This document shows positions 1-64,000 of a stretch of DNA of 64,000 nucleotides, one piece after another (position 1 is the first letter of the stretch; each line of letters opens with the position of its first letter). The stretch is from IMG/VR virus record IMGVR_UViG_3300029763_000196; one strand, written 5' to 3'. The notes beneath the pieces are model-generated. The model was not told the origin of the DNA. It worked only from the letters and a program-made list of their open reading frames with translations, and did no database searches. The stretch is from a virus. Made by a program: the position numbers and the translations under genes.

Positions 1-120
1 ATGGCTTCGGAACTTGACGAAGGTAAGCGTGCCGAATATCTGAAAGAATACACTGATTATCAGAGTTATCGTATCAAGGCTAAGGAGATCGCAAAAGAAG
101 TATTAGCAAAATTGAAGTAA
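1..120 (+). CDS. 3' end of an ORF truncated by the window edge; same frame as 127..1302 and separated from it only by TAA, so possibly the N-terminal part of the tail-fibre gene
   Basis: frame-1 ORF runs from position 1 to TAA at 118-120; ATG of the next ORF at 127 is in the same frame. Confidence 0.3.
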   Translation: MASELDEGKRAEYLKEYTDYQSYRIKAKEIAKEVLAKLK

Positions 121-126
121 TCCGGT

Positions 127-1302
127 ATGGAGGCGCAAGGGCATATATTAATACGAAGAAAGGCCAAAAATGGAATTGACGGTACTAATGGGGAACCGGG
201 GAAAAACGGGCTGCAAGGCTGTATTCTCCGGCAATCCGAATGGGCTAAAGGCATAGAGTATCGCAATGACGAGGCTTTGACTTCCGGTACCCGGTACTTG
301 GATATTGCAATTGTGACTACCGGTGCTAATACGTTTAATGCGTATAAATGTCTGAAAACTCATACGTCCAGTGATTCCATTCCGGTGACAAATACAACTT
401 ATTGGCAGAAGTTTAATTCTTTGGTGCCAGTGTACACTCCGCTTATCATGGCTCAAAATGCTATTCTACGGTTCATGCAGGGTAATCAGCTTTTGATAAT
501 GAAGGGCGATAATAAAACGGTTGCAGCAGGTCTTGTTGGTGGTGACTATCCGTTATGGGTTGGAGCTACAACACCGACTGATGCGCCATATAAGGTGAGT
601 ATAGCAGGGAAACTCTATGCGGCTGGTGCGGTTATTTCAGGTGACAGCACTTTTGAAGGTACATTGAAAGGTGTATCAGGCTCTTTTACAAGGTTGAATT
701 GCGTGAATGCTGCTGGTGATGCGGTTGGAGGAATCAGCTTTGGAAGTGATGGAAGAATGTGGTTTGATGGTGATATGTATCATCAAGGTACTAAGGATAA
801 CCGGTCATTACGTTTCTACACTTCTGACTTATGGTGTAGAGGCGTGTTTGGCGCAAGGGAAAGAAGCATTATGGTAGTTTACGGCTCCTATGCCTATGTG
901 TACACAAAAGGTGCTGATAAAACCGGTACTTATATACCTTTGACTTCCGGGACTTCCTCTGCTAACGAAACTTATTATACAGTTCCTTGCTATTCGCCAA
1001 GATACGATTATAACGGTGAAACTTCGGGTTTTCCAGTTGATACGGTTATATTTAGAATAACATCGAATGTAACCTACCGTTATCTTTTGAGTCTTGCCGT
1101 CACCCAAAGGATATTCGTGGTTAATGCAAATGACAATTATAATAATGTTCAGATATATGCGAATGGAACAAAGCAAACATTGAATGGCGGTTCCATGCAC
1201 CATTGTATGCAGTTGGTGGATTTTATGTATCCGTCACCGAACTCTGACTGGTTGGGAAGAGGACTGATGTTCGGTGCTTCAAATGATAATGATTGGAAGT
1301 GA
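127..1302 (+). CDS. tail fibre / receptor-binding protein of prophage A with a short collagen-like Gly-X-Y stretch near the N-terminus
   Basis: GIDGTNGEPGKNGLQG triplets; C-terminal ~250 aa (GTLKGVSGSF..VNAAGD.VGGISFGSDG.MWF.GD.YHQG..YTSD.WCRG.FGAR..VVYGSY..ETYYT.P) align with the C-terminus of the 1410-aa tail fibre at 37547..41779. Confidence 0.6.
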   Translation: MEAQGHILIRRKAKNGIDGTNGEPGKNGLQGCILRQSEWAKGIEYRNDEALTSGTRYLDIAIVTTGANTFNAYKCLKTHTSSDSIPVTNTTYWQKFNSLVPVYTPLIMAQNAILRFMQGNQLLIMKGDNKTVAAGLVGGDYPLWVGATTPTDAPYKVSIAGKLYAAGAVISGDSTFEGTLKGVSGSFTRLNCVNAAGDAVGGISFGSDGRMWFDGDMYHQGTKDNRSLRFYTSDLWCRGVFGARERSIMVVYGSYAYVYTKGADKTGTYIPLTSGTSSANETYYTVPCYSPRYDYNGETSGFPVDTVIFRITSNVTYRYLLSLAVTQRIFVVNANDNYNNVQIYANGTKQTLNGGSMHHCMQLVDFMYPSPNSDWLGRGLMFGASNDNDWK

Positions 1303-1568
1303 TTATGAAAAGGATAAATTTTGAAAGAATTGAGATATTTGTTGATATTGATAAGACGAGATGTTCCGTTGAGAACTACAAGAAGGATTTTGCCAATATC
1401 ATTTATCAACTTGGCAGGGGAATAGAGGCTCATGCCCTCGCATTTAAAATATTCAACTCCAATGGAGAAATTGAGTATAACGATGAAGAGTGTAATATGA
1501 TTAAGGAATACGCAAGTTTATGTTCCCCAGCCTTTATTGATGCTATCAACAAATTACTATTGGAATAA
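1293..1568 (+). CDS. small protein downstream of the tail fibre (fibre-associated, chaperone-like?); homolog of 41763..42119
   Basis: position; C-terminal similarity FNSNGEIEYNDEECNMIKEYASLCSPAFIDAINKLL vs YQSTGDIEISAEEALMIKEAALVLSPGGYAQIVKLI. Confidence 0.4.
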   Translation: MEVIMKRINFERIEIFVDIDKTRCSVENYKKDFANIIYQLGRGIEAHALAFKIFNSNGEIEYNDEECNMIKEYASLCSPAFIDAINKLLLE

Positions 1569-1595
1569 AAATAATAAACGCAAACACAAAAGGAT

Positions 1596-2063
1596 ATGAA
1601 CGACATTATTGAAACATTCATTCACGACCATTTGTTTTTACATTTGGTTTTGATAGCGGTAAGTATGACAGCTATCATAATCGCAATGGGGATAGATTTT
1701 ATTTCGGGGATTCAGAAGGCCAAACAGCGTGGGGAACTTCGTACCTCGAAGAAGTACAAAATGACAGCGACAAAAGCGAAGAAATATTTTAATCCGTTTC
1801 TGACACTGGTTATGATTGACCTTATATGTTGCATCGTCATTCCATTTCCAGTATTCGCTATGTTATGGGCGGTTTATTGCGTTTTCTGTGAGTTCAAATC
1901 GGTACGTGAGAAATCATGGGAAAAGGCCGAGCTTCGGAAAGCGGAAAAGACCATGAGTATAATCATTGAGAATAAGGACGATATAGCACGACTGGCCGCA
2001 CAAATATTGTTTGAAACACAAAAAGAAAAGGAGGATAAAAATGACACGGGGACTACGGAATAA
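1596..2063 (+). CDS. holin-like small membrane protein (lysis cassette of prophage A)
   Basis: two predicted hydrophobic helices (LVLIAVSMTAIIIAMGI; LTLVMIDLICCIVIPFPVFAMLWAVYCVF), charged C-tail, position just upstream of the putative lysin. Confidence 0.4.
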   Translation: MNDIIETFIHDHLFLHLVLIAVSMTAIIIAMGIDFISGIQKAKQRGELRTSKKYKMTATKAKKYFNPFLTLVMIDLICCIVIPFPVFAMLWAVYCVFCEFKSVREKSWEKAELRKAEKTMSIIIENKDDIARLAAQILFETQKEKEDKNDTGTTE

Positions 2064-2457
2064 TAATCCGTTAAATATACGGAGAAATAATACGAAATGG
2101 CAGGGGTTGTCTGCAACACAGACAGATAAAAGTTTCTTTCAGTTTAAAACTATGGCATACGGTTATCGTGCTGCTTTTAAAACTCTTCAAACTTATATTC
2201 TTAATAAGTATGATACTGACAAAGACGGCACGGCCAATGAACTTGAAGATGTTATTATGCGATGGGCACCGCCATGTGAGAACAATACTGAAGTGTATAT
2301 TGCCACAGTCGAAAAGCGTTCAGGCATATCTCGTCATACAATTCTGAACAGAAACAACCGGGAACAACTTATTGCGGTGGTGGCTGCAATGAGTTATGTT
2401 GAGAATGGTGTTCCTGCAAACATGGATGAGGTAAGGAAAGGTTGGGAGTTGATATAG
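2041..2457 (+). CDS. putative lysis-module protein or endolysin-like protein with a conserved RNNNPLNIR..W.G motif
   Basis: strong SD (aaaggagga) 6 nt before ATG 2041; motif family seen next to holins in Bacteroidetes phages; function not directly recognisable. Confidence 0.3.
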   Translation: MTRGLRNNNPLNIRRNNTKWQGLSATQTDKSFFQFKTMAYGYRAAFKTLQTYILNKYDTDKDGTANELEDVIMRWAPPCENNTEVYIATVEKRSGISRHTILNRNNREQLIAVVAAMSYVENGVPANMDEVRKGWELI

Positions 2458-2485
2458 GAAACAAACATATAAACACATAGAAGAT

Positions 2486-3193
2486 ATGGCAAACTTGAAT
2501 TTTACTCTTAAAGAAGAGGATTGGTACGAAAGCCAACCTATACAGTTATCTACTGGGAAATTTGCTATTAGCATCAATTTTGGAGATGCAGCAAACAACA
2601 GAGTTGTTGTGTACAAAAGTTCTAATGGAAAGGATTATGTACCTTACAAAACAGCACTTGGGGTTGGAGAGTTCTGTGATATGAATGTCGACGGGTTGAT
2701 AGCCGGACAATATGTTATGGTAGGATGTAATGAACTTCCTATTTCATCTTCATTTTTGGAAAGTTCTGATGGTAGCAGCAGTGCGAGCAAATCGGATATT
2801 TTAGCAGAAAGCGGACGTGCTCAACTGGCAGAGTCCCAACTGGAACAGTCCATAAATGCGGTGAAGACCGCTTTGGATGAATTGGTTGGTACTGTTGATG
2901 CGACTACGGCCATTGACACCTTCAATGAAATTGAAACCTTCCTTGCAGGAGTAACCAATGAAAAAACTCTGACTGGAATGTTGGCTGTTACTGATGGAAA
3001 GGCCGTGACCGCACAAACAACGGCTGATGCTGCAAAAAGTACAGCTCAAACAGCTCTTAGCAAAGCCACTGCCAATGAAACAAAACTTAATACAATACCT
3101 GAAATGCCGGAGAATGACGGTAAGATATATGGTTTCTGTAATGGTGCATGGGTAGTTATTGCGGAAGTTGGTAAAAATGTATATACAGATTGA
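2486..3193 (+). CDS. hypothetical protein with C-terminal coiled-coil region
   Basis: ORF with good coding periodicity, in lysis/late operon. Confidence 0.3.
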   Translation: MANLNFTLKEEDWYESQPIQLSTGKFAISINFGDAANNRVVVYKSSNGKDYVPYKTALGVGEFCDMNVDGLIAGQYVMVGCNELPISSSFLESSDGSSSASKSDILAESGRAQLAESQLEQSINAVKTALDELVGTVDATTAIDTFNEIETFLAGVTNEKTLTGMLAVTDGKAVTAQTTADAAKSTAQTALSKATANETKLNTIPEMPENDGKIYGFCNGAWVVIAEVGKNVYTD

Positions 3194-3753
3194 TTATGAG
3201 ATTGAAGATAGGTATAGGAGTAATCTTTGTGTTACTCCTTGCGGCAACCTTTTTGATGTACCGGTTGTGGCAGGAAGAGAAGAAGGAAAGTGCCCGACTT
3301 TCAGATAATATGAAAAGTCTCTGTACTGGGCTTGAAGAATATAAGATTAGGGATAGTCTAAATGTGGTTGAAAACCATGTTTTACGGCTTAACATAGAAG
3401 AATTGAAAGAGCTGCGGAGTGCGGATGCAAAACTAATAAAAGAATTGAATCTGCGTCCAAAAGAAGTCGAATATATCACAACCACAAAAGTTGTCACTAA
3501 AGACAGTATTGTATTTGTTCTGAAAGACAGCTGTTTCAATTATTCAGATAAATGGGTGGATTTTTATGCAAATATTCCTGACAGCACATTTACTTATGAA
3601 GTGAGAGACAGTCTTTCAAGTGCGATAAGCCGGATATATAAACACAGGTTCCTATGGTGGAGATGGGGGACAAAGGGGTATAAACAAACGATAGTCAATC
3701 ATAACCCACGAAGCAAAATCGTTTATAATGAAATTGTAAAGGTGGAACATTAA
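3190..3753 (+). CDS. N-terminal signal-anchor membrane protein with coiled coil (spanin-like?)
   Basis: hydrophobic helix IGIGVIFVLLLAATFLMY followed by charged helical region; start overlaps upstream stop (ATGA). Confidence 0.3.
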   Translation: MIMRLKIGIGVIFVLLLAATFLMYRLWQEEKKESARLSDNMKSLCTGLEEYKIRDSLNVVENHVLRLNIEELKELRSADAKLIKELNLRPKEVEYITTTKVVTKDSIVFVLKDSCFNYSDKWVDFYANIPDSTFTYEVRDSLSSAISRIYKHRFLWWRWGTKGYKQTIVNHNPRSKIVYNEIVKVEH

Positions 3754-3760
3754 TTAATAA

Positions 3761-3792
3761 GAAGGGAGCCGAAATGCTCCCTTCTCCTTTTT
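3761..3792. terminator. bidirectional rho-independent terminator between convergent genes
   Basis: perfect 9-bp stem GAAGGGAGC / GCTCCCTTC with 6-nt loop, T-run downstream and A-run upstream. Confidence 0.55.
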
Positions 3793-3794
3793 CT

Positions 3795-4196
3795 TTAGAA
3801 AGGCAAATCGTCTTTTTGTTCCCCAAAATCCACTGGCGGTTGAGGTATGGCAGTTTGTACGGGTGCCGCGGTGGATGATGCCCCCTGATAATAAGTTTGG
3901 GGCTGTTGCGCTGCGGTAGGCTGTCCTGGATTACGGAGTGTTGCTTTCCAGCAAGTAATGGAGTTAAACCATTTTCCTTGCCATTCATTCGCATTAATAT
4001 CTATTTCAATATCAACGTCTTGCCCGACTGCTAATCCAAAATTCTGAATATTGCTATTCATTACTGAAAAAGCGACTTTTTTAGGGTATTGGCCGGGAAT
4101 TTCCAAAACGAAATCTTGTCTTTGCCAGTTGTTACCATTTTTTGAGACACCCGATTGTATCGGTTGTGCCACAATAATTTTTCCTTCTAATTTCAT
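3795..4196 (-). CDS. DUF3127 domain protein
   Basis: MKLEGKIIV..QSGVSKNGNNWQRQDFVLE..YPKKVAF..W.GKWFNSITCWK pattern typical of the DUF3127 family of Bacteroidetes and phages. Confidence 0.55.
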   Translation of the reverse strand: MKLEGKIIVAQPIQSGVSKNGNNWQRQDFVLEIPGQYPKKVAFSVMNSNIQNFGLAVGQDVDIEIDINANEWQGKWFNSITCWKATLRNPGQPTAAQQPQTYYQGASSTAAPVQTAIPQPPVDFGEQKDDLPF

Positions 4197-4202
4197 TGTT
4201 CG

Positions 4203-4379
4203 CTTATAAATAGTTAAACACTATATGCCCGGCCTTTTCAAGTTTACGGGCATAATCTAACATTCTTTCTTTAGTGCTGAAACTTTCATCATTCCACCAA
4301 ATGCCAAATCTTTTAATCTGACACTGATAGCGTTTGTCTCCTAATAGATTCTCGGATATTCCTATACGATATTTTGCCA
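4203..4379 (-). CDS. small hypothetical protein (58 aa), below the ORF-track length cut-off
   Basis: ATG (rc) at 4379, MAKYRIGISENLLGDKRYQCQIKRFGIWWNDESF..., fills the gap between flanking genes. Confidence 0.25.
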
Positions 4380-4382
4380 TTT

Positions 4383-5048
4383 TTATTCATCATCCCCAGC
4401 CGGATTTAACTTGTCTGACTCATTGATTGCGCGGCTGATAATATCACAATCAGTAAGTTTTCGTTGTATGATAGCCATCCCCCTTTTGCAATTATCACTT
4501 TGATTGAGGTCACAATACCCTCCCTTATATAAAATATCAGAAAGTTCGTCCAATACTTTAAGTGTGTCAGTGAGCCGGAGATATGTTATTCCGGTTACTT
4601 CTTTGTTGTATGGACGGACTTCTTCTATCCGTTTGTCAAGGGATAGACAAGCAAGCTCTGCCATACATCTTGTAAGTTCTACTTTGGCAAGTAAGGCACT
4701 GTTTTCAATCCGGCATTTGTCAAATTCCAGTTTAATGGAGTATTCCATTTTAAGCAGATCAGGTTGTACTTCATCTGCAATATACTGGTTAGCATCAGCC
4801 ATGAAAAAAGCCCGGTGTCCAGCTATTTTATTGATTTTCTTTTCATATTGAAGCATCAACTGTTCCAGTTTATTTCCTTGCTGCTTTACGCGGAAACGAC
4901 AAAGCCTTGATTTACGTAATTCACTTAACATTTCTACAATTAAGGAACAAACTATGTCATTGGTGAACAATATGTTATATATTGCTGCCAGTGTGATATT
5001 TTCAGCTTTTAACTTCTTGTCTTTTATATCACCTATTTTTCTTTCCAT
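4383..5048 (-). CDS. hypothetical protein
   Basis: 221-aa ORF in the leftward early operon. Confidence 0.4.
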   Translation of the reverse strand: MERKIGDIKDKKLKAENITLAAIYNILFTNDIVCSLIVEMLSELRKSRLCRFRVKQQGNKLEQLMLQYEKKINKIAGHRAFFMADANQYIADEVQPDLLKMEYSIKLEFDKCRIENSALLAKVELTRCMAELACLSLDKRIEEVRPYNKEVTGITYLRLTDTLKVLDELSDILYKGGYCDLNQSDNCKRGMAIIQRKLTDCDIISRAINESDKLNPAGDDE

Positions 5049-5138
5049 AAGTTCATGAAATCTTTATAGACACATGGTAGTGCAAAGATAAGGACAAACG
5101 TCTCAACAATCAACTTTATTAATTGTCCGGTTCCTATA

Positions 5139-5438
5139 TCAATCCATTCTGTTTTTATTATAATTCATTTTGGCTTCAATGAGTGAATCAATGTCACATT
5201 TGAAATGATGTAGTGTACTTAGGGCAACAATGATTACATCTGCCAGTTCTTCTTCTACATCTAAATACTCTTTAATATGTGGAGATTTCTCACCCGTACA
5301 CTCAAAGACTTCGGCAACTTCTTCAAGCAGATCGCGGTGAAGATTGTTGTTGCTATCATTGTCGGGATCAATCTTTCCACGTCTTACGGCACATTCATAA
5401 GCTTTCTGCGCGATCTCATTTAATTTTCCCATTATCAA
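5139..5438 (-). CDS. MazG-like nucleoside triphosphate pyrophosphohydrolase
   Basis: EEVAEVFE ... EELADVIIVAL motifs typical of the all-alpha NTP-PPase (MazG) fold; ~100 aa as in phage MazG. Confidence 0.6.
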   Translation of the reverse strand: MIMGKLNEIAQKAYECAVRRGKIDPDNDSNNNLHRDLLEEVAEVFECTGEKSPHIKEYLDVEEELADVIIVALSTLHHFKCDIDSLIEAKMNYNKNRMD

Positions 5439-5817
5439 TATGTTTTATCCAGTTATTATCTTTCTCCAAAAACCATTGCCAGCCATTTTGGGGCTTGATT
5501 TTTCGTTTTATATACCGGCGAACTGTGGCATAATTCAGATTTAGCTTTTGGGCGGCTTGGGTTATTGAATCGAATCTATACCATTTGCCTTCGGGAGTGA
5601 TTGCGATACACGCAAAGGCATGGGCGTTTCCATTAGACCAATATCTATGTCCTTTCAAAGCCTCGCTGTGTCTTTTTCTTATTTCAACAGCTCTCTCTTT
5701 GCCATAGTATTCTTCATAGGTTTTTCCTCTTAATCCGTGGTGATAGCCTTTATTGAAAACATTATGTCCGTTGACAACCCGTGTGACCGGTATTTCAGGG
5801 TCTAATCTTAATTCCAT
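5416..5817 (-). CDS. homing-endonuclease-like DNA-binding protein (NUMOD-type modules)
   Basis: RKRHSEALKGHRYWSNG (NUMOD3-like) and ITPEGKWYRFDSITQAAQKLNLNYATVRRYIK (NUMOD1-like HTH); no clear nuclease core. Confidence 0.35.
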   Translation of the reverse strand: MELRLDPEIPVTRVVNGHNVFNKGYHHGLRGKTYEEYYGKERAVEIRKRHSEALKGHRYWSNGNAHAFACIAITPEGKWYRFDSITQAAQKLNLNYATVRRYIKRKIKPQNGWQWFLEKDNNWIKHIDNGKIK

Positions 5818-5818
5818 A

Positions 5819-6334
5819 TTATTCCTTATTTTTGTAATTATCTCTTCTCATTTGGTGATAGCGATAGTACATGGATAAGTCGAGTTTACGAATGAAATTA
5901 TCATCCGCTTTCATGTCAGAAACTTTTTGGGCAGGCTTGACTACCTCAAAGAAAATTCTCTTTACCGCATACCTTCCCTTTTCAAGAGAATAACATTGCA
6001 CTGATCCTTCATAAGCATAAATAAGCCCGGCAAAATCAGGGACTTCATCGGGCTTTATCAAACTTTTTGGTACTATATAATAAAAATAATTGGTACGTTG
6101 GCCGGAAGTGACAACATCAAACTTGTTCTTGCCATATTTATCACTTTTCTTTTTATCCTTATGGAAATCACATCTGCTTACTTTTACTTCATATTCATAA
6201 GTCAGGCGTGACCGGGTAACTTCCAATAAGTCAGCTTCCCATTTCCCGACAAAAATATTGGGAAAGATGCGGTTTCCTTTTTTATCACGAAAAACATGAT
6301 CGCAAAAGCCTTGTATAATATCAAGTGTTTTCAT
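5819..6334 (-). CDS. hypothetical protein, possible PD-(D/E)xK nuclease fold
   Basis: EAD..LEV..EYEVKVS arrangement resembles a D...E.K motif; weak. Confidence 0.25.
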   Translation of the reverse strand: MKTLDIIQGFCDHVFRDKKGNRIFPNIFVGKWEADLLEVTRSRLTYEYEVKVSRCDFHKDKKKSDKYGKNKFDVVTSGQRTNYFYYIVPKSLIKPDEVPDFAGLIYAYEGSVQCYSLEKGRYAVKRIFFEVVKPAQKVSDMKADDNFIRKLDLSMYYRYHQMRRDNYKNKE

Positions 6335-6738
6335 TTGATCTTTCCATGTTCCTTATCCAGTTCATACTCAAAAAATCCTTTTGCCTTATCATAAAGTCCG
6401 TCCTTTATATCAGAGAAATACATAGCGGCATTAAAGGCTTTCAATGCTGCCACACGAGCTTTCTTCTTATAATAGTCTGCCCGTTTGATCGTATTTTCTT
6501 CTTTTCTACGTTCTTGCTGTTCCAAATATCGGTCAACCGCTTCTCGTCCCCAACGGAACATGTCTTCTTTGTCGGCAAAGGTGGCAGATTCTTCACGGAT
6601 CAGCCTTTTCTCCGAGGAAATGACATAAGCTGATATTCCTTTGTATCTACGAATGGAAACGGCTATGTCGAAACCTTTATAATTTTGCTGTTCAACATAG
6701 CCGCCAAGAGTATATGGGAAGTCTGTCTTTTCTATCAT
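6331..6738 (-). CDS. hypothetical protein
   Basis: ORF, overlaps neighbours by 4 nt at both ends (operon packing). Confidence 0.4.
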   Translation of the reverse strand: MIEKTDFPYTLGGYVEQQNYKGFDIAVSIRRYKGISAYVISSEKRLIREESATFADKEDMFRWGREAVDRYLEQQERRKEENTIKRADYYKKKARVAALKAFNAAMYFSDIKDGLYDKAKGFFEYELDKEHGKIK

Positions 6739-8006
6739 ACAGCTTTGATATTGATTAGTGGCACAATTGTATCAATAATTTCTACCGTAGGTTCTATAAG
6801 CTCTTTTATTTCCTGAACATTTTTGTATGCCATAGGACTTTCATCCAATGTCCCTTCACATACGGAAGTGGAATACACTTTGCTCATTTGGGTTTTGAAT
6901 GCGTCCATTGATAATCTTTCTTTAGCTTCGGAACGGGAGTATAAGCGTCCTGCACCATGTGGTGCAGAATAGTTCCAGTCTTTGTTTCCCTTACCACGAC
7001 AAAGAAGAATACCGTCTGCCATATTCATAGGAATCACAACGTAATCATTGGCGTATGCGGCAATAGCCCCTTTACGGATTATCATATCATCAAAGCTGAT
7101 ATAGTTATGGACTGTCTCAACGGATATTGTAGCGTTCCAGCTCAAAGTTCTGATTATACGCTGTATAATCAACTTGCGGTTGAATGCGGCATATCCTTGT
7201 GCGATCACCATGTCACATAAATAGTGGAGCATTGCTTCATTTGTGAGATACCCGGAATATTCGGCAAATTTTTCCTTCAAACGTAGTATTTCAGTTTGCA
7301 TGAATTGTGGCTCAACAGTGGACTTCAAGCGTTGAATTTCATTAGAAAAAGCCTTTTTATCAAATTTTGCTATTTCTGCATGGTATTTACAGACCTTCAC
7401 ACCAAAGTTGCGCGATCCGGTATGTATTGTAAGAAATATATTATTGGTTGACTCGGCACGCCCCAGTTCTATAAAGTGGTTTCCACCTCCCAATGTACCT
7501 AAAGAGTTGTAGAATGTGCCTTCATTTATCCCCACCTTCTTACAAAGTTGTGATACATATTCTTCATTAATAACTGGTTTGGTTAGTTGGTATTTAGAGC
7601 AGAACTGATCCATTCTGATAGATAAGAAGGTAAACAAATCTTCCTTTTCTTGTTTGGATAAGGGTTGTTGGTTAATCTCAAATCCCATAGGTATGATGGA
7701 ACGGATTGCATGATTAATGTCCGGGAAAGACTCTTCTGTTATTGCATTTTCAATTTCTACACACAACATTCCACAACCAATATCCACTCCGATATGATTG
7801 GGGTTGACACGATCTGTAACTGGCATGGTGAATCCAATCACTATATCTACTCCCTGATGGGTATCAGGCATAATACGAACCGGAACACCAGTCGTAACCG
7901 GATTGTTCAAAATGTTTTGTATCGTTCCAATAGCTTCATTTTCTATTGCATTTGTAAATATTTTACAATCTTTGCCGAATTTTCCTTGTAATTCAATCAT
8001 AATCAA
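6735..8006 (-). CDS. rtcB: RtcB family RNA 3'-phosphate ligase (tRNA repair ligase)
   Basis: RtcB hallmark motifs RIMPDTHQG, GVDIGCGM, GGGNHFIE, APHGAGR in the expected order; 423 aa. Confidence 0.9.
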   Translation of the reverse strand: MIMIELQGKFGKDCKIFTNAIENEAIGTIQNILNNPVTTGVPVRIMPDTHQGVDIVIGFTMPVTDRVNPNHIGVDIGCGMLCVEIENAITEESFPDINHAIRSIIPMGFEINQQPLSKQEKEDLFTFLSIRMDQFCSKYQLTKPVINEEYVSQLCKKVGINEGTFYNSLGTLGGGNHFIELGRAESTNNIFLTIHTGSRNFGVKVCKYHAEIAKFDKKAFSNEIQRLKSTVEPQFMQTEILRLKEKFAEYSGYLTNEAMLHYLCDMVIAQGYAAFNRKLIIQRIIRTLSWNATISVETVHNYISFDDMIIRKGAIAAYANDYVVIPMNMADGILLCRGKGNKDWNYSAPHGAGRLYSRSEAKERLSMDAFKTQMSKVYSTSVCEGTLDESPMAYKNVQEIKELIEPTVEIIDTIVPLINIKAV

Positions 8007-8212
8007 ATCTTTTCGTTAAGTTTTTCAAGAAGTTCATTCGCACAGTTCTTTGCGTATTCTTCATCTTCATCATGAAAGGACTTGACTGTTATCCAAATCC
8101 CTGCAAATTTAACTTGTACTTTGTAATCAAGAAGGAGGTATTTCTCTCTGTTTCCGCTGCAATTATCTTCTACGAAGGTAGTCGTTTTATTGATTCTGTA
8201 CTGTTTCATCAT
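8003..8212 (-). CDS. hypothetical protein
   Basis: small ORF overlapping rtcB stop by 4 nt. Confidence 0.35.
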   Translation of the reverse strand: MMKQYRINKTTTFVEDNCSGNREKYLLLDYKVQVKFAGIWITVKSFHDEDEEYAKNCANELLEKLNEKI

Positions 8213-8465
8213 TATTTATTTCTTTAGAGTAGCAATTTCTATCAAGTATCTTAATGCACTGTTTAATTCCAGTATCAAATCCTTCTTTATAGCCTTTGGT
8301 ATGCTCACCTAAAACATATATAGTCATTGACAGCCAAAATAGAAGTATGCCAACGGATTTATACCAGCATGGTAAAGATACAGAAAAGGGTTTTAAGGTG
8401 ATAGAGAAATCACCGATCCACAGAAGACCGGCAATGAGCATGAGTAAATATAAGACTTTCATCAT
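8187..8465 (-). CDS. small membrane protein
   Basis: two hydrophobic segments (LYLLMLIAGLLWIGDF; SVGILLFWLSMTIYVL). Confidence 0.35.
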   Translation of the reverse strand: MMKVLYLLMLIAGLLWIGDFSITLKPFSVSLPCWYKSVGILLFWLSMTIYVLGEHTKGYKEGFDTGIKQCIKILDRNCYSKEINNDETVQNQ

Positions 8466-8954
8466 TTATCATTGTTAAGTTCAACATATTTGCCTTGTAA
8501 AGAGCAGTTCCTTAAAATTTCGGCATTTTCCCGGCCAAATGCAATAAGAACACTACCGCAACCGGGGCTGTCCCCACGTGTTCCATCGGGACGGAAGAAT
8601 TTTATTCGATTCCTCAAAAACATCATACCGGTTGCTTTCGTGAAGATGATGTCTTGAAACTTATTGCTGTCACACCGGTTAAAAAGTAGTGCTATACCGT
8701 TGCCGTGTTCTGCCAATTTCTCTACAAACTGCCATATAAGCGGTTTGGAGTACGGAGGGTTAAGCCAAATTCGCCCCCCCCCAATTTTGTATAAGACCAT
8801 TGTCCTGCTTGTTGTACATGATTTTTGCGGTAGGCCAAAGAGGGTGCATGGGAGCACATGGATCAAGGTCAAATTCACCTAATGCTTCAATGATTTCTCG
8901 TGGTGTGTACCATTCATCGGAAGCGTTTGCAGATCGTTCAAAAGATGTATTCAT
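8462..8954 (-). CDS. phage-type N6-adenine DNA methyltransferase, split by a frameshift at a G9 tract in the coding strand (C9 at 8774-8782 on +)
   Basis: N-terminal fragment (8760..8954) DEWYTPREIIE..FDLDPCA and C-terminal fragment (8462..8878) WLNPPYS are the two halves of one phage Dam-like enzyme (PF05869-like); removing 1 G joins ..QNWGG to RIWLNPPYS in frame. Confidence 0.7.
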
Positions 8955-9187
8955 GTATTACTTACATTTAGGATTTTACGAATTTCTATATGATCGCAAT
9001 TTTCATCAGCCTTTTTCAGAATATAAGCAATTTCTTCTTCCTTACTCATGTTCTGTGGACGTTTCGTTGCTTCTGCTCTCAATTCAGAAATAATTTTATC
9101 TACTTCGGGATTAGGAGTTTCATATAATTTTTTAAATTCAGCGGCTCTACGTTTAATAAGTCGCTCTGTCTTTTTGTTTAATTTCAT
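8951..9187 (-). CDS. hypothetical protein
   Basis: 78-aa charged ORF. Confidence 0.35.
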   Translation of the reverse strand: MKLNKKTERLIKRRAAEFKKLYETPNPEVDKIISELRAEATKRPQNMSKEEEIAYILKKADENCDHIEIRKILNVSNT

Positions 9188-9188
9188 C

Positions 9189-10106
9189 TCACAATATTTT
9201 AAAGTATTCCTTACATAAAAAACCTTTTCTTGGTGAAAAGTCTTTGAAGTCGCAACTCATGTATATTTCCTTCCTATCAGCCCAATGTGCCATGTCTTTC
9301 TGCCACTGTGGAATAATTTGGTGTGGATTGTTCAGATCACGAAAGGGTTGACAATGTGGAAGAAAACGGCGGCTTTTAGATTTCCAGTAGTTGACGCGCG
9401 CAAACGATTCTTCAAAGTCCATAAGGATGCAATACAAGAAATATTCCCCTTTATATCCATACTTGTCTATTAAAGCGGAAGCACGTTCAACTTCTGCAAT
9501 CTGTCCCGGTGTATCGCATCCAAAGCGAATACGTTTAATCCATTTTACTTTTGCAAGTAGCCGAGCGATTTCATCCGTGATTAAACGAGCATCCAGTCCT
9601 TGATTAAAATCCACTTTGATACCCAGTTTGATGATTTTCTCTATTTGCTGCAAGCCATAGTTTGAGGCCAGTATATTATTATCCATAAGGATAGCTTTCT
9701 TCCGTCCGGCTGTTATTTCCTCAATATCCATATAAGGTGAGATTTTTCCTTCTTTTTTAGGAACAACCCACCATTTACACCGATTGGGACACCCACGTGT
9801 CAGAAACCCATAGGACAAATTGGAGTCAATATTGTAGATCGAGTAATCAGGTTGAAGACGATCAACCTCAATTGGAAGAACTTTTTCAATATCATATCCA
9901 GTACCACCTTTTTCTATTTGGTTAGCATTGATATAATAGTTATAGTCGGGTGTGAAAGTGAAAACTTTAGCTGCATATACTTTATCATATTTACATAGTG
10001 GATTATACCATTCCACTTGATCGCCTCTTGCTTTGTGGTAAGCACTGATCTTCATAAGTGCTAAATTGGGGAAATTGCTATCAACGGCTAAAATTCCAAT
10101 ATTCAT
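9189..10106 (-). CDS. hypothetical protein with TRGCPNRC (CxxxC) motif and Rossmann-like N-terminus; function unknown
   Basis: 305-aa ORF; not a canonical CxxxCxxC radical-SAM motif. Confidence 0.4.
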   Translation of the reverse strand: MNIGILAVDSNFPNLALMKISAYHKARGDQVEWYNPLCKYDKVYAAKVFTFTPDYNYYINANQIEKGGTGYDIEKVLPIEVDRLQPDYSIYNIDSNLSYGFLTRGCPNRCKWWVVPKKEGKISPYMDIEEITAGRKKAILMDNNILASNYGLQQIEKIIKLGIKVDFNQGLDARLITDEIARLLAKVKWIKRIRFGCDTPGQIAEVERASALIDKYGYKGEYFLYCILMDFEESFARVNYWKSKSRRFLPHCQPFRDLNNPHQIIPQWQKDMAHWADRKEIYMSCDFKDFSPRKGFLCKEYFKIL

Positions 10107-10501
10107 TATTCTTCAAATTTAGGTTTTGGCATCCATGCTATCGGTTCCCATGACGGAGGTATGCTGCTCATTGAAGAGTAAATTGGGTTACCTTTGTACG
10201 TGTCATAGATATAACCATCCATGCAGAACCATACATTGTTGCTATATGTGCCGTTAAAAATCGCACCATGTTTACATAGAATGATGATGTCTTCATTTTC
10301 ATCCGGCAACTGTCCCTTCACGCTTATCCAAGGTGATTGCTTTGACTGCCAGTCAGCACCTTTTATAAATGCAGATTCTGCAATTTCATCATGAGATAAA
10401 TATGTAAAATCATCAAGTGACGTGTGTGTGCCATAAGTAGTTAATGTTTCGGCACTTGTCATCCTTGCTTCCTTTGCCGCTTCTTCTACTGTCTGTTTCA
10501 T
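10106..10501 (-). CDS. hypothetical protein
   Basis: 131-aa ORF, Trp-rich C-terminus. Confidence 0.35.
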   Translation of the reverse strand: MKQTVEEAAKEARMTSAETLTTYGTHTSLDDFTYLSHDEIAESAFIKGADWQSKQSPWISVKGQLPDENEDIIILCKHGAIFNGTYSNNVWFCMDGYIYDTYKGNPIYSSMSSIPPSWEPIAWMPKPKFEE

Positions 10502-10503
10502 AT

Positions 10504-11172
10504 CTATTTATCAAATAAATTAGTTTGAACCAACGTTCCTCTCTCTGTTTTTATCTCCCCAAAACATTCCCGGTGAAAACGTTCTTCTTGTGCTTCAAAG
10601 TATTCTTCATCTATTTCAGTTGCATAGAAATCGAATCCAAGTCCATAAGCAGCTATTCTGCTACTTCCTGAACCTAAATGACTATCAAAAATTTTGTCTC
10701 CCTCTTTGGCGTTTTTTCTTAATATTTCAGCATATAATTTCACTGGCTTCTGACAACGATGGATATTTCCACCTCGTTCTCCAATTGTACACCGGTTTAG
10801 AGTTATGATCCGAAGAGCTTTGTCAAAACTACTCCATGCCAATTCTCCGTCAGACATTGTTAGTCCATGTTGCCCCTTATCCCAGACGATCCAACCCATT
10901 TTAGGAGGCAGATGTTGAGTAAAATAGTTGCCACCGAAAATTATTTGATTCTTACTCACTCTAAATAACTCCTGAAAATATCTTTTGCCAGGTGGTTTCT
11001 TGTCCCAATCCTTGCGTTTATACTGCTTAAAGCCTAAATGCTTCGGCATCCCACCCTTGTGCATTATGTCTATGCCATACTGGGGATCGACTATCGCTAA
11101 ATCAAAGAACTTATCAGGAATCCCCTTCATGTATTCCATACAGTCCATGTTATATACTTCGCTTATCGGCAT
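10504..11172 (-). CDS. DNA methyltransferase, N4-cytosine/N6-adenine beta class (PF01555-like)
   Basis: motif IV DLAIVDPQYG near the N-terminus and motif I FDSHLGSGSS near the C-terminus, plus HRCQKP. Confidence 0.8.
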   Translation of the reverse strand: MPISEVYNMDCMEYMKGIPDKFFDLAIVDPQYGIDIMHKGGMPKHLGFKQYKRKDWDKKPPGKRYFQELFRVSKNQIIFGGNYFTQHLPPKMGWIVWDKGQHGLTMSDGELAWSSFDKALRIITLNRCTIGERGGNIHRCQKPVKLYAEILRKNAKEGDKIFDSHLGSGSSRIAAYGLGFDFYATEIDEEYFEAQEERFHRECFGEIKTERGTLVQTNLFDK

Positions 11173-11186
11173 TATTTATATCCTTT

Positions 11187-11393
11187 TTATTCTTGTTTAT
11201 AACTAAATATTGGCATTTTTTTAGGCTTTGGGCACTCTTTTAGGTAGTTCCTATCAATCGTAAAAATATCCTGCAAAAGACTTTTCTTTAATGCTTTCTT
11301 TTGCTTTCGAGGAAGTCTTATCAATGTTTTGTATTCGTAAATACCGCCTACAATATGCCATAGTCTGAAATTTATTTTTAATCCTTCATACAT
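11187..11393 (-). CDS. hypothetical protein
   Basis: 68-aa basic ORF. Confidence 0.3.
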   Translation of the reverse strand: MYEGLKINFRLWHIVGGIYEYKTLIRLPRKQKKALKKSLLQDIFTIDRNYLKECPKPKKMPIFSYKQE

Positions 11394-11437
11394 GATTTTG
11401 AATATATGGAAGTAATATAAAGATTTTTCTACTAATA

Positions 11438-11629
11438 TTATTTTCTGATTTCTTCGGCTTTAACGTTATATCCAAGTCTTTTCAATCTATTATAATGGAC
11501 TCCACATAAAAATAGGACATTGCCACTTGGGTATGTAACTTTGTATTTAGCAGTATTTTTACATGGAGTAAAATTGTGCCAGCCTCTTATTCTTGTTTTT
11601 CCTTTATCTACGTGCTCTTCACATTTCAT
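11438..11629 (-). CDS. small Cys/His-containing protein (zinc-binding?)
   Basis: C..H...C and C..H spacing in 63 aa. Confidence 0.3.
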   Translation of the reverse strand: MKCEEHVDKGKTRIRGWHNFTPCKNTAKYKVTYPSGNVLFLCGVHYNRLKRLGYNVKAEEIRK

Positions 11630-11702
11630 AACTTAGTCGTTTGCTTTATAATTGTATAGAATGCGTCATACGGCAGACATTTAACAGCCGTATGACATAC
11701 AC

Positions 11703-12155
11703 TTATTTAACTATCATCCAATCGTTAGCAAGCATATCTGTCTGTGATGCAAGCCAACCATTTACAACGGTGCCATCGGCAGCTTTCATACATAAGTATG
11801 CAGTAAATTTGATTTTATCAATTTCCGAATCTCCATAATTGTTGGCTATCCATTTTTTGAATGATTCGGGAAGTGATTTAACATGATTAACAACCTTTTC
11901 CGTTGATAAACAATCTTCAGGACGCATGAATATGAACATACCCTTACCGTTCCATCCTTTACGAGTAACGAGATGCCCTCGTTTGAGAGATTCAAGTGCT
12001 TGCCCAAAGGTTCCCGTTTCTTCTCCAAGTAATTCACATTCCATTGCCCCTTGTCCGTAAATGGTTTCAATAGTTCCTTTGTAGCTTGCAAGTTCAGGGA
12101 ACTCAGCTACAACCCCTGCTGCATATTCGGCAGCCTTTTCGTCTAATGTCTTCAT
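11703..12155 (-). CDS. DUF2829-domain protein (Tad2-like anti-Thoeris sponge candidate) with an extra N-terminal region
   Basis: LESLKRGHLVTRKGWNGKGMFIF ... DGTVVNGWLASQTDMLANDWMIV matches the DUF2829 signature (KRxGWNGKGMYI...W..W). Confidence 0.5.
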   Translation of the reverse strand: MKTLDEKAAEYAAGVVAEFPELASYKGTIETIYGQGAMECELLGEETGTFGQALESLKRGHLVTRKGWNGKGMFIFMRPEDCLSTEKVVNHVKSLPESFKKWIANNYGDSEIDKIKFTAYLCMKAADGTVVNGWLASQTDMLANDWMIVK

Positions 12156-12272
12156 TCTAATAAATGTTTTTGAGTAAACATTGAATCTGCTTCTTGAAAC
12201 TGTTTTGTGAAGCGGTTCTTTTTATAAACTCTTGGTGCAGTACATCCAGTTAACAAAACAAGGAGTGTAAAG

Positions 12273-12280
12273 ATAATAAG
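12273..12280. repeat. left copy of 8-bp flanking direct repeat ATAATAAG (putative target-site duplication of the Mu-like insertion)
   Basis: identical octamer at 47970..47977 immediately outside the inverted terminal transposase-site repeats. Confidence 0.5.
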
Positions 12281-12286
12281 GGGGAT

Positions 12287-12767
12287 AAAACGAAATGCGA
12301 TAAATTGAGTTATTCCGCATAAACGGTAATAGTTTTGATATACAAATAGTTATGTACGAATAGGAGAGGGGAGAGAGAAAAAACGAAAAGTTTACTCTGC
12401 TTTACTTTGGCTTTACTTTGGACTTTACTTTGAACGGTTTGAACGCCCGTCAACTTTACATGGCAATGGAGATGTGATAAACGGAGTAGAGTAGGGTAGG
12501 AGAAATGCGGTACATGGGCTGCGAAATGCTTTATTTAGGCGTTTTGCAGCCCTTTTTGTGCTTTATAGATAGATTGGCTTCCTACTTTTGAATAGTTGAA
12601 ATTTAGTGCTCAAAATAGCGAAAATAGGGATGGGGGAGGAGAGTGGCGATTTTAACGGGAATATTTCGTTTTTTGAGGATTGGATATGCAGTAGGATATG
12701 CGTTTGGGTATGCAAATTTGTCAAGAAAAAAACGAAATGTGTTGATTGGGTATGCGTTTGGATATGC
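12287..12767. promoter_or_regulatory. left-end region with transposase/repressor binding-site repeats
   Basis: AAAACGAAATGCGA (12287-12300), AAAAACGAAAAG (12377-12390), inverted ATTTCGTTTTTT (12663-12674), AAAAAACGAAATGTG (12725-12740); five GG(A/G)TATGC repeats (12682,12694,12706,12748,12760) spaced by CGTTTGG. Confidence 0.5.
12396..12433. repeat. tandem ~10-bp repeats CTTTACTTTG(G) x3.5
   Basis: gctttactttggctttactttggactttactttgaac seen directly. Confidence 0.6.
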
Positions 12768-12976
12768 AATTTAAGCAAAATTAAGATGGGTTGAATTATA
12801 CAAGTTACCATTTTACTACCCGTTTTTATGGCTTTATGTATTATTCAAGGGGGGAAAATACCATATAAAGAATAATGCAAATCAGCATATATGATAGAGT
12901 AATATGCTGATTTATAAAAAGGTATCTGGCAATTTCTGTTTTATTTGTGTTGAAAACGTGCGTGTGTCTCTTTTAT

Positions 12977-13633
12977 TTAGAACAATCTGTGCATACTTCC
13001 TAATACTGCGTATACTTTCTGTATCATGGAAATAGGAATGTCTTGCGGACTGTATTCCGGGCTTTTATTGGTGGGGATTAAGCGAATAAAATCTTTTTGG
13101 TCTGCTTTTCCTATTCGTTTAACAGTCCGATAGCTTTCTGTCACGATGGCATATATTTCTCCATAGGGGAGATATTGGACGGGATCGGTCATTTCTTTGA
13201 GGGCGATATAGTCTCCGTTGCTTAATTCGGGTTCCATAGAATGACCTGTAATATTACACCACACAACACCGGGTTTATTGTAAGGCTCAAAATTTATATA
13301 GTAATCCGGATTAATTGTTTGATCATTTAAAACGAGATCAAATCCACCGATAAAATCTACATTGTAGTAAGGTGCTCCCTTATATTCATAATTAATAGTC
13401 GGGAGTGATAGCGGCTGTGGGGTTTCCTTTAGCATAGAGCCTCGCCCTGTTATTAGCCATTCTAAATTGAGGTGAGGATAATTATCCGCAATAACGGAAA
13501 GCCATTTGCTTTGAATATCTGTTTTATTATTTATGGCTCGCCTAATCATGCCATCGCTCGCAGATATTGACTGTTCAAAAGATCTAACGCTAATCCCTTG
13601 ATTTTGTATAAATTGGCTAATTCGTTCAATCAT
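12977..13633 (-). CDS. CI/LexA-like repressor (XRE HTH + S24 peptidase domain) of the Mu-like phage
   Basis: N-terminal HTH ending LNLEWLITGRGSM; C-terminal GHSMEPEL...GDYIA...RIGK (Ser-Lys dyad peptidase S24 signature); leftward, adjacent to left end as in Mu c. Confidence 0.8.
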   Translation of the reverse strand: MIERISQFIQNQGISVRSFEQSISASDGMIRRAINNKTDIQSKWLSVIADNYPHLNLEWLITGRGSMLKETPQPLSLPTINYEYKGAPYYNVDFIGGFDLVLNDQTINPDYYINFEPYNKPGVVWCNITGHSMEPELSNGDYIALKEMTDPVQYLPYGEIYAIVTESYRTVKRIGKADQKDFIRLIPTNKSPEYSPQDIPISMIQKVYAVLGSMHRLF

Positions 13634-13783
13634 AATTTTATTCTTTCTGTGAAAATAATCACGATTTTGCTTTATATTGTGATAATTATCCTATATATTT
13701 GCATCACCGTATTAATATTACCGGCTGTAAAGGTAGTGAAAACGGCTGATATGACAATGAATAACTTTTAAAAACAATGTGAT

Positions 13784-13969
13784 ATGAGAAAGCGAATAGT
13801 AGTAGATCGTGGTGAGATCAAGAAAATCTCAAAGGATTTTAAAGTCACGAGCAAAGCCGTTTGGGAGGCACTGGTTTATCGCAGTAACAGCAGCAAGGCG
13901 AGGCTTATCCGTAAGGTAGCCCTTGAACGTGGAGGTGTTGAAATCGGAGATCAAAAGGAGGCGGTATGA
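13784..13969 (+). CDS. Ner/Cro-like small DNA-binding protein
   Basis: 61 aa, HTH-like ISKDFKVTSKAVWEAL, divergent from repressor, first gene of rightward early operon. Confidence 0.45.
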   Translation: MRKRIVVDRGEIKKISKDFKVTSKAVWEALVYRSNSSKARLIRKVALERGGVEIGDQKEAV

Positions 13970-14184
13970 AAAAGGTGTTGTTACTTCTCTTTGGAGATGA
14001 GTTCAGGGAGTATTTCTCTTTGACTGCGAGGCAAAAGTTTTACGTGTGGTATTTCTGCCTAAGTTTATGCTTTTTATGTATAACTGATGATAGTCCGATA
14101 TGGGCTATTATAGTGGTAGTCTTGAATTTTGCCAATGCCGCCCGCCTGATTAAAAAAGTACCATTAAATATAAAGGAGGATTAA
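13966..14184 (+). CDS. small membrane protein
   Basis: hydrophobic segments VLLLLFG and WAIIVVVLNFANAA. Confidence 0.3.
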   Translation: MKKVLLLLFGDEFREYFSLTARQKFYVWYFCLSLCFLCITDDSPIWAIIVVVLNFANAARLIKKVPLNIKED

Positions 14185-14186
14185 TC

Positions 14187-14594
14187 ATGAAAAGAGTATT
14201 TCACGTTAAAGAAGATGACACTATCAGAAAATTGTTTGAAGATCTGCTTGATGCGGAAAGAACCTTGTACTCCGCAAGATGCCCCGAAATCGTCAACGAG
14301 ATGGATGACACGCCCTCTCTATGGCTGTCTTTACAACCTCCTTATGTTCCCTCTCAATCTCGTTCACGGCGTTTTTTAGAGCTTGATGAAGAGCCTTACT
14401 TCCGCTTGGCCGGCCTTTTGGAATTGACGTATAGAAACTCAACTCCACCGGAACTCCAAACGCGGGGGTTAACCATCCGGATTCGGGATAATAAGGCTTA
14501 CTTCTGTATCTCAGGTTCAATCTCCTTAGCTGATTTGCAAACGCTGTGCGAACGTTGTCAGGCTGGGCAATCTCCTGATCAATGTAAAAAGTGA
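14187..14594 (+). CDS. hypothetical protein
   Basis: 135-aa ORF with SD (aaggagga) upstream. Confidence 0.4.
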   Translation: MKRVFHVKEDDTIRKLFEDLLDAERTLYSARCPEIVNEMDDTPSLWLSLQPPYVPSQSRSRRFLELDEEPYFRLAGLLELTYRNSTPPELQTRGLTIRIRDNKAYFCISGSISLADLQTLCERCQAGQSPDQCKK

Positions 14595-14649
14595 TACAAA
14601 ATGATGTTTCCATGATGATAACGATTTGATTTTGCAAAGGTAAGAAAAA

Positions 14650-14692
14650 TCCCGGACGGTCTTTTGAGGTGGTTCGACTCCGCCTCCGGGGA
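14650..14692 (+). other. tRNA-like acceptor/T-arm minihelix (tRNA 3'-half-like fragment) just upstream of the transposase gene
   Basis: TCCCGGA...GGTGG TTCGACT CCGCC TCCGGGG A : T-loop consensus GGTTCGACTCC flanked by complementary acceptor-like arms; no D or anticodon arm. Confidence 0.3.
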
Positions 14693-14708
14693 CAAAGTTT
14701 AAAAAGGT

Positions 14709-16781
14709 ATGGAGTATTTTGGAAAAACAGTATGTGCAACTTACGATGAATTAACATCAGGAAATGATCCGGTAATAAAACCCGGAACATTGAAGTCCTT
14801 GCAATACAGGAAACGTGTTGATGTTATTTCTCGTGGAGGCGGTGGAGGAAACATCGCCTTATATGTCTATTCCTCCCTACCTGAACGTTACCGGATCCGC
14901 TTTGAGCAAAAGTATGGTGATCCGGTGGAGCTAATCAAAGAGCAGTGCATGAAAGACAGGCTTAAAATAGATGATGCCGCCCGAACATTCTTTGAGGATT
15001 ACCGGTATGACAAGGCCGGCGAGATGGTGAGCCTTACCGAAAGGAAAAAAGAGGAATACACCATAAACGCCTCGGTACTGAACGAGTTGATATCGATCCT
15101 GAATGACCGGGAGGGCTATCGCAAGGCTTTGGGTGGAAGTACAAAGAAAGTATGGGAAACGATTATCGGAACGGCAGACCGCCTCCGTGATTCTTATGGC
15201 CACACACTGCCTGAAAACGCCGCCCGGCTGAAAGACAAGATAAACCAATACAAGAAAGAGGGTTACTCCTGCCTGATCAGCAAGAAAATGGGGAATGACA
15301 ATACCCTGAAAATAACCGAGGAAGCCGGTAACATGATTATAGCGTTAAAGCGGAGTAGCGTTCCCGTTTATACTGATGCTCAAATATTCGTGGAATTCAA
15401 CCGGATTGCAGAAGAGAAAGGCTGGAAGCAGCTCCGGAGCATTCAGAGCCTCCGTGGGTTCCTGAACCGTCCTGACATCGAACCGTTGTGGTACGATGCC
15501 GTTCACGGGGAGCTGAAAGCCCACCAGCGTTACAGCCGCAAGAATAAAACCGAGCTTCCTTCGATGCGTGACTCCCTATGGTACGGTGACGGTACGAAAA
15601 TCAATTTGTATTACAAGGATTACGACAAAGACGGTAAGCTGGTGGTTCGTACCACTCAGGTTTACGAGGTCATCGATGCTTATTCGGAGGTATTTTTGGG
15701 ATACCATATTTCAGACAGCGAGGACTACGAAGCGCAATATAATGCCTACCGCATGGCCGTTCAGGTATCAGGTCATAAGCCTTACGAGCTGGTGCATGAT
15801 AATCAGGGAGGCCACAAAAAGCTGCAAAACAGCAAATTCTTTGACAAGATTGTCGGCCATGTTCACAGAACCACGGCTCCATACAGCGGGCAGTCCAAAA
15901 CGATAGAGAGTGTTTTCGGACGTTTTCAGGCCGAGGTTCTGCACAAGGATTGGAGGTTCACCGGCCAAAATATCACCACCAAAAAGGACACGAGCCGCCC
16001 GAATTTAGAGCGTATCGAGGCGAACAAGGATAAACTTTACACTCTGGCCGAACTGAAAGCGGCATACGCTGCCGTCCGGAAAGAATGGAACGAAAGCAGG
16101 CATTTTGCTACCGGATTGAGCCGTATGGAAATGTACAAAAACAGCGTGAACCCTGATACCCCGGCGGTGGGTGTTCTCGACATGATCGAGATGTTTTGGG
16201 TGATGACGGACAAACCGTCCACTTATACTGACAACGGCCTGAAAATAACTATCAAGAAACGTGAGTTCACATACGAGGTGTACGAGGCCCCGGGTTTTCC
16301 CGATCACGAATTTCTCAGGAACAACAGGGGGCAAAAATTCTACACGATGTATGATCCTTATGACCATACCTCGGTACGGCTCTACAAGAAAGATAAGGCA
16401 GGAGAGCTGAGATTTGTACGGACGGCGGAGCCTTATATCGTTATCCACCGTAACATTCAGGAGCAGACCGAGGGCGAAATGGCCTTTATCCGCCGGAATA
16501 TCGAGGCGAACACGGAGGATCGCATCGAGCGTCAGGTGGGAGCCCGGATCATCGAGCAGGCGCACGGCGTGAGCATGGAACAACAGGGACTCAAACGTCC
16601 GAAACTGAAAGGTGTAAAGAAAGAAACGGAGCGTGAGATTGAACGCCGTGTCCGTCGGTACAGTCAGTATCCGGAGCAGCTCTCCGCCGGTAAGGTGACA
16701 AAACTGATAAGCAACATCACGTTTGACCAGCTGAATGGAGACATCCGCCTGAATGAAAAGAAAGTAGCAGGAAAATTATAA
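14709..16781 (+). CDS. MuA-like DDE transposase
   Basis: 690 aa; catalytic-core-like LWYGDGT ... VIDAYS ... SKTIESVFGRFQ spacing of Mu/rve-type DDE transposases; followed by MuB-like ATPase. Confidence 0.85.
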   Translation: MEYFGKTVCATYDELTSGNDPVIKPGTLKSLQYRKRVDVISRGGGGGNIALYVYSSLPERYRIRFEQKYGDPVELIKEQCMKDRLKIDDAARTFFEDYRYDKAGEMVSLTERKKEEYTINASVLNELISILNDREGYRKALGGSTKKVWETIIGTADRLRDSYGHTLPENAARLKDKINQYKKEGYSCLISKKMGNDNTLKITEEAGNMIIALKRSSVPVYTDAQIFVEFNRIAEEKGWKQLRSIQSLRGFLNRPDIEPLWYDAVHGELKAHQRYSRKNKTELPSMRDSLWYGDGTKINLYYKDYDKDGKLVVRTTQVYEVIDAYSEVFLGYHISDSEDYEAQYNAYRMAVQVSGHKPYELVHDNQGGHKKLQNSKFFDKIVGHVHRTTAPYSGQSKTIESVFGRFQAEVLHKDWRFTGQNITTKKDTSRPNLERIEANKDKLYTLAELKAAYAAVRKEWNESRHFATGLSRMEMYKNSVNPDTPAVGVLDMIEMFWVMTDKPSTYTDNGLKITIKKREFTYEVYEAPGFPDHEFLRNNRGQKFYTMYDPYDHTSVRLYKKDKAGELRFVRTAEPYIVIHRNIQEQTEGEMAFIRRNIEANTEDRIERQVGARIIEQAHGVSMEQQGLKRPKLKGVKKETEREIERRVRRYSQYPEQLSAGKVTKLISNITFDQLNGDIRLNEKKVAGKL

Positions 16782-16792
16782 TTCAAAATAAA

Positions 16793-17674
16793 ATGAACAG
16801 TACAATGACACAGCAAGAGAAAGACAATATCCGTGATGTTCTCCGGGTATATGCAGCGAAGTATTCCAGCCAAAAAAAGGCTGCGGCGAGTTTGAACGGC
16901 GTGTCTGCCGGTACACTGAGTGCCGTGATTAACGGCAAGTACGAGAATATCAGCGATGATATGTTCCGTAATATCATCGCTCAGATTACTCCGGCAGCCG
17001 CAGCTACCGGTTGGCAGCTGGTGGAAACGAACTCCTTTCAGGAAATATGGTATGCCCTGAGCGATGCGCAGGAGTTTAAAAAAGTCCGCTGGATCGTGGG
17101 TGGTGCGGGATGCGGCAAAACAACGACAGCCACCATGTACGCACAAAAAAATCATGAGGTGTTCGTCATCCTTTGTGATGAGGATATGCGGAAAGGTGAT
17201 TTTGTCCGGGAGATCGCCCGTAAACTCGGTTTCAAGACTTGCGGGATGCGTATCCGTGAAATATTGGACTTGGCCATCGAGAGCATCATACAGATGGAAA
17301 ATCCGCTTTTGGTATTCGATGAGGGTGACAAGTTGAACGATAACGTGTTCCACTACTTTATCAACCTGTATAACCGGTTGGAGGGCAAATGCGGGATTAC
17401 TTTCTTATCCACTGATTACATCCAGCACCGTATCGATTGCGGTTTGAACCATAACCGGAAAGGGTATAACGAGATTTATTCCCGTATCGGGCGTAAGTTC
17501 TTTGAGCTGGAGCCAACCTCCTGCAATGATGTGTTTGCCATTTGTCAAGCCAACGGCCTGACGGACAAGAAACAGATCGCAAATGTGATCGATTTGACGG
17601 AGAAATCGGAGTTTGATTTGCGATGCGTGAAAGATGCCATTCACCGGGAGAAAAAGGTGGCGGCAGCGAAATAG
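16793..17674 (+). CDS. MuB-like AAA+ transposition ATPase (target DNA activator)
   Basis: Walker A WIVGGAGCGKTTT, Walker B LLVFDEGD, 293 aa, immediately downstream of transposase. Confidence 0.8.
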   Translation: MNSTMTQQEKDNIRDVLRVYAAKYSSQKKAAASLNGVSAGTLSAVINGKYENISDDMFRNIIAQITPAAAATGWQLVETNSFQEIWYALSDAQEFKKVRWIVGGAGCGKTTTATMYAQKNHEVFVILCDEDMRKGDFVREIARKLGFKTCGMRIREILDLAIESIIQMENPLLVFDEGDKLNDNVFHYFINLYNRLEGKCGITFLSTDYIQHRIDCGLNHNRKGYNEIYSRIGRKFFELEPTSCNDVFAICQANGLTDKKQIANVIDLTEKSEFDLRCVKDAIHREKKVAAAK

Positions 17675-17731
17675 TATAAAAACCTGTTCAAATGCCGGTT
17701 GAACGGCGTTTGAACGTAATTCAAAAAGTAT

Positions 17732-18175
17732 ATGAAACAAATTGTTTTACCACTCGCAAGCCGGTTCCCTGTAGGCCATTTGAAAAAAGGCCAGATTACC
17801 GGCTTTCCTGAGAAAGTGATTAAAGGAACCAAGATCCACACGTTTCGTGAGGATCCGGGCAAATGGGCGTACAACGTGGAGCTTATCAACTCCCATGATG
17901 CGGAGCTATCTATCCGCCGGTGGATTGGCCGTCCTTATCACACTCCGCAGCTGGAGGTGAAAAGATTGAAGAAAATCGGTATCCAGCAGGTGCAGATGAC
18001 ATGGGAGTCCGATATCGAGCAGCCGACCGTTTTCATAGACGGGAAACGTATCCTGAACGTGGAGCAGCTGGCTGCTAATGACGGGATGACTCTCGATGAT
18101 TTCGTGAGCTGGTTTTTTAAGACCTCCGACACTTTCGAGGGAGTGATTATTCATTTTACAGATTTCAGATATTGA
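17732..18175 (+). CDS. hypothetical early protein
   Basis: 147-aa ORF. Confidence 0.4.
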   Translation: MKQIVLPLASRFPVGHLKKGQITGFPEKVIKGTKIHTFREDPGKWAYNVELINSHDAELSIRRWIGRPYHTPQLEVKRLKKIGIQQVQMTWESDIEQPTVFIDGKRILNVEQLAANDGMTLDDFVSWFFKTSDTFEGVIIHFTDFRY

Positions 18176-18178
18176 TTT

Positions 18179-18799
18179 ATGGCACGGGCATTATCGGTAA
18201 CAGAAGCAGTAAGCATGAAGAAAGAAACGCTCAAGCTGACAGGTGCATGGGCGGACGCTTTCGGAGAGCCTGAACGGATTGGCGTTTGGTTTATTTGGGG
18301 CAATAGTGGTAACGGGAAAAGCAGCTTTGTCATGCAGCTTTGTAAAGAGCTGGCAAAGTTCGGGCGGGTGGCTTATGACAGCCTCGAAGAGGGTGCGAGC
18401 CTTACCATGCAGAACACGCTCCGCCGTTTCAACATGGCCGAGGTAAACCGCCGTTTCCAGCTACTTGACTGCGAACCGATATCCGAGCTTAGTGAAAGGA
18501 TGGATAAACATAAAAGCCCCGATTTTTACGTCATCGACAGTTTTCAATATACCCAAATGAGCTATAAGGAGTACATCAAATTTAAGGAGGCGCACCGGAA
18601 TAAGCTGCTGATATTTATCTCCCATGCGGATGGACGGAACCCTGATGGCCGGAGCGCAAAGAAAGTGATGTATGATGCCGCCTTGAAAATTTACGTGGAG
18701 GGTTTCCGGGCTTTCTCGAAAGGCCGTTTTTTCGGCTCTGTAGGGCACTTTACTGTTTGGAATGAGGGTGCGATAAGATATTGGGGAGATAACGCTTAA
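18179..18799 (+). CDS. P-loop NTPase of unknown function
   Basis: Walker A GNSGNGKSS, Walker B-like FYVIDSF. Confidence 0.45.
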   Translation: MARALSVTEAVSMKKETLKLTGAWADAFGEPERIGVWFIWGNSGNGKSSFVMQLCKELAKFGRVAYDSLEEGASLTMQNTLRRFNMAEVNRRFQLLDCEPISELSERMDKHKSPDFYVIDSFQYTQMSYKEYIKFKEAHRNKLLIFISHADGRNPDGRSAKKVMYDAALKIYVEGFRAFSKGRFFGSVGHFTVWNEGAIRYWGDNA

Positions 18800-18810
18800 A
18801 ACGAACGGAA

Positions 18811-19038
18811 ATGAGCAAGAATAACCAAGTTATAACGATTTCGCCTCCCATGTTTATCGGGGAGGGAAACAGGAAAGAAAGTATCTCCAGCAAAGGCCAC
18901 CGGTGTAGCTATTGCCACGGTAACGGTTTCTTTTGGGGAGAGGAACAACGGGAACGGGTGAAAGTTGATTGCCCGGTCTGCAAAGGTAGCGGTAAACTCG
19001 ATGCCGTGATAACTATCGAGTGGAAACCTGCAAAATGA
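18811..19038 (+). CDS. small zinc-finger protein (DnaJ-type CxxCxGxG repeats)
   Basis: CSYCHGNG ... CPVCKGSG. Confidence 0.45.
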   Translation: MSKNNQVITISPPMFIGEGNRKESISSKGHRCSYCHGNGFFWGEEQRERVKVDCPVCKGSGKLDAVITIEWKPAK

Positions 19039-19044
19039 TATAGA

Positions 19045-19308
19045 ATGAGCTATATAGATTATACCAGAAGTTCTTCTAATTCTGCATACGAAATGACAGT
19101 GTGTATGACAAAAAAAGAATGCAAGACTTTGCTCCCTTTCTTTAGAACGGCGTATAAAAATATCAGGAAAAAATACGATAGGTATGAAGATATCCATGAA
19201 GGAGGAGAAGCAACGGAAAAACAGGAAAATCTACGAATGAAATACACGGAGGAACTTGGGGATTTGGAGAGTATTATATCAGAAATAGAAACAATTTTAA
19301 AACAGTGA
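19045..19308 (+). CDS. hypothetical protein
   Basis: 87-aa ORF in semi-essential early region. Confidence 0.3.
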   Translation: MSYIDYTRSSSNSAYEMTVCMTKKECKTLLPFFRTAYKNIRKKYDRYEDIHEGGEATEKQENLRMKYTEELGDLESIISEIETILKQ

Positions 19309-19311
19309 GCT

Positions 19312-19728
19312 ATGGGGTATGATTTGATTCCTAAAAAAAATGGTGTTGATAGTAAGCACGGAATGATATTCACTTGGCCGGTCATTTTAAAAGAAACTGG
19401 AGCCGGTTATCTGTTTGGATATGGAACGAATACATTTCAACCGGGAAAATATATATATGACGGTTCCCGTCTTGATGGCAGTCCGGTTAGTAACGATGGA
19501 TTTGATGTATCGAAGGAGGATGCGCTTATTATGGCAAGACTTTTTAAGGGATATGTCTTTGTAAAACGGGGGCTGATTGAAGAATGGGAGAAGATGTCTG
19601 AAAAGGAACAAACTTTAGCTAAATCATTGCTTGGTGAAAAAGCGGCTCCTCCCTCTGAAGAATTTTTGCGGAAAGTAGAAATGTTGGCAGAGTTTTGTGA
19701 ACAGTCTGAAGGATTTAATATATGGTGA
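19312..19728 (+). CDS. hypothetical protein
   Basis: 138-aa ORF. Confidence 0.35.
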   Translation: MGYDLIPKKNGVDSKHGMIFTWPVILKETGAGYLFGYGTNTFQPGKYIYDGSRLDGSPVSNDGFDVSKEDALIMARLFKGYVFVKRGLIEEWEKMSEKEQTLAKSLLGEKAAPPSEEFLRKVEMLAEFCEQSEGFNIW

Positions 19729-19737
19729 AATCTGAAT

Positions 19738-19989
19738 ATGGATTATAACAGAATGGAAATAAACAAGGAACTTTTTCAAATAGGCTTGCCGGTAGCCTCT
19801 TTAAGCACAGTCCTGATGAATTGGACTTGCTTTAACCGACCGGAGAAATTGCTGATCAGCCCGGCCAAGAAAGATGATTGGGCGGTGGTTGAACTCCGGA
19901 ACCCGGAGCTGGCCGCAGCTATCATCAAGGATGTGCCGGAGGCAATGGTAAAAGTAGTACAACAACCTGTAAAAGTCGTGCAAATATGA
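19738..19989 (+). CDS. hypothetical protein
   Basis: 83-aa ORF. Confidence 0.3.
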   Translation: MDYNRMEINKELFQIGLPVASLSTVLMNWTCFNRPEKLLISPAKKDDWAVVELRNPELAAAIIKDVPEAMVKVVQQPVKVVQI

Positions 19990-20255
19990 AAGCGTTATCA
20001 GCATTAAGACAGGTATTCAGCCTGAAAAAGAACGAGGAACTCGGCAGAAAGTTCTCTCCCGAAGAATTGAAACGTATTGTCGATGCCATGAAAGAGTATG
20101 CGGCATCCAAGCTGCAGGAGCAGCGAGCCATTTGTCAGCGTGAATTTGAGTTGGCCTATGACTCCGGCGAAAGTAATTTGGGGACGAACCCGGCCATTAC
20201 CGAATTGTACGTTCTGCAATCCCTAAAAGAGAGTGAAACCCCTGAACTTGATTGA
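19986..20255 (+). CDS. hypothetical protein
   Basis: 89-aa ORF, overlapping starts/stops with neighbours. Confidence 0.3.
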   Translation: MKALSALRQVFSLKKNEELGRKFSPEELKRIVDAMKEYAASKLQEQRAICQREFELAYDSGESNLGTNPAITELYVLQSLKESETPELD

Positions 20256-20680
20256 TTATGGCAAAGACAAACAGTTATTCACGTTTTTGGACGCTGCTGG
20301 CGAAAATGCCCTGTTCTGACAGGGACGGTTTAAAGCTGCAGCTTGTATCCAGCTTTACGAATGGGCGGACGGACTCACTGAGAGAAATGACTTTGAGTGA
20401 ATATAACTCGATGATACGGGAGATGGAGAAGCAGACCGGATCCAGCCGTCCGGTCAGTTACGAGGTTCTGAAAAAGAAACGCTCTGCCGTTCTCCACCAA
20501 ATGCAGTTGATGGGTATTGATACGGCAAATTGGGCGGCGGTGGATAACTTTTGTTTGGGCGTTCGTATCGCAGGAAAGAAATTCAGGGAGTTGTCCGCTG
20601 ATGATTTGGATGCGGTATTGCTCCGGATCCGCTCCATCCGGCAAAAGGATATGCAGAAAGCAAAGAAAGAACTCAATTAA
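20252..20680 (+). CDS. hypothetical protein
   Basis: 142-aa ORF. Confidence 0.35.
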   Translation: MIMAKTNSYSRFWTLLAKMPCSDRDGLKLQLVSSFTNGRTDSLREMTLSEYNSMIREMEKQTGSSRPVSYEVLKKKRSAVLHQMQLMGIDTANWAAVDNFCLGVRIAGKKFRELSADDLDAVLLRIRSIRQKDMQKAKKELN

Positions 20681-20711
20681 CTTATTTATAAACCATTTAA
20701 AATGTGATATT

Positions 20712-21380
20712 ATGGCACAGATTGAAGAAAAGCAGACTGTTGAAATGACGGCAGAGGAAAAGGCTCAATTCGAGGCTTTCCGTAAAGAAAAGGCCAAAAA
20801 AGAGACTCAGGAAAAGGCGAAAGCCGAACGTGAAACGTACCGCCAAATGGTGGATGATGAAGTGAACAGCGCAATCCCGGTACTCCTCTCCTTGAGTGAG
20901 GATATCAAGGAAACCAAAAAGACGGTGCTGGAGAACTTTAAGAGTATCCTTGACATGAAATGCGAGGTTCTGAAAGTCGTAAAGGATGACCAGCGCAGCC
21001 ATACCTTTACCAATTCGGAGGGAACCAAGCGCATCACTCTCGGAGTGTACGTGACGGACGGCTACCGTGACACGGTGGAGGACGGCATCGTGATCGTGAA
21101 AGAATACATCGAGAGCCTCGCCGACAATGCTAAAACGAAATCACTCGTGAGCATGGTTTTGAAGTTGCTGGCACGTGATGCCAAAGGCACGTTAAAAGCC
21201 AGTCGTATCGTCCAGCTTCGCAAAATTGCAGAGGAAAGCAACAATGACCGTTTCATGGAGGGTGTCCGCATCATTGAGGAGGCATACCAGCCAGCGATCA
21301 GCAAACAGTTTGTGAGAGCGGAAATGAAGAACGGGGACGGTATGTGGGTGACCATTCCTCTGGGTATGACAGAAGCATAA
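20712..21380 (+). CDS. DUF3164-like Mu-like prophage protein
   Basis: start taken at ATG 20712 (MAQIEEKQ), the track ORF from 20517 overlaps the previous gene; acidic coiled N-terminus then conserved core typical of DUF3164 in Mu-like phages (family recall, moderate). Confidence 0.4.
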   Translation: MAQIEEKQTVEMTAEEKAQFEAFRKEKAKKETQEKAKAERETYRQMVDDEVNSAIPVLLSLSEDIKETKKTVLENFKSILDMKCEVLKVVKDDQRSHTFTNSEGTKRITLGVYVTDGYRDTVEDGIVIVKEYIESLADNAKTKSLVSMVLKLLARDAKGTLKASRIVQLRKIAEESNNDRFMEGVRIIEEAYQPAISKQFVRAEMKNGDGMWVTIPLGMTEA

Positions 21381-21392
21381 GGAGGGACGGTC

Positions 21393-21677
21393 ATGATATA
21401 CAAAGTTCAATTCCAAATCCACCGCAGAGGTTACCGCAAGCTCCGGCTTGAGGGTTTGTACGTGCCGGAAACGGGTGTCGAGATGTCGGTTCCTGAAATG
21501 AAACGTGACGTTACCGAGTTCATCAAACGCCAGCTTTCCAGCCGGAACAAGGAATTTGAGAATTTTCAGGTGGAACTGACGGTTTTCAAAAAGCTCAAAA
21601 CCGATTTCATGTATCACCCGAAATCAAGTGAAGAATTAACCGTAATAAAGGAGGAATCAGATGGAACAGACGAATAA
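21393..21677 (+). CDS. hypothetical protein
   Basis: 94-aa ORF. Confidence 0.3.
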   Translation: MIYKVQFQIHRRGYRKLRLEGLYVPETGVEMSVPEMKRDVTEFIKRQLSSRNKEFENFQVELTVFKKLKTDFMYHPKSSEELTVIKEESDGTDE

Positions 21678-21903
21678 TGCGAAAGCCCGGTATATTCCCA
21701 CCCGTGTGGCTGTATGCAAGCGTTGCGAGGGAAAAGGCGTTGTATTCGAGTACAGCGATGAGAACAGGACAAAGGTATCCGGATCCTGCCAATGTCCGAC
21801 CTGCCTCGGATCCGGCAGAGTGAAAGTGACCAGCTCGGTGATAACCACTATAAAGCCGTTCGTTCCGGGTAAGGATGACAAAGAGGGTATGCTTGCAATG
21901 TAA
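21661..21903 (+). CDS. small zinc-finger protein (CxxCxGxG x2)
   Basis: CKRCEGKG ... CPTCLGSG. Confidence 0.4.
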   Translation: MEQTNNAKARYIPTRVAVCKRCEGKGVVFEYSDENRTKVSGSCQCPTCLGSGRVKVTSSVITTIKPFVPGKDDKEGMLAM

Positions 21904-21925
21904 AAGCCCTTTAATCAATAATAAA

Positions 21926-21962
21926 AGTCCGCTGAAATCCTAATTTTCAGCAGACTTTTTTC
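21926..21962 (+). terminator. rho-independent terminator ending the rightward early operon
   Basis: AGTCCGCTGAAA / TTTCAGCAGACT stem (1 mismatch) followed by TTTTTT. Confidence 0.5.
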
Positions 21963-22010
21963 GTACTATGGTGCAAATAATGTACCTTTGTATTAAGTAA
22001 TCAAATCAAT

Positions 22011-22358
22011 ATGCAGGAGCAGCTCGTAATACCGTTTTTTTGCCCGGAAATAGAGAAAGCCGGTAACCGCCGCAGAACACGCACGGTTGCCTCCTCCGAT
22101 GCTGCCATCACCTCCCGCCGTGACCGCCTCGAAAAGCGGAACCGCATCATGACCGCCCGTTATTACTATTGGACTGAGATCAAACGCCGCCGCTTCGATG
22201 ACGTGCTGAGAATCCTTTCCGATAACGAGTTCTTTGTCGAAGAGCGAACCATCAGCAACACGCTGGTGGAACAGGATGATTTTTACAATGAACTCCTGCG
22301 TTCCAAAGCATCCACCCGCAAGCTCAAAGCGATGTTTCCCGGCTTTGATTGGAACTAA
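22011..22358 (+). CDS. hypothetical protein
   Basis: 115-aa ORF. Confidence 0.3.
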   Translation: MQEQLVIPFFCPEIEKAGNRRRTRTVASSDAAITSRRDRLEKRNRIMTARYYYWTEIKRRRFDDVLRILSDNEFFVEERTISNTLVEQDDFYNELLRSKASTRKLKAMFPGFDWN

Positions 22359-22786
22359 TCCATAAACTCGGTTTCATAAATCACGTTATAGACTTTCAGA
22401 CCGTCCGCTCTTTTTTCCGGCGCACCCCGGAGGCGGCGCATCGGGTTGAAAAGGTTCCCCCCGTTCCACCATTGCAAAGCCTCGTGTATCTTATCCAACG
22501 TGTCCATGCAGGAGAGAGCGTGTTCCCTGACAAGTTTAGGGGCTGCCGCATTTGTACTCCCTCCGGCTTGAAAGGCCACCCTGAGTTGTATTTGCGCCTT
22601 TATCTTTTGCCGTCCACCCATGTGGGTTTCGCAGGACGGGTAAGATATATCTATCAGGCAGCACGGGAAAGCCACAGCAGGCCGCTCTCCCGTGTTAAGT
22701 TGTCCCTCCTCGGCATCTATCCACCGGAGCCCGGGTACTTCTGTTTTCAGCCGGTCACAAACGGCAATAAAAATTTCTTTGTTCAT
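22355..22786 (-). CDS. hypothetical virion/morphogenesis protein
   Basis: 143-aa ORF at the end of the leftward head operon. Confidence 0.3.
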   Translation of the reverse strand: MNKEIFIAVCDRLKTEVPGLRWIDAEEGQLNTGERPAVAFPCCLIDISYPSCETHMGGRQKIKAQIQLRVAFQAGGSTNAAAPKLVREHALSCMDTLDKIHEALQWWNGGNLFNPMRRLRGAPEKRADGLKVYNVIYETEFMD

Positions 22787-22788
22787 AG

Positions 22789-23334
22789 CTATTCATTGTT
22801 AAGTGAGTCAATATATCCCTCTATCCGTGCGTGTATCTGCTCGTTCAATTCTTCGGAATCTCCCATGAATTCACGTTTCGGGATGTTAGTTTTCCGGGTG
22901 TGCGCCTTGACCGGTACATCTTTCCGTTTTGTTTTCCGGGTGTGTGCCGGTACGGGTACTATACCTTTGAATCCCTCGTTGTGTACCTGAGCGTAATCTA
23001 CCTTTTCATTCCCTGCAGAGATAACCACCCGCTGGGGAGTTATCACCGCCGGTCTGATACTGTTCACCAGCGCACCGGAGTCAATCAGCAGGGAACCGGT
23101 TGTTTTCGGTACTTTTGCCGGAGTCCACGGGTTCCCGTCAAATGCTTTCTTCTTGAAAGCTGATTTATAGTATTCCGTGGCCGTTTCCGCCACGATTTCT
23201 GCCGCATCGGAGATTATCTCCTCCGGGAGCGATTGCAGATAATTATTTAATTCTTTGATATTCATATTGAAATAATTTTGTATATTTGCTTCCGTAAGCA
23301 TATCGCTCCGGGGATGAATCGAATATGCCAACAC
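22789..23334 (-). CDS. Mu G-like virion morphogenesis protein
   Basis: position after portal/F gene and weak family resemblance; contains internal duplicated peptide P.(P/K)AHTRKT. Confidence 0.4.
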   Translation of the reverse strand: MLAYSIHPRSDMLTEANIQNYFNMNIKELNNYLQSLPEEIISDAAEIVAETATEYYKSAFKKKAFDGNPWTPAKVPKTTGSLLIDSGALVNSIRPAVITPQRVVISAGNEKVDYAQVHNEGFKGIVPVPAHTRKTKRKDVPVKAHTRKTNIPKREFMGDSEELNEQIHARIEGYIDSLNNE

Positions 23335-23427
23335 CTGACGGATGACGGGGGCATCAAAAAGTCCGGGCTTTATACGGCGGAGCGGGATGTTAATCCGTAT
23401 ATAAAAGGAGGTTCTCAGAGCCTCCTT

Positions 23428-25962
23428 TTACTTTTTGATAAGCAGCCCACGGCGATATCTCCATCGTGGATCTATCTTTCTGCTCCTGCGGCCTTTCACC
23501 TTGATGTTGGCGTTTTGTTCTATCTCGAACCATGTCGTGACCTGATAGAGCGTTCCGTTCTTGACCTCGCAAACCACGTTAATCACCTTATCCTCGTAAA
23601 ACTTGATAAAGTTCAGGTTGTCGAACTTCTTTTGATAGTCGTTTATCCATACCTCGTCCGGGTTTTTAAGCACGTCCGGGATGCACTCCACGAGAGGAAC
23701 ACGAGCCTCCTCGTATTTCTTTGTGGTGTGGCGTTTGAACACCTCCTCCGTAAGTTGCACCTTCCGGCCTTTGTAGTCATCCATCACCTGATGCGAATCC
23801 CTCCACTGGTTCGGATCCCCGGCAAACACCGGTGCTTTTTCGGTCGCTGCCGCCGCTTTCTTTCCAAAGGACTCCAGCCCGTAATCATTATAATGCAGGT
23901 CACCCAGCAAGGAGGCGGCTTTATCGGGAAACTTGCGGATATAATGCTGGTTCTTGGAAAACACCTCAGCCGTTTCTCCCCGGTTTGAATCCCAGCCCTG
24001 AGCCTCGTTCATTTTCCATTCACTCGTACCGAGGTATTCATCGACAATGGCACGCATGGCGTTGATGTCTATACCCTCTACCTCGTGTTTCATGAGCGGA
24101 ACCACCCGGCAACGGCATTTCCAGCCATTGGGCGGGAATATCTTTTTCCACCGTGGATCATTGGCCGGTAATATCACCCCGTCCAGCTTCCGGTGTTCCT
24201 CCCTTACCTTTTCATCCCCGGCAGTGACATATTTCCAATAAGGGAACATTTTCGTTTTTCCCATGAGCCGGTGGTAATTGCTGGCGGACTCCGCCGTTAG
24301 TACCGCCGTTTCGTATTCCGTCTTTTGCCACGTTTTATTGAACGTGCCACATATCTGCTCTGCTTTTTTGGAGAACTCCTGAAAATTACCGCTCTCCCTG
24401 AACGCCTTGTTCAGCTCCTGAATTTCCGCCAGCGTCTTACCGGCGGAGAAATGAAACAGGTTCATCTCCAAAGCGGTGATAAAAGCGTCATCCTGCAGGC
24501 CGTATGCGAATCTTACATCCGCATGGTTCATTGAACGTTTGAACGCACTTTGAACACCGCTCAAAAAGTCGGTAGCAATAAAGGAGAACAACTCCGCATC
24601 GAACTTCCCGGTTTCGCCGTTTGCAATCCTTGCGGCCAGCTTTTCCGACATCGGAGCGTTATCATTCAGCCTGATGGGGGCTTTTCCAATGGATGCCCCG
24701 ACCTGCGGGGCTTGCACGAAAAAATCCCATAAGCGCATAAAGAAATTACGGTCTGCATTACTGATTGTGTCCTCCTCCGAATCCTCTCCTATATCGAACT
24801 GAGCGGCCTGAGAGGAGGCACGTTTTGCGACCGGCTCCCCGTCTTTAGGCACGGGAATCGAATATTTTTCATGCAGGTAGCTCTGCGGGATATCCATGAT
24901 GTCGGAGAGCTGCACCACCTCGGCAACGGAGAGCTGCTCCGCCGCTTTTGGGAAAATGAACTTTCCGCCAGCAACGGGATACCCTCTCGCCTCCAGCATG
25001 GGGAGTACCTTTTGGTTGAGGACACGCTGTACGTACCGGAGGTCAGATTTATTCTTTCCCTCCTCTACCTCCTTGTGAACCTCACCCAATGAACGTGCGC
25101 CTTTCTCTCCCTGTACGGTGGTCATGGTTTGTCCGAGGATAGTGATCAGCATCTCCTCGTTGTTGGCCTGCCGGAATTCGTTGTACGAGGATCCTGAACC
25201 CGTTCCGCCCTCTTTGGTTTCCACATCCGCCTCTTTTGGGATGACCACATACGGTGCGGATCCGGCTTTATCGAAAGCCTCCTCCAGCAGCTTGCGGCTC
25301 TCCGGATCATACGTGTTGTATTTACCGATGCGCTGGGGCATCCCGAAAAGTTCGATCCATTGTGACCAATCCCCAAAGCCTCCACGTTTGTAGATGGCAT
25401 AGGGAGCCGCCTTGAGTAACAAACCGAAATCCCGGTCTTTGCCGAGAATGAGCAGCTGTGAATCTCCCTCGTATGGTATGCCTATTTCGTCCGTGTCCTG
25501 CCGGAGGATTGTGCGGTTTTTCAGGTTGATATGCTTTGCCGGAATCGGTTCCACGTTGAAACCGTCATTAAAGGTCATTTCAATGCCTGAACGCCCGTAT
25601 ATTTTCTTTTTCAGGATTTCAGTCAGCAGATCCTCCCATGCGGTGGTGTCCATCAGGTCTGCGATCTCCTCCACTTCCTCCCCAGCCGCATTTTGGAAAG
25701 TAAGCTCCGAGTTCGTGACCGCATCGATACGCTTTTGAACGGCATCGCTCAAAACGCCGTCAATCATGATATCATCAAGCAGGTCATAAAGCTGCTTTGT
25801 TCGTCCATTGTCTGCAGAGGAGAGAGCCGTCCGCCAATTCCCCACGTCATACACTTTCCGCTGGGGAGCCTTGACTACGATCTGATGGATGACCAGCTGC
25901 TCCTTTGATTTTGCCCCGGTATTTGTCGTGGCCGTCTTTTTTTTCTTGTTCGCCATAGTCAT
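23428..25962 (-). CDS. portal protein (Mu gp29/DUF935-like) fused to MuF-like head morphogenesis domain, with ~270-aa C-terminal extension
   Basis: 844 aa; MuF/SPP1-gp7 motif EHRKLDGVILPANDPRWKKIFPPNGWKCRCRVVPL around residue 560; downstream of large terminase. Confidence 0.65.
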   Translation of the reverse strand: MTMANKKKKTATTNTGAKSKEQLVIHQIVVKAPQRKVYDVGNWRTALSSADNGRTKQLYDLLDDIMIDGVLSDAVQKRIDAVTNSELTFQNAAGEEVEEIADLMDTTAWEDLLTEILKKKIYGRSGIEMTFNDGFNVEPIPAKHINLKNRTILRQDTDEIGIPYEGDSQLLILGKDRDFGLLLKAAPYAIYKRGGFGDWSQWIELFGMPQRIGKYNTYDPESRKLLEEAFDKAGSAPYVVIPKEADVETKEGGTGSGSSYNEFRQANNEEMLITILGQTMTTVQGEKGARSLGEVHKEVEEGKNKSDLRYVQRVLNQKVLPMLEARGYPVAGGKFIFPKAAEQLSVAEVVQLSDIMDIPQSYLHEKYSIPVPKDGEPVAKRASSQAAQFDIGEDSEEDTISNADRNFFMRLWDFFVQAPQVGASIGKAPIRLNDNAPMSEKLAARIANGETGKFDAELFSFIATDFLSGVQSAFKRSMNHADVRFAYGLQDDAFITALEMNLFHFSAGKTLAEIQELNKAFRESGNFQEFSKKAEQICGTFNKTWQKTEYETAVLTAESASNYHRLMGKTKMFPYWKYVTAGDEKVREEHRKLDGVILPANDPRWKKIFPPNGWKCRCRVVPLMKHEVEGIDINAMRAIVDEYLGTSEWKMNEAQGWDSNRGETAEVFSKNQHYIRKFPDKAASLLGDLHYNDYGLESFGKKAAAATEKAPVFAGDPNQWRDSHQVMDDYKGRKVQLTEEVFKRHTTKKYEEARVPLVECIPDVLKNPDEVWINDYQKKFDNLNFIKFYEDKVINVVCEVKNGTLYQVTTWFEIEQNANIKVKGRRSRKIDPRWRYRRGLLIKK

Positions 25963-25965
25963 ATA

Positions 25966-26391
25966 TTAAAAATGTTGATTACGCTTGGGATTGCTCCCGT
26001 AGATATATTCACCTGCAGTATCCGGTTTCCCGTCACCGTCCTCGTCTATAATGGGGAGGTTAGGCTTAATGTCTGATTTCTGTACTTGCCTGAGCCATGC
26101 CACGGCACGCTCGTACCTATCCTGCCGGAGCTGCAGGTCAGTACCGGCATTGCATAGGTTCACGAAATGCCACACGGCTATGTCCTTTACAAAAATGAGC
26201 AGGAGGGCGTTTCTTTGGCTCCCTGTGGCCTCGAAAATCTTTTTGCGGTCATACGCACCAAGATATCCGTATGCTTCCTGTACGGCAGCGTCTATGGCTG
26301 CCGTGAGGATTGTTTCATCCTCCCTGCTGATAGCCTCTATATTCTCTTTATAGAGGTGCGTTTCCAATTCTTTGGGTGTGATAAATGCCAT
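25966..26391 (-). CDS. Mu gp36-like (DUF1320) head protein
   Basis: size and position between TerL and portal as in Mu-like phages. Confidence 0.35.
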   Translation of the reverse strand: MAFITPKELETHLYKENIEAISREDETILTAAIDAAVQEAYGYLGAYDRKKIFEATGSQRNALLLIFVKDIAVWHFVNLCNAGTDLQLRQDRYERAVAWLRQVQKSDIKPNLPIIDEDGDGKPDTAGEYIYGSNPKRNQHF

Positions 26392-26393
26392 GA

Positions 26394-27914
26394 TTAAAAT
26401 CTCTTTTTATTGGTTACACGTGCGCCCACGGTGTAGGATCCAGCCGAGAGCGTGCTTATCTTTTGGTTGATGATCCACACGCCACCCTCGATGCAGTCCA
26501 CGCCGTCAGCGGGTGATTTCATAGCTCGGTTGATGAGCAGGAACTGCTCCTCCAGCCTTTTCATGTGCGGATTATCCTTTTCGTCAATGTTGAGGATGAG
26601 TTGTCCTCGCCGGTTGATCGGCTCAAGGTTTCCCTCGATACGGTCAAACTTTTCCGGTTTCTTCCGGGTATCCGGTATGATCCCGATAAATCCGAGTTGT
26701 TTTCCTTTCTCGCTAAATAGCGGAACGAACACCTGTTCGTAGAAAGGATCCTGCAGTTTGTTATTTTCGATGTAATTATATACCTGCGTTTTTTGTCCCA
26801 CGTAATCCCGGAGATAATAATACCAGTTCACGTACTCCTCGTTTACCACGTGGTCAAGATAACCGGTATAAACATAGAATCGACCGTCATAATACCCGAT
26901 AAGGAAACAGGCTTTGAAAGAGGTGGCCTTGTTCTTTGAGTTGGACGGAGCCGGATCCCCGTAAACAACGGCAAACTGCAGCTTTGAGAGCGGCGGGCAT
27001 TTGCCCCATACCATTTCTTTGAACGTGTCACCCTCGGAGAGCGGGTTGTTCATGTATTCTTGCTGGAACGCCTTTGTGCTGATTTTGGACTGGATACGGT
27101 TAATGCGTTCCTCCGTGTTCTTTTCCGGCCAGCTGGATTTGCCATCCTTGTCCCGGATGTTCACGATATCCCAATGGTCAGCTTTATCACCGGCACGTTT
27201 CACGCAGCAGTCAAGAGCGATCAGGTTTCCGCAGAATATCACCAGCAAATCCTCGCTGATGGATCGGGTTGGAAACAGAGCCTCCTCGAACCATTCCCAT
27301 TTCTTTTTCAGGATGTCCGGGTTCCTGCAGTCCGCATCCGTATCGAAGTCATCCACGAGAGCCGTGTCCGGACGAACAGCGTCCTTTCTTGTTCCACGAG
27401 GTGACTCCAGCGCACCGATAGCCCGGAATGTTGCCCCGGTAGTGAGAGTGAATTCATCTGCCGTCCAGCTCCCGAACTCCCTCAAGTCGCCGTAATACGC
27501 CTTTAACATGGAATTGCTCTCAAAGGCTTTTTTGTACGGTTCTAATAGTCGGACTGCGTTCTCGTGACTGTTTGATATAAGCAGCACGTTCCTTTTCTTC
27601 CCGGTCAGCACGAGGTACATCATACACATGAACACGATGGTGGATTTTGCCAGCTCACGTGACCACGAGAGAACCTCGTACCATTCCATATTCGTGGTGA
27701 TGCGTTTGATTGCCTTTTTGTGGAACTTGGTAAAGGGGTACTTTGCGAACTCCGAGAAAAAGAACAGGATCCATTCGATGACGTTCGCCTCCAGCTTTTC
27801 CAGCTTCTTTTTTCGTTCCACCGGCGAGAGGTTGTCGGCGGCTTTGTCCCTTTTGAGTGAACGGTGGTATTCAGTCCACTCCTTGTATGCCTGAATATCA
27901 TCTATTTTACCCAT
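26394..27914 (-). CDS. terminase large subunit
   Basis: 506 aa, ATPase-like N-terminal region and nuclease-like C-terminal region (VVYGDPAPS..., acidic residues), adjacent to small subunit and portal. Confidence 0.65.
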   Translation of the reverse strand: MGKIDDIQAYKEWTEYHRSLKRDKAADNLSPVERKKKLEKLEANVIEWILFFFSEFAKYPFTKFHKKAIKRITTNMEWYEVLSWSRELAKSTIVFMCMMYLVLTGKKRNVLLISNSHENAVRLLEPYKKAFESNSMLKAYYGDLREFGSWTADEFTLTTGATFRAIGALESPRGTRKDAVRPDTALVDDFDTDADCRNPDILKKKWEWFEEALFPTRSISEDLLVIFCGNLIALDCCVKRAGDKADHWDIVNIRDKDGKSSWPEKNTEERINRIQSKISTKAFQQEYMNNPLSEGDTFKEMVWGKCPPLSKLQFAVVYGDPAPSNSKNKATSFKACFLIGYYDGRFYVYTGYLDHVVNEEYVNWYYYLRDYVGQKTQVYNYIENNKLQDPFYEQVFVPLFSEKGKQLGFIGIIPDTRKKPEKFDRIEGNLEPINRRGQLILNIDEKDNPHMKRLEEQFLLINRAMKSPADGVDCIEGGVWIINQKISTLSAGSYTVGARVTNKKRF

Positions 27915-28354
27915 TTCATTTTCTCCTTTATGTACGCATCGAAATAATCACTCAACTCCTTTGCCCTTTCGAGATCCTGCTGTCGGAGCCAATCGAGCAG
28001 CCCACGGGACACGTTGTATATATCCCTGATGGAGGCGTCCTGTTCCAATGCCTCAAGGTCAGCCGTCAGTTTGCGCCGTATATCGGCCTCCGCCGCTGAG
28101 GGATACCGTTTCCCCTCCTCTTTGCCTGCGATGGAGCGGTCGAGTTCATCCAGCTGCGTGAGCGTGGAGCTGATCCGTTCCTCCCGTGTCTGCAGGAGGT
28201 TGAGCTTTAAACCCTCCCATTCCTTAACCCATTTGTTCACCGTGACACGGGAAACACCTACCCGGTCGGCAATTTCCTGCTGGGTGATGTTCTCTTTGAG
28301 ATACATCAATTTCGCCCATTCTTTCCGTTGATTTGCTTTCAGTTCTTCCGCCAT
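27902..28354 (-). CDS. terminase small subunit-like DNA-binding protein (Mu gp27-like)
   Basis: HTH ITQQEIADRVGVSRVTVNKWVKEW followed by coiled coil; overlaps TerL start. Confidence 0.5.
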   Translation of the reverse strand: MAEELKANQRKEWAKLMYLKENITQQEIADRVGVSRVTVNKWVKEWEGLKLNLLQTREERISSTLTQLDELDRSIAGKEEGKRYPSAAEADIRRKLTADLEALEQDASIRDIYNVSRGLLDWLRQQDLERAKELSDYFDAYIKEKMKWVK

Positions 28355-28502
28355 AATTGTATCATTTTATAGCCCAAAGGTAAAGCCTTGCGGTGAGTGA
28401 AAATAATTGGTTTGTAATGGTTTACGTTTAAACTGAAATGGCTGCGGTTTAAGTTGAAACGGTTACAGGCCGATTTGTACAGCCCGTTTTTTACCCTGAA
28501 TT

Positions 28503-29513
28503 TTGTCACAAAATCAAACGAGCGAAATGGGCAAATTAACCTTTGTATTACATGATGAGTCGGTGAACACCTACGGTTTTAGGATGCTCACCAGCGGAGC
28601 CAATTTGGAGGAGTTTAAAAAGAATCCCGTGATGCTTCTGAATCACGATGATTACTCCCTGCCGATTGGCCGGTGGGAAAATATACGTGTTGAGGGAGGT
28701 AAGATTTTAGCCGATGCCGTGTTCGATGAGGGAGATGCCCGTGCCGCAGAGGTAAAGCGTAAAGTTGAGAATGACTTTATCCGTATGGCCTCTATCGGTG
28801 CGTGGCCTCCGGAGGAGAAAAGCGATGCCTATGACCTGATGCTCCCCGGACAAACACTCCCTACCGTTACGAGATGGACGGTTCGGGAGGGCAGTGTCGT
28901 TACAATCGGAGCCAATCACAATGCGCTGGTATTCTATGACAGAGAGAGCAAACAGATTATCGACCTGAATGATAAGGGTAATCTTATCCGGTTGATAGAT
29001 CACAGTAATAACCCCAAAAAACAATTAAAAATGAGCGTACTTACAGGAGTATTGAAGCTGCAGGACTCTGCAAGCGAGGCGGAAATCGTAACCGCCATTC
29101 AGGGAATCATAGCCAATGCCGACCGTTTGGAAAAAGAGAACAAGACGTTGGCTGCCGCAATGGATAAAATGAACAAGGACAAAAAGGAATCTCAAAAGCA
29201 GGAGGCGATTACCCTGACTGATGCGGCCATCAAGGACGGACGTTATGATGCGAAAGGCCGTGATAACCTGCTGAACCTTTTCGATAAGGATTTCGAGGGA
29301 ACAAAGGCTATGCTGGCCGCTATCCCATGCCGGGCGACGGTAACCGGTCAGATCAACACGAATAAAGGAGCCGGTGTGACGCTTGGTGATTGGAAAGAAA
29401 AGTCATGGGATGAGTTGGATAAGGCCGGAAAGCTCGTTGAGCTGAAAGATGCCGCCCCGGACTTGTATAAGTCCAAGTTTAAGGAGCGTTTCGGCATCGA
29501 ACCGAATCTGTAA
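28503..29513 (+). CDS. prohead protease/scaffold protein
   Basis: 336 aa; N-terminal protease-like region then long coiled-coil scaffold-like C-terminus; immediately upstream of capsid gene. Confidence 0.45.
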   Translation: MSQNQTSEMGKLTFVLHDESVNTYGFRMLTSGANLEEFKKNPVMLLNHDDYSLPIGRWENIRVEGGKILADAVFDEGDARAAEVKRKVENDFIRMASIGAWPPEEKSDAYDLMLPGQTLPTVTRWTVREGSVVTIGANHNALVFYDRESKQIIDLNDKGNLIRLIDHSNNPKKQLKMSVLTGVLKLQDSASEAEIVTAIQGIIANADRLEKENKTLAAAMDKMNKDKKESQKQEAITLTDAAIKDGRYDAKGRDNLLNLFDKDFEGTKAMLAAIPCRATVTGQINTNKGAGVTLGDWKEKSWDELDKAGKLVELKDAAPDLYKSKFKERFGIEPNL

Positions 29514-29540
29514 TTATTAACCAGTAAAACAAGAATAGAA

Positions 29541-30452
29541 ATGGCAATTCAGAAAGAAATTTGGATGGCGGCTATCGTGGAGGGTTTGTTTGCCTCCAAT
29601 AGCTTCCTGAGCAAGGCGTTCAACGCCGATGAGTACGTGAACAACGGAAAAATTGTTCACATTCCGAATGCCGGTGCAGCATCCGGAACCAAGAAAAACC
29701 GAACCGAACTTCCCGCTAAGGTAACCAAAAGAACGGATATCGATGTGACGTTCCCGCTGGATGAATACACCACTGATCCGGTACTTATCCCTAACGCCGA
29801 CACGGTGGAACTCAGCTATGACAAACGGGAGTCCGTCCTGCGTCAGGATAAACTCAAACTGCAGGATGATGTGGCACTCGATTTCGTTTTCAACTGGAGT
29901 CCTGCTGCCGCACAGTGCATTGAAACCACCGGTACGGAGATCGATGCCTACACGGATAAGGCTACCGGCAAACGTAAAGGTATCTGCAAGGCAGACGTGT
30001 TGGGCTTGATGACCAAGTTCAATAATGATGATATCCCGCAGGAGGGGCGTTATTTGCTGCTGGATGCGCAGATGTACTCCCAGCTGTTGAACAGCCTGAC
30101 GGAGAACGAGAACACGGCGTTCCTCGCTTCTGCTGATGCGCAGAACGGTATCCTCGGTAAGCTGTTCAGCTTTAATATCATGATGCGCAGCAGGGTTGCC
30201 CTTTATACTGCGGACAAAGCTCCCAAAGCGTGGAGTGCCGCCGGTGCAGCCACCGACCTCGCCGCCGGGCTTGCATGGCACGAGCAAAGTGTCTGCCGTG
30301 CGCTGGGTGAGGTGAAAGCGTTCGAAAACGAGGGTGACGCAACCTATTACGGTGATATTTATTCATTCCTTGTACGTGCCGGTGGCCGTATCATGCGTGA
30401 AGATAAAAAGGGTGTAATCGCTTTAGTGCAGGGAACTCCTGTAGCAGGATAG
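29541..30452 (+). CDS. major capsid protein
   Basis: 303 aa, position after protease/scaffold, SD aagaatagaaATG. Confidence 0.5.
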   Translation: MAIQKEIWMAAIVEGLFASNSFLSKAFNADEYVNNGKIVHIPNAGAASGTKKNRTELPAKVTKRTDIDVTFPLDEYTTDPVLIPNADTVELSYDKRESVLRQDKLKLQDDVALDFVFNWSPAAAQCIETTGTEIDAYTDKATGKRKGICKADVLGLMTKFNNDDIPQEGRYLLLDAQMYSQLLNSLTENENTAFLASADAQNGILGKLFSFNIMMRSRVALYTADKAPKAWSAAGAATDLAAGLAWHEQSVCRALGEVKAFENEGDATYYGDIYSFLVRAGGRIMREDKKGVIALVQGTPVAG

Positions 30453-30456
30453 AGTT

Positions 30457-30921
30457 ATGGCAGAATTGAAATATTTGGTAATCCACTGTACCGCCACGCC
30501 TCAAGGCCGTAAGGTAACGGGTAACGATATCAGAGCATGGCACACGAACCCGATAAGCAAGGGTGGCCGTGGTTGGAAGCAGGTAGGATATACCGATATG
30601 TTTCACCTTGATGGAACGGTGGAGCGATTGGCCCGGAACAACGAGGACGCACGGGTGGATCCGTGGGAGATTACCAATGGGGCAAAAGGGTACAATTCCA
30701 TTTCCCGGCACATTGTGTACGTTGGCGGTGTGGCCGCTGACGGGAAGACTCCCGAGGACACCCGTACTCCCGGCCAGCTGAAAGCGTTGGAGGATTACGT
30801 GAAAGACTTCCACCGCCGTTTCCCACGGGTGAGAATCATCGGTCATAACGAGATTGCGACCAAGGCGTGCCCGTCATTCGACGTTCAGGCATGGCTCAGG
30901 AAAATAGGCATTAACCAATAA
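30457..30921 (+). CDS. N-acetylmuramoyl-L-alanine amidase endolysin (AmpD/PGRP amidase_2 fold)
   Basis: LVIHCTATP ... H...C zinc-ligand pattern (IIGHNEIATKACP) typical of amidase_2. Confidence 0.75.
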   Translation: MAELKYLVIHCTATPQGRKVTGNDIRAWHTNPISKGGRGWKQVGYTDMFHLDGTVERLARNNEDARVDPWEITNGAKGYNSISRHIVYVGGVAADGKTPEDTRTPGQLKALEDYVKDFHRRFPRVRIIGHNEIATKACPSFDVQAWLRKIGINQ

Positions 30922-30933
30922 CAAAGCAAAGAG

Positions 30934-31503
30934 ATGGACGGTCTGATGGATTTTTTAATGTTCGCCCTGCCGGGTGGTTTTATCGGTAGCATCTTCACGT
31001 GGTTTGTTGGCCGTAGAAAGCAGAACAATGATATGCTCTCCCAGCTTCAGGCGTCCATCAATATGCTCAGTAGTGAGAACCGGAAGATATTGGATGAGAA
31101 TATCCAGCTCCGCAGGGAGAATGCCGACCTGAAAGCGAATCAGGAGGAGATGATCCAAAAGCTCTCCCGCCTGACCAAAGAGGTGGAGAGGTTAAGAAAA
31201 GTAATCAATAAACAAACAGGAAATGATGAGAAACCTAATCCGAGGGGCAACCCTCGCACTAATTATAGCCGTGTTCATCCTGACTGGGTGTGCCACGGCG
31301 AAGCTAACCAAGAACCGGCAGTCGCACACGCTGACGGAACAGACGAAAAGCGGAACTACCACCGGAGTAACCGGAGAGCAGTCAGACGTGACGGCTCAGA
31401 GGACGGGGGAGCTACTGCAGGGACAGACGATAACCGCCCTGACACGGGAGGGGATCCCGGAATCGGAGGCGAAAGTGGATGTTCCGATACAGAACCTCCT
31501 TAA
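30934..31503 (+). CDS. i-spanin-like protein (N-terminal TM + coiled coil); C-terminal part overlaps next gene out of frame
   Basis: FLMFALPGGFIGSIFTWFVG helix then LQASINMLSSENRKILDENIQLRRENADLKANQEEMIQKLSRLTKEVERLRK coiled coil. Confidence 0.4.
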   Translation: MDGLMDFLMFALPGGFIGSIFTWFVGRRKQNNDMLSQLQASINMLSSENRKILDENIQLRRENADLKANQEEMIQKLSRLTKEVERLRKVINKQTGNDEKPNPRGNPRTNYSRVHPDWVCHGEANQEPAVAHADGTDEKRNYHRSNRRAVRRDGSEDGGATAGTDDNRPDTGGDPGIGGESGCSDTEPP

Positions 31504-31870
31504 CTTGCCGGACGGTGCTGGCTACACGGCCAAAGACGGTCAGGCATCGGTAAGCGTGCAAAGGCATGGCGATAACATCACGGTTACCGGCAAATGTGAC
31601 TCTATCGCCCGGCAATGCCTTTTCTACGAGCGTGAGGTGTTCCGACAGCGTAGCGAGGTGGATAGCTTGAAGCGGGTTATTTCCCGGATGGAGCAGACAG
31701 CCAGCCAGAGTGATGAATTCTATAATGAGGACAGCGATGCCGTTCAAAACATTAAGGAAAAGCCTCCTGCTACATGGTATAAATGGTTATTGGTGGGTTT
31801 CGTGGCCAGTCTATTGCTTACTTCCCCGCTAAAGAAGCTAAAGAATAGAGTATTAACTTTTATAAAATAA
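31223..31870 (+). CDS. lipoprotein (o-spanin-like) starting inside the preceding gene in another frame
   Basis: signal peptide plus lipobox LTGC; C-terminal hydrophobic segment WLLVGFVASLLL. Confidence 0.4.
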   Translation: MMRNLIRGATLALIIAVFILTGCATAKLTKNRQSHTLTEQTKSGTTTGVTGEQSDVTAQRTGELLQGQTITALTREGIPESEAKVDVPIQNLLNLPDGAGYTAKDGQASVSVQRHGDNITVTGKCDSIARQCLFYEREVFRQRSEVDSLKRVISRMEQTASQSDEFYNEDSDAVQNIKEKPPATWYKWLLVGFVASLLLTSPLKKLKNRVLTFIK

Positions 31871-31876
31871 AGAACA

Positions 31877-32614
31877 ATGTCAAAAGTTTATGTGAATGAC
31901 GGATATATGATGCTCCTTGATGCGATCTATTTCGATGGAAAGAAAATCGGCAATGTTTCAGAGGATGGCATCGATTGGGGTGGTGATGCGGCTGAGTATA
32001 TCAAGCTCTTTGCCGCACAGGTACGCAATGCCCCGGTAAAGAAAATCAAGAAAAAGGATGCCACCAACCTGTTAAAGTTCACCCTGATAGAACTTGTTCC
32101 CCAAAACTGTAAGGACGTGATGGGCGGTGAGGTGAACGGTACGAAATGGGAAGCTCCCTCGGAGTCCGTCTCGTTGGAGGGTTCGCTTAAGATCCTTTGT
32201 GGAACCGGTCAGACCGTGGAGGTGAAACGCATGACGCTGGACGGTGCAGTCCGTGGCAAGATTGGCGGTGATGATCCGCTGGGTATCGAGTGTGAGATGG
32301 AGATGATGAAACCGCTGGACGGTAGCTCTCCTTTCAGTTTTGATGATACGGCTCCGTTTATCTCCGTAACGCCCACCTCTTTGTCATTCGTCAAAGGTGG
32401 AGAGAAAAAGACGGTGGATATCGAAGCCTCCGGAGCGTTCTCGGTTGGAAAGGTTCCCGCCGGTTTCAGTCTTGAGGTTGTAAACGGCAGGATCACCATC
32501 ACGGCGGATGCCAATACCGGAGCTGTAAGGAACGGAACGGTAGAGTTTACCCTTGCAGCTGATAATACCCAAAAAGCCACTCTCACGTTGAGTCAGGCAG
32601 CCGGAAATGCGTAA
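31877..32614 (+). CDS. major tail protein with C-terminal Ig-like domain
   Basis: 245 aa, position before chaperones and tape measure; C-terminal beta-rich Ig-like region. Confidence 0.45.
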   Translation: MSKVYVNDGYMMLLDAIYFDGKKIGNVSEDGIDWGGDAAEYIKLFAAQVRNAPVKKIKKKDATNLLKFTLIELVPQNCKDVMGGEVNGTKWEAPSESVSLEGSLKILCGTGQTVEVKRMTLDGAVRGKIGGDDPLGIECEMEMMKPLDGSSPFSFDDTAPFISVTPTSLSFVKGGEKKTVDIEASGAFSVGKVPAGFSLEVVNGRITITADANTGAVRNGTVEFTLAADNTQKATLTLSQAAGNA

Positions 32615-32617
32615 CCC

Positions 32618-33097
32618 ATGAGAAAGAACGTGGAAATAGAGGCAGCGGAGGCTCTGCTTGACGTGGGGGTTTCCCTGCCTTTTTTGCAGTTTAAGATGCC
32701 ATTCAGAAAGAAACCGGTATCGATCAGGGTAACCATGAAACGTCCCTGCTTGGGGAGTCAGATCCGGATCGCAAGGCTATACCTGCAGTTGGGTATCACA
32801 TACGAGGAGATGGAGCAGTTCAACAAGCATGAGGAGATAGCGTTCCTTGCCATTCATGGCAAACGTGTTTCCAAGATGGTATCCCTGACCATCTGCCGTG
32901 GGGCGGTTTCCGGTCTATTGTTTTCCGGTATTGTCGCATGGCTCTTGAGATGGTTTGTTCCTGACAAGTACCTGCAGGGTGCTAACCAGCGTTTTGTCAC
33001 TTTGCTTGGTACAAAGTCTTTTATGCGTATTATCGAATCGGTTCAGATATCCAATCCACTGAAACCGAGAGAGAGCCAAAAAAGAAAGGGGAGTTAA
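32618..33097 (+). CDS. tail assembly chaperone (G-like)
   Basis: position immediately upstream of tape measure; A-rich stretch CCAAAAAAGAAAGG at its 3' end and downstream ORF in -1 frame. Confidence 0.35.
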   Translation: MRKNVEIEAAEALLDVGVSLPFLQFKMPFRKKPVSIRVTMKRPCLGSQIRIARLYLQLGITYEEMEQFNKHEEIAFLAIHGKRVSKMVSLTICRGAVSGLLFSGIVAWLLRWFVPDKYLQGANQRFVTLLGTKSFMRIIESVQISNPLKPRESQKRKGS

Positions 33098-33135
33098 GAA
33101 CGAAATATGTCGGATCCCATAGCCCCTTTGGTATA

Positions 33136-33336
33136 GTGTGGCAGATAGCTGCGGCCACCGGCTGGAGTGTAAAATACATTCTTTGGGGTGTCAATTACCA
33201 AACCCTCCGGATGATGCTTGCCGATGCGCCACATTACGAGAAAGAGAATGATAACAACCGAACCGGAAGCAAAGGCGGTAAAGGGAAACCTAAAAGCCTT
33301 TCCGGATTTTTCCAATCACGATTGAAAGAACAATGA
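33136..33336 (+). CDS. possible frameshift extension (T-like) of tail chaperone
   Basis: -1 frame relative to 32618..33097 stays open back into the upstream gene end. Confidence 0.25.
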   Translation: MWQIAAATGWSVKYILWGVNYQTLRMMLADAPHYEKENDNNRTGSKGGKGKPKSLSGFFQSRLKEQ

Positions 33337-36300
33337 AACCCGTTGAGATAGAATTCATAATGAGAGACAAGCTCTCTCCCGGCATTGACAAGGCGGGCAA
33401 GTCCGCCGAAACGCTGGGAGATAAGGCCGAGCAGGTGTCTAAAAACATCACAGACCGTATTGCCGCCCAAAAAGAGCAGATCAAGTATGTTGAATCCTGT
33501 CTCAAGGATTTAAAGAAGCAGTACGACAACCTCGCACCCGGAAAGGCGCAGCTGGAGATGCGTGCGGAGATAGATGCCTGTACCAAAGCCCTGCAGGAGG
33601 ACAAGAACATACTCTCCTCCCTTGAAGCGGAGCATGACAAGGCAGCCGTTTCCACCAAACGTCTTTCGATGCAGCTCCGGGAGATGCAGGATGCGATGGC
33701 TCGCCTGCGTTTGGAGGGCAAACAGAACACCAAAGAGTATGCGGATATGGCCGATAAAGCCGCCGTATTAGCCGATACGATCGGTGACCTGCGTACCCAA
33801 ACGAATATTCTCGCCAATGATGATGCAGCCTTGCAGGGAGTGATGAGCGGTGTGAATGGCTTGTCCGGTCTGTTCACGACCGCCACCGGTGTCATGGGGA
33901 TTTTCGCCTCGGAAAACGAGGATCTGATAAAGATACAAACCCGTGTGCAGAGCGTCATGGCCGTCACTATGGGGCTGCAGCAAGTCATGAATACCCTGAA
34001 CAAGGACTCCGCTTTCCGGCTGGTCACCGTTGTCAAGATGAAAAAGCTGCTGACGGCGGCCAATACAAAGTTGGCCGTGTCATTGGGCATCTCCAATGCG
34101 GCTGCCACCGCTTTGATGGCCACCCTTACGCTGGGGCTTTCCGCCGTTATAACGGGGCTTATCGTGCTTTGGGATAAATACAGCGATGCTCAGGAGGCAG
34201 CGGCGGAAAAGGCCAAAGAACGGGTTAAAATAGAAAGTGACGGGCGTTCCCAAATGATCAAAACCCGCTTTGAGATAGAGAATACCACGAAAAGCCTGAA
34301 AGACTTTACCGGTAGCAAGGAGCAGGAAAAGGCCAAAGTTGAGGAGTTGAACCGGAAATACGGCGAGAGCTTCGGATATTACAATACCGTTGCCGAGTGG
34401 TATGATGTGCTGATCCAAAAGAGTGATGACTATATCCAAATGCTTTTCCTGCAGGCGAAAGCCCAAAGTCTTGTTAACAAGGCCGTGGAAGCGGACGAAA
34501 CGGTGAACGAGGTAAAAGCCACTCCTGAATCCGATGTCGAGGGTTCGATGGGCTGGTTCTCTAAAATGGGGCTTTATATGGCTCAAAGCGAGTCTTACGG
34601 TCAGATTGACGCTCAGGCGTTGATAGAGAAACATAATAAGGAGGCCAAGGATGCAGCCGTAAAAGCCGCCGAGGAGCAGCGGGACGCTTATTTGGAGGAA
34701 GCAAAGAAGCTGCAGGAGGAATATGCCGAGCTGGGAAAGAAATCCGGTATCGGCGGGTTCGTGGCTCCTGAGAACAACAAGGATAAAGCGAAACCGGCCA
34801 ACAACCTTGCCGAGTTAGAACTGAAAGCCCGTCAAAAGATAGAGGATCAGCGTATCGCCATCCTGAAAGAGGGATATGACAAGGAGCGTGAGGAGGCATC
34901 GTTGAACTTTGAGCGGGAGAAAGAGCGTATCAACCGTGAGGAGCAACAGCGCATTGAACTTTATAACAAGCTGAAAGCCGCCGGGGAAAAAGTTACTCCT
35001 GAGCAGCTTGCCAATATCTCGGCACAGGCCGCAACCCAGCGTATACAGGCTGCACAGATATATGATGCCACCGTTGCAGAGATTGACGGTAAGGAGAAAA
35101 AGGATAACGAGGAGAAAAAGAAGAAACAGCAGGAAACCCTGCAGGAACTTCTGACTAAATATCGTGACTATGAGGCACAGCGTGCGGCTATAAAGAAACA
35201 AGGTGATAATGATATCGCTAAATTGGAGGCGGAGCGGACTGAGGCAAACTCGGCGGAGATTGACCGGGCGATAGCCGTCGCAAGAGAAAAGGTAAAACAA
35301 GGCATCCAATCAGTGAATGATGCGGAGGCTGACAGTATCTCAAAGGACAATGATTTCTTTAAAAAGCTCTTTGGGGATTATTCTTCCATGTCTTTCGACT
35401 CACTGCAGAAACTTATCTCACAGGCGAAGCAGTTGCGTGCATATTTATCCGGCAAGGGAGATGCGAAAGGTATCACGTTCATCTCTCCGGATCAACTGAA
35501 AAACATAGAGAAAAGTCCGGCAGAACTTGAAAAGCTGAAAAAAGCCCTTGATAAACTGCTCGATACCGGCAAGGGAGGCAATAATAAGTGGGAGAACATC
35601 TTCAAGACATTTGAGGAAGGCTTTGCCGAACTCAAAGGTGCGAAAGGAGCCAAAGAGGTGTCCGGCGCAATCGGTACGATCAGCGGGGCTGCGTCCGAGG
35701 CGGCTGGTGAACTTGCCAATATGTTTGACCAGATGGGTAACACCGAGGTTGCCGATGCCCTGAACGGTATGCAGCAGGTGATGGGGGCGGTTTCCAATAT
35801 CGGACAAGGTTTCGCCAAGGGTGGCTTGATCGGTGGCATCGGTGCGGCTATCGGTGAGGCCGCAAATTTCCTGACCTCGGCCTTTGCTGCGGAAGCCCGC
35901 CACAAGGAGGCTCTAAAAGAGATTGAAAAGGCTAAGCTCGATTTCCAGCGGCAATACAACCTCTTACTGCTGGAGCAGAACCTTTTGCTCGAAAAGGCGG
36001 AGAATATATTCGGGGAGCGTCAGGTAGCAAAGGCCGCCAATGCGATAGAGGTCTATCGTGATGCCCTCTCGCAATTCAAGGAAGAACTGGCCGGTGACGC
36101 TCCCACCATGAACTGGATAGAGCGCATGACGGGTGATTTTGCCGGAACCTACCGCAAACGGCTGGAGAACTATCAGAAAGGTTTTGGCGGGTTGAACGAT
36201 GCGCAGATCGTTACGGGACATAAAAAAACGGGATTGTTCGGCTGGGGAAAAGGAAAGGATGTTTATAGCGGGATCCTTGATGTTTACCCTGAACTGATAA

Positions 36301-37058
36301 AGGCCAACGGCGAGCTGGATACGGAGATGCTCCAAGTCATTCTCGATACCCGTAAGATGAGCGATGAAACCCGGAACTATCTTGAGAACCTGATCGACCT
36401 GAAAGATGCGATGGACGAGGCGGAACAGGCTTTGGAGGATTATCTGCAGGAAACGTTCGGGAGCCTCGGTCAGGGAATGCTCGACTCTATCACTTCCGCC
36501 ATCAAGGGAAGCGGCACGGCATTGGAAAATTTTGCGGATCAGGCCGCTTCCGTGCTGGAGAACCTCGGAGAGCAGATCGCATATTCCCTGTTCTTTGCCG
36601 ATAAGTTCGATGACCTGCAGAAAAAGTTAAAGGCGGTATATGGAAGCGGTAAAAGTGAGGAACAGATTGCGGGTGATGCCATGCACCTGATCGATAGCTT
36701 TTATGACAATATCGGGAATAACGTTGATGCGGCTCAATCGTGGATGGAAGCGTGGAAAGACAAGGCCGCCGCTATGGGGTATGATCTTTGGAAAAACGAT
36801 GAGGAAAAGACTACCACCCAAAGCGGGCGTGCCGGTGCTTTCCAAACCCTCACACAGGATCAGGGTACAAAGCTGGAGGGATTGATGACCTCCCTGCAGA
36901 TGCACGATGCCTCCATCGATGAGAACGTGGAGAATATATCAGAGGGCATAGGCGGAGCATTGGAAACGATCGATAAGATAAAGACGAACACCGATGCCTT
37001 GCCAAAGATATACGATGAGATAAGGGATATCAAACAAAACGGTTTAAAGATGAAATGA
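33333..37058 (+). CDS. tail tape measure protein
   Basis: 1241 aa, extended coiled-coil/alpha-helical composition, Gly-rich TM-like segments, position. Confidence 0.8.
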   Translation: MKPVEIEFIMRDKLSPGIDKAGKSAETLGDKAEQVSKNITDRIAAQKEQIKYVESCLKDLKKQYDNLAPGKAQLEMRAEIDACTKALQEDKNILSSLEAEHDKAAVSTKRLSMQLREMQDAMARLRLEGKQNTKEYADMADKAAVLADTIGDLRTQTNILANDDAALQGVMSGVNGLSGLFTTATGVMGIFASENEDLIKIQTRVQSVMAVTMGLQQVMNTLNKDSAFRLVTVVKMKKLLTAANTKLAVSLGISNAAATALMATLTLGLSAVITGLIVLWDKYSDAQEAAAEKAKERVKIESDGRSQMIKTRFEIENTTKSLKDFTGSKEQEKAKVEELNRKYGESFGYYNTVAEWYDVLIQKSDDYIQMLFLQAKAQSLVNKAVEADETVNEVKATPESDVEGSMGWFSKMGLYMAQSESYGQIDAQALIEKHNKEAKDAAVKAAEEQRDAYLEEAKKLQEEYAELGKKSGIGGFVAPENNKDKAKPANNLAELELKARQKIEDQRIAILKEGYDKEREEASLNFEREKERINREEQQRIELYNKLKAAGEKVTPEQLANISAQAATQRIQAAQIYDATVAEIDGKEKKDNEEKKKKQQETLQELLTKYRDYEAQRAAIKKQGDNDIAKLEAERTEANSAEIDRAIAVAREKVKQGIQSVNDAEADSISKDNDFFKKLFGDYSSMSFDSLQKLISQAKQLRAYLSGKGDAKGITFISPDQLKNIEKSPAELEKLKKALDKLLDTGKGGNNKWENIFKTFEEGFAELKGAKGAKEVSGAIGTISGAASEAAGELANMFDQMGNTEVADALNGMQQVMGAVSNIGQGFAKGGLIGGIGAAIGEAANFLTSAFAAEARHKEALKEIEKAKLDFQRQYNLLLLEQNLLLEKAENIFGERQVAKAANAIEVYRDALSQFKEELAGDAPTMNWIERMTGDFAGTYRKRLENYQKGFGGLNDAQIVTGHKKTGLFGWGKGKDVYSGILDVYPELIKANGELDTEMLQVILDTRKMSDETRNYLENLIDLKDAMDEAEQALEDYLQETFGSLGQGMLDSITSAIKGSGTALENFADQAASVLENLGEQIAYSLFFADKFDDLQKKLKAVYGSGKSEEQIAGDAMHLIDSFYDNIGNNVDAAQSWMEAWKDKAAAMGYDLWKNDEEKTTTQSGRAGAFQTLTQDQGTKLEGLMTSLQMHDASIDENVENISEGIGGALETIDKIKTNTDALPKIYDEIRDIKQNGLKMK

Positions 37059-37516
37059 CAATGGATATTTTAAAAGGCTTGTTACTGATAAACGGGGTTG
37101 ATGTCTTTGTGGATTATGGGGCATTCCTCGCAGAGGAGAAAGCGGGTGATACCAAGAATTACTCCGCCCTGCTGAAACCGCCATCGGCAAAGCCGCACAC
37201 GGCTGTGTCATTCCGGGAAAAAGACGGGGAGAAACTGCCTGATGCGCTTTTACCCGCATGGGAGGCTCGTGATGTCACCCTGCAATTTGCGATCATAGCG
37301 GCAGACCGGGCGCAATTCCTGTCCCGTTATTCGTCATTCCTGAAATTTCTCAAGGCCGGTAATAAGGGATGGTTGACCATCAACCCACCGGAGCTTGGCA
37401 GGAGTTACCGGATGTATTACAAGGATTGCACGGATTACACCCAGCTGACCGATTTCGGGGGTGAGGTCATCGCAAAATTCAGCGTGAAATTTCGGGAACC
37501 GGTTCCCTCGTTATAG
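37055..37516 (+). CDS. distal tail protein
   Basis: position between TMP and tail fibre; 153 aa. Confidence 0.35.
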   Translation: MTMDILKGLLLINGVDVFVDYGAFLAEEKAGDTKNYSALLKPPSAKPHTAVSFREKDGEKLPDALLPAWEARDVTLQFAIIAADRAQFLSRYSSFLKFLKAGNKGWLTINPPELGRSYRMYYKDCTDYTQLTDFGGEVIAKFSVKFREPVPSL

Positions 37517-37546
37517 TATTCAAACATTATTCAAACAGCGTTCAAA

Positions 37547-40500
37547 ATGGAGCTTAAAATATACAACCAGCAAGGGGTGTTCAAGACTGCGGTATCGCCG
37601 TCAGACTCCGACCGCCACGTAAAGGAAGTGATGAATGACAATATCCTGAATTTGTCGTTTACCCTTTACGAGTACGTGGAACTGGGCGTGAATGATTACG
37701 TGGATTTTGAGGGTGAACGCTTCACGCTGCTGGAGGATTACAAGCCGGAGCAGAAATCCACCGTTGAGTATGCCTACAGCTGCAAGTTCTACGGTATAGA
37801 GAGTGAGCTTAAAAAGGCCAAAGTCCTCAAGATGGTGGACGGTGACGATGAGCTTTCCTTTTCCTATGATGCCACGGCTGCCGAACACCTGCAGCTGATA
37901 TGTGACAATATAAACCGTATCAAGGGGACGAAAAATTGGGTTATCGGCGAGGTGGTGTCCTCCGCTAATGTAAACATAGAGTATGATAAGATATTTTGTT
38001 TCGATGCCCTTTCGGAAATAGCCAAGAATTTCAATACCGAATGGTGGATCGAGGGAACCACTATCAATCTGAGCCGTTGTGAACACGGCACTCCCGTATC
38101 TTTGGGGTACGGAAAGGGGCTGCTCAGGCTTTCCCGTGTGGAGAATGATACGGTTCCTTTCTTTACCCGGTTGTATCCTCTTGGCAGTACCCGTAATATC
38201 GTGGCCTCTGATTACGGCCACCGCCGCCTGCAGCTTCCGGGTGGTGTCCGTTACGTGGAAAGGAATATCCATCTCGGAATCGTGGAGCAGGCGGAGGAGG
38301 AGGCCTTTGCGTACATATTCCCGAAACGAATCGGTACTGTTACCTGTGTCAGGACGGAAGAGGCCACAGGTGAGGACGGCAATGCGTTCACTATATATTA
38401 TTTTACTGATGAGGGGTTGAATTTCGATCCGAACACGTATGAGATCGAGGGGCTTGTTAAACAGGTGTCGTTTCAAGGCGGGGAGTTGAACGGGCGTGAT
38501 TTTGAGGTGAATTTCAACTCCGAGACAAAGGAGTTCGAGATTATCACGCAATTCCCGTATGAGAACCAGCAGCTACCGGGCGGCCTGCTGATCCCGAAGC
38601 CGGGTGACGAGTATATCCTTTGGAACATACGGATGCCTAAAGAGTATTATCCGCTGGCGGAAAAAGAATTCGAGGAGGCCGTTCAGAAGCATATCGAGTC
38701 GATAAGCATTGATACGTCAGTCTATAAGGCTCCAACCGATTACATCTATTTGGATGAGAACCATATCGATTTGAAATTGGGGCGGCGTGTCCTTTTGGAG
38801 AATGAGATTTATTTCCCCACCGGCACTCACGAGAGCCGTGTGACCAAGATCTCCCGCCGGGTGAATAATACCACAGATATGGATATTGAATGCACGTATG
38901 CGGTTGATTACGGGCGTATCAATCAGATCGAGAGTAATATCGTGGATATTCAGGCAGCCTATAAGGAACAGCTGAATAAGGACGTGCTGACCGTATTGAA
39001 AAGCTGGGACAGTATTGATCCCACCGAGTATAACGTCCTTTCCGCCGTCCGGACAATACGCACGATCGCAAATTCCTTGAGCAAGCTGGAAAAAGAAACG
39101 GCAGACAAATACCTCAGAAAGGACATACCCGACACGGCGAAAGAGCTTGAAACCTTTTTGAAGGGGATAAAGGTTATCGGCGAGGCTCTTGTTGAAAGCC
39201 TTACGGTAGAGAAAGACTCCACTTTCAAAGGTCTGCTTTCCTCCGAGGTCTTTACTTCGGGTTTCCCCGGCGGAACCGGATGGGCATTGTTTTGGAAAGA
39301 GGTGCTTAATGCCGCAGGAGTAAAGGAAAAGAAAGCCGTCATGGAGCTGGACGAGATGACCGTCCGTGGGGTTATGCGAGTGTATGAATTTGTCATCTCA
39401 CAACTGATGGGTGAGAACGGAACCCGTCTGACAACTGACATGATGCGTGTCGATCACATCGATGCGGGCACAAAGACAATCTATCTCGATACGGAGAAAG
39501 GAGTCCTTTACAACCCTTTCCGTCCGGGTGATATCCTGATGGTTCAGCGTTTTTCCGTGGATGGTATCATCAAGCAGTACGAACTGCAGGTGGTCACTGC
39601 CAAAGTCGGTGATACCTCCAAAGGAGAGGAACGGCTCGATAGCATCACCTATAAGAATTTTGTAGGCGATGAGGGTAGTGTTGTTTTTCGTGACGTGCTT
39701 ACCCGTGTGGACTCCGCCACCAATTCAGACCGCAAAGGGGTTATCAAACAAACCAGCGTTGAGGAGGGCAGTCCGTATCTTGATGTCCTGTACGGGATGA
39801 AAACGGATCCTGACAACGCCGTGCGTCTCCGGCTTGGACGTCTGGCCGGTATTATTACCTATTGGTGGGGGCAGCTGCAGGGATATGGTCTGTATTCCAA
39901 CAACGCCTATCTGCTGGGTGATTTCCGTCTGCGTACCGGTGAGGATGTCCGGACGAAATTCGAGATAATGGAGGGTATGCTGCAAAGTGCCATGCAGAGC
40001 GTTGTGGGCACGATGACCGAGGAGGATAACTTTTTGAAAAACGCCAGCTTTCAGGATGACATGGCTTATTGGGAGCGTGAGAGTGATATGGCTTTATTTG
40101 ATATCGGAGGGCAGCTGCTTGATTTAGGCGTGAATTTCTATTCCGAGAAAAACAAGGTGGCCGATATTGACTCTTTCGATGGCCGTTTCATGCTCCGGAT
40201 CAAACGGAGTCACATTCGCCAGCTGAATGCGGATATCACCAAGCCGGAAGATGGCAGCGTCATATTTCTAACCTTGAAATATCATTGCGCCGAGGAGGGG
40301 ATCCTGACTGCCGGTTTCAGTGGATCCGCTCCCTATGTGGAGCAGGTTATTCCGGCTGGTGAGGGCTTTGATATACTGGAGATATCAGGAGTATGGAACG
40401 GAACCGGTGATTTTCTCCTGAAATTTACCGGTGACTTGTATATCGAGCAGCTAACCCTGACCAATCATCCGTTAGAGGATTATAAAAAAGAGGTCAGTAC

Positions 40501-41779
40501 CAAGTTCGAGCAGACCGCCGAGCATATTCTTGCCGTGGCCGAGGAGGTGAATAAGATAGACCATACCATCAAGACCGCCGGTTGGATCACCACGGCAGAC
40601 GGTAACAAGCTGTGGGCTACCATAACCGAGGTGGACAGTCTTGGCAATCGTGTCACCACGCACGAGAGCAGCTTTCACGTGACGGCGCAGCAGATCAATG
40701 CTATCGTGAGCCGTATCGATAAGGCGGAGGATGATTTGGGAATCATAGACCATACCATCAAGACCGCCGGTTGGATCACCACGGCAGACGGCAACAAGCT
40801 ATGGGCTACCATTGACCGGGTGGATGTCCTTGGCAATCGTGTCACCACGCACGAGAGCAGCTTTCACGTGACGGCACAACAAATCAATGCCATTGTTAGC
40901 CGGGTGGATACGATAGACGGAACCATCAGCAAGGCTGGGTGGATTACTACTGCAGACGGCAATAAGTTATGGGCGAGCAAGACGCTTGAGAATGGTGATA
41001 CGATTGTTTCCTATATCAACCAAGCGGCGGACTCCGTGACAATAAACGCCAAGCATATCAAGCTGGAGGGGCTTGTAACTGCGAATGGTAACGTACAATT
41101 CACCACGGATGGAAAGATAATCGCCAAGAACGGCGAGTTCAGCGGAACGGTTGTCGGTGTGTCGGGTTCCTTCAAATCCTTAAACTGCGTGAATAATAGC
41201 GGGGATATTGTCGGAGGCATCTCCTTTGGCAGTGATGGAAAGATGTGGTTTAACGGTGACCTGTATCATCAGGGCTATGACTATGACAAAAAACGTTCTT
41301 TCCGTTTCTATACCTCCGATGTTTGGTGTCGTGGTAATTTCGGGGCAAGGCAACGCAATACACTGGTGGTATATGGCAGTTATGGTTACTATTACGTAAA
41401 TGGTTTGGATACGGAAACCGGTAAGGTATATGTCTCCCTACCCTCGGCCACGTCATCCAAAAACGAGACCTATTATACCATTCCGTTATACGGAACCACC
41501 GGGGATGCTTCCGGTTTCCCTGTTGACTTGGTGATCATAAAGGTTTCAGGGACGTACCGGTATTTATTGAGCGGGATGAAAAGCCAGCGGGTAACGGTCA
41601 TGAATGCGAATAATCAAAATAGTGAAATTTATATCTACTCGAATGGCAATAAGGTAAAATGGCCGGGCGGTACTATCGCTGATTGTAGGAATATAGCGGA
41701 TTTCATGAGTCCTTCACCGGCTTCTAACTTATTAGGCAGAGGATGGATAGTGGGCGCAATGAATGATAATAACTGGTAA
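37547..41779 (+). CDS. tail fibre / host-specificity protein with internal 63-aa tandem repeats and receptor-binding C-terminus shared with prophage A fibre
   Basis: 1410 aa; repeats IDHTIKTAGWITTADGNKLWAT...; C-terminal ~250 aa homologous to 127..1302. Confidence 0.7.
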   Translation: MELKIYNQQGVFKTAVSPSDSDRHVKEVMNDNILNLSFTLYEYVELGVNDYVDFEGERFTLLEDYKPEQKSTVEYAYSCKFYGIESELKKAKVLKMVDGDDELSFSYDATAAEHLQLICDNINRIKGTKNWVIGEVVSSANVNIEYDKIFCFDALSEIAKNFNTEWWIEGTTINLSRCEHGTPVSLGYGKGLLRLSRVENDTVPFFTRLYPLGSTRNIVASDYGHRRLQLPGGVRYVERNIHLGIVEQAEEEAFAYIFPKRIGTVTCVRTEEATGEDGNAFTIYYFTDEGLNFDPNTYEIEGLVKQVSFQGGELNGRDFEVNFNSETKEFEIITQFPYENQQLPGGLLIPKPGDEYILWNIRMPKEYYPLAEKEFEEAVQKHIESISIDTSVYKAPTDYIYLDENHIDLKLGRRVLLENEIYFPTGTHESRVTKISRRVNNTTDMDIECTYAVDYGRINQIESNIVDIQAAYKEQLNKDVLTVLKSWDSIDPTEYNVLSAVRTIRTIANSLSKLEKETADKYLRKDIPDTAKELETFLKGIKVIGEALVESLTVEKDSTFKGLLSSEVFTSGFPGGTGWALFWKEVLNAAGVKEKKAVMELDEMTVRGVMRVYEFVISQLMGENGTRLTTDMMRVDHIDAGTKTIYLDTEKGVLYNPFRPGDILMVQRFSVDGIIKQYELQVVTAKVGDTSKGEERLDSITYKNFVGDEGSVVFRDVLTRVDSATNSDRKGVIKQTSVEEGSPYLDVLYGMKTDPDNAVRLRLGRLAGIITYWWGQLQGYGLYSNNAYLLGDFRLRTGEDVRTKFEIMEGMLQSAMQSVVGTMTEEDNFLKNASFQDDMAYWERESDMALFDIGGQLLDLGVNFYSEKNKVADIDSFDGRFMLRIKRSHIRQLNADITKPEDGSVIFLTLKYHCAEEGILTAGFSGSAPYVEQVIPAGEGFDILEISGVWNGTGDFLLKFTGDLYIEQLTLTNHPLEDYKKEVSTKFEQTAEHILAVAEEVNKIDHTIKTAGWITTADGNKLWATITEVDSLGNRVTTHESSFHVTAQQINAIVSRIDKAEDDLGIIDHTIKTAGWITTADGNKLWATIDRVDVLGNRVTTHESSFHVTAQQINAIVSRVDTIDGTISKAGWITTADGNKLWASKTLENGDTIVSYINQAADSVTINAKHIKLEGLVTANGNVQFTTDGKIIAKNGEFSGTVVGVSGSFKSLNCVNNSGDIVGGISFGSDGKMWFNGDLYHQGYDYDKKRSFRFYTSDVWCRGNFGARQRNTLVVYGSYGYYYVNGLDTETGKVYVSLPSATSSKNETYYTIPLYGTTGDASGFPVDLVIIKVSGTYRYLLSGMKSQRVTVMNANNQNSEIYIYSNGNKVKWPGGTIADCRNIADFMSPSPASNLLGRGWIVGAMNDNNW
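40556..40980 (+). repeat. 189-bp tandem repeat x ~2.3 inside the tail-fibre gene
   Basis: near-identical DNA blocks starting 40556 and 40745, partial third copy to ~40980. Confidence 0.8.
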
Positions 41780-42119
41780 TAATAAAAAGGAGGTATTTAT
41801 GAAAGTGAATTTGAATGTTCCCTTTATGAATTATAAGGGGTTGGTGATCACGAAAAAGGTAGAGGGTACGGATGTGGAACAGGAGCAGCTGATGAAAGAT
41901 GTCATTGCTCCGATCCTATTCAGTGGGGAGTGGAGAGATGAGAGGGTGAATGCTTTGAGTGGTGATGAAAAAATCCGTGCTTATAGCTTGAGCCTTAAGA
42001 TCTATCAATCCACCGGAGATATCGAAATCTCAGCGGAGGAGGCTCTAATGATAAAAGAAGCCGCATTGGTTTTGAGCCCCGGCGGTTACGCACAAATTGT
42101 CAAATTGATAGACGGATAA
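41763..42119 (+). CDS. fibre-associated small protein (homolog of 1293..1568)
   Basis: SD aaaggagg upstream; C-terminal similarity to the prophage A counterpart. Confidence 0.4.
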   Translation: MIITGNNKKEVFMKVNLNVPFMNYKGLVITKKVEGTDVEQEQLMKDVIAPILFSGEWRDERVNALSGDEKIRAYSLSLKIYQSTGDIEISAEEALMIKEAALVLSPGGYAQIVKLIDG

Positions 42120-42122
42120 GTT

Positions 42123-43022
42123 ATGGTACTGACAGAAGCTCAATTGCAGGAAATCGCTAAACGTGTGCGTGCGATCATCCGAGCCGAATCCAAAGGCGTG
42201 GGTGATCTACCGGTGGCCACCTCGTTGGATGGGCTTCTCTCGCTTCCGGCCTTGCGCTTTAACGGTGGCGTGCCGGAAGTAGTAGAGGCTCCTATCTCCA
42301 AATTGCAGGACGTGGCATTGGATGCGGTCAGTGGGGCAACGAAAGCCGCCAATGAAGCCGCAGTAAAAGCCAACACGTCTGCAGGTAATGCAGATAAGGC
42401 AACCACAGCGGCCAATAATGCTGCCAAAAGTGCCAATGATGCCGCCGGTACTGCCGGAGCAGCTACCGAAGCGGCAAAGAAAGCCACGGATGCGGCCAAC
42501 GGAGCCGCCTCCAATGCCACGAATGCCGCCACGAAAGCGTCCTCCGCAGCTGATACGGCGAATAAGGAGGCCAGCTCTGTAAATGCGGCCAAATCGGAAG
42601 CTCTTGCCGCTGCCGCCCGTGCGAGCAGTACGGCCACCACAGCAGAGGCCGAAATCGAGAAGATGAAGCAGCTGCAGGAATCCATATCGGGTGCAGCTTC
42701 ATTGGCTCCCACGAGGATGGAACTGACCTACACGAAACGCATCACCCAGCGTAATCCTTACGTTCAGCGTATCGTGGCCAAGATGTTCCCCTCGTACTCC
42801 CTGCAGAATGTTTTGTTCTTGGGTGATGACGTGGCCGTGAGCGTGGATCCTGCCGGTATTGTAACCCCGTTGAAGATCGGAACGAGCCGGATCCACGTGA
42901 TCCCGACACAGGCCACCCACTTGTACAAGACCATAAACGTGACGGTTCAGGCTCCGTCCGTCCGCCTTACCGGAGGCGGTAAAATCCGGGTTGACAGTAA
43001 AGGCAGAATACGTTTAACTTAA
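42123..43022 (+). CDS. tail fibre-like protein with Ala-rich helical repeats and C-terminal Ig-like (BIG2-type) domain
   Basis: low-complexity A/N/K/T helical region then beta-rich domain ...IGTSRIHVIPTQATHLYKTINVTVQAPS. Confidence 0.45.
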   Translation: MVLTEAQLQEIAKRVRAIIRAESKGVGDLPVATSLDGLLSLPALRFNGGVPEVVEAPISKLQDVALDAVSGATKAANEAAVKANTSAGNADKATTAANNAAKSANDAAGTAGAATEAAKKATDAANGAASNATNAATKASSAADTANKEASSVNAAKSEALAAAARASSTATTAEAEIEKMKQLQESISGAASLAPTRMELTYTKRITQRNPYVQRIVAKMFPSYSLQNVLFLGDDVAVSVDPAGIVTPLKIGTSRIHVIPTQATHLYKTINVTVQAPSVRLTGGGKIRVDSKGRIRLT

Positions 43023-43026
43023 AAAC

Positions 43027-44472
43027 TTGATAAATATGACAAGCGATCAGGAAACCCGTGTGTTAGCGATGCTTTCGGCTTTTGAAGCCGGAAAGAAGAT
43101 CAGCGAACTCGATACTGCCTCCGGCAGCGTGAGCGATATGCGCATCGAGGTGCTGGACACGGACGGAGAGTCCAAAGTTATGAATTTGTCCGAGGCGGTT
43201 ACCACCGCCGCAAACGCCGTTTGTGGACGTTATTGGAATGAATCGAATTCCACGTACCGGGCTGCCGGTTATCACGGCAGCCTCGATATGCTCCGCAAGC
43301 TGCCAGAGCTGTTGGGACTTGGTTGTTACCTCGTTCAGGATGACCGTACCCGGCGCAAGCTGGATCCCACGAACCACTACCGTTTCGAGGACGGCACACC
43401 GGCGAAGCTGGACGGCACGATGGGACAGTATATGTGGTGTTGGAATATTGGTTTTTATTTTGCCGAGTGGAAAGTGGGTAATTTGAAATATTATGCCGTT
43501 TCCCTTTCTCCCATCAAAGGCAAACAGTGCGTGTATATTCCCGCCGGTGGCCTTTCCGCCCTCGGTGGTGGCGTGCTGGACAGGACGAACAATATCCTTT
43601 GTTCGGTTGTGAGTGATGCCGCCCAATATCGTGGTGGAAACAATGATGCAAGCCGGGACGGGACTTACCGCACGCAGTTGGGGATGGTTGCAACCAATAT
43701 GCAGTACCGTAATTTTTCAACTTATGCCCGCAAGCGTGGCGAGGGTTGGGATGCCAACTGGTACGTGGCTCAGGCGGTGGTTGAAATTCTTTTCATGATC
43801 ATATTCGGAACCCGCAATATGCAGGAGGCCGTGATTGCTGAAAAGGATAGCAACGGTCTGTATCAGGGTGGCCTCGGAGCCGGAACCACTAATATGCCGA
43901 ATTGGGATCAGTGGGGTTATTACCCGGTTGTTCCGACCTCTGCGGGTATTGAGTTGGGTGACGGTTGCGGTGAAACCACGTTCAACGTGCTAAAGGAGGA
44001 CGGCTCGCTGCATTATGCGGCAAAGGTTCCGGTGTTCTTTGGCCTGAAACATCCTTTCGGCCATATATGGAAAATTGTCCGGGGGCTTATCGATAACGTG
44101 GGTGATGAGAAATCCGAGGTTTATGTTGCCCCGTCCCTTTATGCCGGTTATGATGACAATTCGATTTCCGGTCTAATCAAGGTTTGCGAGGTTCCGAGAA
44201 CCGGCGGTTATATCAAACAGAAAAGTTACTACTTGCTTTGCGCCATGCCGACCGAAATCGGAGCGACCGCCTCGACTTATTTCTGTGACTATTTTTGGGA
44301 GAATTCAGCATCATCCAAAGGGCTTCGTGTCCGCCTCTCCGGTGCTGACGCTAACTATGGCACGCATGCGGGGGCGTTTGCTGCGAATGCGAACAATGCG
44401 GCCTCGGATTCGTATGCGTATGTGTCCGCTCCCCTCTGCTTTTTCGATGCGGATCCGGTGATGTCGGCCTAA
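43027..44472 (+). CDS. DGR target protein (tail/receptor-binding protein with C-terminal C-type-lectin-like variable region)
   Basis: VR (44321..44435) lies at the 3' end of this gene; encoded segment SGADANYGTHAGAFAANANNAASDSYAYVSAPL. Confidence 0.8.
   Translation: MINMTSDQETRVLAMLSAFEAGKKISELDTASGSVSDMRIEVLDTDGESKVMNLSEAVTTAANAVCGRYWNESNSTYRAAGYHGSLDMLRKLPELLGLGCYLVQDDRTRRKLDPTNHYRFEDGTPAKLDGTMGQYMWCWNIGFYFAEWKVGNLKYYAVSLSPIKGKQCVYIPAGGLSALGGGVLDRTNNILCSVVSDAAQYRGGNNDASRDGTYRTQLGMVATNMQYRNFSTYARKRGEGWDANWYVAQAVVEILFMIIFGTRNMQEAVIAEKDSNGLYQGGLGAGTTNMPNWDQWGYYPVVPTSAGIELGDGCGETTFNVLKEDGSLHYAAKVPVFFGLKHPFGHIWKIVRGLIDNVGDEKSEVYVAPSLYAGYDDNSISGLIKVCEVPRTGGYIKQKSYYLLCAMPTEIGATASTYFCDYFWENSASSKGLRVRLSGADANYGTHAGAFAANANNAASDSYAYVSAPLCFFDADPVMSA
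44321..44435 (+). repeat. DGR variable repeat (VR)
   Basis: 115 bp matching TR at 44679..44793 with 10 differences, every one at a TR adenine. Confidence 0.85.
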
Positions 44473-44678
44473 AACGAAAACGGAAAGAGGAAAAGAACGT
44501 TCTTTGAAATTTTGTATTGAGAGTTTTTGGAAAGCTGTTCGGCGGGTTTCGGAACTCGCCGTTAGGCGAGTCGATTTTTGTGATTTTTTTGCCGGTTTTG
44601 GGAAAATGTAGTTAAAAGGCTTATCTTTGCATCGTTAAACCAAGTTTAACAGGTTGTTTTTACCCTTAGTGTGACGCA

Positions 44679-44793
44679 GGCTTCGTGTCCGCCTCTCCGG
44701 TGCTAACGCTAACAATGGCACGAATGCAGGGGCGTTTGCTACGAATACGAACAATGCAGCCTCGAATTCGAATGCGAATGTGTCCGCTCCCCT
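44679..44793 (+). repeat. DGR template repeat (TR)
   Basis: non-coding copy upstream of RT, rich in AAY codons in the VR reading frame (N A N N G T N ...); shared 3' GC-rich end GTGTCCGCTCCCCT. Confidence 0.85.
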
Positions 44794-44953
44794 ATACTTT
44801 GCAGTTAGGAAACGGTTAGATGGGGTGAAAGACCTTGCCACTTGGCAAAAGATGACGAACGCTCAAAAGGACGCTGGTAGGCCGGTAACGGTTCGAACGC
44901 TTCCGAGTAAGGCAAAGCAGACACTCAGACACTCAGAACCGCAGAAACAGACC

Positions 44954-46297
44954 ATGAAAAGGTATGGAAATTTGTTTGAACGAGTTGTCGAATATGGCAA
45001 TCTCGAACAGGCGTTTCACAACGCCGCCCGTCACAAAACTCGCCGAAGCGAAGTAATAGAGTACGGCTCCCATTTGGAGGCGAACCTATTACAGCTCCAG
45101 CGTGAACTTATCACCGGTACTTACCGCACCTCCGAATATAAGACTTTCATCATTTACGAACCCAAAGAGCGGAAGATCTTTAAACTGCCGTTCCGGGATC
45201 GTGTCGTTCATTGGGCGATAATGCAGGTTATTGAACCGATATGGCTCTCTAATTTCACCCATGATACATTCTCTTGCATACGTGGGCGTGGTATTCACCC
45301 TCTTTTATACAAGCTCCGCCGTGATTTGAAAGCGGATCCGGAGGGAACCCGGTACTGCCTGAAAATCGATGTGCGCAAATTCTATCCGAGTATAGACCAC
45401 GAGATCATGAAACAGGTAATCCGCCGAAAGCTGAAAGATGCCCGGCTGCTTGCTTTGCTTGACGGTATCGTGGACTCGGCAGAGAACGGAGTGCCTATCG
45501 GGAATTATTTATCCCAATTCTTTGCCAACCTTTATTTATCCGAACTGGATCATATCATGAAAGAAGAAATGGGCATCCGGTACTATTACCGCTTTGCCGA
45601 TGATATTGTCCTGCTGGATGGAAACAAGGAGAAGCTCCACGGAACCCTCGTGTTTATCAACCACTACCTGAATAATGAACGTGCTTTGAGTATAAAGCCG
45701 AATTATCAGGTTTTCCCGGTAGAGAGCAGGGATATTAATTACGTGGGATACGTGACGTTTCATGATTATTGCCTCGCCCGTAAGCAGAACAAGAAAAACC
45801 TCTGCCGTGAGGTGGCAAAATTACGCAAACGTGGGCTGAGTGATGAGGAGATCCGAATACAGGCATCCAGCCGGTTGGGGTTCATGCAGCATTGCAATAG
45901 CATTTATTTATTAAAAACTCTCAATATGAAAACATTCAGTGAAGTAACAAACAGCGGTGGTAATCTCACGGGAGATAAATACCACATTGATGACATTTTG
46001 AACAGGGAAATCCACCTGAAAGGTTTCGAGGTAAAAGAATCCAAGTATAAGGGTGAATGCCTGATCATTCAGTATGATATCTACGAGCAGGTAAAGGATA
46101 AAACCGGAGTTTTGCTCACTAACGAGGACGGCACTCCGAAAATGGATTGGGTGGAACATATCTCCTTTACCGGTTCGGAGGCTCTTATAAAACAGTTAAA
46201 GGATGTAGTATTGGATGAACCCTGTTCGGCAAAGATTATTAAACAACCAATCGGTGACCGGGGTAAATGCTTTTATAAGATAACCGATCCCGATTAA
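44954..46297 (+). CDS. DGR reverse transcriptase
   Basis: start chosen at MKRYGNLFERV (DGR RT-like N-terminus); RT motifs incl. YRFADDIVLL (YxDD), QG-like and thumb region; the track ORF from 44780 runs upstream through the TR. Confidence 0.88.
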   Translation: MKRYGNLFERVVEYGNLEQAFHNAARHKTRRSEVIEYGSHLEANLLQLQRELITGTYRTSEYKTFIIYEPKERKIFKLPFRDRVVHWAIMQVIEPIWLSNFTHDTFSCIRGRGIHPLLYKLRRDLKADPEGTRYCLKIDVRKFYPSIDHEIMKQVIRRKLKDARLLALLDGIVDSAENGVPIGNYLSQFFANLYLSELDHIMKEEMGIRYYYRFADDIVLLDGNKEKLHGTLVFINHYLNNERALSIKPNYQVFPVESRDINYVGYVTFHDYCLARKQNKKNLCREVAKLRKRGLSDEEIRIQASSRLGFMQHCNSIYLLKTLNMKTFSEVTNSGGNLTGDKYHIDDILNREIHLKGFEVKESKYKGECLIIQYDIYEQVKDKTGVLLTNEDGTPKMDWVEHISFTGSEALIKQLKDVVLDEPCSAKIIKQPIGDRGKCFYKITDPD

Positions 46298-46304
46298 AAT
46301 ATCG

Positions 46305-46721
46305 GTGATTATGTACAAAGGGATTTATGCAGAAAAAAAGACTTTTTCAAAGTTCGATAACGAACATTATTTGTGCTATCTGAACGAGCAGCGTGAGGAG
46401 TATTCTCCTGAGTCGGATGCCTGTTCGGGTGAGGTGACCGAACCGGTGTCCGCTCCTGTATTGGGATACGCCTATACAGGTGATATGGTGGATGGAGGTA
46501 CTCTGATTGAAGCAAAAGAGGCTACTTATGACGAATTCGTTTCCGGTCTGATCCGCACGAGGTACTCGGCAAGCAGAGTGGAGGCAATTCAATCAAATCG
46601 AATGATAGCTCTTGTCAATCCGGAGCATGAGCGTGCTGCCGAGTTTATTTCCGAGTGGGATGATTTTCAGTCCTACCGGGAACAATGCAAGGAACAAGCG
46701 GATGCGCTTATAAACGGATAA
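46305..46721 (+). CDS. hypothetical acidic protein
   Basis: 138-aa ORF directly after RT. Confidence 0.35.
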   Translation: MIMYKGIYAEKKTFSKFDNEHYLCYLNEQREEYSPESDACSGEVTEPVSAPVLGYAYTGDMVDGGTLIEAKEATYDEFVSGLIRTRYSASRVEAIQSNRMIALVNPEHERAAEFISEWDDFQSYREQCKEQADALING

Positions 46722-46795
46722 ATGCCTATCGGGGGCAGGCTATAAAAATGCCCCCGGCCTGTAAGTAGTTATCTCACCCACATACTTACACAAAG

Positions 46796-46850
46796 ATGCG
46801 CCATATCGCACAGCCGGGGGCAAAATTCCCTCTGCTGCGATATGGCGCAT
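46796..46850. other. perfect 15-bp inverted repeat ATGCGCCATATCGCA / TGCGATATGGCGCAT around a GC hairpin
   Basis: seen directly between 46305..46721 and the Dam gene. Confidence 0.5.
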
Positions 46851-46908
46851 TTGTATGTTATGTGAGTGAGATGTCGCAAAGATAGTAACATTTAAAGGAA
46901 TAACAGCA

Positions 46909-47751
46909 ATGAAAACACCTATTTCTTACTACGGAGGCAAGCAAACCCTCCTGAAACATATTCTGCCTCTGATCCCAAATCATAAACTTTATACAGAGGC
47001 TTTCTGCGGCGGTGCTGCAGTATTGTTTGCCAAGCGTCCGGCTGATGGCGAAGTTATAAACGATATCAGTATGGATATAACGAACTTTTATTGGATGGCT
47101 AAAGTCTATTATCGTGACCTGAAACAGGAGATTGAGAAGACTTTGCACAGCCGGGATATGCACGCCCATGCCGGACATATCCTGCAGTATCCTCAATTCT
47201 TCCAACCGGTGCAGCGGGCGTGGGCTGTTTGGGCGTTGTGTAAAATGTCCTTTGCCAGCATGATGGACGGTTCATTCGGTTATGACTTTGGTGGTGGAAT
47301 GCCGAAAAAACTGCGTAATGCAAAGGATGAGTTCACGGAATGGCTATGCGCCCGGCTTGATAACGTGACCATAGAGAACCGGGATGCGCTGGATGTCATC
47401 TCCACTTATGACTCGCCCGATACGTTTCATTTTGTGGATCCGCCGTATATAAACAGTGATTGCGGCCATTACGAGGGTACATTTGATGAGTATTGCATGG
47501 AGAAGCTCCTGCAGCTTTTGGAGCAGGTGAAAGGTAAGTTCATGCTGACAATGTTTCCCCTGCCAATGATAGAGGAATACGCAAACAAAAACGGATGGAT
47601 AATCCACCGGGTAGAAAGAACCATCAGCGCATCAAAGACGAGCCGAAGAAAGCAGGAGGAATGGATGGTATGCAATTATGAAGAACACCCGCAGCGAACT
47701 TTGTTTGATTACAAAGACAGCAGCGATGTTGATGCAACAGATGCCTCCTAA
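46909..47751 (+). CDS. DNA adenine methyltransferase (Dam/D12 class)
   Basis: N-terminal YYGGK, FCGGAAV (motif I) and DPPY (motif IV) of the alpha-class N6A MTases. Confidence 0.8.
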   Translation: MKTPISYYGGKQTLLKHILPLIPNHKLYTEAFCGGAAVLFAKRPADGEVINDISMDITNFYWMAKVYYRDLKQEIEKTLHSRDMHAHAGHILQYPQFFQPVQRAWAVWALCKMSFASMMDGSFGYDFGGGMPKKLRNAKDEFTEWLCARLDNVTIENRDALDVISTYDSPDTFHFVDPPYINSDCGHYEGTFDEYCMEKLLQLLEQVKGKFMLTMFPLPMIEEYANKNGWIIHRVERTISASKTSRRKQEEWMVCNYEEHPQRTLFDYKDSSDVDATDAS

Positions 47752-47830
47752 ATACTGTATAAAGATAGTCATTTCTAATGAATTGCACAAATATTGGAAC
47801 GTATTTTTTATGTGAAAATGCAATAATTTT

Positions 47831-47876
47831 AAAGGCTTTCAAACACCATTCAAATGACGTTTGAAAGCCTTTTTAT
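47831..47876 (+). terminator. rho-independent terminator after the Dam gene
   Basis: 14-bp perfect stem AAAGGCTTTCAAAC / GTTTGAAAGCCTTT followed by TTTT. Confidence 0.6.
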
Positions 47877-47900
47877 ATCGTGCGTGTGCGATAATTTTTT

Positions 47901-47969
47901 CACATTTCGTTTTATACCCTGATTATCGCATTTCGTTTTTTATACCGCTCGCATTTCGTTTTGCCGATT
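47901..47969. promoter_or_regulatory. right-end transposase-binding-site repeats (inverted relative to left end)
   Basis: CACATTTCGTTTT, ATCGCATTTCGTTTTTT, TCGCATTTCGTTTT = reverse complements of the left-end AAAACGAAATG(C/T)G sites. Confidence 0.5.
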
Positions 47970-47977
47970 ATAATAAG
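47970..47977. repeat. right copy of ATAATAAG flanking direct repeat
   Basis: identical to 12273..12280. Confidence 0.5.
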
Positions 47978-48003
47978 TAGTATTTTCTTCATAATATTTT
48001 TAT

Positions 48004-48856
48004 TTATTCGCATAGTCCATGAAACAGGCTCATGCAGGCATATCCACTTTCCGGCTCGAACATATCAGGGGTATGTTCTTTAACGTACTCCAAAACTTCC
48101 TCTACATAAGGATATTGTTTGTTTTTACAGAATCTTTGAGGTATGTATGATGGAGGAAAGAAGGAATGTCCCACGTTTTTCTCTGCTTGAATCAGACGTT
48201 GACACATTTCAGGATCATTTTTGGCTATAAGTTCAATTTCTTTATGCCGACACATGATACACGGGAAACATCCAACACGTGAGAATCCACGATAATACAA
48301 TGGATTCGGTTTCTGCCCTGCATCCAGTATGCAATCTATAACTTGCTGTGCACTCCATTTGAAGATCGGTCTTAGAACAGAAGCGTCAAATTGGGAACAC
48401 CATTCTTTGACATCCTTACTTCGGTAGTTTTCAGTTCTTCCTTTCTTATTAGGTTGAAAATACGATTTGAAGTACATACATTCCTCTTCCATTGCCGCAC
48501 GTGCTGTACTTTCTCCGGCTCTGATACCTTGTATAATAATGCAGCTTTCTTTCAAAGAAAGTACATAATCAATCATTGGCTTCATTTTTAGTTCACTGGT
48601 ACAAAACCGTGCATTCGTGGAAGGAAATCTTTTCTTGTGAACTGCCAAAGACACAAAATCGTATTTTGATTTGAGAGTTATAAGTCTTACTCCCATTTGC
48701 AGACAAACATCATTCACATGTTTATATGTGTCAGGGTGTTCCCAGCCGGTGTCACAAAACACAGCGATTAAATTCCCCCCCCCCATATTGTTTGAAGGCT
48801 TGGATCAAACATGCTTGTGAATCCTTACCACCTGAAAAACTTACTAATATTTTCAT
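48004..48856 (-). CDS. PAPS-reductase-like PP-loop ATPase (phosphoadenosine phosphosulfate reductase family), N-terminus split off by a frameshift at a G10 tract
   Basis: upstream mini-ORF MKILVSFSGGKDSQACLIQAFKQYGGG carries the SGGxDS PP-loop; main ORF starts MGGGNLIAVF; removing one G (C10 at 48775-48784 on +) fuses them. Confidence 0.7.
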
Positions 48857-48858
48857 TT

Positions 48859-49486
48859 TTATGTCATTTCAATTTTTACATATTCATTTTTATTAATCCC
48901 GGCACTACCTTTGGGAGAATACACTAATCGGCCTCCATTATCCAATATCTTTTGTACATCTTTCATAGCTTGGTGTGCTTGGGTATAGTCTTTGTATTCT
49001 TGGTGGCCTATTGGGTATTTACAATATCTTCTGCCACCGTCAGGCATGATGCTGATACCGAATACTGTTTCACGAGTTTTTCGGTTGAAATTCTGTTGAG
49101 TCCTTACTTTCATTTTTTTTGATACATTTTCCCAGTTTAAGTATAAATACACATTCGTTATCCGGTGCTCCCCAATTGGTGTTACCAACTCCGATGGTTA
49201 TAGATTCAAGTTCAAAAAGCATTGTCCGTTTGGTGTAGCCAAAACGGAAGCAAACATGAGTGTATTCTTTGGGGTGAAAGCCGTTTCCACGTGTAATACA
49301 AGAAAAACAAATAGCTTTCTTACAATAGAAACCAGTCTTTTCATAGGAATTGCGACCTCCACATTTTGCTAATCTTCCGATCCAGTATTTCTTGATCTCT
49401 CTGTATTCTTCTTTCTTATTTCCGGATTCGATCATTTCATACCATTTTGCTTTTAATGGCAGGTCAAGGATTTTCATATTAACCAT
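48859..49486 (-). CDS. ASCH-domain protein; two overlapping ORFs (49070..49486 and 48859..49188) that would fuse with one fewer A in an A8 run
   Basis: MKILDLPLKAKWYEMIESGNKKEEYREI resembles ASCH/PUA-like N-terminus; T8 at 49113-49120 lies exactly in the overlap. Confidence 0.4.
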
Positions 49487-49720
49487 AGTCTAAAAGAGTT
49501 GCGGATTCTGTTTGTCGTGAAGGATTTTTTGAACACGTTCAATTTCTTCATCTACTTCACGCTCAATTTGTTTACTTATTCGTAAATCTATCTGTCTCTT
49601 ATTTTTGAAATATTCTTTTTGGCAACGGCGCATTTCCACCACTTTGTCGAAAAATTCTTTTGGAGTCATAGATTTAAAAGGTATGGAAAAGGCCGCTTTG
49701 ATGCGGCCTCCCCAGTGTGA

Positions 49721-50305
49721 TTACTTTTTTCCAATCAGAAAGTCTTTCCACAATTCTTTGAATTGTTCTCCAAAGTAAATTGCGATTTCACTTGATTTTA
49801 CAGCAAGGCGAGAGCCGACACTCGCAGTCGAGTACGACCAAACGGTATGCGAGGACGCATAAGCGAGGCCGCACCTCGCACCGTAATCCGCATTACCGCC
49901 CCAAAGAACCAGCTGATTACGATCCTCTTCGTCCATTTCATCAATTTCTTTCTGATTATAAAGATAAAACCACGGCGTATAACGGTATTCATCTTTAGTA
50001 AATCGTGGAAAATCAGGATCGTTGTTCAATGCACGAGCAATTGTGCATAGTTTGATGTAGGCGAGGTGTGCAATATCAGCCACTTCTTCTTTGTGTCCGT
50101 CTTCATCCTCAACAAGTAGGCGAACAATAGGTTTTACACCTATTGCTTCACAAGCATCTTCGTAGGTTTTAATATTGTGATAATCTGTATAATCCGGCTT
50201 TTGCTTTCCGAATAGGGCTGTTAGAATACTAATTGCTTTAGGACAGTCGTTTGCTTCACTAAAAGCGGCTGTTACCTTTTCTTGTGTGATTTTAAGTTCT
50301 GACAT
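49721..50305 (-). CDS. hypothetical protein
   Basis: 194-aa ORF. Confidence 0.4.
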   Translation of the reverse strand: MSELKITQEKVTAAFSEANDCPKAISILTALFGKQKPDYTDYHNIKTYEDACEAIGVKPIVRLLVEDEDGHKEEVADIAHLAYIKLCTIARALNNDPDFPRFTKDEYRYTPWFYLYNQKEIDEMDEEDRNQLVLWGGNADYGARCGLAYASSHTVWSYSTASVGSRLAVKSSEIAIYFGEQFKELWKDFLIGKK

Positions 50306-50313
50306 AATGTAAA

Positions 50314-51066
50314 TTATTTATTGTTAATACTATATCCGAATAATGCAAAATCTCCCCGGCACGGATCATCCGGGAAAATTGTTTTCATGTAATTGGTTAC
50401 TTGTTGAACCATTTTCCAGTCCTCTGTTTTGCGTGTTGTTATCCCAAGCTGGTGTGCCATTTTTGCAACATGTGCATCCAATGGTATGTATAATTCTGTC
50501 GGGTGAATAATATTCCAAATACCTAAATCCACCGGCGATTTTCGTACTACCCACCGTAGAAACAGACAAATACGCTTGCATGGAGAATCACGCTCCAATT
50601 TTGGAATACCTTTTACGCCACCAAAATCTGTTTGTATTTCACGGATAACATTGTTGTAACCCTCATAAAATACTTCCAAATCATCCCATTCCTGATATAT
50701 GTTGTACAACCGCTGGCAAATGCAGAAGAAGTCATGGTAGGTGAACATACGGTAGAAGGTATTTGTATTTTCTTTGTATTGTTCCCATACTTTGTTCATA
50801 ATGAAGGCATAAGGAGAATTACCCATTAGATTATCCAAAATTTCTGCTTGCTGCATTATCAGTTTGCGATTCCCGAAAGCTATCCATGAAGTAAGAAAGG
50901 CACTGATTTCTATGTCCTTTTTATCATTGTACTTATGTGGAAAAAATATAGGATCATCTTTTATAAAATCAGGTGTTTCAAATTGTTTCGCCCAGTCAAG
51001 TAGTTTGTCTCTTAGTTCTTCCATAATATTCTTCTTTCCATTTTTTGAAAGCGGCTTCTTTATCAT
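50314..51066 (-). CDS. hypothetical protein, possibly HhH-type DNA-glycosylase-like (DUF2400/TIGR02757-like)
   Basis: segment LDAHVAKMAHQLGI resembles the helix-hairpin-helix region of Nth-type enzymes; family recall uncertain. Confidence 0.25.
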   Translation of the reverse strand: MIKKPLSKNGKKNIMEELRDKLLDWAKQFETPDFIKDDPIFFPHKYNDKKDIEISAFLTSWIAFGNRKLIMQQAEILDNLMGNSPYAFIMNKVWEQYKENTNTFYRMFTYHDFFCICQRLYNIYQEWDDLEVFYEGYNNVIREIQTDFGGVKGIPKLERDSPCKRICLFLRWVVRKSPVDLGIWNIIHPTELYIPLDAHVAKMAHQLGITTRKTEDWKMVQQVTNYMKTIFPDDPCRGDFALFGYSINNK

Positions 51067-51679
51067 TTGATTTCATCCTTTGTATGAATGATTGATGGGA
51101 TTCCAATAATTCTTTGGCCTCTTCATCTCCATTTTCCGATCTTTCAGTTAGATGTTTGATATATTCTCCGTAGAACATTCCAGTGCTGTTATTATTTTGT
51201 TCATGGGCTTCATTAATTGAAAGAGAAGAAACAATTTCATCACGCTGTGCATCGTATTCATTTAACCAGCCGAGAATGATATTACCGTCCAGTCTATCGT
51301 AAATCTTACCGGAAGCCATAGCATTACGGAAACACAATTTGATTTCCTCCAATTTGAGATAATAGAATCTGTCTATTATTAGATCAGCGGTAAGTGCCAC
51401 TTGAACATCATTCATCGTTTTTCCAACATTGAAAAAAGACACAAGCTCGTTAATCGCAATTACCAGTATGGCTCTTGCGCCAGCCAATGTGATTTCTTTT
51501 CTTATAACGGAGAGTGGTAGGTTAGGAGTGTTGAGAACAGCTTCTTTAATCGAACTTACGTGCAATCCCTTGTAATACTCCGCTTGCAAGGTCAGCAAGT
51601 CTTTCAACGCTTTCTTTTCGGTTGCCGGGAGATTGCTGTTGACTTGAATTAAGTTGTTTCCCATACTTGTTAAAATCAT
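50996..51679 (-). CDS. hypothetical protein
   Basis: 227-aa ORF; start uncertain (overlaps upstream gene). Confidence 0.35.
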   Translation of the reverse strand: MILTSMGNNLIQVNSNLPATEKKALKDLLTLQAEYYKGLHVSSIKEAVLNTPNLPLSVIRKEITLAGARAILVIAINELVSFFNVGKTMNDVQVALTADLIIDRFYYLKLEEIKLCFRNAMASGKIYDRLDGNIILGWLNEYDAQRDEIVSSLSINEAHEQNNNSTGMFYGEYIKHLTERSENGDEEAKELLESHQSFIQRMKSNDKEAAFKKWKEEYYGRTKRQTT

Positions 51680-51965
51680 TATTAGACCATCTGACTAAAC
51701 GTTTGGAAACTTCAAATGTACGTTCCTTCTCAAAGCGCATTTTCCGTCCTCCGCATTCAGTCCAATACTCGAAAAAGTCCTTCAACATATCATCAGGATA
51801 TTTCCCTCTATACATGAGGACTTCACTTCTGAATTTGTCTTTCCTTGCAGAAAGAGAATCCTTATTCATATTCATCTTATGGCCTAATCCGGCCATGAAT
51901 GCTTGTTCCAATGTTGCATCAGGATGATCCCGACACCACTGGGTTGCTAATTCTTCTGATTTCAT
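51546..51965 (-). CDS. hypothetical protein
   Basis: 139-aa ORF. Confidence 0.35.
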   Translation of the reverse strand: MKSEELATQWCRDHPDATLEQAFMAGLGHKMNMNKDSLSARKDKFRSEVLMYRGKYPDDMLKDFFEYWTECGGRKMRFEKERTFEVSKRLVRWSNNDFNKYGKQLNSSQQQSPGNRKESVERLADLASGVLQGIARKFD

Positions 51966-51970
51966 TTGAT

Positions 51971-53077
51971 TTATAATTTAGATAACCAATATTTCCATAT
52001 TCGTGAGGCTACGTGCGCCATCATAACGGGTGGTACACTCATTCCACAGATATAATGTGGGGATTGGTTGAGGAAATGATAATCTTGTGGAAATGTGGAT
52101 ATATTACATACTTCTGACCGTGATAAATATATAGGCTGCTTAAAAGGAATAATTGAGTCTGCATGAGTTGTTAGGGTGTAGCTTACTTTGTTCTCATATA
52201 GATATTGTTGATTAAAAAAGCCTCGTTTTCCAGTTTGTTTCTTATAGGCCTCTGCCAAAGCAATATCTCCTGCCACTCTCTGCTCAAATAACTTTCTCAT
52301 TTTTACACCAATAGGCTTTCCCTTGTAATCCGCATATTCCCCATAATATATTTCCGATTCATTAAATTCCATGTCGATGTATGGCTCAACATTGAAGAGG
52401 TCTGAAACTTTTAGGAAATGGACTCCCAAATCATGCCTGATACATATAAAGAATACACGTTCTCTTTTTTGAGGTACTCCCATTTTAGAAGCATCAAGAA
52501 GAAAATGCTGACAATAATAACCAGCTTCCTCAAAGTCTTTGTATATACGTCTGACATAATCAATCGCATTCCCTAAAAGAAGTCCTTTCACATTTTCAGC
52601 AATAACGACTTTAGGTTTTAAGCGTTTGGCAAGTGCAATAAAATCAAAAAAGAGCGTGTCTAAAACTTGTGTCTTTTGACCTTCTTTGAATTTCTTTTCT
52701 TTACCCCACGCATCTTCACGTAATCCCGACATGCTAAATGTACTGCAAGGTGGTGATCCGTCCAATATATCTAAATGGTACAGTTCTTCGGGAAGATTAT
52801 TCCTTTTCACTAAATCACGAATATCTTCCAAATAACTATACTGGGGATGATGGTTTGTTTCATAGCATTTCATCATTCGTGGATCAATCTCATTACAGCC
52901 AATAACATCGTAACCTGCTATTTTGTAACCCATAGTAGAGCCACCGCCACATGCAAAACAAGAAAATACCTTTCCTTTATCTTTAGTAAAAACAGCATCT
53001 TCTAAAGACCAGCGATAAGGATAGAGATGTTGTGTATGGGGGGGGGTAATTACATCTTTCATCATTCCACCTCCCAT
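51971..53077 (-). CDS. DNA cytosine-5 methyltransferase
   Basis: motif I FSCFACGGGS, motif IV PCSTFS, ENV (motif VI), QxRxR-like RERVF; in-frame C9 run (TPPH) near the 5' end. Confidence 0.85.
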   Translation of the reverse strand: MGGGMMKDVITPPHTQHLYPYRWSLEDAVFTKDKGKVFSCFACGGGSTMGYKIAGYDVIGCNEIDPRMMKCYETNHHPQYSYLEDIRDLVKRNNLPEELYHLDILDGSPPCSTFSMSGLREDAWGKEKKFKEGQKTQVLDTLFFDFIALAKRLKPKVVIAENVKGLLLGNAIDYVRRIYKDFEEAGYYCQHFLLDASKMGVPQKRERVFFICIRHDLGVHFLKVSDLFNVEPYIDMEFNESEIYYGEYADYKGKPIGVKMRKLFEQRVAGDIALAEAYKKQTGKRGFFNQQYLYENKVSYTLTTHADSIIPFKQPIYLSRSEVCNISTFPQDYHFLNQSPHYICGMSVPPVMMAHVASRIWKYWLSKL

Positions 53078-53598
53078 AATTCAGCTACTCTTTTGAACTC
53101 TTCATCAGCCGGAACCGGGCAATCTTTGATCCATTGCATATCTTTTACTTTCCATAACGAAAGGTCTGTGTTGTCAGGAATATGCTTTTTAATATCAGGA
53201 AAAAGATTGAGCCGAAGAGATTTACTTTCCATAAGTTCATCTTTGTAATCCAACAAAAAATTATTGGCCTCCAATAAACTATGAACATCATTAACAGAAT
53301 GTGGAGTGTAAACAACTCCATCGAAGTATCTGATATAATTGGGGAGCATATCAGCCAGTGCCGTATATAGAAATAATTTTCCTTTATTACCATAGGCCAA
53401 TTTTTGAACGGTTTTGATACTTTCAGCCAAATTTGCCAGTTTTTCAGGAAACAAAAGTGGTTCTCCACCAGTTATCATGATCTCTTTGTAATTAAAGTGC
53501 TCAACAACTGGTAATTTTGAAAAATCCCATGAGTTGTTGCAACACATAGGACATTTGTTCGGACATTTGGTTGTAACCAATAGACGTAACTTTTCCAT
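53062..53598 (-). CDS. small radical SAM protein (NrdG/QueE-like organic-radical-activating enzyme family)
   Basis: CPNKCPMC = CxxxCxxC cluster motif, then ITGGEPLL SAM-binding motif; 178 aa. Confidence 0.65.
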   Translation of the reverse strand: MEKLRLLVTTKCPNKCPMCCNNSWDFSKLPVVEHFNYKEIMITGGEPLLFPEKLANLAESIKTVQKLAYGNKGKLFLYTALADMLPNYIRYFDGVVYTPHSVNDVHSLLEANNFLLDYKDELMESKSLRLNLFPDIKKHIPDNTDLSLWKVKDMQWIKDCPVPADEEFKRVAELWEVE

Positions 53599-53875
53599 TT
53601 ATAATGATATTGTTTGGGTGTATTTCAATTCTCCGGTATATCCACGTGCTTTCAATTCTGCGATAAGTTCCCGTGGAGAAAATTTTGCCAATTCAGGATT
53701 GGAATATATTTTCTTCAAATTCCCCCCCCCCCGGAGTTTTCTTACGGTTTCTGGCATAAACATTACCGCACTCTTTACAATATGTCTGCAATCCATCTTC
53801 GGTTGAAGCATTTTTCCAAAACTCACTGACCGGAAGTTCCCGGCCACATTTGCTACATTTTTTTAATTTTTCCAT
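53599..53875 (-). CDS. small zinc-ribbon protein split by frameshift at a G11 tract
   Basis: N-terminal CSKCGREL...CKECGN zinc ribbon (53693..53875) and C-terminal part (53599..53847) join in frame if one G of the tract (C11 at 53722-53732 on +) is removed. Confidence 0.45.
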
Positions 53876-54330
53876 TATTCCTTTTCTTTAATTCTACCAT
53901 ATTCACATATTAGTAAGGCATCCGAAGTTGCCAATGTAACTTTTGCATACGGGAACAGCTGTTGGGCTTTCTTCTTTAAGATGTTTTTCCATTCTGTCTT
54001 ACCCAATTTGTCTGTATTTCGTAATCCTATAGTTTTTTGCCAAGTTTGTGGAGATACTGTTACTGTCGGAATCCCACAAGCTATCAATCCCATAGTCAGC
54101 TGTCCGTAACCTTCTCCAAAAACAAAAGAGGCAGAAGCACTTTGTCCGGTCATGCCATTCACTCGTTCCAAATAACAAACGCTATTTTCTTTGTATATGG
54201 AGAGAAAATCTAATAAGTCTTTGGGAGTTGGTGGCATTTTGATACACTCCAATAATTTGTTATTCTCGGTGTCGTACACTACAATTCCACCGTTTTTGCC
54301 AACATCTATACCTATGATCCTTCGTTTCAT
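53875..54330 (-). CDS. RuvC-like Holliday junction resolvase
   Basis: N-terminal IIGIDVGKNGGIVVYD (RNase H-like fold first strand with catalytic Asp), 151 aa. Confidence 0.55.
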   Translation of the reverse strand: MKRRIIGIDVGKNGGIVVYDTENNKLLECIKMPPTPKDLLDFLSIYKENSVCYLERVNGMTGQSASASFVFGEGYGQLTMGLIACGIPTVTVSPQTWQKTIGLRNTDKLGKTEWKNILKKKAQQLFPYAKVTLATSDALLICEYGRIKEKE

Positions 54331-54333
54331 AAA

Positions 54334-54552
54334 TTATACTTTTTTGTTTATAAATCTTTTGAGCTTAATTACATCTTTCTTTCCAAGCCTTAGTGCTTCA
54401 CTGGTCTTGATGTCAGAAGGTGAAGCTTTACAATTCTCGGTTATCCTTTCAAAATGTCGGATAAAGGATTTTAGGAAATAGTCGGGGATTTCAACTTTCA
54501 TAATGATTGATTTATGTGGATAAGCCCGGACTCGAACCGGGAACTGTTGCAA
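54334..54552 (-). CDS. hypothetical protein
   Basis: 72-aa ORF. Confidence 0.3.
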   Translation of the reverse strand: MQQFPVRVRAYPHKSIIMKVEIPDYFLKSFIRHFERITENCKASPSDIKTSEALRLGKKDVIKLKRFINKKV

Positions 54553-54679
54553 TCAGGATTTTCGTTTCTGCTTCCGTTTGTACGTATGTCAAGTGTTAAT
54601 AGCATATTACCTGACTCGTGATGCTATTCGTGCATTTTTACCACAGAAACTAAGCGTCTTCCGATTTCGCCACTTATCC
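54513..54679 (-). other. tRNA-like element: perfect T-arm and 7-bp acceptor pairing, but 167 nt long with an internal structured insert (split/intron-containing tRNA, tRNA-like ncRNA or att-site remnant)
   Basis: minus strand: GGATAAG...GCGAAATCGGAAGACGC...[GTTTCTG..AATAGCAT hairpin ATGCTATT..CAGAAAC]...CCCGG TTCGAGT CCGGG CTTATCC A. Confidence 0.3.
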
Positions 54680-54866
54680 GTTTGCCTCTACAATAGAGGC
54701 ATTTTACATGAACAAAAAGACTCTTTGTAGTATCTACCGCCGTGGAGCGTATGCAGCGTACTCGACTCGACTTGCAAAGAGAAGAAAAAAGGTGAGGCAT
54801 GATAGTTCCCGGATAGGCGGTCAAGCCACACCGGGAGAAGCTGATTATTAATCGGGTTGATAATTA

Positions 54867-55076
54867 TTATTTTAGGAATTTAGCAAAAGTCTTGATTGAG
54901 CCTTCATTATTACTTTTTAAAGAGGCCAATTCTGTATTTTTAGAAGTTAGTGTAGAAATAACAGATTTATTCTTTTCGATTTCTGCATCAATATCACTAT
55001 TAAGTGTTTCCAAATCGGCTTTTGCTTGTGCAAATTGAGACAATATCGTATCTCTTCTTTGTTGAAATGTCAGCAT
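54867..55076 (-). CDS. small coiled-coil protein
   Basis: 69-aa ORF. Confidence 0.3.
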   Translation of the reverse strand: MLTFQQRRDTILSQFAQAKADLETLNSDIDAEIEKNKSVISTLTSKNTELASLKSNNEGSIKTFAKFLK

Positions 55077-55077
55077 A

Positions 55078-55887
55078 TTATTTTGTCATTTTTAAAAATT
55101 CAGGAGCAATGCCATATAGAGGTGTCTTCCCGTCCCACTTGTCTATAAATTGTTTATATAAAATCTCACGGGTGAGTCCACGGGACGCAATTAAAGCTTG
55201 TTCTGTTTTTAGTTGCTCCAGTTCGTTTTGCTTCTTTTGTTCTTCAATCTTCTGATCAAGTACCGAAATATTAGTGTTTACCTCGTTACGGCTATCTATT
55301 TTATCGCGGACAGCTCTTGAAAATTCCAATTGTGCGGAGAAGGTCAATAACTGCAATCCCCGTTTCTCAAATTCTTTATCAACGATCTGTTCCAGTCTCT
55401 TTTCAAATACCAATGAACCACCGTCAGCCATCAGACTGTCTGTTTTATGTTTGCGACTTTCTTCTTTGATAAGATCATATATACGTGGCTCCAAAATATT
55501 ATCTTCTAATGATTGCATAAAGCCATCTTTTCCCGATGGGGTGTCAGCCTTATCAATATGCTTGTTATCAAATACAATATCAATAGCCCTGTTTTTCATT
55601 ACTTTATAAGAGTAAGTTGGCCGGGCTGTAAACTCTGTATTGTCGGCTGCTTTTAGTGTGACTGGATCAGAAAATTCTCCACGCTGATCGAATAGCGGAA
55701 CTTGAAAAAGCTCTGTGCCTAATTCCCATGTAGATACCTTACCGGCAACGATTTTAAAATCTTCTTTCCCTTGTTTGCCGTAGTTCTCCATAAGGACACC
55801 GGCATAATTGGGAGCAACTCTTTCGCATGAAGCAAACAAAACAACGGCAAATAGTGCCACAATCAAAAAATCAATCTTTCTTTTCAT
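55078..55887 (-). CDS. SPFH/band-7 (prohibitin-like) lipoprotein
   Basis: signal peptide with lipobox LFASC; SPFH-like core followed by long coiled coil. Confidence 0.5.
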   Translation of the reverse strand: MKRKIDFLIVALFAVVLFASCERVAPNYAGVLMENYGKQGKEDFKIVAGKVSTWELGTELFQVPLFDQRGEFSDPVTLKAADNTEFTARPTYSYKVMKNRAIDIVFDNKHIDKADTPSGKDGFMQSLEDNILEPRIYDLIKEESRKHKTDSLMADGGSLVFEKRLEQIVDKEFEKRGLQLLTFSAQLEFSRAVRDKIDSRNEVNTNISVLDQKIEEQKKQNELEQLKTEQALIASRGLTREILYKQFIDKWDGKTPLYGIAPEFLKMTK

Positions 55888-56046
55888 TTTCTACTTTTTT
55901 AATGATATTATAAACTATAAATGCTACTGTCAGCATAATTATTGAAATTCCCAACCACGCATTTATGTGATTGAATACGCGGTTGCCAATGAAGAAAGCC
56001 GATACGACAAGTACCGGCTTCCAGTATTTCTTTACAGTCTTCATTG

Positions 56047-56790
56047 TTATTGTTCGATAATGGCAATATCCGGTGCCAATTTACGGATCAACAATAATTG
56101 CTCGTCAATGGCCTTGTTGCGTTCCTCTTCCACTATCACTTCTGCACCAGGGGAGCAAAGGGACAATCGAATATTACGCCCGTCCACATCTGCAATGATT
56201 TCCACTTCAATCTCTTCTGCAGGGCGACCTTTGAAAATCGGGACAATAAGATTGAATGAGGCCGGAAGATTGGAGTTGACAACTTGGCTGTAATTGTCAG
56301 TGCGACTACCGTTGTCTTGTCGGGAGTTTTCCACTTTTGAGTCAATGCTGGCTTTGAAGTTCTTCAAGACTGTTACCAGTTCCATGTTGTATTGTGCATC
56401 CTTGAAGAAGGCACGATTCATTTTGAAGAACTTTGAAAGCTGCACCGGTTCCCATGTCTTGCTTGTGTTAATACCAAATTCAAGAAACTTGGGATAGTAT
56501 TTCAACTCACCTCTTACAGTAGCTTTATTCCTACTGTCAGTTTCATTGGTGACAAGTTTAAGTGTCATTTTCTCCCGATCAACAAGAATATAGCAACGTT
56601 TCTGATTGATCTGCTCTTTTTCAGAGATTCCTTTCAAGAGAAATTCATGAACACTTCCAATTGTTCCGGCTAATTCTACCTTATCAGGCTCCAGTACCGG
56701 TAACTCATTTTCTTCGTGAAGTTCAATAACTCTAAGGGTTGCTTCGGTCACACCCGGAGCAAAGTTCACTTGCATCTTTTCGTTTTCCAT
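56047..56790 (-). CDS. hypothetical protein
   Basis: 247-aa ORF. Confidence 0.4.
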   Translation of the reverse strand: MENEKMQVNFAPGVTEATLRVIELHEENELPVLEPDKVELAGTIGSVHEFLLKGISEKEQINQKRCYILVDREKMTLKLVTNETDSRNKATVRGELKYYPKFLEFGINTSKTWEPVQLSKFFKMNRAFFKDAQYNMELVTVLKNFKASIDSKVENSRQDNGSRTDNYSQVVNSNLPASFNLIVPIFKGRPAEEIEVEIIADVDGRNIRLSLCSPGAEVIVEEERNKAIDEQLLLIRKLAPDIAIIEQ

Positions 56791-56796
56791 GTTGTT

Positions 56797-57075
56797 CTAC
56801 AAATTTTTAGTTCTGTTTTTAAATGATTTGGCTGGTTTGAAGTGTGGAGTATAATGCTCCGCTATGACAATAGTCTCGTTTTTGTGTATGTTACGAGCAA
56901 CTTTTCGTTTATAGTGTTTGGGTGACAGTGTACCAAAACCTCTGATATAAAGAGTTCTTCCATTAGCTACTGCATCCACGGTTTCCTTCAATGCTGCTTC
57001 TATAACTGTTCGGACTTCGCAAATAGCAATACCGGTTGATTCGGCTACTTGCTTGATAAGTTCTTCTTTTCTCAT
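56797..57075 (-). CDS. HU/IHF-family DNA-binding protein
   Basis: 92 aa; MRKEELIKQVAESTGI...RGFGTL...ARN (RNP-like arm motif) typical of HU. Confidence 0.8.
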   Translation of the reverse strand: MRKEELIKQVAESTGIAICEVRTVIEAALKETVDAVANGRTLYIRGFGTLSPKHYKRKVARNIHKNETIVIAEHYTPHFKPAKSFKNRTKNL

Positions 57076-57078
57076 GGC

Positions 57079-57507
57079 TTATCCCTCCGTACCAGTAGAT
57101 TCAATGTCCTCGAAGACCGTTTTTTGCATCTCTTGTGCCTCCATCGGACGTTCTTTAACCAAATCGCCATTACCATTGTAATATCCGGTGGTACGGGTGC
57201 TACGATCCATAAACTTAAAGCATTCATCCGTAATTTCCTCATAACCACGTTTTATATCGGTAAGCAACGTTTTTTTACGTTCCTTTTTAGGTTTCAGTTT
57301 GTCCTTGTATGCTTGCATGAAAGCTTTCTTTTCTTCTTCCAGTGCGGCCATGTCAAGGTCAATATTTGCCAACTCCGTTTTCCGTTCACCCATTTCTTCC
57401 TCGCTGAAAGGAGAAGTATAGGTAATTCTTTCAACTGCTGCGCAATTGTCTTCCAACATTTGTCTGCGAAGCAATGGATTCTTATCTTTAAATAGTTCTT
57501 TATCCAT
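57079..57507 (-). CDS. hypothetical protein
   Basis: 142-aa acidic ORF. Confidence 0.4.
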   Translation of the reverse strand: MDKELFKDKNPLLRRQMLEDNCAAVERITYTSPFSEEEMGERKTELANIDLDMAALEEEKKAFMQAYKDKLKPKKERKKTLLTDIKRGYEEITDECFKFMDRSTRTTGYYNGNGDLVKERPMEAQEMQKTVFEDIESTGTEG

Positions 57508-57508
57508 A

Positions 57509-57736
57509 TCATAAAGGTTTTAAGCCATATCGGGCAGAACCGACAAATGGCTGTGGGTTAGTCCTTATGTTTGCTTTGTGTATATCATCTGTACGATGAT
57601 TGAATAATCGGGGTAATCCCGTTATTTTGTCATATACAACCAGTTCAGACGATACATAACAAATAAAGCCTTTCAGTCGCTCTTTCAACCATGCGTTCTG
57701 ATAGGCTCTGCGTTCACGATATTCTTGGTAGCTCAT
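57509..57736 (-). CDS. hypothetical protein
   Basis: 75-aa ORF; G9 tract (C9 at 57778-57786 on +) lies in its 5' leader. Confidence 0.35.
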   Translation of the reverse strand: MSYQEYRERRAYQNAWLKERLKGFICYVSSELVVYDKITGLPRLFNHRTDDIHKANIRTNPQPFVGSARYGLKPL

Positions 57737-57795
57737 TCCCTTTGGGCGAGCTGTGAGAAGGGGAGTGTAATTTCTCGCCCCCCCCCGATTTAGAT

Positions 57796-58411
57796 TTACT
57801 CTTTCCCATCAATCAAATTTTTATATTGTTCTTCTGAAACGAACTTGTCGCAGTTCCCATACCAAGTACCATCATTTATCTTGTATGGCCTGACTGTTTT
57901 ATCCATTTCATTCATAACACCGACTACCGCATTTTCTTTGCTATTATCATCCCATACAATAACAACATCGCCGACAGTCGGGATATATTCAGGCTGTAAC
58001 TTCTCAAAATTGAAGGAGTAATGTTTTTCTTCCTTCATGGCGGCAAGCATCTTTGCCTTTTCCTCTTCCGTAGCTTTACGGAATCCCTTCATGCCTCCGA
58101 TACCAGCTTCGGGTGTGAGTCTTACAAAAACTCTGTCACCTTCATCATTGGAAGGAACATAGGCGACAAGGCCGAAAGGTACTTTAATTGCCGGTAAAAA
58201 AGAGAGTGGCCTTTCTTCTCTAATTTCAGAGAGAATCATCATGCTGCCCCCTCCGCGATTCGGATTGATAATTACGTCACCGGGGATGAATGTCTCACCC
58301 TCAAATTCAAATTTACCCCCCCCCCGTAACTTTTTGAGTAGGTTGCATACTTTCTTCTTTCACGATTTTTACCATGTGTCCTTCGGGCACTTCAACTGTT
58401 ACTGTTCTCAT
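57796..58411 (-). CDS. hypothetical protein split by frameshift at a G10 tract
   Basis: upstream mini-ORF MRTVTVEVPEGHMVKIVKEESMQPTQKVTGGG* (ATG 58411 overlaps upstream stop as ATGA) continues into MMILSEIREERP... if one G (C10 at 58316-58325 on +) is removed. Confidence 0.45.
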
Positions 58412-58632
58412 TTTAATTTGATTTTAAACTGGTTATTGTATTCTATGTATTTTTCCGGGCAGGTTGTTTCTATAATTCCGTTCATTGTAGGAATACGAAA
58501 CAACTTGCCGGATTTATGAAGCTCTTTTTCAAGCTGTTTTGCTTTATGTAAAGCAGCCAAAGAACGTGTTTCATTTTCGATCAGTTCTTTAGCCGCTGTG
58601 ATACTGTTACTAATTTTTTCACATGAATCCAT
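58408..58632 (-). CDS. hypothetical coiled-coil protein
   Basis: 74-aa ORF. Confidence 0.35.
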   Translation of the reverse strand: MDSCEKISNSITAAKELIENETRSLAALHKAKQLEKELHKSGKLFRIPTMNGIIETTCPEKYIEYNNQFKIKLK

Positions 58633-59540
58633 TACTTGACTTCTTCTGCGTATGGAGTATCGTCTTCCTCAAAATCGTCCGGTTTCTGACCTTGTGCCTT
58701 TTTCCAGTCTTCAAACATTTCATCATCCAACTGGCTCTCTGTTTCAAGAACTTTAATCATGGAATCTGAAATGCCGGTTTTGGGCAGGAATTTGAAAGCC
58801 CAGTTCACGATTGTTTTTCGAGCCATTTCTTCAAAGTCTGTGTCCCACGGAGATTGCTTGCCTTTCTTGACAGCCTCACTACGACTTTTTATTTCTTCAA
58901 TACGGGCTTTGGGCATTGCATCGAATTTTACAACACCGGAAGTCAAGACAGCGAAATAGTAGCCTCCAAGAAGATCACCACGTTCTCCGAATACATTAGG
59001 TTTGTGGATGATAGTGCCGCCGGTACCTTTTGTCATACAGAACTCGTCATTAGCATAAACCAAATCAGAATAAATATCCTTTACAACACCAGTGCGGATC
59101 AAAATATCAACTTTCCCCATGTATGAAGCTTGGAACTTCACTTTGCCTTTGTACGGTACAAGATACCCCAATCTTAGTTCAGGATTGAGCGTCAGACCGG
59201 TAAGAGAAACGTTTTTGATTGCTTCGACAAGACGATCGGGATATTGCCGGGCACAGTCAATCAAATAAGGATTATTCAACATTGCCTGCATAGCGAAATT
59301 GACTTCACGGGCAAATTGCTGTTCTGTGCCACCAGCTGCTATAAATGCCTTTTTAGGGGAGATAAAACAGCTTTCCAATCCTTTCAGTTGTACTGGAAAG
59401 GCTGGTGGGGCAGAAGGAACGGGCGGTTGTGGTGTGGAAGGTGTTGGGGAGACCGGTTCTGTTTTTGTTGGTGAAGGAGCATTGTGTTGTTCCATTCCCA
59501 AGTTCCCTTGTTGGGGGGATTGATTCTCTGTTTTACTCAT
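58632..59540 (-). CDS. recT: RecT-family single-strand annealing recombinase
   Basis: LTGLTLNPELRLGYLVPYKGKVKFQASYMGKVDIL core typical of RecT; Pro-rich N-terminal tail. Confidence 0.75.
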   Translation of the reverse strand: MSKTENQSPQQGNLGMEQHNAPSPTKTEPVSPTPSTPQPPVPSAPPAFPVQLKGLESCFISPKKAFIAAGGTEQQFAREVNFAMQAMLNNPYLIDCARQYPDRLVEAIKNVSLTGLTLNPELRLGYLVPYKGKVKFQASYMGKVDILIRTGVVKDIYSDLVYANDEFCMTKGTGGTIIHKPNVFGERGDLLGGYYFAVLTSGVVKFDAMPKARIEEIKSRSEAVKKGKQSPWDTDFEEMARKTIVNWAFKFLPKTGISDSMIKVLETESQLDDEMFEDWKKAQGQKPDDFEEDDTPYAEEVK

Positions 59541-60505
59541 TGTTCTTGATTATTATAAAAGTTAAACATCTTGTTCTTTTCAAATGCAGGTGTGTCCGGC
59601 ACCATTATTCTTCGTCCTTTGAATCCCGGCTGAATAAATATCTGTGCACCGTCAAAATCATTGTTTTGTGTACAGTAAACATGCTGGTCTAACAATTTCT
59701 TGAATGCCAATGCGCTTGCCCCCATTTTCACAATTCCGTCTTCCAAATGGAAAGCCCAGTTAGCTGCACTGACAAATACTGCGTCATAGGGAGCTGTCTT
59801 TTGTTGCATAACCCAGTAGAACTCCTTCCATACTCCAGTACGTTCATGTTCAAAAAACTGATAGAAAGCTGCCGAAATACCATAATGAAATTTGGCAATA
59901 GTCCGGTTAACTGTTTCTTCATGAAGATCATCAACCGCCAATGTTTTCCAGTCAACAATTTTTTTGGCCGTTTCCACATCAGGGCGATATTTGAACTTGC
60001 ATCCTTCGTATTCAACGAAATGGCTGACTTCGGCTTTTCCCCATTTTAATATCTGCCTGATCTGTTTGGAGGTGTCCCGGCAATTATTAAGAAGCTCATA
60101 AACCATTGTTTCAACCAATTGTATATCGGTTGTGCTTGTCAACGTTTTACCCGGATTTGACTCTTTGGCCTCTATTAGTGCAATCTGATATTTTTGGGTA
60201 TCTCGTCCATACGGACAGCCGGTTTTAGGATTTATAGGCGGCTCAAATACAAGAAGGTTATTTCGCCACTTGTCAAGTTTTCCAGTATTAACAAGGCTTT
60301 CCATTGCATCATGGTACAGTGAACCTTTTTCAGAGGCTTCAATACTTATCTCAAATAATTCCGGGTGCAACGCCTTGTATCGGGCAAACTTTGGGGACAC
60401 CATATAATCTTTAATCTGCGTACTACTTAGGAAATCTTTGAATCTTTCTCCACGGTGGTATTCTTCATTTGGCAGATCGTAAATTGTATCTTCTATATTA
60501 CTCAT
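59537..60505 (-). CDS. PD-(D/E)xK exonuclease (YqaJ/lambda-Exo-like partner of RecT)
   Basis: KFKYRPDVETAKKIVDWKT fits D..E.K catalytic motif; gene order exo-recT. Confidence 0.6.
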   Translation of the reverse strand: MSNIEDTIYDLPNEEYHRGERFKDFLSSTQIKDYMVSPKFARYKALHPELFEISIEASEKGSLYHDAMESLVNTGKLDKWRNNLLVFEPPINPKTGCPYGRDTQKYQIALIEAKESNPGKTLTSTTDIQLVETMVYELLNNCRDTSKQIRQILKWGKAEVSHFVEYEGCKFKYRPDVETAKKIVDWKTLAVDDLHEETVNRTIAKFHYGISAAFYQFFEHERTGVWKEFYWVMQQKTAPYDAVFVSAANWAFHLEDGIVKMGASALAFKKLLDQHVYCTQNNDFDGAQIFIQPGFKGRRIMVPDTPAFEKNKMFNFYNNQEQ

Positions 60506-60576
60506 ATAATGAATTTAGAGTTTTACAAAAAACCCCCTACTTTCGCAAGCAAGGAGCCAATAACTAACTAAAAAAC

Positions 60577-61278
60577 TTATTCATCACTTGTGGATAGTAA
60601 TTCTTTGTAATTCTGTAATATGTATTCTTTTTCTTCATCTGTAAAAGAATAGGCTTTAGCCATAAATTTCATTGCCATATCCTCGTTGTGATCGGAAAGG
60701 GGATAATAGTCAGTAGCGAATTTGTAAGTAAGCCTATTCAATCGCTCATACTTAACTTTGACCTCCTTAACCCATCCGCTTATCTCCGAGATGATGCCGG
60801 ACGCTTCTTGCATCTTTTCGTCATATTCCTTTTGGTCTTTTGCTGCTTGTTCTTTCATAACCTTGTTCTGTGCGGCAAAGTTTGAAATCTTAGCATATAG
60901 TTCATCCGAATAAGCCCATCCTGAAATGATGTCAAAATCAGAGTTCCCATTAAACTTGTATCTCTCACTCTTTTTAAGGAACTTGTAATCACTCCCAAGT
61001 TTATTCCAATCGTAATCAACCTTTCGCAATGACTTCGCGCTTTTCAGAATTTCAGCAACCTTAGTCGCTTCATTAATGTCAGTAAACGCAAAACCATCCA
61101 AAAGCGGAATAGAGAAGTACTGAATATCAGCAGGCTCAATTTCAAATAATTCGGGAATTTTGGGTTTATCCATGATTTTGATACCTTCCTCCATCATGCG
61201 AAGTTTAATCATTTTCTGTACATCTTCCTCCGTTAACGCAAGAATCTCTTGCTCGGTCATTTCTGTAATTCCTTTCAT
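60577..61278 (-). CDS. hypothetical acidic protein
   Basis: 233-aa ORF. Confidence 0.4.
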   Translation of the reverse strand: MKGITEMTEQEILALTEEDVQKMIKLRMMEEGIKIMDKPKIPELFEIEPADIQYFSIPLLDGFAFTDINEATKVAEILKSAKSLRKVDYDWNKLGSDYKFLKKSERYKFNGNSDFDIISGWAYSDELYAKISNFAAQNKVMKEQAAKDQKEYDEKMQEASGIISEISGWVKEVKVKYERLNRLTYKFATDYYPLSDHNEDMAMKFMAKAYSFTDEEKEYILQNYKELLSTSDE

Positions 61279-61662
61279 ACTTTTAGCATTTAAAATGTGT
61301 TCCCGTCCGCGTTCCGATGGATTGTTGGCCGTAGCTTTTTAGCGGTGACCGCTTCTTGCGAAGCACGGGTATATATATCATTTAAAGTATCTATTCAGTT
61401 AAGAATGTATTTATAAACGCCCTACGTTTACTTTGTCATAATATAAGTTGTTTTTGATAACTTAGTGATTCGTGTGCTGCATCTTCTTATTGGCAGTCCG
61501 TATTCACACTCTTTTCACTAATCCGCTTTGGCTACTTTGTCGGTCTATTTCGCCCTTTAGATAAGCAGTAAACCTTGTTTTAAGTCTTTATTTGTTCAGA
61601 CTATACAATATGTCAAAGAACGTTTTGTTAGTTCCCGGAAAGACGGCCAAATCCGTCCGGGA

Positions 61663-61914
61663 TTATTTTCTTTCCATGAATTTTATCAAAGCTGATTTGG
61701 TAAAAATGAGACTCTTGCCATTTTTGGTGTGAGGAATATCATGTATTCGATTGTATAAGGTTTGCAACTTCCATCCGAGAAATACAGCAGCTTGTTTGGC
61801 ATTCAAATACTCTTCGGTTTCAGCAGTCGCCATTTCAGTTACAACCTTTCTCACATCATTGCGAATAAACTTGTGCAGTTCTTCTGCAATCATTTTGGCA
61901 TCTGAACGGTTCAT
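61663..61914 (-). CDS. excisionase/Cro-like HTH DNA-binding protein
   Basis: LNAKQAAVFLGWKLQTLYNRI matches AlpA/Xis-type HTH. Confidence 0.45.
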   Translation of the reverse strand: MNRSDAKMIAEELHKFIRNDVRKVVTEMATAETEEYLNAKQAAVFLGWKLQTLYNRIHDIPHTKNGKSLIFTKSALIKFMERK

Positions 61915-62159
61915 TTCTTTATCGCTTCGATGGTTATCTGATTTTTATCTTTGTCGATGGATATTGAATATCTTTCAACGTCTTCACGGGGATCAGTAAA
62001 AGCTAATTGATAGGCGTAGCTTCTTGCATTGACGCAATCCTTGTAAGAATCCAGCTGCATTACTTTGGAAGAACCAGCTTTAATGCTTAGAATATCTTTC
62101 TTTGTTACTTTCATATTATTTTCTATTTTATACTTAAATTTTCCACAAAAAATTTGCAT
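61911..62159 (-). CDS. hypothetical protein (first gene of leftward early operon)
   Basis: 82-aa ORF. Confidence 0.35.
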   Translation of the reverse strand: MQIFCGKFKYKIENNMKVTKKDILSIKAGSSKVMQLDSYKDCVNARSYAYQLAFTDPREDVERYSISIDKDKNQITIEAIKK

Positions 62160-62889
62160 AAAAGAAAGCTAACAACTACATTTGCCAATGAGATATGTAG
62201 TAAGTGGCTTTTGAAGTCGCCAGCTTTCTTATTGTTCAAGCTTACACTCTTTGTTTGTTTGACGTTGCAAATATACTTCATATTTTCAGAAGTACAATAA
62301 AATACTTCATAAAATTTGTAGTACTTTGTATGTTATAAAACATGTTTTGATGCAAGTTGTTGGTTTATAAAATGTTATATAGGTAAGGCTCGCGTAAAAA
62401 GAAAGCTTTTTGAAAAAAAGTAATGTCGTTCTATTGTTATTGTAATAATTGAAGAAGTAAAAGACGATCTCATTCGGTAAGGTGCTGGATTGCTGCATAG
62501 TTAGCCCTTAGACGGTTTCCCGTTTTTGCTATATGCAGCATAAGAAATGTCTCGTTCGTATAAGTACGCCGTTCTTAGCTGGCCGGGCATTAACAAGTTA
62601 CCCGACTTCCCGGATTTTTCGCTTACTTGTAGCTGTGCAGGCATCCCGGTTTCGTTTGCCTCTCAATATCGCACGCCTTTCGCAGTATTGAGTTGTAAGA
62701 GTGTAACCCTCTGTCTCTCCGCTATGCGGCCTACCGCCGATTACACAATGTGGAGAAAAAGAAAATCCGCAAATAGGTAGCAGCTATTTACGGATTTCTA
62801 TATATAAACTCCAAATAGGATGTTTAATCAATTTATGTGGTAATACTGCTACTATTACGGATGCAAATATACTACTTAATTTATGAAGT
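62160..62889. promoter_or_regulatory. AT-rich divergent switch region of prophage A between the early operon and the CI-like repressor
   Basis: 730-bp gene-free AT-rich region with small inverted repeats (TGCTGCATA...TATGCAGCA at ~62494-62545). Confidence 0.45.
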
Positions 62890-63660
62890 ATGCAAGAAGT
62901 TGACGATAAAAAATTGAGTGATCTCTCAAAAAGGTTTTTGCAAGCAATTTCATATTGTGGTTTGAGTGGGTATAAATTGAAGAAAGACAATATTATATCC
63001 AGTGAATCAACTCTTACCAGTATAAAAAAAGGGATTCAGTTACCAAGTAAAAAAACAATTGATGCTTTTTGTGAGAAGTATGATGTGAGCAGAGCATGGC
63101 TATATACTGGAGAAGGTTTGTTTGCAAAGACTCCATCAGGACAGATAGAACCTTCGGAGAAGGATATTAGGGATGCTCTGAAAAATGCGAGAATGCAATC
63201 AGACTCTACGATTAGTAAAGTAGCTCCTTATCTTCAAGATATTCTTGTAAAAGTAAAATATGTTCCGATAGATGCTGCGGCTTCATTTGTCGAAAGCTTA
63301 TATAACACAGCTTATGAAATTGATTCTTATGGTGTCATGCCGGAAGAAGGTGAAGTGCTTGATGATTCTTATATGGTCTTTCAAGTACGTGGTGACAGCA
63401 TGGAGCCAACTATACCGGACGGAGCTAAAATTCTTGCTCGCAAAATAGAAGAAGGTTTGTGGGAAAGCGCGTCAGGAGTTGTGAGTATTGTGTATGGGAA
63501 AACACTTTCAGTCAAGCGGATATTGAAAAACAGTCTTTTCTTGGATAATGTGCTGACTTTAAAGGCTGATAACCCCAAGCATGGCCAGTTAGATGTCGAG
63601 AGAAGAGAAATAAGGGGGATGTGGCAAGCATTACGCATAATAAGTCAAAAGATTATTTGA
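62890..63660 (+). CDS. CI/LexA-like repressor (HTH + S24 peptidase) of prophage A
   Basis: C-terminal RGDSMEPTIPDGAKILAR...KRILK peptidase S24 signature; N-terminal HTH region. Confidence 0.75.
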   Translation: MQEVDDKKLSDLSKRFLQAISYCGLSGYKLKKDNIISSESTLTSIKKGIQLPSKKTIDAFCEKYDVSRAWLYTGEGLFAKTPSGQIEPSEKDIRDALKNARMQSDSTISKVAPYLQDILVKVKYVPIDAAASFVESLYNTAYEIDSYGVMPEEGEVLDDSYMVFQVRGDSMEPTIPDGAKILARKIEEGLWESASGVVSIVYGKTLSVKRILKNSLFLDNVLTLKADNPKHGQLDVERREIRGMWQALRIISQKII

Positions 63661-63661
63661 T

Positions 63662-64000
63662 ATGGAAGAAAGGGCTATTGACAGATTACGAAAATTTGCA
63701 AGGTATGCACGTGATAAGGGAGTTGTCAAAGGTGAGAACTCGTTTGAGGCTTATTGTGAATTATCAAATAGATACATTTATAATTCCATAAGGAACGGGA
63801 AGGGGGCTATTGGAACTGATATAATAGTTCGTATTGTGGATAAGTTCCCGGAATTGAATGTGAAGTGGCTTTGTACTGGCAAAGGGAATATGATTGAGAC
63901 GGATATTGATGCGAATGTCAACTACAAAGCAGCTTATGAAGGTGCGATGATGCAGATAGAAGCACTGCATAAAATTATAGAAGAAAATAAGCGGAGATGA
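63662..64000 (+). CDS. XRE-family HTH protein (runs to window end)
   Basis: LNVKWLCTGKGNM HTH tail conserved with the phage B repressor N-domain (LNLEWLITGRGSM). Confidence 0.45.
   Translation: MEERAIDRLRKFARYARDKGVVKGENSFEAYCELSNRYIYNSIRNGKGAIGTDIIVRIVDKFPELNVKWLCTGKGNMIETDIDANVNYKAAYEGAMMQIEALHKIIEENKRR

What the first reader, a model, noticed from the sequence alone, without database searches (positions are those of the whole stretch)
11703..12155. DUF2829 (Tad2-like) anti-Thoeris sponge candidate with extra N-terminal domain
The C-terminal two thirds match the DUF2829 signature (KRGhhVtRKGWNGKGMFIF ... W..W) of Tad2 proteins that sequester gcADPR signalling molecules. The ~55-aa N-terminal extension is not typical. 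The gene is the promoter-proximal gene downstream of the phage B insertion point.
Basis: established knowledge. Interest (0 to 1): 0.5.

Follow-up and report, generated by a model that had tools for sequence, protein, structure and literature searches.

The report
Known AcrIIA7/Tad2 immune-signal sponge gene
This gene is a close relative of a phage protein (AcrIIA7/HgmTad2) already crystallised and shown to soak up bacterial immune alarm molecules, and its "extra" N-terminal part is that protein's published head domain, so the finding is correct but ordinary.

Summary
The ORF at 11703-12155 (minus strand, 150 aa) is real. It hits Pfam PF11195 (Tad2-like/DUF2829) at E=2.8e-24, 85.9 bits against a cut-off of 25. 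It is not a new variant. It aligns without gaps over its whole length, N-terminal part included, to the crystallised Phocaeicola dorei AcrIIA7 (PDB 9KZR, E=2.5e-76). Identity is 79% overall, 62% in the head and 87% in the core. The core is 86% identical to HgmTad2/meAcrIIA7 (8KBI). All 12 published gcADPR-pocket residues and all 9 cyclic-dinucleotide-pocket residues of HgmTad2 are identical. Four of five published tracrRNA-groove residues are identical and the fifth is R101K. The 48-aa extension is the published two-helix "head domain". It is the norm in this Bacteroidales clade: 108 of the 120 best database hits are 146-160 aa long. The exact protein occurs in 9,409 blocks of public assemblies. 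The gene lies in a counter-defence-rich leftward gene array of a LoVEphage-like Phocaeicola/Bacteroides prophage. A ~35.7-kb Mu-like phage (12277-47972) has inserted 121 bp upstream and decapitated the translationally coupled lipoprotein ORF. Most likely function: a tetrameric sponge for Thoeris (gcADPR) and CBASS (cGG/cGAMP) signals. RNA binding modulated by the head is possible. Low novelty.

The parts
11703..12155 (-). Complete CDS (150 aa plus stop) of an AcrIIA7/HgmTad2-type Tad2 (DUF2829) protein
   Evidence: ORF. PF11195 at E=2.8e-24. PDB 9KZR at E=2.5e-76 over residues 1-149, and 8KBI at E=6e-59 over residues 49-149. Phocaeicola phage PV4-TP1 gp52 is 97.3% identical.
12012..12155 (-). 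Residues 1-48: acidic two-helix 'head domain' (10 D/E against 3 K/R)
   Evidence: Aligns 1:1 with the head (alpha1-alpha2) of pdAcrIIA7 9KZR at 30/48 identity (PMC13133391). AF2 secondary structure gives helices 4-18 and 20-38. Charge count. A phmmer search of 1.84 billion representatives finds the head only in front of DUF2829 cores.
11706..12011 (-). Residues 49-150: Tad2 core with the gcADPR pocket (W68 N69 G70 M123 A125 T129 V131 W134 L135 S137 T139 D140)
   Evidence: All 12 HgmTad2 gcADPR-contact residues are identical, with a numbering offset of +47 (residue list from bioRxiv 10.1101/2023.11.15.567273).
11799..11921 (-). Residues 79-119: long insertion ('extended') domain that forms the cyclic-dinucleotide pocket (R78 P79 D81 L83 K93 S94 F117 T118 N132)
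   Evidence: Same length as the HgmTad2 insertion (residues 32-72), with no gaps in the alignment to 8KBI. All 9 CDN-contact residues are identical.
11665..11696 (-). Stem-loop just after the stop codon (GTCATACGGC-N12-GCCGTATGAC), possibly a transcript-end or stabilising hairpin
   Evidence: RNA fold -19.9 kcal/mol, z=-4.56 against shuffles. The hairpin is kept, with one G-U change, in a different mobile element that carries the same cassette (L008). There is no U-tract, so terminator function is inferred only.
12152..12276 (-). Remnant of a 46-aa lipoprotein ORF whose stop overlaps the Tad2 ATG (ATGA). Its first ~7 codons were removed by the insertion.
   Evidence: Intact in relatives (L003 9864-10004, PF08139 LPAM_1 weak; PV4-TP1 gp53). 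Junction sequence. Some gene callers fuse the two ORFs (P0049, P0067).
12277..47972 (.). Inserted Mu-like transposable phage ('phage B', ~35.7 kb) that separates the gene from its native upstream genes
   Evidence: The flanks abut in PV4-TP1, with a 4-bp ATAA duplication. AAAACGAAATGCG motifs lie 10 nt from each tip in inverted orientation. It carries an S24 repressor at 12977-13633(-), an rve transposase at 14709-16781 and a MuB-like ATPase (PF09077) at 16793-17674.

Best explanation
The gene encodes a full-length (head + core + insertion domain) ortholog of AcrIIA7/HgmTad2. It is carried in the early/accessory leftward gene array of a LoVEphage-like temperate phage of Phocaeicola/Bacteroides. 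By homology it should form a tetramer that works as a non-enzymatic sponge. Two pockets at one type of dimer interface would bind 1''-2'/1''-3' gcADPR, the Thoeris TIR signal. Two separate pockets built by the long insertion domain would bind cGG, 3',3'-cGAMP and related CBASS dinucleotides. Sequestering these signals would keep the ThsA-type and TIR-STING-type effectors off during infection or induction. In Bacteroidales the cGG/CBASS arm is probably the more relevant target. The 48-aa acidic head sits over the basic groove of the core. In the P. dorei ortholog it permits tracrRNA binding but blocks sgRNA binding and in-vitro Cas9 inhibition, so it most likely acts as a lid on the RNA-binding surface and is not needed for nucleotide binding. 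Shown here: homology, architecture, residue conservation and genomic context. Inferred from the published orthologs: tetramer formation, ligand binding and inhibition of immunity.
For: PF11195 at 85.9 bits. Gapless alignment to 9KZR (AcrIIA7, residues 1-149, E=2.5e-76) and to 8KBI (HgmTad2, E=6e-59). Identity is 79% overall, 87% in the core and 62% in the head. 12/12 gcADPR-pocket and 9/9 CDN-pocket residues are identical. RNA-groove residues K58, K66, K71 and K93 are identical and R101 is K. Head residues E6 and E10 are conserved. Residue lists and biochemistry come from bioRxiv 10.1101/2023.11.15.567273 and PMC13133391. The latter reports that full-length pdAcrIIA7 also binds cyclic signalling molecules. 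The neighbourhood is rich in counter-defence-type genes: N6/N4, Dam and C5 orphan methyltransferases, a PAPS-reductase (DndC/SspD-like), RtcB and a radical-SAM protein. The exact protein is found in 9,409 blocks of public assemblies, always in this phage context in the six places shown. That argues for a maintained, functional gene.
Against: No binding or infection data exist for this allele. Its head differs from the crystallised one at 18 of 48 positions, in the variable stretch 13-40. The host's defence repertoire is unknown, because the window holds no host DNA. Here the Mu-like insertion lies 121 bp upstream. It cuts the translationally coupled upstream ORF and the native upstream transcription unit, and no promoter was found in what remains. 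Expression in this particular lysogen is therefore uncertain. My AF2 model was poor (pLDDT 52) and adds nothing.
Confidence: 0.85

Rival explanations
1. Its main natural role is anti-CRISPR. The tetramer's basic groove captures the stem-loops of type II-A tracrRNA before Cas9 loading, as proposed for AcrIIA7, and nucleotide binding is secondary.
For: Four of five mutationally defined RNA-groove residues are identical and the fifth is a conservative R101K (PMC13133391). Full-length pdAcrIIA7 binds tracrRNA in vitro.
Against: Full-length pdAcrIIA7, which has this gene's architecture, did not inhibit SpyCas9 cleavage at 10 uM. Only head-deleted forms did (PMC13133391). An independent study found no anti-Cas9 activity for HgmTad2 in vitro or in vivo (bioRxiv 10.1101/2023.11.15.567273). 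AcrIIA7 did not bind a type II-C tracrRNA. Bacteroides-group Cas9 systems are, to my knowledge, mostly II-C; this was not tested here.
Confidence: 0.1
2. The gene is intact but functionally silenced in this genome. The Mu-like insertion is polar: it removed the native upstream transcription and the coupled upstream ORF. The LoVEphage-like prophage itself may also be crippled by a 35.7-kb insertion.
For: The junction at 12276/12277 decapitates the lipoprotein ORF that overlaps the Tad2 start. No Bacteroides-type -7 motif (TAnnTTTG) occurs in the 121 bp of native sequence left. Sigma-70-like hits are no more frequent than in shuffles (13 found against 10.2 +/- 3.0 expected). Hairpins follow the phage B repressor gene on the way out. 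None of six other places carrying the identical protein has the insertion, and the junction is absent from GTDB representative genomes.
Against: The CDS has no lesion and is identical to the widespread allele, so any silencing is recent. Transcription out of the phage B left end, where the repressor gene points towards it, or from an unrecognised promoter cannot be excluded.
Confidence: 0.3
3. It is a c-di-GMP sink that reprograms host physiology and is not an immune evasion factor.
For: HgmTad2 binds cGG with picomolar affinity, and the CDN pocket is fully conserved here.
Against: According to the HgmTad2 study, Bacteroides lack canonical diguanylate-cyclase signalling, and cGG there is a CBASS (CdnE to TIR-/TM-STING) signal. 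The gene sits among other counter-defence-type genes.
Confidence: 0.05

Closest known systems
pdAcrIIA7 from Phocaeicola dorei (PDB 9KZR; Lee & Park, Nat Commun 2026, PMC13133391)
   Same: Same length (150 aa) and the same three-part architecture: 48-aa two-helix head, core and extended/insertion domain. The alignment is gapless at E=2.5e-76 with 79% identity. Head residues E6 and E10 and groove residues K58, K66, K71 and K93 are conserved.
   Different: The head is a different allele: 18 of 48 residues differ, mostly at positions 13-40 (AEFPELASYKGTIETIYGQ against SRNKEAKECEGLIQTAYVL). There are 13 substitutions in the core, including R101K, mostly in the insertion domain.
HgmTad2 = meAcrIIA7 (PDB 8KBI-8KBM, 8WJC; bioRxiv 10.1101/2023.11.15.567273; originally AcrIIA7 from a human gut metagenomic library)
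   Same: The core is 86% identical (87/101). The insertion has the same length. All 21 gcADPR and CDN contact residues are identical.
   Different: HgmTad2 is 103 aa and lacks the head; its Met sits at the position of G48 here. Natural headless homologs that start at exactly this position exist in other Bacteroidales (L021, L022).
SptTad2 (8WJD), SPO1 Tad2 Gp34.65 (8SME, 8WJE) and MoTad2 (9EIB)
   Same: Same PF11195 fold family and the same gcADPR-pocket region. E-values are 3e-30, 5e-14 and 2e-13.
   Different: None has a head. SPO1 Tad2 has a short insertion and does not bind cyclic dinucleotides. MoTad2 binds His-ADPR and cUMP instead (bioRxiv 10.1101/2025.08.24.671296).
Phocaeicola phage PV4-TP1 gp52 (PQ571302.1) and the LoVEphage family (PMC8525569)
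   Same: gp52 is 97.3% identical protein at the same position in the same phage backbone. It is annotated 'DUF2829 domain-containing protein'.
   Different: PV4-TP1 has the intact upstream lipoprotein ORF (gp53) and PAPS-reductase directly upstream, with no Mu-like insertion. The genes downstream of the Tad2 gene differ.

Membership tests
Pfam PF11195 Tad2-like (DUF2829) | HMM score above the curated gathering threshold | tested here: met
   85.9 bits against a cut-off of 25, E=2.8e-24, residues 49-149 covering profile positions 2-73 of 73.
Tad2 gcADPR sponges | Conserved gcADPR pocket (HgmTad2 W21 N22 G23 M76 A78 T82 V84 W87 L88 S90 T92 D93) | tested here: met
   12/12 identical at query positions 68-70, 123, 125, 129, 131, 134, 135, 137, 139 and 140 (residue list).
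Tad2 gcADPR sponges | Binds gcADPR and inhibits Thoeris (ThsA activation, phage rescue) | not testable with these tools
   This needs biochemistry or infection assays. It has been shown for HgmTad2 and reported for full-length pdAcrIIA7.
HgmTad2-type dual sponges (CBASS dinucleotide binding) | Long insertion between beta2 and beta5 (~41 aa) with CDN-pocket residues R31 P32 D34 L36 K46 S47 F70 T71 N85 | tested here: met
   The alignment across the insertion is gapless, and 9/9 residues are identical at query positions 78, 79, 81, 83, 93, 94, 117, 118 and 132.
AcrIIA7 (full-length, pdAcrIIA7 type) | N-terminal ~48-aa two-helix head domain preceding the core | tested here: met
   Residues 1-48 align 1:1 with the 9KZR head at 30/48 identity. 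Helices 4-18 and 20-38 are predicted. E6 and E10 are conserved.
AcrIIA7 (tracrRNA hijacker) | Basic groove residues K58, K66, K71, K93 and R101 required for RNA binding | tested here: met
   K58, K66, K71 and K93 are identical, and R101 is K, which keeps the charge (mutational data).
AcrIIA7 (tracrRNA hijacker) | Inhibits type II-A Cas9 by sequestering tracrRNA | not testable with these tools
   The literature conflicts. Activity was seen only for head-less forms added before RNP assembly, and another group did not reproduce it.
Tad2/AcrIIA7 | Homotetramer | not tested
   Inferred from 79-87% identity to proteins that are tetramers in crystals and by MALS. My monomer model was of low confidence and no multimer prediction was run.

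The most novel reading that the evidence does not exclude
The head may be an exchangeable regulatory lid, not a passive appendage. It is the fastest-evolving part of the protein, with at least three allelic types. It is found only on DUF2829 cores. It has been recombined onto a second, much more divergent core lineage that lacks the WLASQTD gcADPR motif (P0131, L038, L048). In one widespread allele it is split off by a Q35 stop followed by a restart at M38 (P0079, L008-L012). If phages toggle between headed and headless forms to switch the protein between nucleotide-sponge-only and RNA-binding/anti-Cas9 modes, this locus family would be a natural example of modular tuning of a multi-target anti-defence protein. 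A second possibility is that the Mu-like insertion rewires expression of the sponge in this lysogen.
Probability: 0.12. Interest if true: 0.45.

Novelty: already known. Interest (0 to 1): 0.15.

Why it matters
It adds little new biology. The protein family, its three-domain architecture, its structure and its ligands are published. The exact sequence is common in human-gut Phocaeicola/Bacteroides prophages. It is useful mainly as a correct annotation: a LoVEphage-type prophage carries an AcrIIA7/HgmTad2-type dual Thoeris/CBASS sponge within a block of counter-defence genes. Three side observations could inform the open dispute over whether AcrIIA7 is an anti-CRISPR and what the head domain does. 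These are the head allele diversity, the natural split and headless alleles, and the head shared between two core lineages.

Full report
OBSERVATION. The ORF list shows a 150-aa ATG-initiated ORF at 11703..12155 on the minus strand. Its residues 49-149 match Pfam PF11195 (Tad2-like, the former DUF2829) at E=2.8e-24, 85.9 bits against a gathering cut-off of 25. It also matches PHROGs 1048 and 872, both of unknown function, at E=1e-30 and 6e-25. The N-terminal extension is 48 residues.

WHAT IT IS. A phmmer search of PDB sequences gives a gapless alignment of residues 1-149 to chain 9KZR_A, 'AcrIIA7', at E=2.5e-76. Residues 49-149 align to 8KBI_A ('Inhibitor of Type II CRISPR-Cas system', i.e. 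HgmTad2) at E=6e-59. Next come SptTad2 (3e-30), SPO1 Tad2 Gp34.65 (5e-14) and MoTad2 (2e-13). Identity to 9KZR is 118/149 (79%), made up of 30/48 in the head and 88/101 in the core. Identity to the 8KBI core is 87/101.

9KZR is the full-length Phocaeicola dorei AcrIIA7 described by Lee & Park (Nat Commun 2026, PMC13133391). They divide it into a 48-residue two-helix 'head domain', a core and an extended domain, and show that it is a tetramer. The 'atypical N-terminal domain' of the finding is this published head.

LIGAND SITES. I took the contact residues from the HgmTad2 study (bioRxiv 10.1101/2023.11.15.567273) and mapped them with an offset of +47.
- All 12 gcADPR-pocket residues are identical: W21 N22 G23 M76 A78 T82 V84 W87 L88 S90 T92 D93.
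- All 9 cyclic-dinucleotide-pocket residues are identical: R31 P32 D34 L36 K46 S47 F70 T71 N85.
- The insertion domain that builds the dinucleotide pocket has the same length.
- Of the five basic groove residues that Lee & Park mutated to abolish RNA binding, K58, K66, K71 and K93 are identical and R101 is K.
- The conserved head residues E6 and E10 are present.

HOW IT MOST LIKELY WORKS. This section is inferred from the orthologs. The protein would form a tetramer that sequesters two gcADPR molecules (the Thoeris signal) and two cyclic dinucleotides. The dinucleotides are cGG at picomolar affinity, 3',3'-cGAMP, cUG and 3',2'-cGAMP, which are CBASS signals. They bind in independent pockets.

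The HgmTad2 authors argue that cGG in Bacteroides is a CBASS (CdnE to TIR-/TM-STING) signal and not a housekeeping messenger. If so, the CBASS arm is probably the physiologically important one in this host. Lee & Park report that full-length pdAcrIIA7 also binds the cyclic signalling molecules.

The anti-CRISPR activity is disputed. Head-deleted and metagenomic headless forms bind sgRNA and tracrRNA and inhibit SpyCas9 only when added before RNP assembly. The full-length protein binds tracrRNA but did not inhibit cleavage at 10 uM. The HgmTad2 study found no Cas9 inhibition at all. For a headed protein in a Phocaeicola phage I rate anti-CRISPR as a minor rival.

The head here is strongly acidic (10 D/E against 3 K/R), whereas the core is net basic. 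This fits the published idea that the head covers the basic RNA groove.

HOW TYPICAL IS THE HEAD. Of the 120 best hits among 5.8 billion clustered proteins, 108 are 146-160 aa long, and the listed hits of that length cover 99-100% of the query. In this clade the headed form is the rule.

Positions 1-12 are nearly invariant. Positions 13-37 are the most variable part of the protein (mean column entropy 1.16 against 0.26 for residues 49-78). They fall into at least three allelic types. The window carries 'type A' and the crystallised protein carries 'type B'.

In GTDB representative genomes, headed homologs occur in Phocaeicola, Bacteroides, Dysgonomonas and Butyricimonas. Most homologs outside the Bacteroidales match only from about residue 40-50 onward. 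Genuinely headless natural proteins start with Met exactly at position 48 (L021, L022), like the 103-aa metagenomic AcrIIA7.

A phmmer search with the head alone against 1.84 billion representatives finds it only on DUF2829 proteins or fragments of them. Other DUF2829 proteins carry unrelated N-terminal extensions. Examples are a Klebsiella N4-like phage protein and a Zn-ribbon-like extension in L019.

CONTEXT. Window 1-12276 and 47973-64000 are 96-99% identical to LoVEphage-type temperate phages of Bacteroides/Phocaeicola (MW660583, PQ571302 and others). This phage family was described in PMC8525569. PV4-TP1 gp52 is 97.3% identical and is annotated 'DUF2829 domain-containing protein'.

The exact window protein is indexed in 9,409 blocks of public assemblies, including complete genomes CP083677.1 and CP081920.1. 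In all six places shown, the gene order is PAPS-reductase, then a 46-aa lipoprotein ORF, then Tad2, then small ORFs and an N6/N4 methyltransferase, DUF551, a radical-SAM protein, Dam and RtcB. This is a block rich in counter-defence-type functions.

The lipoprotein ORF's stop overlaps the Tad2 start (ATGA), which suggests translational coupling.

In the window a 35.7-kb element (12277-47972) interrupts this array 121 bp upstream of the Tad2 start.
- The flanks abut in PV4-TP1, with a 4-bp ATAA duplication.
- Both tips carry AAAACGAAATGCG 10 nt from the end, in inverted orientation.
- The element encodes an S24-type repressor, an rve-family transposase and a MuB-like ATPase.

It is therefore a Mu-like transposable phage.

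The insertion removes the first ~7 codons of the lipoprotein ORF. No promoter could be identified between the junction and the Tad2 start, so whether the gene is expressed in this lysogen is open. A stable hairpin (-19.9 kcal/mol, z=-4.6) follows the stop codon.

COMPARISON AND NOVELTY. Every defining feature that can be tested in silico is met for three assignments: PF11195, the HgmTad2-type dual sponge and the full-length pdAcrIIA7 architecture. Activities cannot be tested with these tools. The protein, its architecture and its mechanism are published, and the exact sequence is common. I rate it 'already known' with low interest.

SIDE OBSERVATIONS WORTH KEEPING.
(i) A widespread 'headless' 113-aa protein (P0079, found in 92 blocks) is in fact a split allele. 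The head-coding DNA is intact except for Q35 CAA to TAA, with the core restarting at M38. It sits in a different integrase/primase element. Homology to the window starts in the 3' part of the lipoprotein ORF and ends after the hairpin.
(ii) The same head is joined to a much more divergent DUF2829 core that lacks the WLASQTD motif (P0131, L038, L048). This core still scores as PF11195 (E=6.6e-12).

These observations suggest that the head is a shuffled module. They bear on the unresolved question of what it does.

LIMITS. The AF2 model was poor (pLDDT 52) and was not used for fold searching. The host defence repertoire could not be examined. The junction was not found in GTDB representatives.

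Noticed in passing
window 12277-47972: A ~35.7-kb Mu-like transposable phage is inserted inside a LoVEphage-like prophage, i.e. a phage within a phage. It has a 4-bp ATAA target duplication and AAAACGAAATGCG motifs 10 nt from each tip in inverted orientation, with further copies inside both ends. It encodes an S24 repressor (12977-13633, minus strand), an rve transposase (14709-16781) and a MuB-like ATPase (16793-17674). It has almost no megablast match in the phage collection.
   Followed up: partly
L008 3890-4342 (also L009-L012): The 'headless' 113-aa Tad2 P0079 is a split allele. Codon Q35 is CAA to TAA, which gives a 34-aa head ORF followed by a core ORF restarting at M38. It lies in a different mobile element (tyrosine integrase, a 329-aa ORF and a 1019-aa DnaG/DUF3854 primase). 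The shared cassette runs from the 3' part of the lipoprotein ORF to the post-stop hairpin.
   Followed up: partly
L038 2921-3364; L048 3001-3438; P0131: The same head domain plus helix alpha3 (up to ..ALESLKRG) is fused to a much more divergent DUF2829 core in which WLASQTD is replaced by YIPDWLD. The core still hits PF11195 at E=6.6e-12. This suggests head/core recombination and perhaps a different ligand specificity.
   Followed up: partly
window 12152-12276 (remnant); L003 9864-10004 (intact): A 46-aa lipoprotein-signal ORF (MKKILLICTLLVLLTGC...) overlaps the Tad2 start codon by ATGA in intact LoVEphages. Some gene callers fuse the two into proteins of 214-224 aa (P0049, P0067). Its function is unknown. 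It is truncated here by the insertion.
   Followed up: partly
window 11665-11696: A perfect 10-bp stem with a 12-nt loop lies directly after the Tad2 stop codon (-19.9 kcal/mol, z=-4.6). It has no U-tract. It is conserved with a G-U change in the unrelated element L008.
   Followed up: partly
window 12516-12552: A strong 16-bp hairpin with a T-tail on the plus strand lies inside the left end of the Mu-like phage, between its tip and the repressor gene. It could block transcription entering the phage from outside. A second AT-rich 12-bp inverted repeat (about 12877-12911) follows the repressor stop on the minus strand.
   Followed up: no
window 11438-11629 and 11187-11393 (minus strand): Two small ORFs lie downstream of Tad2: a 63-aa Cys/His-rich ORF with a weak DUF7455 hit, and a 68-aa ORF. 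They are absent from PV4-TP1, which has other small genes at this position. The segment between Tad2 and the methyltransferase is therefore a variable accessory slot.
   Followed up: no
window 1-11200 and 48000-61300 (minus strand): The LoVEphage leftward array carries several counter-defence-type genes. These are N6/N4, Dam and C5 DNA methyltransferases, a PAPS-reductase with SspD/DndC/BrxP-like hits, RtcB RNA ligase, a radical-SAM protein and DUF551.
   Followed up: partly

What the first reader, a model, noticed from the sequence alone, without database searches (positions are those of the whole stretch)
12273..47977. Mu-like transposable prophage inserted inside another prophage (phage-in-phage)
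Genes at 3795..12155 and 48004..62159 are all leftward and together look like one early operon of a lambdoid-type prophage (RecT/Exo, HU, RuvC-like, MTases, RtcB, MazG, DUF3127, DUF2829). The ~35.7 kb block between them has its own repressor, MuA/MuB, Mu-type head genes, tail, DGR and Dam, and is clearly more GC-rich. Its two termini carry inverted arrays of the same AAACGAAATG(C/T)G site. The element is bracketed by an identical 8-mer ATAATAAG (12273-12280 and 47970-47977). Joining the flanks gives a ~143-bp intergenic spacer between the PAPS-reductase-like and DUF2829 genes. This would be a transposable phage caught in another phage's early region, probably inactivating or uncoupling that operon.
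Basis: partly seen in the sequence, partly recalled or inferred. Interest (0 to 1): 0.75.

Follow-up and report, generated by a model that had tools for sequence, protein, structure and literature searches.

The report
Transposable phage inserted inside LoVEphage prophage
A 35.7-kb Mu-type "jumping" phage, a new relative of the gut Hankyphage, has landed inside a copy of the common gut Bacteroides phage LoVEphage; the nesting is real and cleanly proven, but it is what a randomly inserting phage is expected to do now and then.

Summary
The finding is real. Both flanks (1-12276 and 47973-64000) are Bacteroides phage LoVEphage at 97-99.7% nucleotide identity. Removing 12277-47976 restores, base for base, the uninterrupted site of five other LoVEphage prophages.

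The insert is 12277-47972 (35,696 bp) and has 4-bp target duplications (ATAA). The same termini occur at about 50 unrelated sites, and six of seven end pairs show perfect 4-bp duplications.

The element encodes:
- an S24 repressor
- a MuA/TnsB-fold DDE transposase
- a MuB-like ATPase
- Mu-type head genes
- an active-looking DGR
- a Dam methylase

It is collinear with Hankyphage, but proteins are only 27-78% identical and there is no nucleotide match to any deposited phage.

The insertion cuts a 46-aa lipoprotein gene and splits LoVEphage's leftward early operon. An identical copy, with the same DGR variable repeat, sits at a chromosomal site in a related sample. True Hankyphage has independently inserted 6 kb away in another LoVEphage. 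About 1 in 150 flanks falling in LoVEphage fits random insertion.

Verdict: a new member of a known kind, of modest interest.

The parts
1..12276 (-). LoVEphage DNA, left flank. It holds late and lysis genes on the + strand (1-3753) and the distal part of the leftward early operon (3795-12155): DUF3127/SSB-like, RtcB, Dam-like, radical SAM, N6/N4 methylase and Tad2-like/DUF2829.
   Evidence: 98.4-99.7% nucleotide identity to LoVEphage MW660583, OY731433 and PV4-TP1. Gene names come from the records' annotation and precomputed Pfam hits.
11703..12155 (-). LoVEphage DUF2829 / Tad2-like gene. It is the first LoVEphage gene downstream of the insertion.
   Evidence: PF11195 on the identical gene in L005 and L154-L158. 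PV4-TP1 gp52 is annotated as a DUF2829 protein.
12152..12272 (-). C-terminal 40 codons plus stop of the disrupted LoVEphage small lipoprotein gene. The intact product is MKKILLIFTLLVLLTGCTAPRVYKKNRFTKQFQEADSMFTQKHLLE.
   Evidence: The reconstructed ORF is. It is annotated as gp53 in PV4-TP1 and as a CDS in OY731433. L155 and L156 carry a 53-aa call with a faint LPAM_1 hit.
12273..12276 (.). Left copy of the 4-bp target-site duplication, ATAA.
   Evidence: The empty site reads ...GTGTAAAG ATAA GTAGTATT... in five LoVEphage prophages and in PV4-TP1 and OY731433.
12277..47972 (+). The inserted transposable phage: 35,696 bp, GC 0.483, termini 5'-TAAGGGGGAT...GCCGATTATA-3'.
   Evidence: The termini are fixed by 10 right ends and 2 left ends with unrelated flanks and by further ends in genomes and IMG/VR.
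12287..12300 (+). L1, the terminal transposase-binding-type repeat AAAACGAAATGCGA. It begins 10 nt from the left tip.
   Evidence: The distance from the tip is the same as R1 at the right end.
12378..12391 (+). L2-like degenerate repeat AAAAAACGAAAAGT, about 100 nt from the tip. Three GCTTTACTTTG units follow at 12399-12432.
   Evidence: Both features are conserved in position in Hankyphage p00.
12663..12741 (.). Two further copies of the end-repeat core in inverted orientation: ATTTCGTTTTTT at 12663-12674 and AAAAAACGAAAT at 12727-12738, which overlaps the pattern hit AAACGAAATGTG at 12730-12741. Their role is unknown.
12977..13633 (-). Repressor candidate with a LexA/S24 self-cleaving peptidase domain. 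It reads towards the left end, as in Mu.
   Evidence: Peptidase_S24, E = 1.7e-12. It has no similarity to the Hankyphage repressor.
14709..16781 (+). MuA-type DDE transposase of 690 aa. The candidate catalytic triad is D294, D364 and E400.
   Evidence: phrog_310, E = 5e-92 over the full length. It is 54% identical to the Hankyphage 'Mu A-like transposase'. The triad is invariant in 28 homologues. The AF2 model matches TnsB and the Mu transpososome 4fcy at E about 1e-14 to 1e-16.
16793..17674 (+). MuB-like AAA+ target-DNA ATPase.
   Evidence: AAA_22, E = 3.8e-12, and Phage-MuB_C at 26.0 bits against a cut-off of 25. It is 59% identical to Hankyphage MuB-like.
20712..21380 (+). DUF3164 protein, a family typical of Mu-like early regions.
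   Evidence: PF11363, E = 8.9e-12. The gene is called as 222 aa in other copies.
22355..28354 (-). Inverted head and packaging module. It holds a tail-terminator-like gene, a Mu gpG-like gene, a portal + Mu F + PBECR nuclease fusion (23428-25962), a Mu gp36-like gene, the large terminase, and an HTH small-terminase-like gene.
   Evidence: Portal_Mu 1.2e-69, Phage_Mu_F 1.5e-16, PBECR2 1.5e-13, Phage_tail_S 6.5e-10, Phage_Mu_Gp36 1.1e-6. TerL hits phrog_38 at 1.9e-65.
28503..30921 (+). Head protease/scaffold, major head protein and lysin/amidase.
   Evidence: phrog_11321 and phrog_80, and phrog_267 at 3e-33. ORF 30457-30921 is 78% identical to the Hankyphage 'lysin'.
33333..41779 (+). Tail module: tape-measure candidate (1241 aa), hub-like protein (153 aa) and a large tail protein (1410 aa).
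   Evidence: Collinear tblastn matches to the Hankyphage tape measure, baseplate hub and minor tail protein. phrog_22546, E = 5.9e-226.
43036..44472 (+). DGR target gene, a tail protein. The variable repeat (VR) is at 44321-44442.
   Evidence: phrog_5302 'tail protein', E = 9.7e-74. VR and TR differ at 12 positions, all at TR adenines. Nine other copies have eight different VRs and an invariant TR.
44679..46297 (+). Rest of the DGR: template repeat 44679-44800, RT-17 RNA motif 44831-44924, reverse transcriptase 44954-46297.
   Evidence: Rfam RF03020 scores 62.7 bits against a gathering score of 40.4. RVT_1, E = 1.6e-14.
46909..47751 (+). Dam-type N6-adenine DNA methyltransferase, the last gene before the right end, as in Hankyphage.
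   Evidence: MethyltransfD12, E = 3.5e-20. The position matches the Hankyphage gene map.
47901..47961 (-). R3, R2 and R1: three contiguous end repeats with starts spaced 26 and 23 nt apart. R1 begins 10 nt from the right tip.
47973..47976 (.). Right copy of the 4-bp target-site duplication, ATAA.
47973..47992 (-). Orphaned start of the LoVEphage lipoprotein gene: the ATG at 47992-47990 plus 6 codons, now reading into the element's right tip.
47973..64000 (-). LoVEphage DNA, right flank. It holds the proximal part of the leftward early operon: PAPS-reductase-like gene 48004-48786, C5 methylase, RecT 58632-59540 and a PDDEXK exonuclease 59537-60505. The divergent S24 repressor gene is at 62890-63660 (+).
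   Evidence: 96.5-99.3% identity to six LoVEphage records. The repressor and integrases are placed by PV4-TP1 gp81-84.

Best explanation
A temperate, Mu-type transposable phage integrated by DDE transposition into the DNA of a resident LoVEphage, most likely an integrated prophage in a Bacteroides or Phocaeicola cell. The phage is a smaller, previously undeposited relative of Bacteroides Hankyphage.

Proposed mechanism:
1. Its MuA-like transposase binds the repeated AAAACGAAATGCG sites at the two ends. One terminal site plus an inner site lie on the left, and three contiguous sites lie on the right.
2. The MuB-like ATPase delivers a target DNA chosen with little sequence preference.
3. The two 3' ends are joined to target strands 4 bp apart.
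4. Repair of the gaps leaves the ATAA duplication.

Steps 1-3 are inferred by homology with Mu. Only the end sites and the 4-bp duplication are seen directly.

The hit fell in codon 7 of a 46-aa lipoprotein gene. That gene lies between the PAPS-reductase-like and Tad2-like genes of LoVEphage's leftward early operon, about 14 kb downstream of the LoVEphage repressor/early-promoter region.

Shown:
- the identity of both phages
- the exact boundaries
- the 4-bp duplication
- the empty site
- many other insertion sites
- a sibling copy with the same DGR variable repeat at a chromosomal site.

Inferred:
- The 35.7-kb insert separates the distal 8.4 kb of the LoVEphage operon from its promoter.
- The composite is about 107 kb, roughly 150% of a LoVEphage genome, so LoVEphage can probably no longer produce complete virions.
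- The inner phage remains able to move.
For: - **Flanks are LoVEphage.** They are 97-99.7% identical to six LoVEphage records.
- **Empty site.** Deleting 12277-47976 gives a sequence collinear with uninterrupted LoVEphage prophages L154-L157 over 4,000 bp without gaps, and with L158 (cut at its contig end) over 2,902 bp. It is identical across the junction in all five, one of which lies in a 5.36-Mb chromosome.
- **Fixed termini, varied flanks.** Ten right ends and two left ends in other contigs stop at exactly 47972 and 12277 with unrelated flanks. In all there are 24 distinct left flanks and 26 distinct right flanks.
- **Duplication length.** Paired ends give perfect 4-bp duplications in 6 of 7 cases: ATAA, CGTT, GATA, CTTT, CATA and TTTG.
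- **Transposition genes.** The transposase hits phrog_310 at 5e-92, has an invariant D294/D364/E400, and its model matches TnsB and the Mu transpososome 4fcy and 1bcm. MuB_C and AAA_22 are present, as are Mu portal, F, gpG, gp36 and DUF3164.
- **Relation to Hankyphage.** The end-site layout is conserved in position. Gene order is collinear with 22 of 40 ORFs matching.
- **Recent mobility.** A copy with 0 mismatches in 14,938 bp and the identical VR sits next to dnaN in another contig, whereas every other copy examined has a different VR.
- **Independent sightings.** The same LoVEphage junctions appear in two other assemblies, L005 and L146.
Against: - The window contains no bacterial DNA, so the integrated state of the outer phage is not shown here.
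- No expression, read-depth or induction data were available, so the effect on LoVEphage and the activity of this particular copy are inferences.
- One of seven end pairs (L183/L186, a 36-kb contig that is nearly all phage) shows no clean duplication.
- The exact junction was not found in the JGI metagenome or IMG/VR scans, so the event is rare or private.
Confidence: 0.93

Rival explanations
1. Assembly artefact: a metagenome assembler joined LoVEphage and an unrelated Mu-like phage at short shared sequences, so the nesting does not exist in any cell.
For: All related sequences are metagenome contigs. Several contigs break exactly at the element's right end (L148 and L149), which shows that assemblers struggle here.
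Against: - Both junctions fall at the exact element termini seen at about 50 other sites.
- The two flanks are adjacent in the reference phage and share exactly the 4-bp overlap expected of a duplication.
- The left and right junctions were recovered separately in independent assemblies, L005 and L146.
- A chimera would not reproduce a precise duplication.
Confidence: 0.02
2. Mosaic ancestry: the block is an old recombinational module of this LoVEphage lineage (a hybrid phage), not a recent transposition.
For: Phage genomes are mosaic. LoVEphage is variable right next to the site: MW660583 lacks homology to window 10370-12276 and 47973-48218.
Against: - Five LoVEphage prophages that are 99.4-99.97% identical in the flanks lack the block and have the exact empty site.
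- The block has transposon ends and a duplication.
- The same block with an identical VR sits at a chromosomal site.
- GC jumps from 0.38 to 0.48 at the boundaries.
Confidence: 0.01
3. Non-random nesting: phages of the Hankyphage group preferentially hit, or are selectively retained in, LoVEphage's early region. Possible reasons are that MuB-type targeting favours AT-rich, silent prophage DNA, or that crippling a competitor prophage benefits the cell or the incoming phage.
For: A second, independent insertion exists. True Hankyphage (99.6% to p00) abuts LoVEphage DNA at the position equivalent to window 54006, only 6 kb away in the same leftward operon. The LoVEphage flanks are AT-rich, with GC 0.38.
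Against: - Only 1 of about 150 distinct flanks of the two phages falls in LoVEphage. That is close to the roughly 1.4% of a 5-Mb genome that a 71.5-kb prophage occupies.
- Target 4-mers show no strong consensus.
- The window itself was selected for containing the event and cannot be counted.
Confidence: 0.07
4. The target was not an integrated prophage but replicating or episomal LoVEphage DNA. The composite would then be a dead-end molecule caught in a lytic or co-infected cell rather than a stable lysogen.
For: The window shows no bacterial flank. PV4-TP1, a LoVEphage-type phage, is annotated with a ParA-like partition gene.
Against: - The junction was assembled at contig-level coverage in at least two other assemblies, which argues for a clonal, heritable state.
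- LoVEphage is found inside Mb-sized chromosomal contigs in many genomes.
- The contigs carrying the junctions extend more than 40 kb beyond the window on each side. Together that exceeds the remaining 43 kb of LoVEphage (arithmetic).
Confidence: 0.06

Closest known systems
Bacteroides phage Hankyphage p00 (BK010646; Benler et al. 2018, PMC6199706; Vendrell-Fernandez et al. 2025, PMC12135933)
   Same: - The gene order is the same from end to end: leftward repressor, MuA, MuB, early genes with DUF3164, inverted head/packaging block, protease, capsid, lysin, tail, DGR target-VR-TR-RT, and Dam at the right end.
- The left tip is the same, TAAGGGGG, and the end sites have the same positional layout.
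- Insertion is non-site-specific.
- End pairs checked here also gave 4-bp duplications for Hankyphage: CTTT and GATG.
   Different: - It is 35.7 kb against 42.8 kb.
- There is no nucleotide match by megablast.
- Proteins are 27-78% identical, with MuA at 54%, and 18 of 40 ORFs have no match.
- The repressor is an S24/LexA type rather than the CI-like RepC_HP.
- The end-site core is AAACGAAATGCG rather than AAACGATGCGT.
- The DGR target is 478 aa rather than about 2,245 aa.
- There is no thymidylate synthase.
- Portal and Mu F are fused and carry a PBECR nuclease domain.
Escherichia phage Mu
   Same: - The transposase has a MuA/TnsB fold and sits next to a MuB-type ATPase.
- The left-end sites are split and the three right-end sites are contiguous.
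- The repressor reads towards the left end.
- Mu-type portal, F, gpG and gp36 genes are present, as is a DNA-modification gene at the right end.
- Insertion is quasi-random with a short duplication.
   Different: - The duplication is 4 bp rather than 5 bp.
- The tips are TA...TA rather than TG...CA.
- There is no detectable sequence similarity of the transposase to MuA in the PDB; the match is by fold only.
- The tail module matches Hankyphage tail genes (tape measure, hub, minor tail protein) rather than Mu-type tail genes; tail morphology was not tested.
- It carries a DGR.
- The host is in the Bacteroidales.
Transposable phages of Porphyromonas gingivalis, candidate family 'Alisviridae' (Matrishin et al. 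2023, PMC10367356)
   Same: That candidate family includes Hankyphage p00. [quoted passage not shown]
   Different: The host genus and sequences differ. Formal family assignment by whole-proteome methods was not done here.
Classical Mu insertions into other prophages (for example lambda::Mu lysogens used in phage genetics; from general knowledge, not checked in the paper library)
   Same: A transposable phage lands inside a resident prophage, disrupts a gene, is polar on the operon, and makes the composite too large for the outer phage's head.
   Different: Those were laboratory constructs in E. coli. This is a natural event between two prevalent human-gut Bacteroidales phages.
Bacteroides phage LoVEphage (Van Espen et al. 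2021, PMC8525569), the outer element
   Same: The flanks are 97-99.7% identical and collinear with LoVEphage genomes of about 71.5 kb. The paper describes LoVEphage as temperate, with a repressor and integrases, and as a prophage in B. dorei.
   Different: This copy is interrupted by 35.7 kb and lacks an intact small lipoprotein gene.

Membership tests
Mu-like transposable phages (functional class) | DDE transposase of the MuA/TnsB type | tested here: met
   phrog_310, E = 5e-92. D294/D364/E400 are invariant. The AF2 model (pLDDT 74) matches TnsB 7svw at 1.7e-16, Mu transpososome 4fcy at 3.8e-14, and the MuA core 1bcm/1bco at TM about 0.6. Pfam rve is only 19.7 bits, below the 32.6 cut-off, and there is no sequence hit to the PDB.
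Mu-like transposable phages (functional class) | MuB-type AAA+ ATPase encoded next to the transposase | tested here: met
   AAA_22, E = 3.8e-12, and Phage-MuB_C at 26.0 bits against a cut-off of 25.
Mu-like transposable phages (functional class) | Inverted arrays of repeated transposase-binding sites at both ends | tested here: met
   Five matches against 1.1 expected, with + copies at and near the left end and three - copies at the right tip. L1 and R1 both begin 10 nt from the tips. The layout is conserved in relatives. Binding itself was not tested.
Mu-like transposable phages (functional class) | Insertion at many unrelated sites with a short, fixed-length target duplication | tested here: met
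   There are 24 distinct left flanks and 26 distinct right flanks. Six of seven end pairs have perfect 4-bp duplications. The length is 4 bp, not Mu's 5 bp.
Mu-like transposable phages (functional class) | Mu-type head morphogenesis genes (portal gp29 family, Mu F, gpG, gp36) | tested here: met
   Portal_Mu 1.2e-69, Phage_Mu_F 1.5e-16, Phage_tail_S 6.5e-10, Phage_Mu_Gp36 1.1e-6.
Mu-like transposable phages (functional class) | 5'-TG...CA-3' termini and a 5-bp duplication, as in Mu itself | tested here: not met
   The termini are 5'-TA...TA-3' and the duplication is 4 bp. This separates the element from Mu proper, not from the class.
Mu-like transposable phages (functional class) | Replication by replicative transposition during lytic growth, with packaging of host flanks | not testable with these tools
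   There is only indirect support. An identical sibling copy sits at a second site, and contigs break at the element's end.
Hankyphage (genus or species level) | At least about 70% intergenomic nucleotide similarity to p00, the genus criterion used in PMC12135933 | tested here: not met
   Megablast of the whole element against 50,697 phage records, which include p00, found no match beyond two short 74-77% pieces in unnamed virome contigs. Proteins are 27-78% identical.
Hankyphage (genus or species level) | Collinear genome plan with a DGR acting on a tail gene near the right end | tested here: met
   All 12 TR/VR differences are at adenines, and VRs are diversified across copies.
Candidate family 'Alisviridae' (Hankyphage plus P. 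gingivalis transposable phages) | Conserved termini with 4-bp bounding repeats; non-site-specific insertion | tested here: met
   The feature is described in PMC10367356.
Candidate family 'Alisviridae' (Hankyphage plus P. gingivalis transposable phages) | Whole-proteome clustering with the family's members | not tested
   Only pairwise tblastn to p00 and transposase hits to Porphyromonas phages were done.
LoVEphage (outer element) | High nucleotide identity and collinearity with LoVEphage genomes on both sides of the insert | tested here: met
   Identity is 96.5-99.7% over 12.3 kb and 16 kb. The join is gap-free over 4 kb.
Diversity-generating retroelement | Reverse transcriptase plus a template/variable repeat pair that differs only at template adenines | tested here: met
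   RVT_1, E = 1.6e-14. 12 of 12 mismatches are at TR adenines. In nine other copies 12-17 changes are all at TR adenines and the TR is invariant. The RT-17 RNA motif lies between TR and RT.
Diversity-generating retroelement | Accessory protein (Avd type) | tested here: inconclusive
   The 138-aa ORF after the RT (46305-46721) has no Pfam, PHROG or NCBIfam hit.

The most novel reading that the evidence does not exclude
The nesting is not neutral. Two different Hankyphage-group phages have independently landed within 6 kb of each other in LoVEphage's silent, AT-rich early-left operon.

This could mean that gut transposable phages preferentially target resident prophages or are preferentially retained there. 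They would then disable a competitor: the composite is 150% of LoVEphage's genome size.

In this orientation the inner phage's constitutively expressed repressor operon also reads out of its left end. It could read straight into LoVEphage's Tad2-like anti-defence gene and DNA-methylase genes, switching them on in the lysogen.
Probability: 0.07. Interest if true: 0.6.

Novelty: new member of a known kind. Interest (0 to 1): 0.3.

Why it matters
**A clean natural example.** This is a fully documented case of one prevalent human-gut phage inserted in another, with the empty site, the duplication, a sibling copy and an independent second case all in hand. It shows that Hankyphage-type transposable phages can knock out or remodel resident prophages in Bacteroidales. 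Such events will confuse prophage-boundary callers and virome binning: a 107-kb 'phage' that carries two repressors, two DGR reverse transcriptases and two capsid sets.

**An overlooked phage lineage.** The inner phage is very widespread. Its Dam protein is indexed in 5,069 blocks of the sequence collection. Its ends are found in Phocaeicola, Bacteroides and Alistipes genomes. It has no nucleotide match to any deposited phage genome, and NCBI names homologues of its transposase 'kinase'.

**Limits.** None of this changes how transposable phages are understood. A quasi-random inserter is expected to hit a 71-kb prophage about once per hundred insertions.

Tried and rejected
- **Over-short end pattern.** A 14-nt end-repeat core searched in IMG/VR was too unspecific. 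It was replaced by a 33-nt degenerate pattern that matches both ends.
- **Exact junction scans.** The exact LoVEphage/element junction pattern found nothing in JGI metagenome contigs or in IMG/VR, although it matches the window. A 100%-identical contig from a JGI sample (L146) was still retrieved by protein look-up, so these zero results reflect what those collections hold.
- **Look-up with the wrong start.** The DGR target gave nothing from the TTG start. The ATG start worked.
- **Sequence searches of the transposase against the PDB.** A single sequence and a two-sequence profile found nothing relevant. Only the fold comparison linked it to MuA and TnsB.
- **Hankyphage duplication length from induced-phage records.** BKO1-TP1 and BX-TP2 were uninformative because their two flanks do not come from one insertion. 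IMG/VR end pairs were used instead.
- **Promoter and terminator scans.** These use sigma-70-type rules that do not fit Bacteroidetes, so I drew no conclusion on read-through or polarity. I noted only a 16-bp hairpin at 12516-12552 and a 20-bp hairpin at 47831-47872.
- **5-bp duplication rejected.** Either 5-bp reading needs a mismatch and makes L1 and R1 asymmetric. Six independent pairs give 4 bp.
- **8-bp duplication rejected.** The empty site has ATAAG once, not ATAATAAG.

Full report

Yes.
- GC content is 0.384 in 1-12276, 0.483 in 12277-47972 and 0.386 in 47973-64000.
- The motif AAACGAAATG(C/T)G occurs five times in the window against 1.1 expected, and 0 of 100 shuffles reach five. One + copy is at the left tip, one + copy is about 450 nt inside, and three contiguous - copies are at the right tip.
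- The 8-mer ATAATAAG is present at both stated positions.

**2. What are the flanks?**

Both flanks are Bacteroides phage LoVEphage.
- Window 48000-64000 matches six LoVEphage-type records at 96.5-99.3% over 98-100% of its length. Window 1-12276 matches them at 98.4-99.7%.
- LoVEphage is a temperate Bacteroides/Phocaeicola phage of about 71.5 kb, reported in 14.4% of human gut viromes, with a repressor and two integrases (PMC8525569).
- In the inducible relative PV4-TP1, the S24 repressor gp81 and the integrases gp83 and gp84 lie just beyond the window's right end. Window 62890-63660 corresponds to the repressor.
- 'Lambdoid' is only an analogy.

**3. Is there an empty site?**

Yes, and it is exact.
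- In PV4-TP1 and OY731433 the two flanks abut with a 4-base overlap.
- Looking up the window's PAPS-reductase-like protein returned five uninterrupted LoVEphage prophages. One lies in a 5.36-Mb chromosome, CP072239.1.
- The window with 12277-47976 removed aligns to four of them (L154-L157) over 4,000 bp without a gap at 99.4-99.7%. It aligns to the fifth (L158, cut at its contig end) over 2,902 bp at 99.97%. It is identical across the junction in all five: GGAGTGTAAAG-ATAA-GTAGTATTTTC.

**4. Exact boundaries and duplication**

- Ten contigs that carry the identical Dam protein all end the homology at ...GCCGATTATA, followed by ten unrelated flanks. Two contigs that carry the identical transposase begin the homology at TAAGGGGGAT....
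- The element is therefore 12277-47972 (35,696 bp), and the duplication is ATAA.
- With these limits the first repeat on each side (L1 and R1) begins exactly 10 nt from its tip, and both tips start 5'-TA.
- A degenerate pattern that matches both ends found more copies in species-representative genomes (Phocaeicola massiliensis DSM 17679, an Alistipes MAG, and Bacteroides and Phocaeicola MAGs) and in IMG/VR.
- Seven end pairs are available. Six have perfect 4-bp duplications: ATAA, CGTT, GATA, CTTT, CATA and TTTG. One pair, from a 36-kb contig that is almost entirely phage, has none.
- Across 24 distinct left and 26 distinct right flanks the target 4-mers show no strong consensus.
- The 8-mer is the 4-bp duplication plus a coincidence. 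The element starts with TAAG and ends with ATA, and the target read ATAA|G.

**5. What is the insert?**

It is a temperate, Mu-type transposable phage. From left to right:
- an 82-aa ORF and an S24/LexA-type repressor, both reading leftwards
- small early ORFs
- a 690-aa transposase
- a MuB-like ATPase (AAA_22; Phage-MuB_C above its cut-off)
- early genes including DUF3164
- an inverted block with a tail-terminator-like gene, gpG-like, a portal-MuF-PBECR nuclease fusion, gp36-like, TerL and an HTH small-terminase-like gene
- protease, capsid and lysin
- tape-measure candidate, hub and a 1410-aa tail protein
- a DGR
- Dam.

The transposase is weak against Pfam rve (19.7 bits, below the cut-off) and has no sequence hit in the PDB. 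Other evidence is strong:
- It matches phrog_310 over its full length at 5e-92.
- D294, D364 and E400 are invariant in 28 homologues.
- Its AlphaFold model (mean pLDDT 74) matches CAST and Tn7 TnsB and the Mu transpososome at E = 1e-16 to 1e-13. It matches the MuA catalytic core at target TM about 0.6.

The DGR is complete in the parts that can be recognised:
- VR 44321-44442 lies in the 3' end of a tail gene.
- TR is at 44679-44800.
- All 12 of 12 VR/TR differences are at TR adenines.
- An RT-17 RNA motif lies between TR and RT.
- The RT follows.

**6. Relation to known phages**

- The closest deposited phage is Hankyphage p00, with the transposase 54% identical.
- The two genomes are collinear, with 22 of 40 ORFs matching at 27-78%.
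- They share the left tip TAAGGGGG and the positional layout of end sites: L1, then L2 about 90 nt further in, then GCTTTAC repeats; and R1-R3 contiguous.
- There is no nucleotide-level match to any of 50,697 phage records.
- The repressor is of a different type, the end-site core differs, and the genome is 7 kb shorter.
- It is therefore not a Hankyphage in the genus sense used by PMC12135933. It is a new lineage of the same group.
- The 4-bp duplication is not new. 4-bp bounding repeats were reported for the P. gingivalis transposable phages placed with Hankyphage in the candidate family 'Alisviridae' (PMC10367356).
- For Hankyphage itself the 2018 paper states 5 bp (PMC6199706). The two informative IMG/VR end pairs I checked show 4 bp, CTTT and GATG.

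**7. What did the insertion hit?**

- The insertion is not in a spacer. Between the PAPS-reductase-like gene and the DUF2829/Tad2-like gene lies a 46-aa ORF with a textbook lipoprotein signal, MKKILLIFTLLVLLTGC. It is annotated in PV4-TP1 and OY731433, and some LoVEphage records list a lipoprotein among the annotations under the aligned flank.
- The insertion falls in codon 7. It leaves the ATG and six codons at 47992-47973 and the remainder at 12272-12152.
- The following are inferences:
  - The 35.7-kb insert separates the distal 8.4 kb of the operon from the early promoter region. That stretch holds the Tad2-like gene, methylases, radical SAM, RtcB, MmcB-like, a pyrophosphohydrolase and an SSB-like gene.
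  - The composite is about 107 kb against 71.5 kb, about 150% of unit length, so LoVEphage is unlikely to package a complete genome.
  - The inner phage's repressor operon points the same way as the downstream LoVEphage genes, so read-out is conceivable.
- I could not test any of these. The promoter and terminator scans use rules that do not fit Bacteroidetes.

**8. Is the inner phage recently mobile?**

- The exact DGR target protein, including the window's VR, was found in two contexts.
  - L146 (a JGI 3300029767 contig) is 100% identical to the window over 21,437 bp and carries the same right junction.
  - L145 (a 308-kb JGI 3300029414 contig) and L147 (ENA SAMN05971426) carry the right 14.9 kb of the element next to chromosomal genes (a 248-aa gene, DUF3127, dnaN, an RNase T-like gene, coaBC, a recN-like gene). 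L145 has 0 mismatches and L147 has 10 mismatches and one gap.
- Every other copy examined has its own VR, with 12-17 changes, all at TR adenines, and an invariant TR. The window copy and the dnaN-side copies share one VR.
- They are therefore siblings separated by very little time.
- Contigs L148 and L149 stop exactly at the element's end plus the one base common to both flanks. An assembler does this when two flanks coexist in a sample.
- The same left junction is also present in L005 (ENA SAMN05971505; 99.95% over 11.2 kb).

**9. Is nesting special?**

Probably not.
- I compared all fetched end flanks of both phages with a full LoVEphage genome. This turned up one more case. IMG/VR contig 3300008571_000080 has the right end of true Hankyphage (99.6% to p00, ending at its last base) joined to LoVEphage DNA that equals window 54006-57107 (99.0%). 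The insertion lies inside the 151-aa ORF at 53875-54330.
- That is one hit among about 150 distinct flanks. It is close to the roughly 1.4% of a 5-Mb genome that a 71.5-kb prophage occupies.
- Two hits in the same operon are suggestive, but the window's own event was selected for and cannot be counted.

**10. Rivals**

- **Misassembly** is very unlikely. The junctions are at exact transposon tips, the flanks overlap by the duplication, and the two junctions were recovered in separate assemblies.
- **Ancestral mosaicism** is excluded by near-identical empty sites and by the sibling copy elsewhere.
- **Insertion into non-integrated LoVEphage DNA** cannot be excluded from the window. It is disfavoured because contigs with the junctions extend more than 40 kb beyond each side of the window, and because LoVEphage is routinely chromosomal.

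**11. Verdict**

The object is a new, widespread but undeposited lineage of Hankyphage-group transposable phages, caught inside LoVEphage. It is a well-documented instance of a known behaviour, not a new kind of system.

Noticed in passing
L228 (IMGVR_UViG_3300008571_000080) 1-7844; equivalent to window ~54006: An independent nested case. The right end of true Hankyphage (99.6% to p00) is joined to LoVEphage DNA (99.0% to window 54006-57107). The insertion lies inside the 151-aa ORF at 53875-54330, 6 kb from the insertion studied here.
   Followed up: yes
L145 (JGI 3300029414 contig Ga0243798_100024) and L147, versus window 33036-47973: The same phage clone sits at a chromosomal site next to dnaN. 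L145 has 0 mismatches in 14,938 bp, L147 has 10, and both carry the identical DGR variable repeat. Contigs L148 and L149 break exactly at the element's end, which suggests that two flanks coexist in some samples.
   Followed up: partly
L237/L243 and L216/L246 (IMG/VR Hankyphage end pairs): Hankyphage p00-type insertions show 4-bp duplications (CTTT and GATG) with the deposited termini. The original description states 5-bp direct repeats (PMC6199706). A third pair showed none.
   Followed up: partly
window 14709-16781 and homologues P0002, P0030, P0057, P0061, P0090, P0098: NCBI and UniRef name homologues of this transposase family 'kinase'. Pfam and NCBIfam barely detect it (rve at 19.7 bits). 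A separate 685-aa lineage at about 61% identity is very common in Bacteroides genomes and is closer to this phage than Hankyphage is.
   Followed up: no
window 23428-25962 (-): A single 844-aa ORF fuses a Mu-type portal, a Mu F domain and a C-terminal PBECR2/3 (Barnase-EndoU-ColicinE5/D-RelE-like) nuclease domain. In Hankyphage the portal and Mu F are separate genes and no nuclease domain is annotated.
   Followed up: no
window 44831-44924 (+): The Rfam RT-17 RNA motif (62.7 bits) lies between the DGR template repeat and the reverse transcriptase start.
   Followed up: no
window 54517-54679 (-): A borderline Rfam tRNA hit (29.5 bits against a gathering score of 29) spans 163 nt in LoVEphage DNA. 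ARAGORN finds no tRNA anywhere in the window, so this is possibly a false positive.
   Followed up: no
window 12399-12432 and L159 (Hankyphage) ~120-150: Three tandem GCTTTACTTTG units lie just inside the L2-like site. The GCTTTAC core and its position are conserved in Hankyphage although the surrounding sequence has diverged. Function is unknown; they could be a host-factor or transposase accessory site.
   Followed up: no
window 12682-12772: Six GG(A/G)TATGC motifs in two clusters, together with an inverted pair of end-repeat cores (12663-12674 and 12727-12738), lie inside the 82-aa leftward ORF (12563-12811). This raises the question of whether the stretch is coding, regulatory, or both.
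   Followed up: no
window 10370-12276 and 47973-48218 versus MW660583.1 35700-36900: The LoVEphage reference MW660583 has a different segment here, about 1.2 kb instead of about 2.15 kb. The insertion therefore lies in a naturally variable cassette of the early operon that includes the Tad2-like gene.
   Followed up: no
L307 (PQ571302.1 PV4-TP1) 12946-14160: An inducible LoVEphage-type phage carries an IS256-family transposase gene inside its genome. Small mobile-element insertions in this phage are evidently tolerated.
   Followed up: no
window 40556-40713 and 40745-40902: A direct repeat of about 160 nt (91% identity) lies inside the 1410-aa tail protein gene of the inner phage.
   Followed up: no
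L015 (CP032819.1), L137/L141 (Alistipes MAG), L136/L138 (Phocaeicola massiliensis): The same phage occurs in hosts outside Bacteroides and Phocaeicola. The Alistipes MAG carries identical end sequences and CP032819.1 an identical Dam protein. This suggests a very broad host range, like Hankyphage. The left-end region of the Alistipes copy is only about 76% identical.
   Followed up: no

Follow-up and report, generated by a model that had tools for sequence, protein, structure and literature searches.

An avd-less diversity-generating retroelement in a Mu-like Bacteroidales prophage, with a predicted C-type-lectin tail protein as its target

Introduction

In a 64,000-nucleotide (nt) stretch of viral DNA (IMG/VR record IMGVR_UViG_3300029763_000196; hereafter, the window), the last gene of a phage tail module ends in a repeat, a second copy of which lies in front of a reverse transcriptase (RT) gene. 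The locus raises the question of whether this is a working diversity-generating retroelement (DGR), what it diversifies and how it could operate without the accessory protein Avd, which is found in about 74% of DGRs and is not universal. We find the DGR to be complete, comprising a target gene with its VR, a TR and an RT of the DGR type. The repeat anatomy, adenine-only natural variation alongside an invariant TR, the type of RT, the predicted fold of the target and the absence of Avd together make it very probable that this is a functional DGR of the avd-less Bacteroidales-phage type, with the architecture target-VR / TR / RT.

Repeat anatomy and natural variation

The target gene and the repeats comprise the following features:

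43036..44472, + strand: DGR target gene, encoding a 478-aa tail protein with a predicted C-terminal TaqVP-like C-type-lectin fold
44321..44435, + strand: VR, encoding residues 429–467 of 478, with 13 diversifiable codons (438, 440, 441, 443, 444, 450–454, 458, 460 and 462)
44421..44442, + strand: IMH-like, invariant, GC-rich 3′ end of the VR (TGTGTCCGCTCCCCTCTGCTTT), with two fixed differences from the TR copy
44679..44800, + strand: TR (44679–44793) with IMH* (44779–44800), non-coding, with 25 mutable adenines

Repeat comparison across the window reveals a direct repeat whose VR and TR copies are offset by 358 nt. Over 115 nt the two copies differ at ten positions, all ten at TR adenines (six changed to G, three to T and one to C), exactly as an earlier note on this DNA had described; with 25 adenines per 115 nt, ten of ten mismatches would fall on A by chance with P = 2.4e-7. 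The full repeat extends to 122 nt (44321–44442 and 44679–44800), and all 12 of its mismatches lie at TR adenines. The two additional ones, 44436 C against 44794 A and 44438 G against 44796 A, are C and G in each of the 11 distinct VRs found elsewhere and A and A in every TR, so that they represent fixed differences between IMH and IMH*, not mutagenesis. The segment that follows the last variable adenine is GC-rich and invariant, as would befit an IMH in the VR and an IMH* in the TR. When read in the VR frame, the TR contains ten AAY codons, the enrichment that had been claimed for it, and three ACG codons. It lies 154 nt upstream of the RT start, and the + strand carries no ORF of at least 40 aa in the interval from the target stop to the TR. 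A hairpin or cruciform of the BPP-1 type was not detected downstream of the VR, the fold of 44415–44530 being no better than that of shuffled sequence (z 0.11).

Independent assemblies served as a proxy for the read alignment that the earlier note had proposed, and in them variation is likewise confined to TR-adenine positions. In ten distinct VRs, 113 of 250 adenine cells are substituted, compared with 3 of 900 non-adenine cells (Fisher 4e-81), and an eleventh (L036) differs at adenines in 9 of 9 cases. The VRs of 11 independent contigs all differ, whereas the TR is 100% identical across the compared contigs; all related contigs examined agree over the 122 nt, including those in which RT gene identity falls to 93–95%. 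Divergent relatives all possess a complete VR/TR pair with differences at adenines only. At the protein level, 13 members of one 90%-identity target cluster (18,023 member sequences) vary at 13/13 predicted codons and at 0/26 other VR residues. Of the changes, 61% are A-to-G, and every VR has G at TR position 50, indicating that selection or bias shapes the observed spectrum.

Reverse transcriptase

44954..46297, + strand: DGR RT of 447 aa, with R73, IGNYLSQ (182–188) and FADD (214–217); best PDB match 8ub7_A
45926..46294, + strand: C-terminal extension of the RT, about 123 aa, lying beyond the 8ub7 alignment, which ends at residue 312

The RT ORF matches Pfam RVT_1 (1.3e-14) and the PHROG RT family (1e-114), and its best PDB match has an E value of 1.8e-46, compared with 4e-17 for group II intron RTs. 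The 8ub7 chain is probably the bRT of BPP-1, with which its length (328 aa) and N-terminal sequence agree. DGR RTs are distinguished by [I/V/L]GxxxSQ in place of QGxxxSP, a motif with a role in adenine mutagenesis (PMC7826257). This signature is present here as IGNYLSQ, and the equivalents of bRT Arg74 and Ile181 are conserved. The assignment as a DGR-type RT, which the earlier note had made dependent on such a motif set, is thereby upheld, although its YxDD is not: the catalytic box reads F-A-D-D.

The C-terminal extension is absent from the 328-aa RT of 8ub7, is conserved in at least 45 of 52 related loci and is represented by only 41 representative clusters among 1.84 billion proteins. A Rosetta-stone relationship, with this domain occurring elsewhere as a protein of its own, was rejected, because the short ‘stand-alone’ matches are truncated contigs in which the frame continues upstream. 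Identity of the RT is approximately 51% to the closest RTs of the phage collection, which belong to crAss-like phages, 41.7% to the RT of crAssphage LMMB and 32% to that of Hankyphage.

Target protein

The target gene most likely starts at ATG 43036, giving 478 aa, as called on metagenome contigs, and not at TTG 43027 as first proposed. Neither Pfam nor NCBIfam contains a family for it, and its profile matched no chain among the PDB sequences. Prediction of the C-terminal structure, suggested earlier as a check, yielded a confident model with a C-type-lectin (CLec) fold, on which the variable residues are displayed. Its best structural match is TaqVP, the DGR variable protein of Thermus aquaticus (PDB 5VF4), which is equivalent to the ‘domain group 2’ variable proteins of Bacteroides prophages; identity to the target is only 17%, and the target has an additional N-terminal region of approximately 200 aa.

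In the tail module the gene comes last, preceded by those for the tape measure, hub and large tail proteins. Its crAss-like phage homologues bear the annotation tail or tail-collar fibre protein, and beyond ‘tail protein’ they carry no functional annotation. Gene order and PHROG or database annotation would thus place the protein in the tail and suggest that it binds a receptor.

Spacer RNA and transcription signals

44554..44581, + strand: terminator-like hairpin with T-run downstream of the target gene; a consensus match only, with 1 found against 0.9 expected in shuffles
44597..44629, + strand: candidate Bacteroides-type promoter (TTTG-N21-TAnnTTTG), a pattern match ending about 50 nt upstream of the TR
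44831..44924, + strand: structured RNA in the TR–RT spacer, Rfam RF03020 (RT-17 RNA), 62.7 bits, E 5e-12

A sigma-70 promoter scan gave no match. The candidate promoter follows the Bacteroides-type consensus, and similar matches occur upstream of the TR in two related contigs (L055 and L060) and in Hankyphage. The global fold of the TR-spacer RNA is no better than that of shuffled sequence. The RT-17 match spans the full length of the model (positions 1–95 of 95) and exceeds the gathering score of 40.4. RT-17 also lies between TR and RT in L010, L016, L028, L030, L055, L057, L060 and L087, and upstream of the RT in L027, L062, L067 and L069; in every DGR examined that carries the motif, it is located in the TR–RT spacer. 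Such a spacer role for RT motifs other than RT-10 had only been speculated upon by Weinberg et al. By analogy, RT-17 is presumed to correspond to the ‘Sp’ priming region of BPP-1.

Prophage context and comparison with known systems

12280..47971, + strand: Mu-like (Hankyphage-related) prophage with the DGR at its right end, flanked by a 5-bp direct repeat, AATAA (12275–12279 and 47972–47976)
14709–16781: MuA (phrog_310, 5e-92), 54% identical to that of Hankyphage p00
16793–17674: MuB, downstream of MuA

At exactly the prophage ends, other contigs that carry this phage depart from the window sequence, the phage is found in different flanks, in keeping with random insertion, and CGAAATGCG-type end motifs are repeated in inverted orientation at both ends. 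The description of the phage as Mu-like is borne out by its MuA and MuB, the 5-bp duplication and the matching gene order. The lineage is common in human gut metagenomes, with its MuA indexed in 329 blocks of the collection, and near-identical phages occur in Phocaeicola massiliensis, Bacteroides fragilis and an Alistipes-labelled metagenome-assembled genome (MAG). It is present in at least one cultured strain, P. massiliensis DSM 17679, which makes experiments feasible; P. massiliensis is not mentioned in the supplements of Benler 2018.

In organization the prophage resembles that of Hankyphage (p00, BK010646), which is likewise Mu-like and transposable, resides in Bacteroidales and duplicates 5 bp of its target. 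The two phages have in common the order tape measure, hub, large tail protein, ..., target-VR, TR, RT, small ORF, ..., N6-adenine methyltransferase, as well as a VR/TR of about 116 nt, the lack of a canonical Avd and an RT C-terminal extension that aligns in part. The prophage is nonetheless not Hankyphage itself: megablast of the DGR region against the phage collection gave no match, falling short of the Benler et al. threshold of >95% nucleotide identity to p00, and protein identities are 32–54% (54% for MuA, 32% for RT). The genome is 35.7 kb here and 42.8 kb in Hankyphage, the spacer RNA belongs to Rfam RT-17 here and to RT-3 there, and the ORFs that follow the RT are unrelated. The target, at 478 aa, belongs to a different size class from the 2245-aa CotH-like protein of Hankyphage, and shows faint collinear similarity to the last 480 or so residues of the latter. 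The Hankyphage-type arrangement proposed earlier therefore holds for gene order, whereas the cassette is of a different subtype: despite distant kinship and synteny of the phages, its target and spacer RNA are not of the p00 type.

In its RT the cassette is closer to the DGRs of crAss-like phages (crAssphage LMMB; cr52_1, cr6_1, cr10_1, cr50_1 and cr55_1), in which TG-VR(IMH)-TR(IMH*)-RT is likewise found without avd (PMC7290462). Besides providing the nearest RTs, these phages have a homologous target (approximately 480 aa in LMMB), yet they are unrelated Crassvirales, not Mu-like temperate phages, and most of their RTs align only to residues 1–335 and appear to lack the C-terminal extension. 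The BPP-1 DGR (Mtd / Avd / TR / bRT) is similar in its adenine-specific mutagenesis, in the VR at the C terminus of a CLec tail protein, in its IMH and IMH*, and in an RT that is homologous over residues 2–312. It differs in having Avd, whereas here the order is target-TR-RT and the interval from VR to TR is empty; in its spacer RNA, RT-10 (PMC5737381) instead of RT-17; and in its RT, which lacks the extra domain of about 123 aa and has YMDD (8ub7) in place of FADD.

With the order target-TR-RT and no avd, HRDC, MSL or CH1 homologue, the cassette would fit lineage 3 / architecture A1 / CLec3 of Wu et al. (2018). The RT of crAssphage LMMB was assigned to lineage 3 by its authors (PMC7290462), and absence of avd is the rule in this lineage (PMC5758913, PMC7290462). 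Avd-less Bacteroidales phage DGRs with TaqVP-like or CLec tail proteins have been catalogued (Wu 2018, Benler 2018, Tikunov 2020, Macadangdang 2024), and the class, avd-less lineage 3 with TaqVP-like prophage targets, is one already described. What is new here is the conservation of a small ORF after the RT and the constant location of RT-17 in the spacer.

Accessory genes

46311..46721, + strand: orfX, encoding an acidic 136-aa protein (pI 4.5), starting 13 nt after the RT stop; candidate cassette component

The earlier claim that no avd lies between target and TR stands: that interval holds no + strand ORF of 40 aa or more, and the seven neighbouring ORFs gave no Avd-type Pfam match. Pfam returned no family of any kind for the flanking ORFs, and Pfam and NCBIfam none for orfX or the 118-aa and 299-aa neighbours. 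The RT lies directly upstream of orfX in 52/52 related IMG/VR loci, and orfX also follows the RT in L027–L032 and in the crAss-like phages cr10_1 and cr50_1, where the frame of the homologue overlaps that of the RT. Genes further downstream vary, comprising an MTase, tape measure, lysis genes or crAss genes.

The AF2 model of orfX (pLDDT 87.9) has six strands and three helices. No relatives were found in Pfam or the PDB, and a profile search of PDB sequences was empty. The protein is acidic, its model is of a beta-plus-three-helix type, and it gave no Avd-type match. Direct comparison also ruled out homology to the Hankyphage ORF labelled ‘Avd’, to the ORF that follows the RT in LMMB and to the RT C-terminal domain.

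Proposed mechanism and alternative explanations

We propose that a transcript starting between the target gene and the TR would carry the TR, the RT-17 spacer and the coding region of the RT, together with orfX. The RT would copy the TR into cDNA, possibly primed from RT-17, and misincorporate opposite template adenines, as suggested by the conserved IGNYLSQ and the Arg74 and Ile181 equivalents. The cDNA would then replace the VR at the 3′ end of the tail protein gene, with the IMH/IMH* difference setting the direction. Rewriting the ten AAY and three ACG codons could generate up to 3.7e13 protein variants, all within the C-terminal ligand-binding part of the TaqVP-like CLec fold. The most likely role is variation of the receptor-binding specificity of the phage, which fits the occurrence of near-identical phages in P. 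massiliensis, B. fragilis and the Alistipes-labelled MAG.

It is extremely improbable that the VR and TR arose by ordinary tandem-type duplication and drifted apart through normal mutation, without any retroelement. A direct repeat does exist, and nothing else speaks for this explanation; the differences in the window all fall on adenines of one copy (P about 2e-7), 11 independent VRs carry different substitutions while the other copy never changes, and a DGR-type RT adjoins the repeats. The counts of adenine and non-adenine changes in the ten VRs and the codon comparison of the 13 proteins refute it. It is harder to dismiss, but still quite unlikely, that the cassette is intact yet silent or defective in the window prophage, its VR being a frozen record of past retrohoming. 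The window and seven contigs from several samples (L003–L009) have an identical VR, so that either diversification is not continuous in lysogens or the samples share one strain; and activity of the Hankyphage DGR, which has been demonstrated experimentally, is strongly coupled to lytic-cycle derepression (PMC12135933). Against this, the RT, TR, IMH, RT-17 and orfX are all uninterrupted, and L024, with an RT 99.9% identical to that of the window and no difference in the 300 nt that precede the VR, has a different VR, which points to very recent retrohoming in the lineage; L012 likewise has a different VR behind an identical 300 nt. An alternative of function, which we consider improbable if not negligible, is that the diversified protein is an accessory adhesin for mucus, glycans or another surface, such that the DGR tunes something besides host range. 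Mucus adherence was proposed by Benler et al. for the Hankyphage CLec protein (PMC6199706), and the target homologues are annotated as nothing more specific than ‘tail protein’. Receptor binding is favoured by the position of the gene at the end of the tail module, by the tail-collar fibre annotation in crAss-like phages and by the presence of the phage lineage in several genera. The same fold also binds the host receptor in Mtd of BPP-1, the founding example.

A separate question concerns orfX. One possibility, which we put forward tentatively and hold to be somewhat doubtful, is that it is an unrecognized accessory component of an avd-less DGR sub-lineage found in Mu-like Bacteroidales prophages and some crAss-like phages. 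Co-translation with the RT would then supply a protein that is required to make cDNA on the TR/RT-17 RNA or to integrate that cDNA, in place of the Avd of BPP-1; the RT C-terminal extension may contribute. The chances are about evenly balanced that orfX is instead unrelated to retrohoming, serving the variable tail protein as chaperone or assembly factor, or merely hitch-hiking as a neighbour. Small acidic proteins that adjoin fibre genes are often assembly chaperones. The pI of 4.5 is unlike that of Avd, with a mean pI of 9.5 (PMC5758913), and orfX does not follow the RT in Hankyphage or crAssphage LMMB (profile comparison) or in the closest crAss-like RT relatives, including cr52_1 (tblastn). 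Its position argues the other way: orfX is always at the RT 3′ end, separated by 13 nt here and overlapping in cr10_1 and cr50_1, even where its downstream neighbours differ. The VR and TR of cr50_1 precede the RT, while the orfX homologue and then a second target-like protein come after it.

Implications

The DGR as such adds little beyond the avd-less Bacteroidales phage DGRs already catalogued. The target-TR-RT(-orfX) unit is found in this Hankyphage-like Mu-type prophage, at different genome positions in other Bacteroidales prophages and in Crassvirales, showing this cassette subtype to move as a module between unrelated phage backbones. RT-17, an orphan Rfam motif, is now tied to the TR–RT spacer of working DGRs. 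An accessory role for orfX, if true, would bear on how lineage-3 DGRs function without Avd, a question that Wu et al. (2018) left open, and orfX is a specific candidate, amenable to testing, for the accessory function missing from avd-less DGRs.

Repeats of a prophage-borne retroelement

Two directly repeated segments of the window, offset by 358 nt, are the variable repeat (VR, 44321-44435) and template repeat (TR, 44679-44793) of a diversity-generating retroelement (DGR). Base-by-base comparison returns the ten mismatches claimed in an earlier note, 10/10 at adenines of the downstream copy (six A-to-G, three A-to-T and one A-to-C; P = 2.4e-7 by chance, with 25 A in 115 nt). Similarity reaches 44442/44800, or 122 nt, adding two A-site mismatches, 44436 and 44438. 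These two sites read C and G, respectively, in all VRs of the loci compared but A at both in all TRs, and are thus fixed differences between the repeat 3′ ends (IMH and IMH*), so that the mutagenised part stops at 44435, where the VR had originally been ended. Read in the target frame, the TR has the richness in AAY codons noted earlier (ten), together with three ACG codons. Adenine mutation of these gives 15 and 4 amino acids per codon, respectively, and never a stop, allowing 3.7e13 target variants. The start of the target, previously placed at 43027, is probably the ATG at 43036 (478 aa), according to gene calls on metagenome contigs.

Features of the cassette and the neighbouring ORF
42123-43022, 299-aa ORF directly 5′ of the target, weak tail-fibre PHROG match
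43036-44472, target, PHROG 5302 'tail protein' match
44554-44571, terminator-like hairpin, then a T-run, between target stop and TR
44597-44629, TTTG-N21-TAnnTTTG pattern, between target stop and TR
44954-46297, reverse transcriptase (RT), Pfam RVT_1 and PHROG 1423 matches
46311-46721, orfX, 136 aa, acidic, pI 4.5, starting 13 nt after the RT stop

Natural variation

Independent assemblies served as a proxy for the read test of A-position-only variation that had been proposed. An exact 26-mer from the repeat retrieved 15 IMG/VR stretches, an exact RT protein query seven further loci and an exact TR 60-mer two genome records. The TR is identical across 122 nt in every locus that has one, even where RT gene identity is 93-95%. 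Eleven distinct VR sequences were obtained; across ten of them, 113 of 250 adenine cells are substituted versus 3 of 900 non-adenine cells (Fisher 4e-81), bearing out A-position variation, and 25/25 TR adenines vary in some VR. Protein sequences show the same pattern: the target's 90%-identity cluster holds 18,023 different sequences, and 13 of these, compared with one another, show variation at 13/13 predicted codons (at most 8 residues at any one) and at 0 of the 26 remaining VR residues.

Two contigs, L012 and L024, have no mismatches in the 300 nt 5′ of the VR but carry unrelated VRs, indicating that retrohoming has been recent in this lineage. The DGR is evidently both real, convincingly so, and active. 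The VR of the window recurs in seven contigs of other samples, which suggests that diversification is episodic; this would match Hankyphage, the Mu-like Bacteroides phage p00, whose DGR activity is reported to be tied to induction of the lytic cycle (PMC12135933).

Seven IMG/VR contigs (L011, L013, L014, L017, L019, L020 and L022) end at or inside the VR or TR, the pattern expected from assembly breaks at a within-sample hypervariable repeat and an indirect hint of population heterogeneity. A-to-G changes make up 61% of adenine substitutions overall. TR position 50 (44728; VR 44370), the third-position adenine of a GCA codon, reads G in 11/11 distinct VRs, as does position 80 (44758) in the majority of them. 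This excess of G may stem from a bias of the RT, from selection or from an old difference that became fixed.

Target protein and reverse transcriptase

Homologues of the target number over 1,700 in Bacteroidales metagenomes; Pfam and the PDB sequences contain no relatives. The predicted structure of the target supports the C-type-lectin fold proposed for its C terminus, scoring 22.4 over 249 aligned residues against TaqVP, the Thermus aquaticus DGR variable protein, compared with about 11.5 against FGE-like proteins and TvpA, 9.5 against Mtd and about 5 against AvpA and canonical C-type lectins. Some members of the 90% cluster (P0262, P0267 with 967 aa and P0270 with 525 aa) are overlong, up to approximately twice the normal length, and may be neighbour-gene fusions or read-through gene calls. 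The 36.6-kb phage scaffold MT835559.1 encodes the target's nearest relative in the phage collection (42% identical), and a tblastn search of the ~5.4 kb 3′ of this gene gave no homologue of RT or orfX; loss of the DGR is one possibility, another being that this target paralogue was never diversified. The C-terminal half of the 299-aa ORF matches phrog_20680, and the ORF may encode a fibre shaft or adaptor for the variable protein. It contains Ala/Asn/Thr-rich repeats at 42336-42550, with degenerate 21-33-nt units of families D1 and D3.

By far the best match to the RT among solved structures is the 328-aa RT 8ub7, which we take to be Bordetella phage bRT (E 1.8e-46, residues 2-312), whereas group II intron and retron RTs reach only ~1e-17. 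The earlier identification as an RT therefore stands, but not its YxDD motif, as the catalytic box is FADD (residues 214-217). The DGR-type signature [I/V/L]GxxxSQ is present as IGNYLSQ, and so are equivalents of bRT Arg74 and Ile181, which promote adenine misincorporation (PMC7826257). An extra domain, lacking from the 328-aa RT, spans residues 325-447. It is rare (41 representative clusters among 1.84 billion proteins) and fused to RT wherever the contig reaches far enough upstream to show it; apparent stand-alone copies were rejected as truncated contigs.

Spacer RNA and orfX

The 206 nt between the target stop and the TR contain no ORF, in line with the absence of an avd-like gene there remarked on previously. 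No Avd, the BPP-1-type accessory protein, is detectable, and neighbouring ORFs match no Pfam family. The pattern at 44597-44629 fits the Bacteroides promoter consensus and is a candidate Bacteroides-type promoter. The TR-RT spacer holds the Rfam RNA motif RT-17, which occupies the same spacer in six contigs with mapped VR/TR pairs (L028, L030, L055, L057, L060 and L087) and lies upstream of RT in four more (L027, L062, L067 and L069). The Hankyphage spacer (L001 38551-38700) strongly matches RT-3 (RF03068, 146.6 bits), an Rfam orphan. For BPP-1, Weinberg et al. assigned RT-10 to the spacer between TR and RT, with the speculation that the remaining RT motifs are used by other DGRs (PMC5737381); no fewer than three 'RT' motifs thus share one position in different DGR lineages.

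orfX has about 96 relatives. A DGR-type RT ends directly 5′ of the orfX relative in 52/52 IMG/VR loci encoding one; in some of these loci RT identity to the window RT falls to 27-34% while orfX retains 44-51%. The adjacency recurs in four more metagenome or MAG contexts whose downstream genes differ (tape measure, lysis genes or methyltransferase), and in all the orfX-bearing relatives a VR/TR pair is retained whose mismatches are confined to adenines. Two crAss-like phages, cr10_1 and cr50_1, have an orfX homologue after the RT, overlapping its stop (hhalign probability 98% for cr50_1); a structure search of viral proteins with orfX also found a 111-aa protein of cr55_1, tied to the ORF after the RT by length match only. 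We rate orfX a genuine DGR cassette component. It has no relatives in Pfam, PDB sequences or PDB folds, and an Avd-type bundle was rejected on its confident predicted model of six strands and three helices. An RT accessory factor and a target-protein chaperone are candidate roles. That orfX supplies the accessory function missing from an avd-less lineage of DGRs seems to us a tentative, rather unlikely proposition. No orfX follows the RT in Hankyphage or the crAssphage LMMB, and no homologue was detected in cr52_1, so not all avd-less DGRs have it. In cr52_1 (L095), the gene annotated at 2916-3536, next after the RT, has two in-frame stops under table 11, consistent with the recoding of stop codons that some crAss-like phages are known for.

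Prophage context and relation to known DGRs

The cassette forms the right-hand end of a Mu-like prophage whose flanks differ between contigs carrying the same phage.

Features of the prophage and its flanks
12280-47971, Mu-like prophage, 35,692 bp, bounded by 5-bp duplication AATAA
6735-8006, RtcB, flank
10504-11172, N6/N4 methylase, flank
11703-12155, Tad2-like anti-Thoeris protein, flank
48004-48786, PAPS reductase, flank
51971-53077, C5 cytosine methylase, flank
58632-59540, RecT, flank
59537-60505, PDDEXK protein, flank
62890-63660, S24 repressor-like protein, flank

The Hankyphage-type arrangement proposed earlier holds for the backbone: the prophage encodes MuB and a MuA 54% identical to that of Hankyphage, with the same gene order from tape measure to N6-adenine methyltransferase. 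It does not hold for the cassette, which is a different subtype. The cassette has no DNA-level match to Hankyphage; the RTs are 32% identical, the target is 478 aa versus 2245 aa with only faint collinear similarity, the spacer RNA is RT-17 rather than RT-3, and orfX takes the place of an unrelated ORF labelled 'Avd' in PV107405. The nearest RTs (about 51%) and targets (25-35%) in the phage collection belong instead to crAss-like phages.

The prophage flanks (1-12279 and 47977-64000) recur in contigs L004 and L035, and the prophage is inserted in an apparent second phage or mobile element. The exact TR occurs in Phocaeicola massiliensis DSM 17679 (L037) and an Alistipes-labelled MAG (L036), and a Bacteroides fragilis protein (P0258) belongs to the target's 90% cluster. 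By genome assignment, nearly identical copies of the phage or target span three genera and two families, reflecting either a broad host range, as for Hankyphage, or a mis-binned MAG.

RT-tree placement aside, the element matches three published descriptions and hence belongs to a known class: the lineage 3 DGRs of Wu et al., from Bacteroides and relatives, with the order target-TR-RT and CLec3 VRs, which 'notably lack avd' (PMC5758913); the same avd-less target-TR-RT architecture reported by Tikunov's group in LMMB, where the target is a tail-collar fibre protein of 486 aa (PMC7290462); and the 'domain group 2' Bacteroides DGR targets of Macadangdang et al., prophage-encoded, TaqVP-like, putative tail-fibre receptor-binding proteins. 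The DGR would not surprise a specialist, and orfX may be the one new thing about it. Our additions are modest but testable: a cassette exchanged as a module by Mu-like and crAss-like phages, a DGR assignment for RT-17, and an RT-linked orfX.
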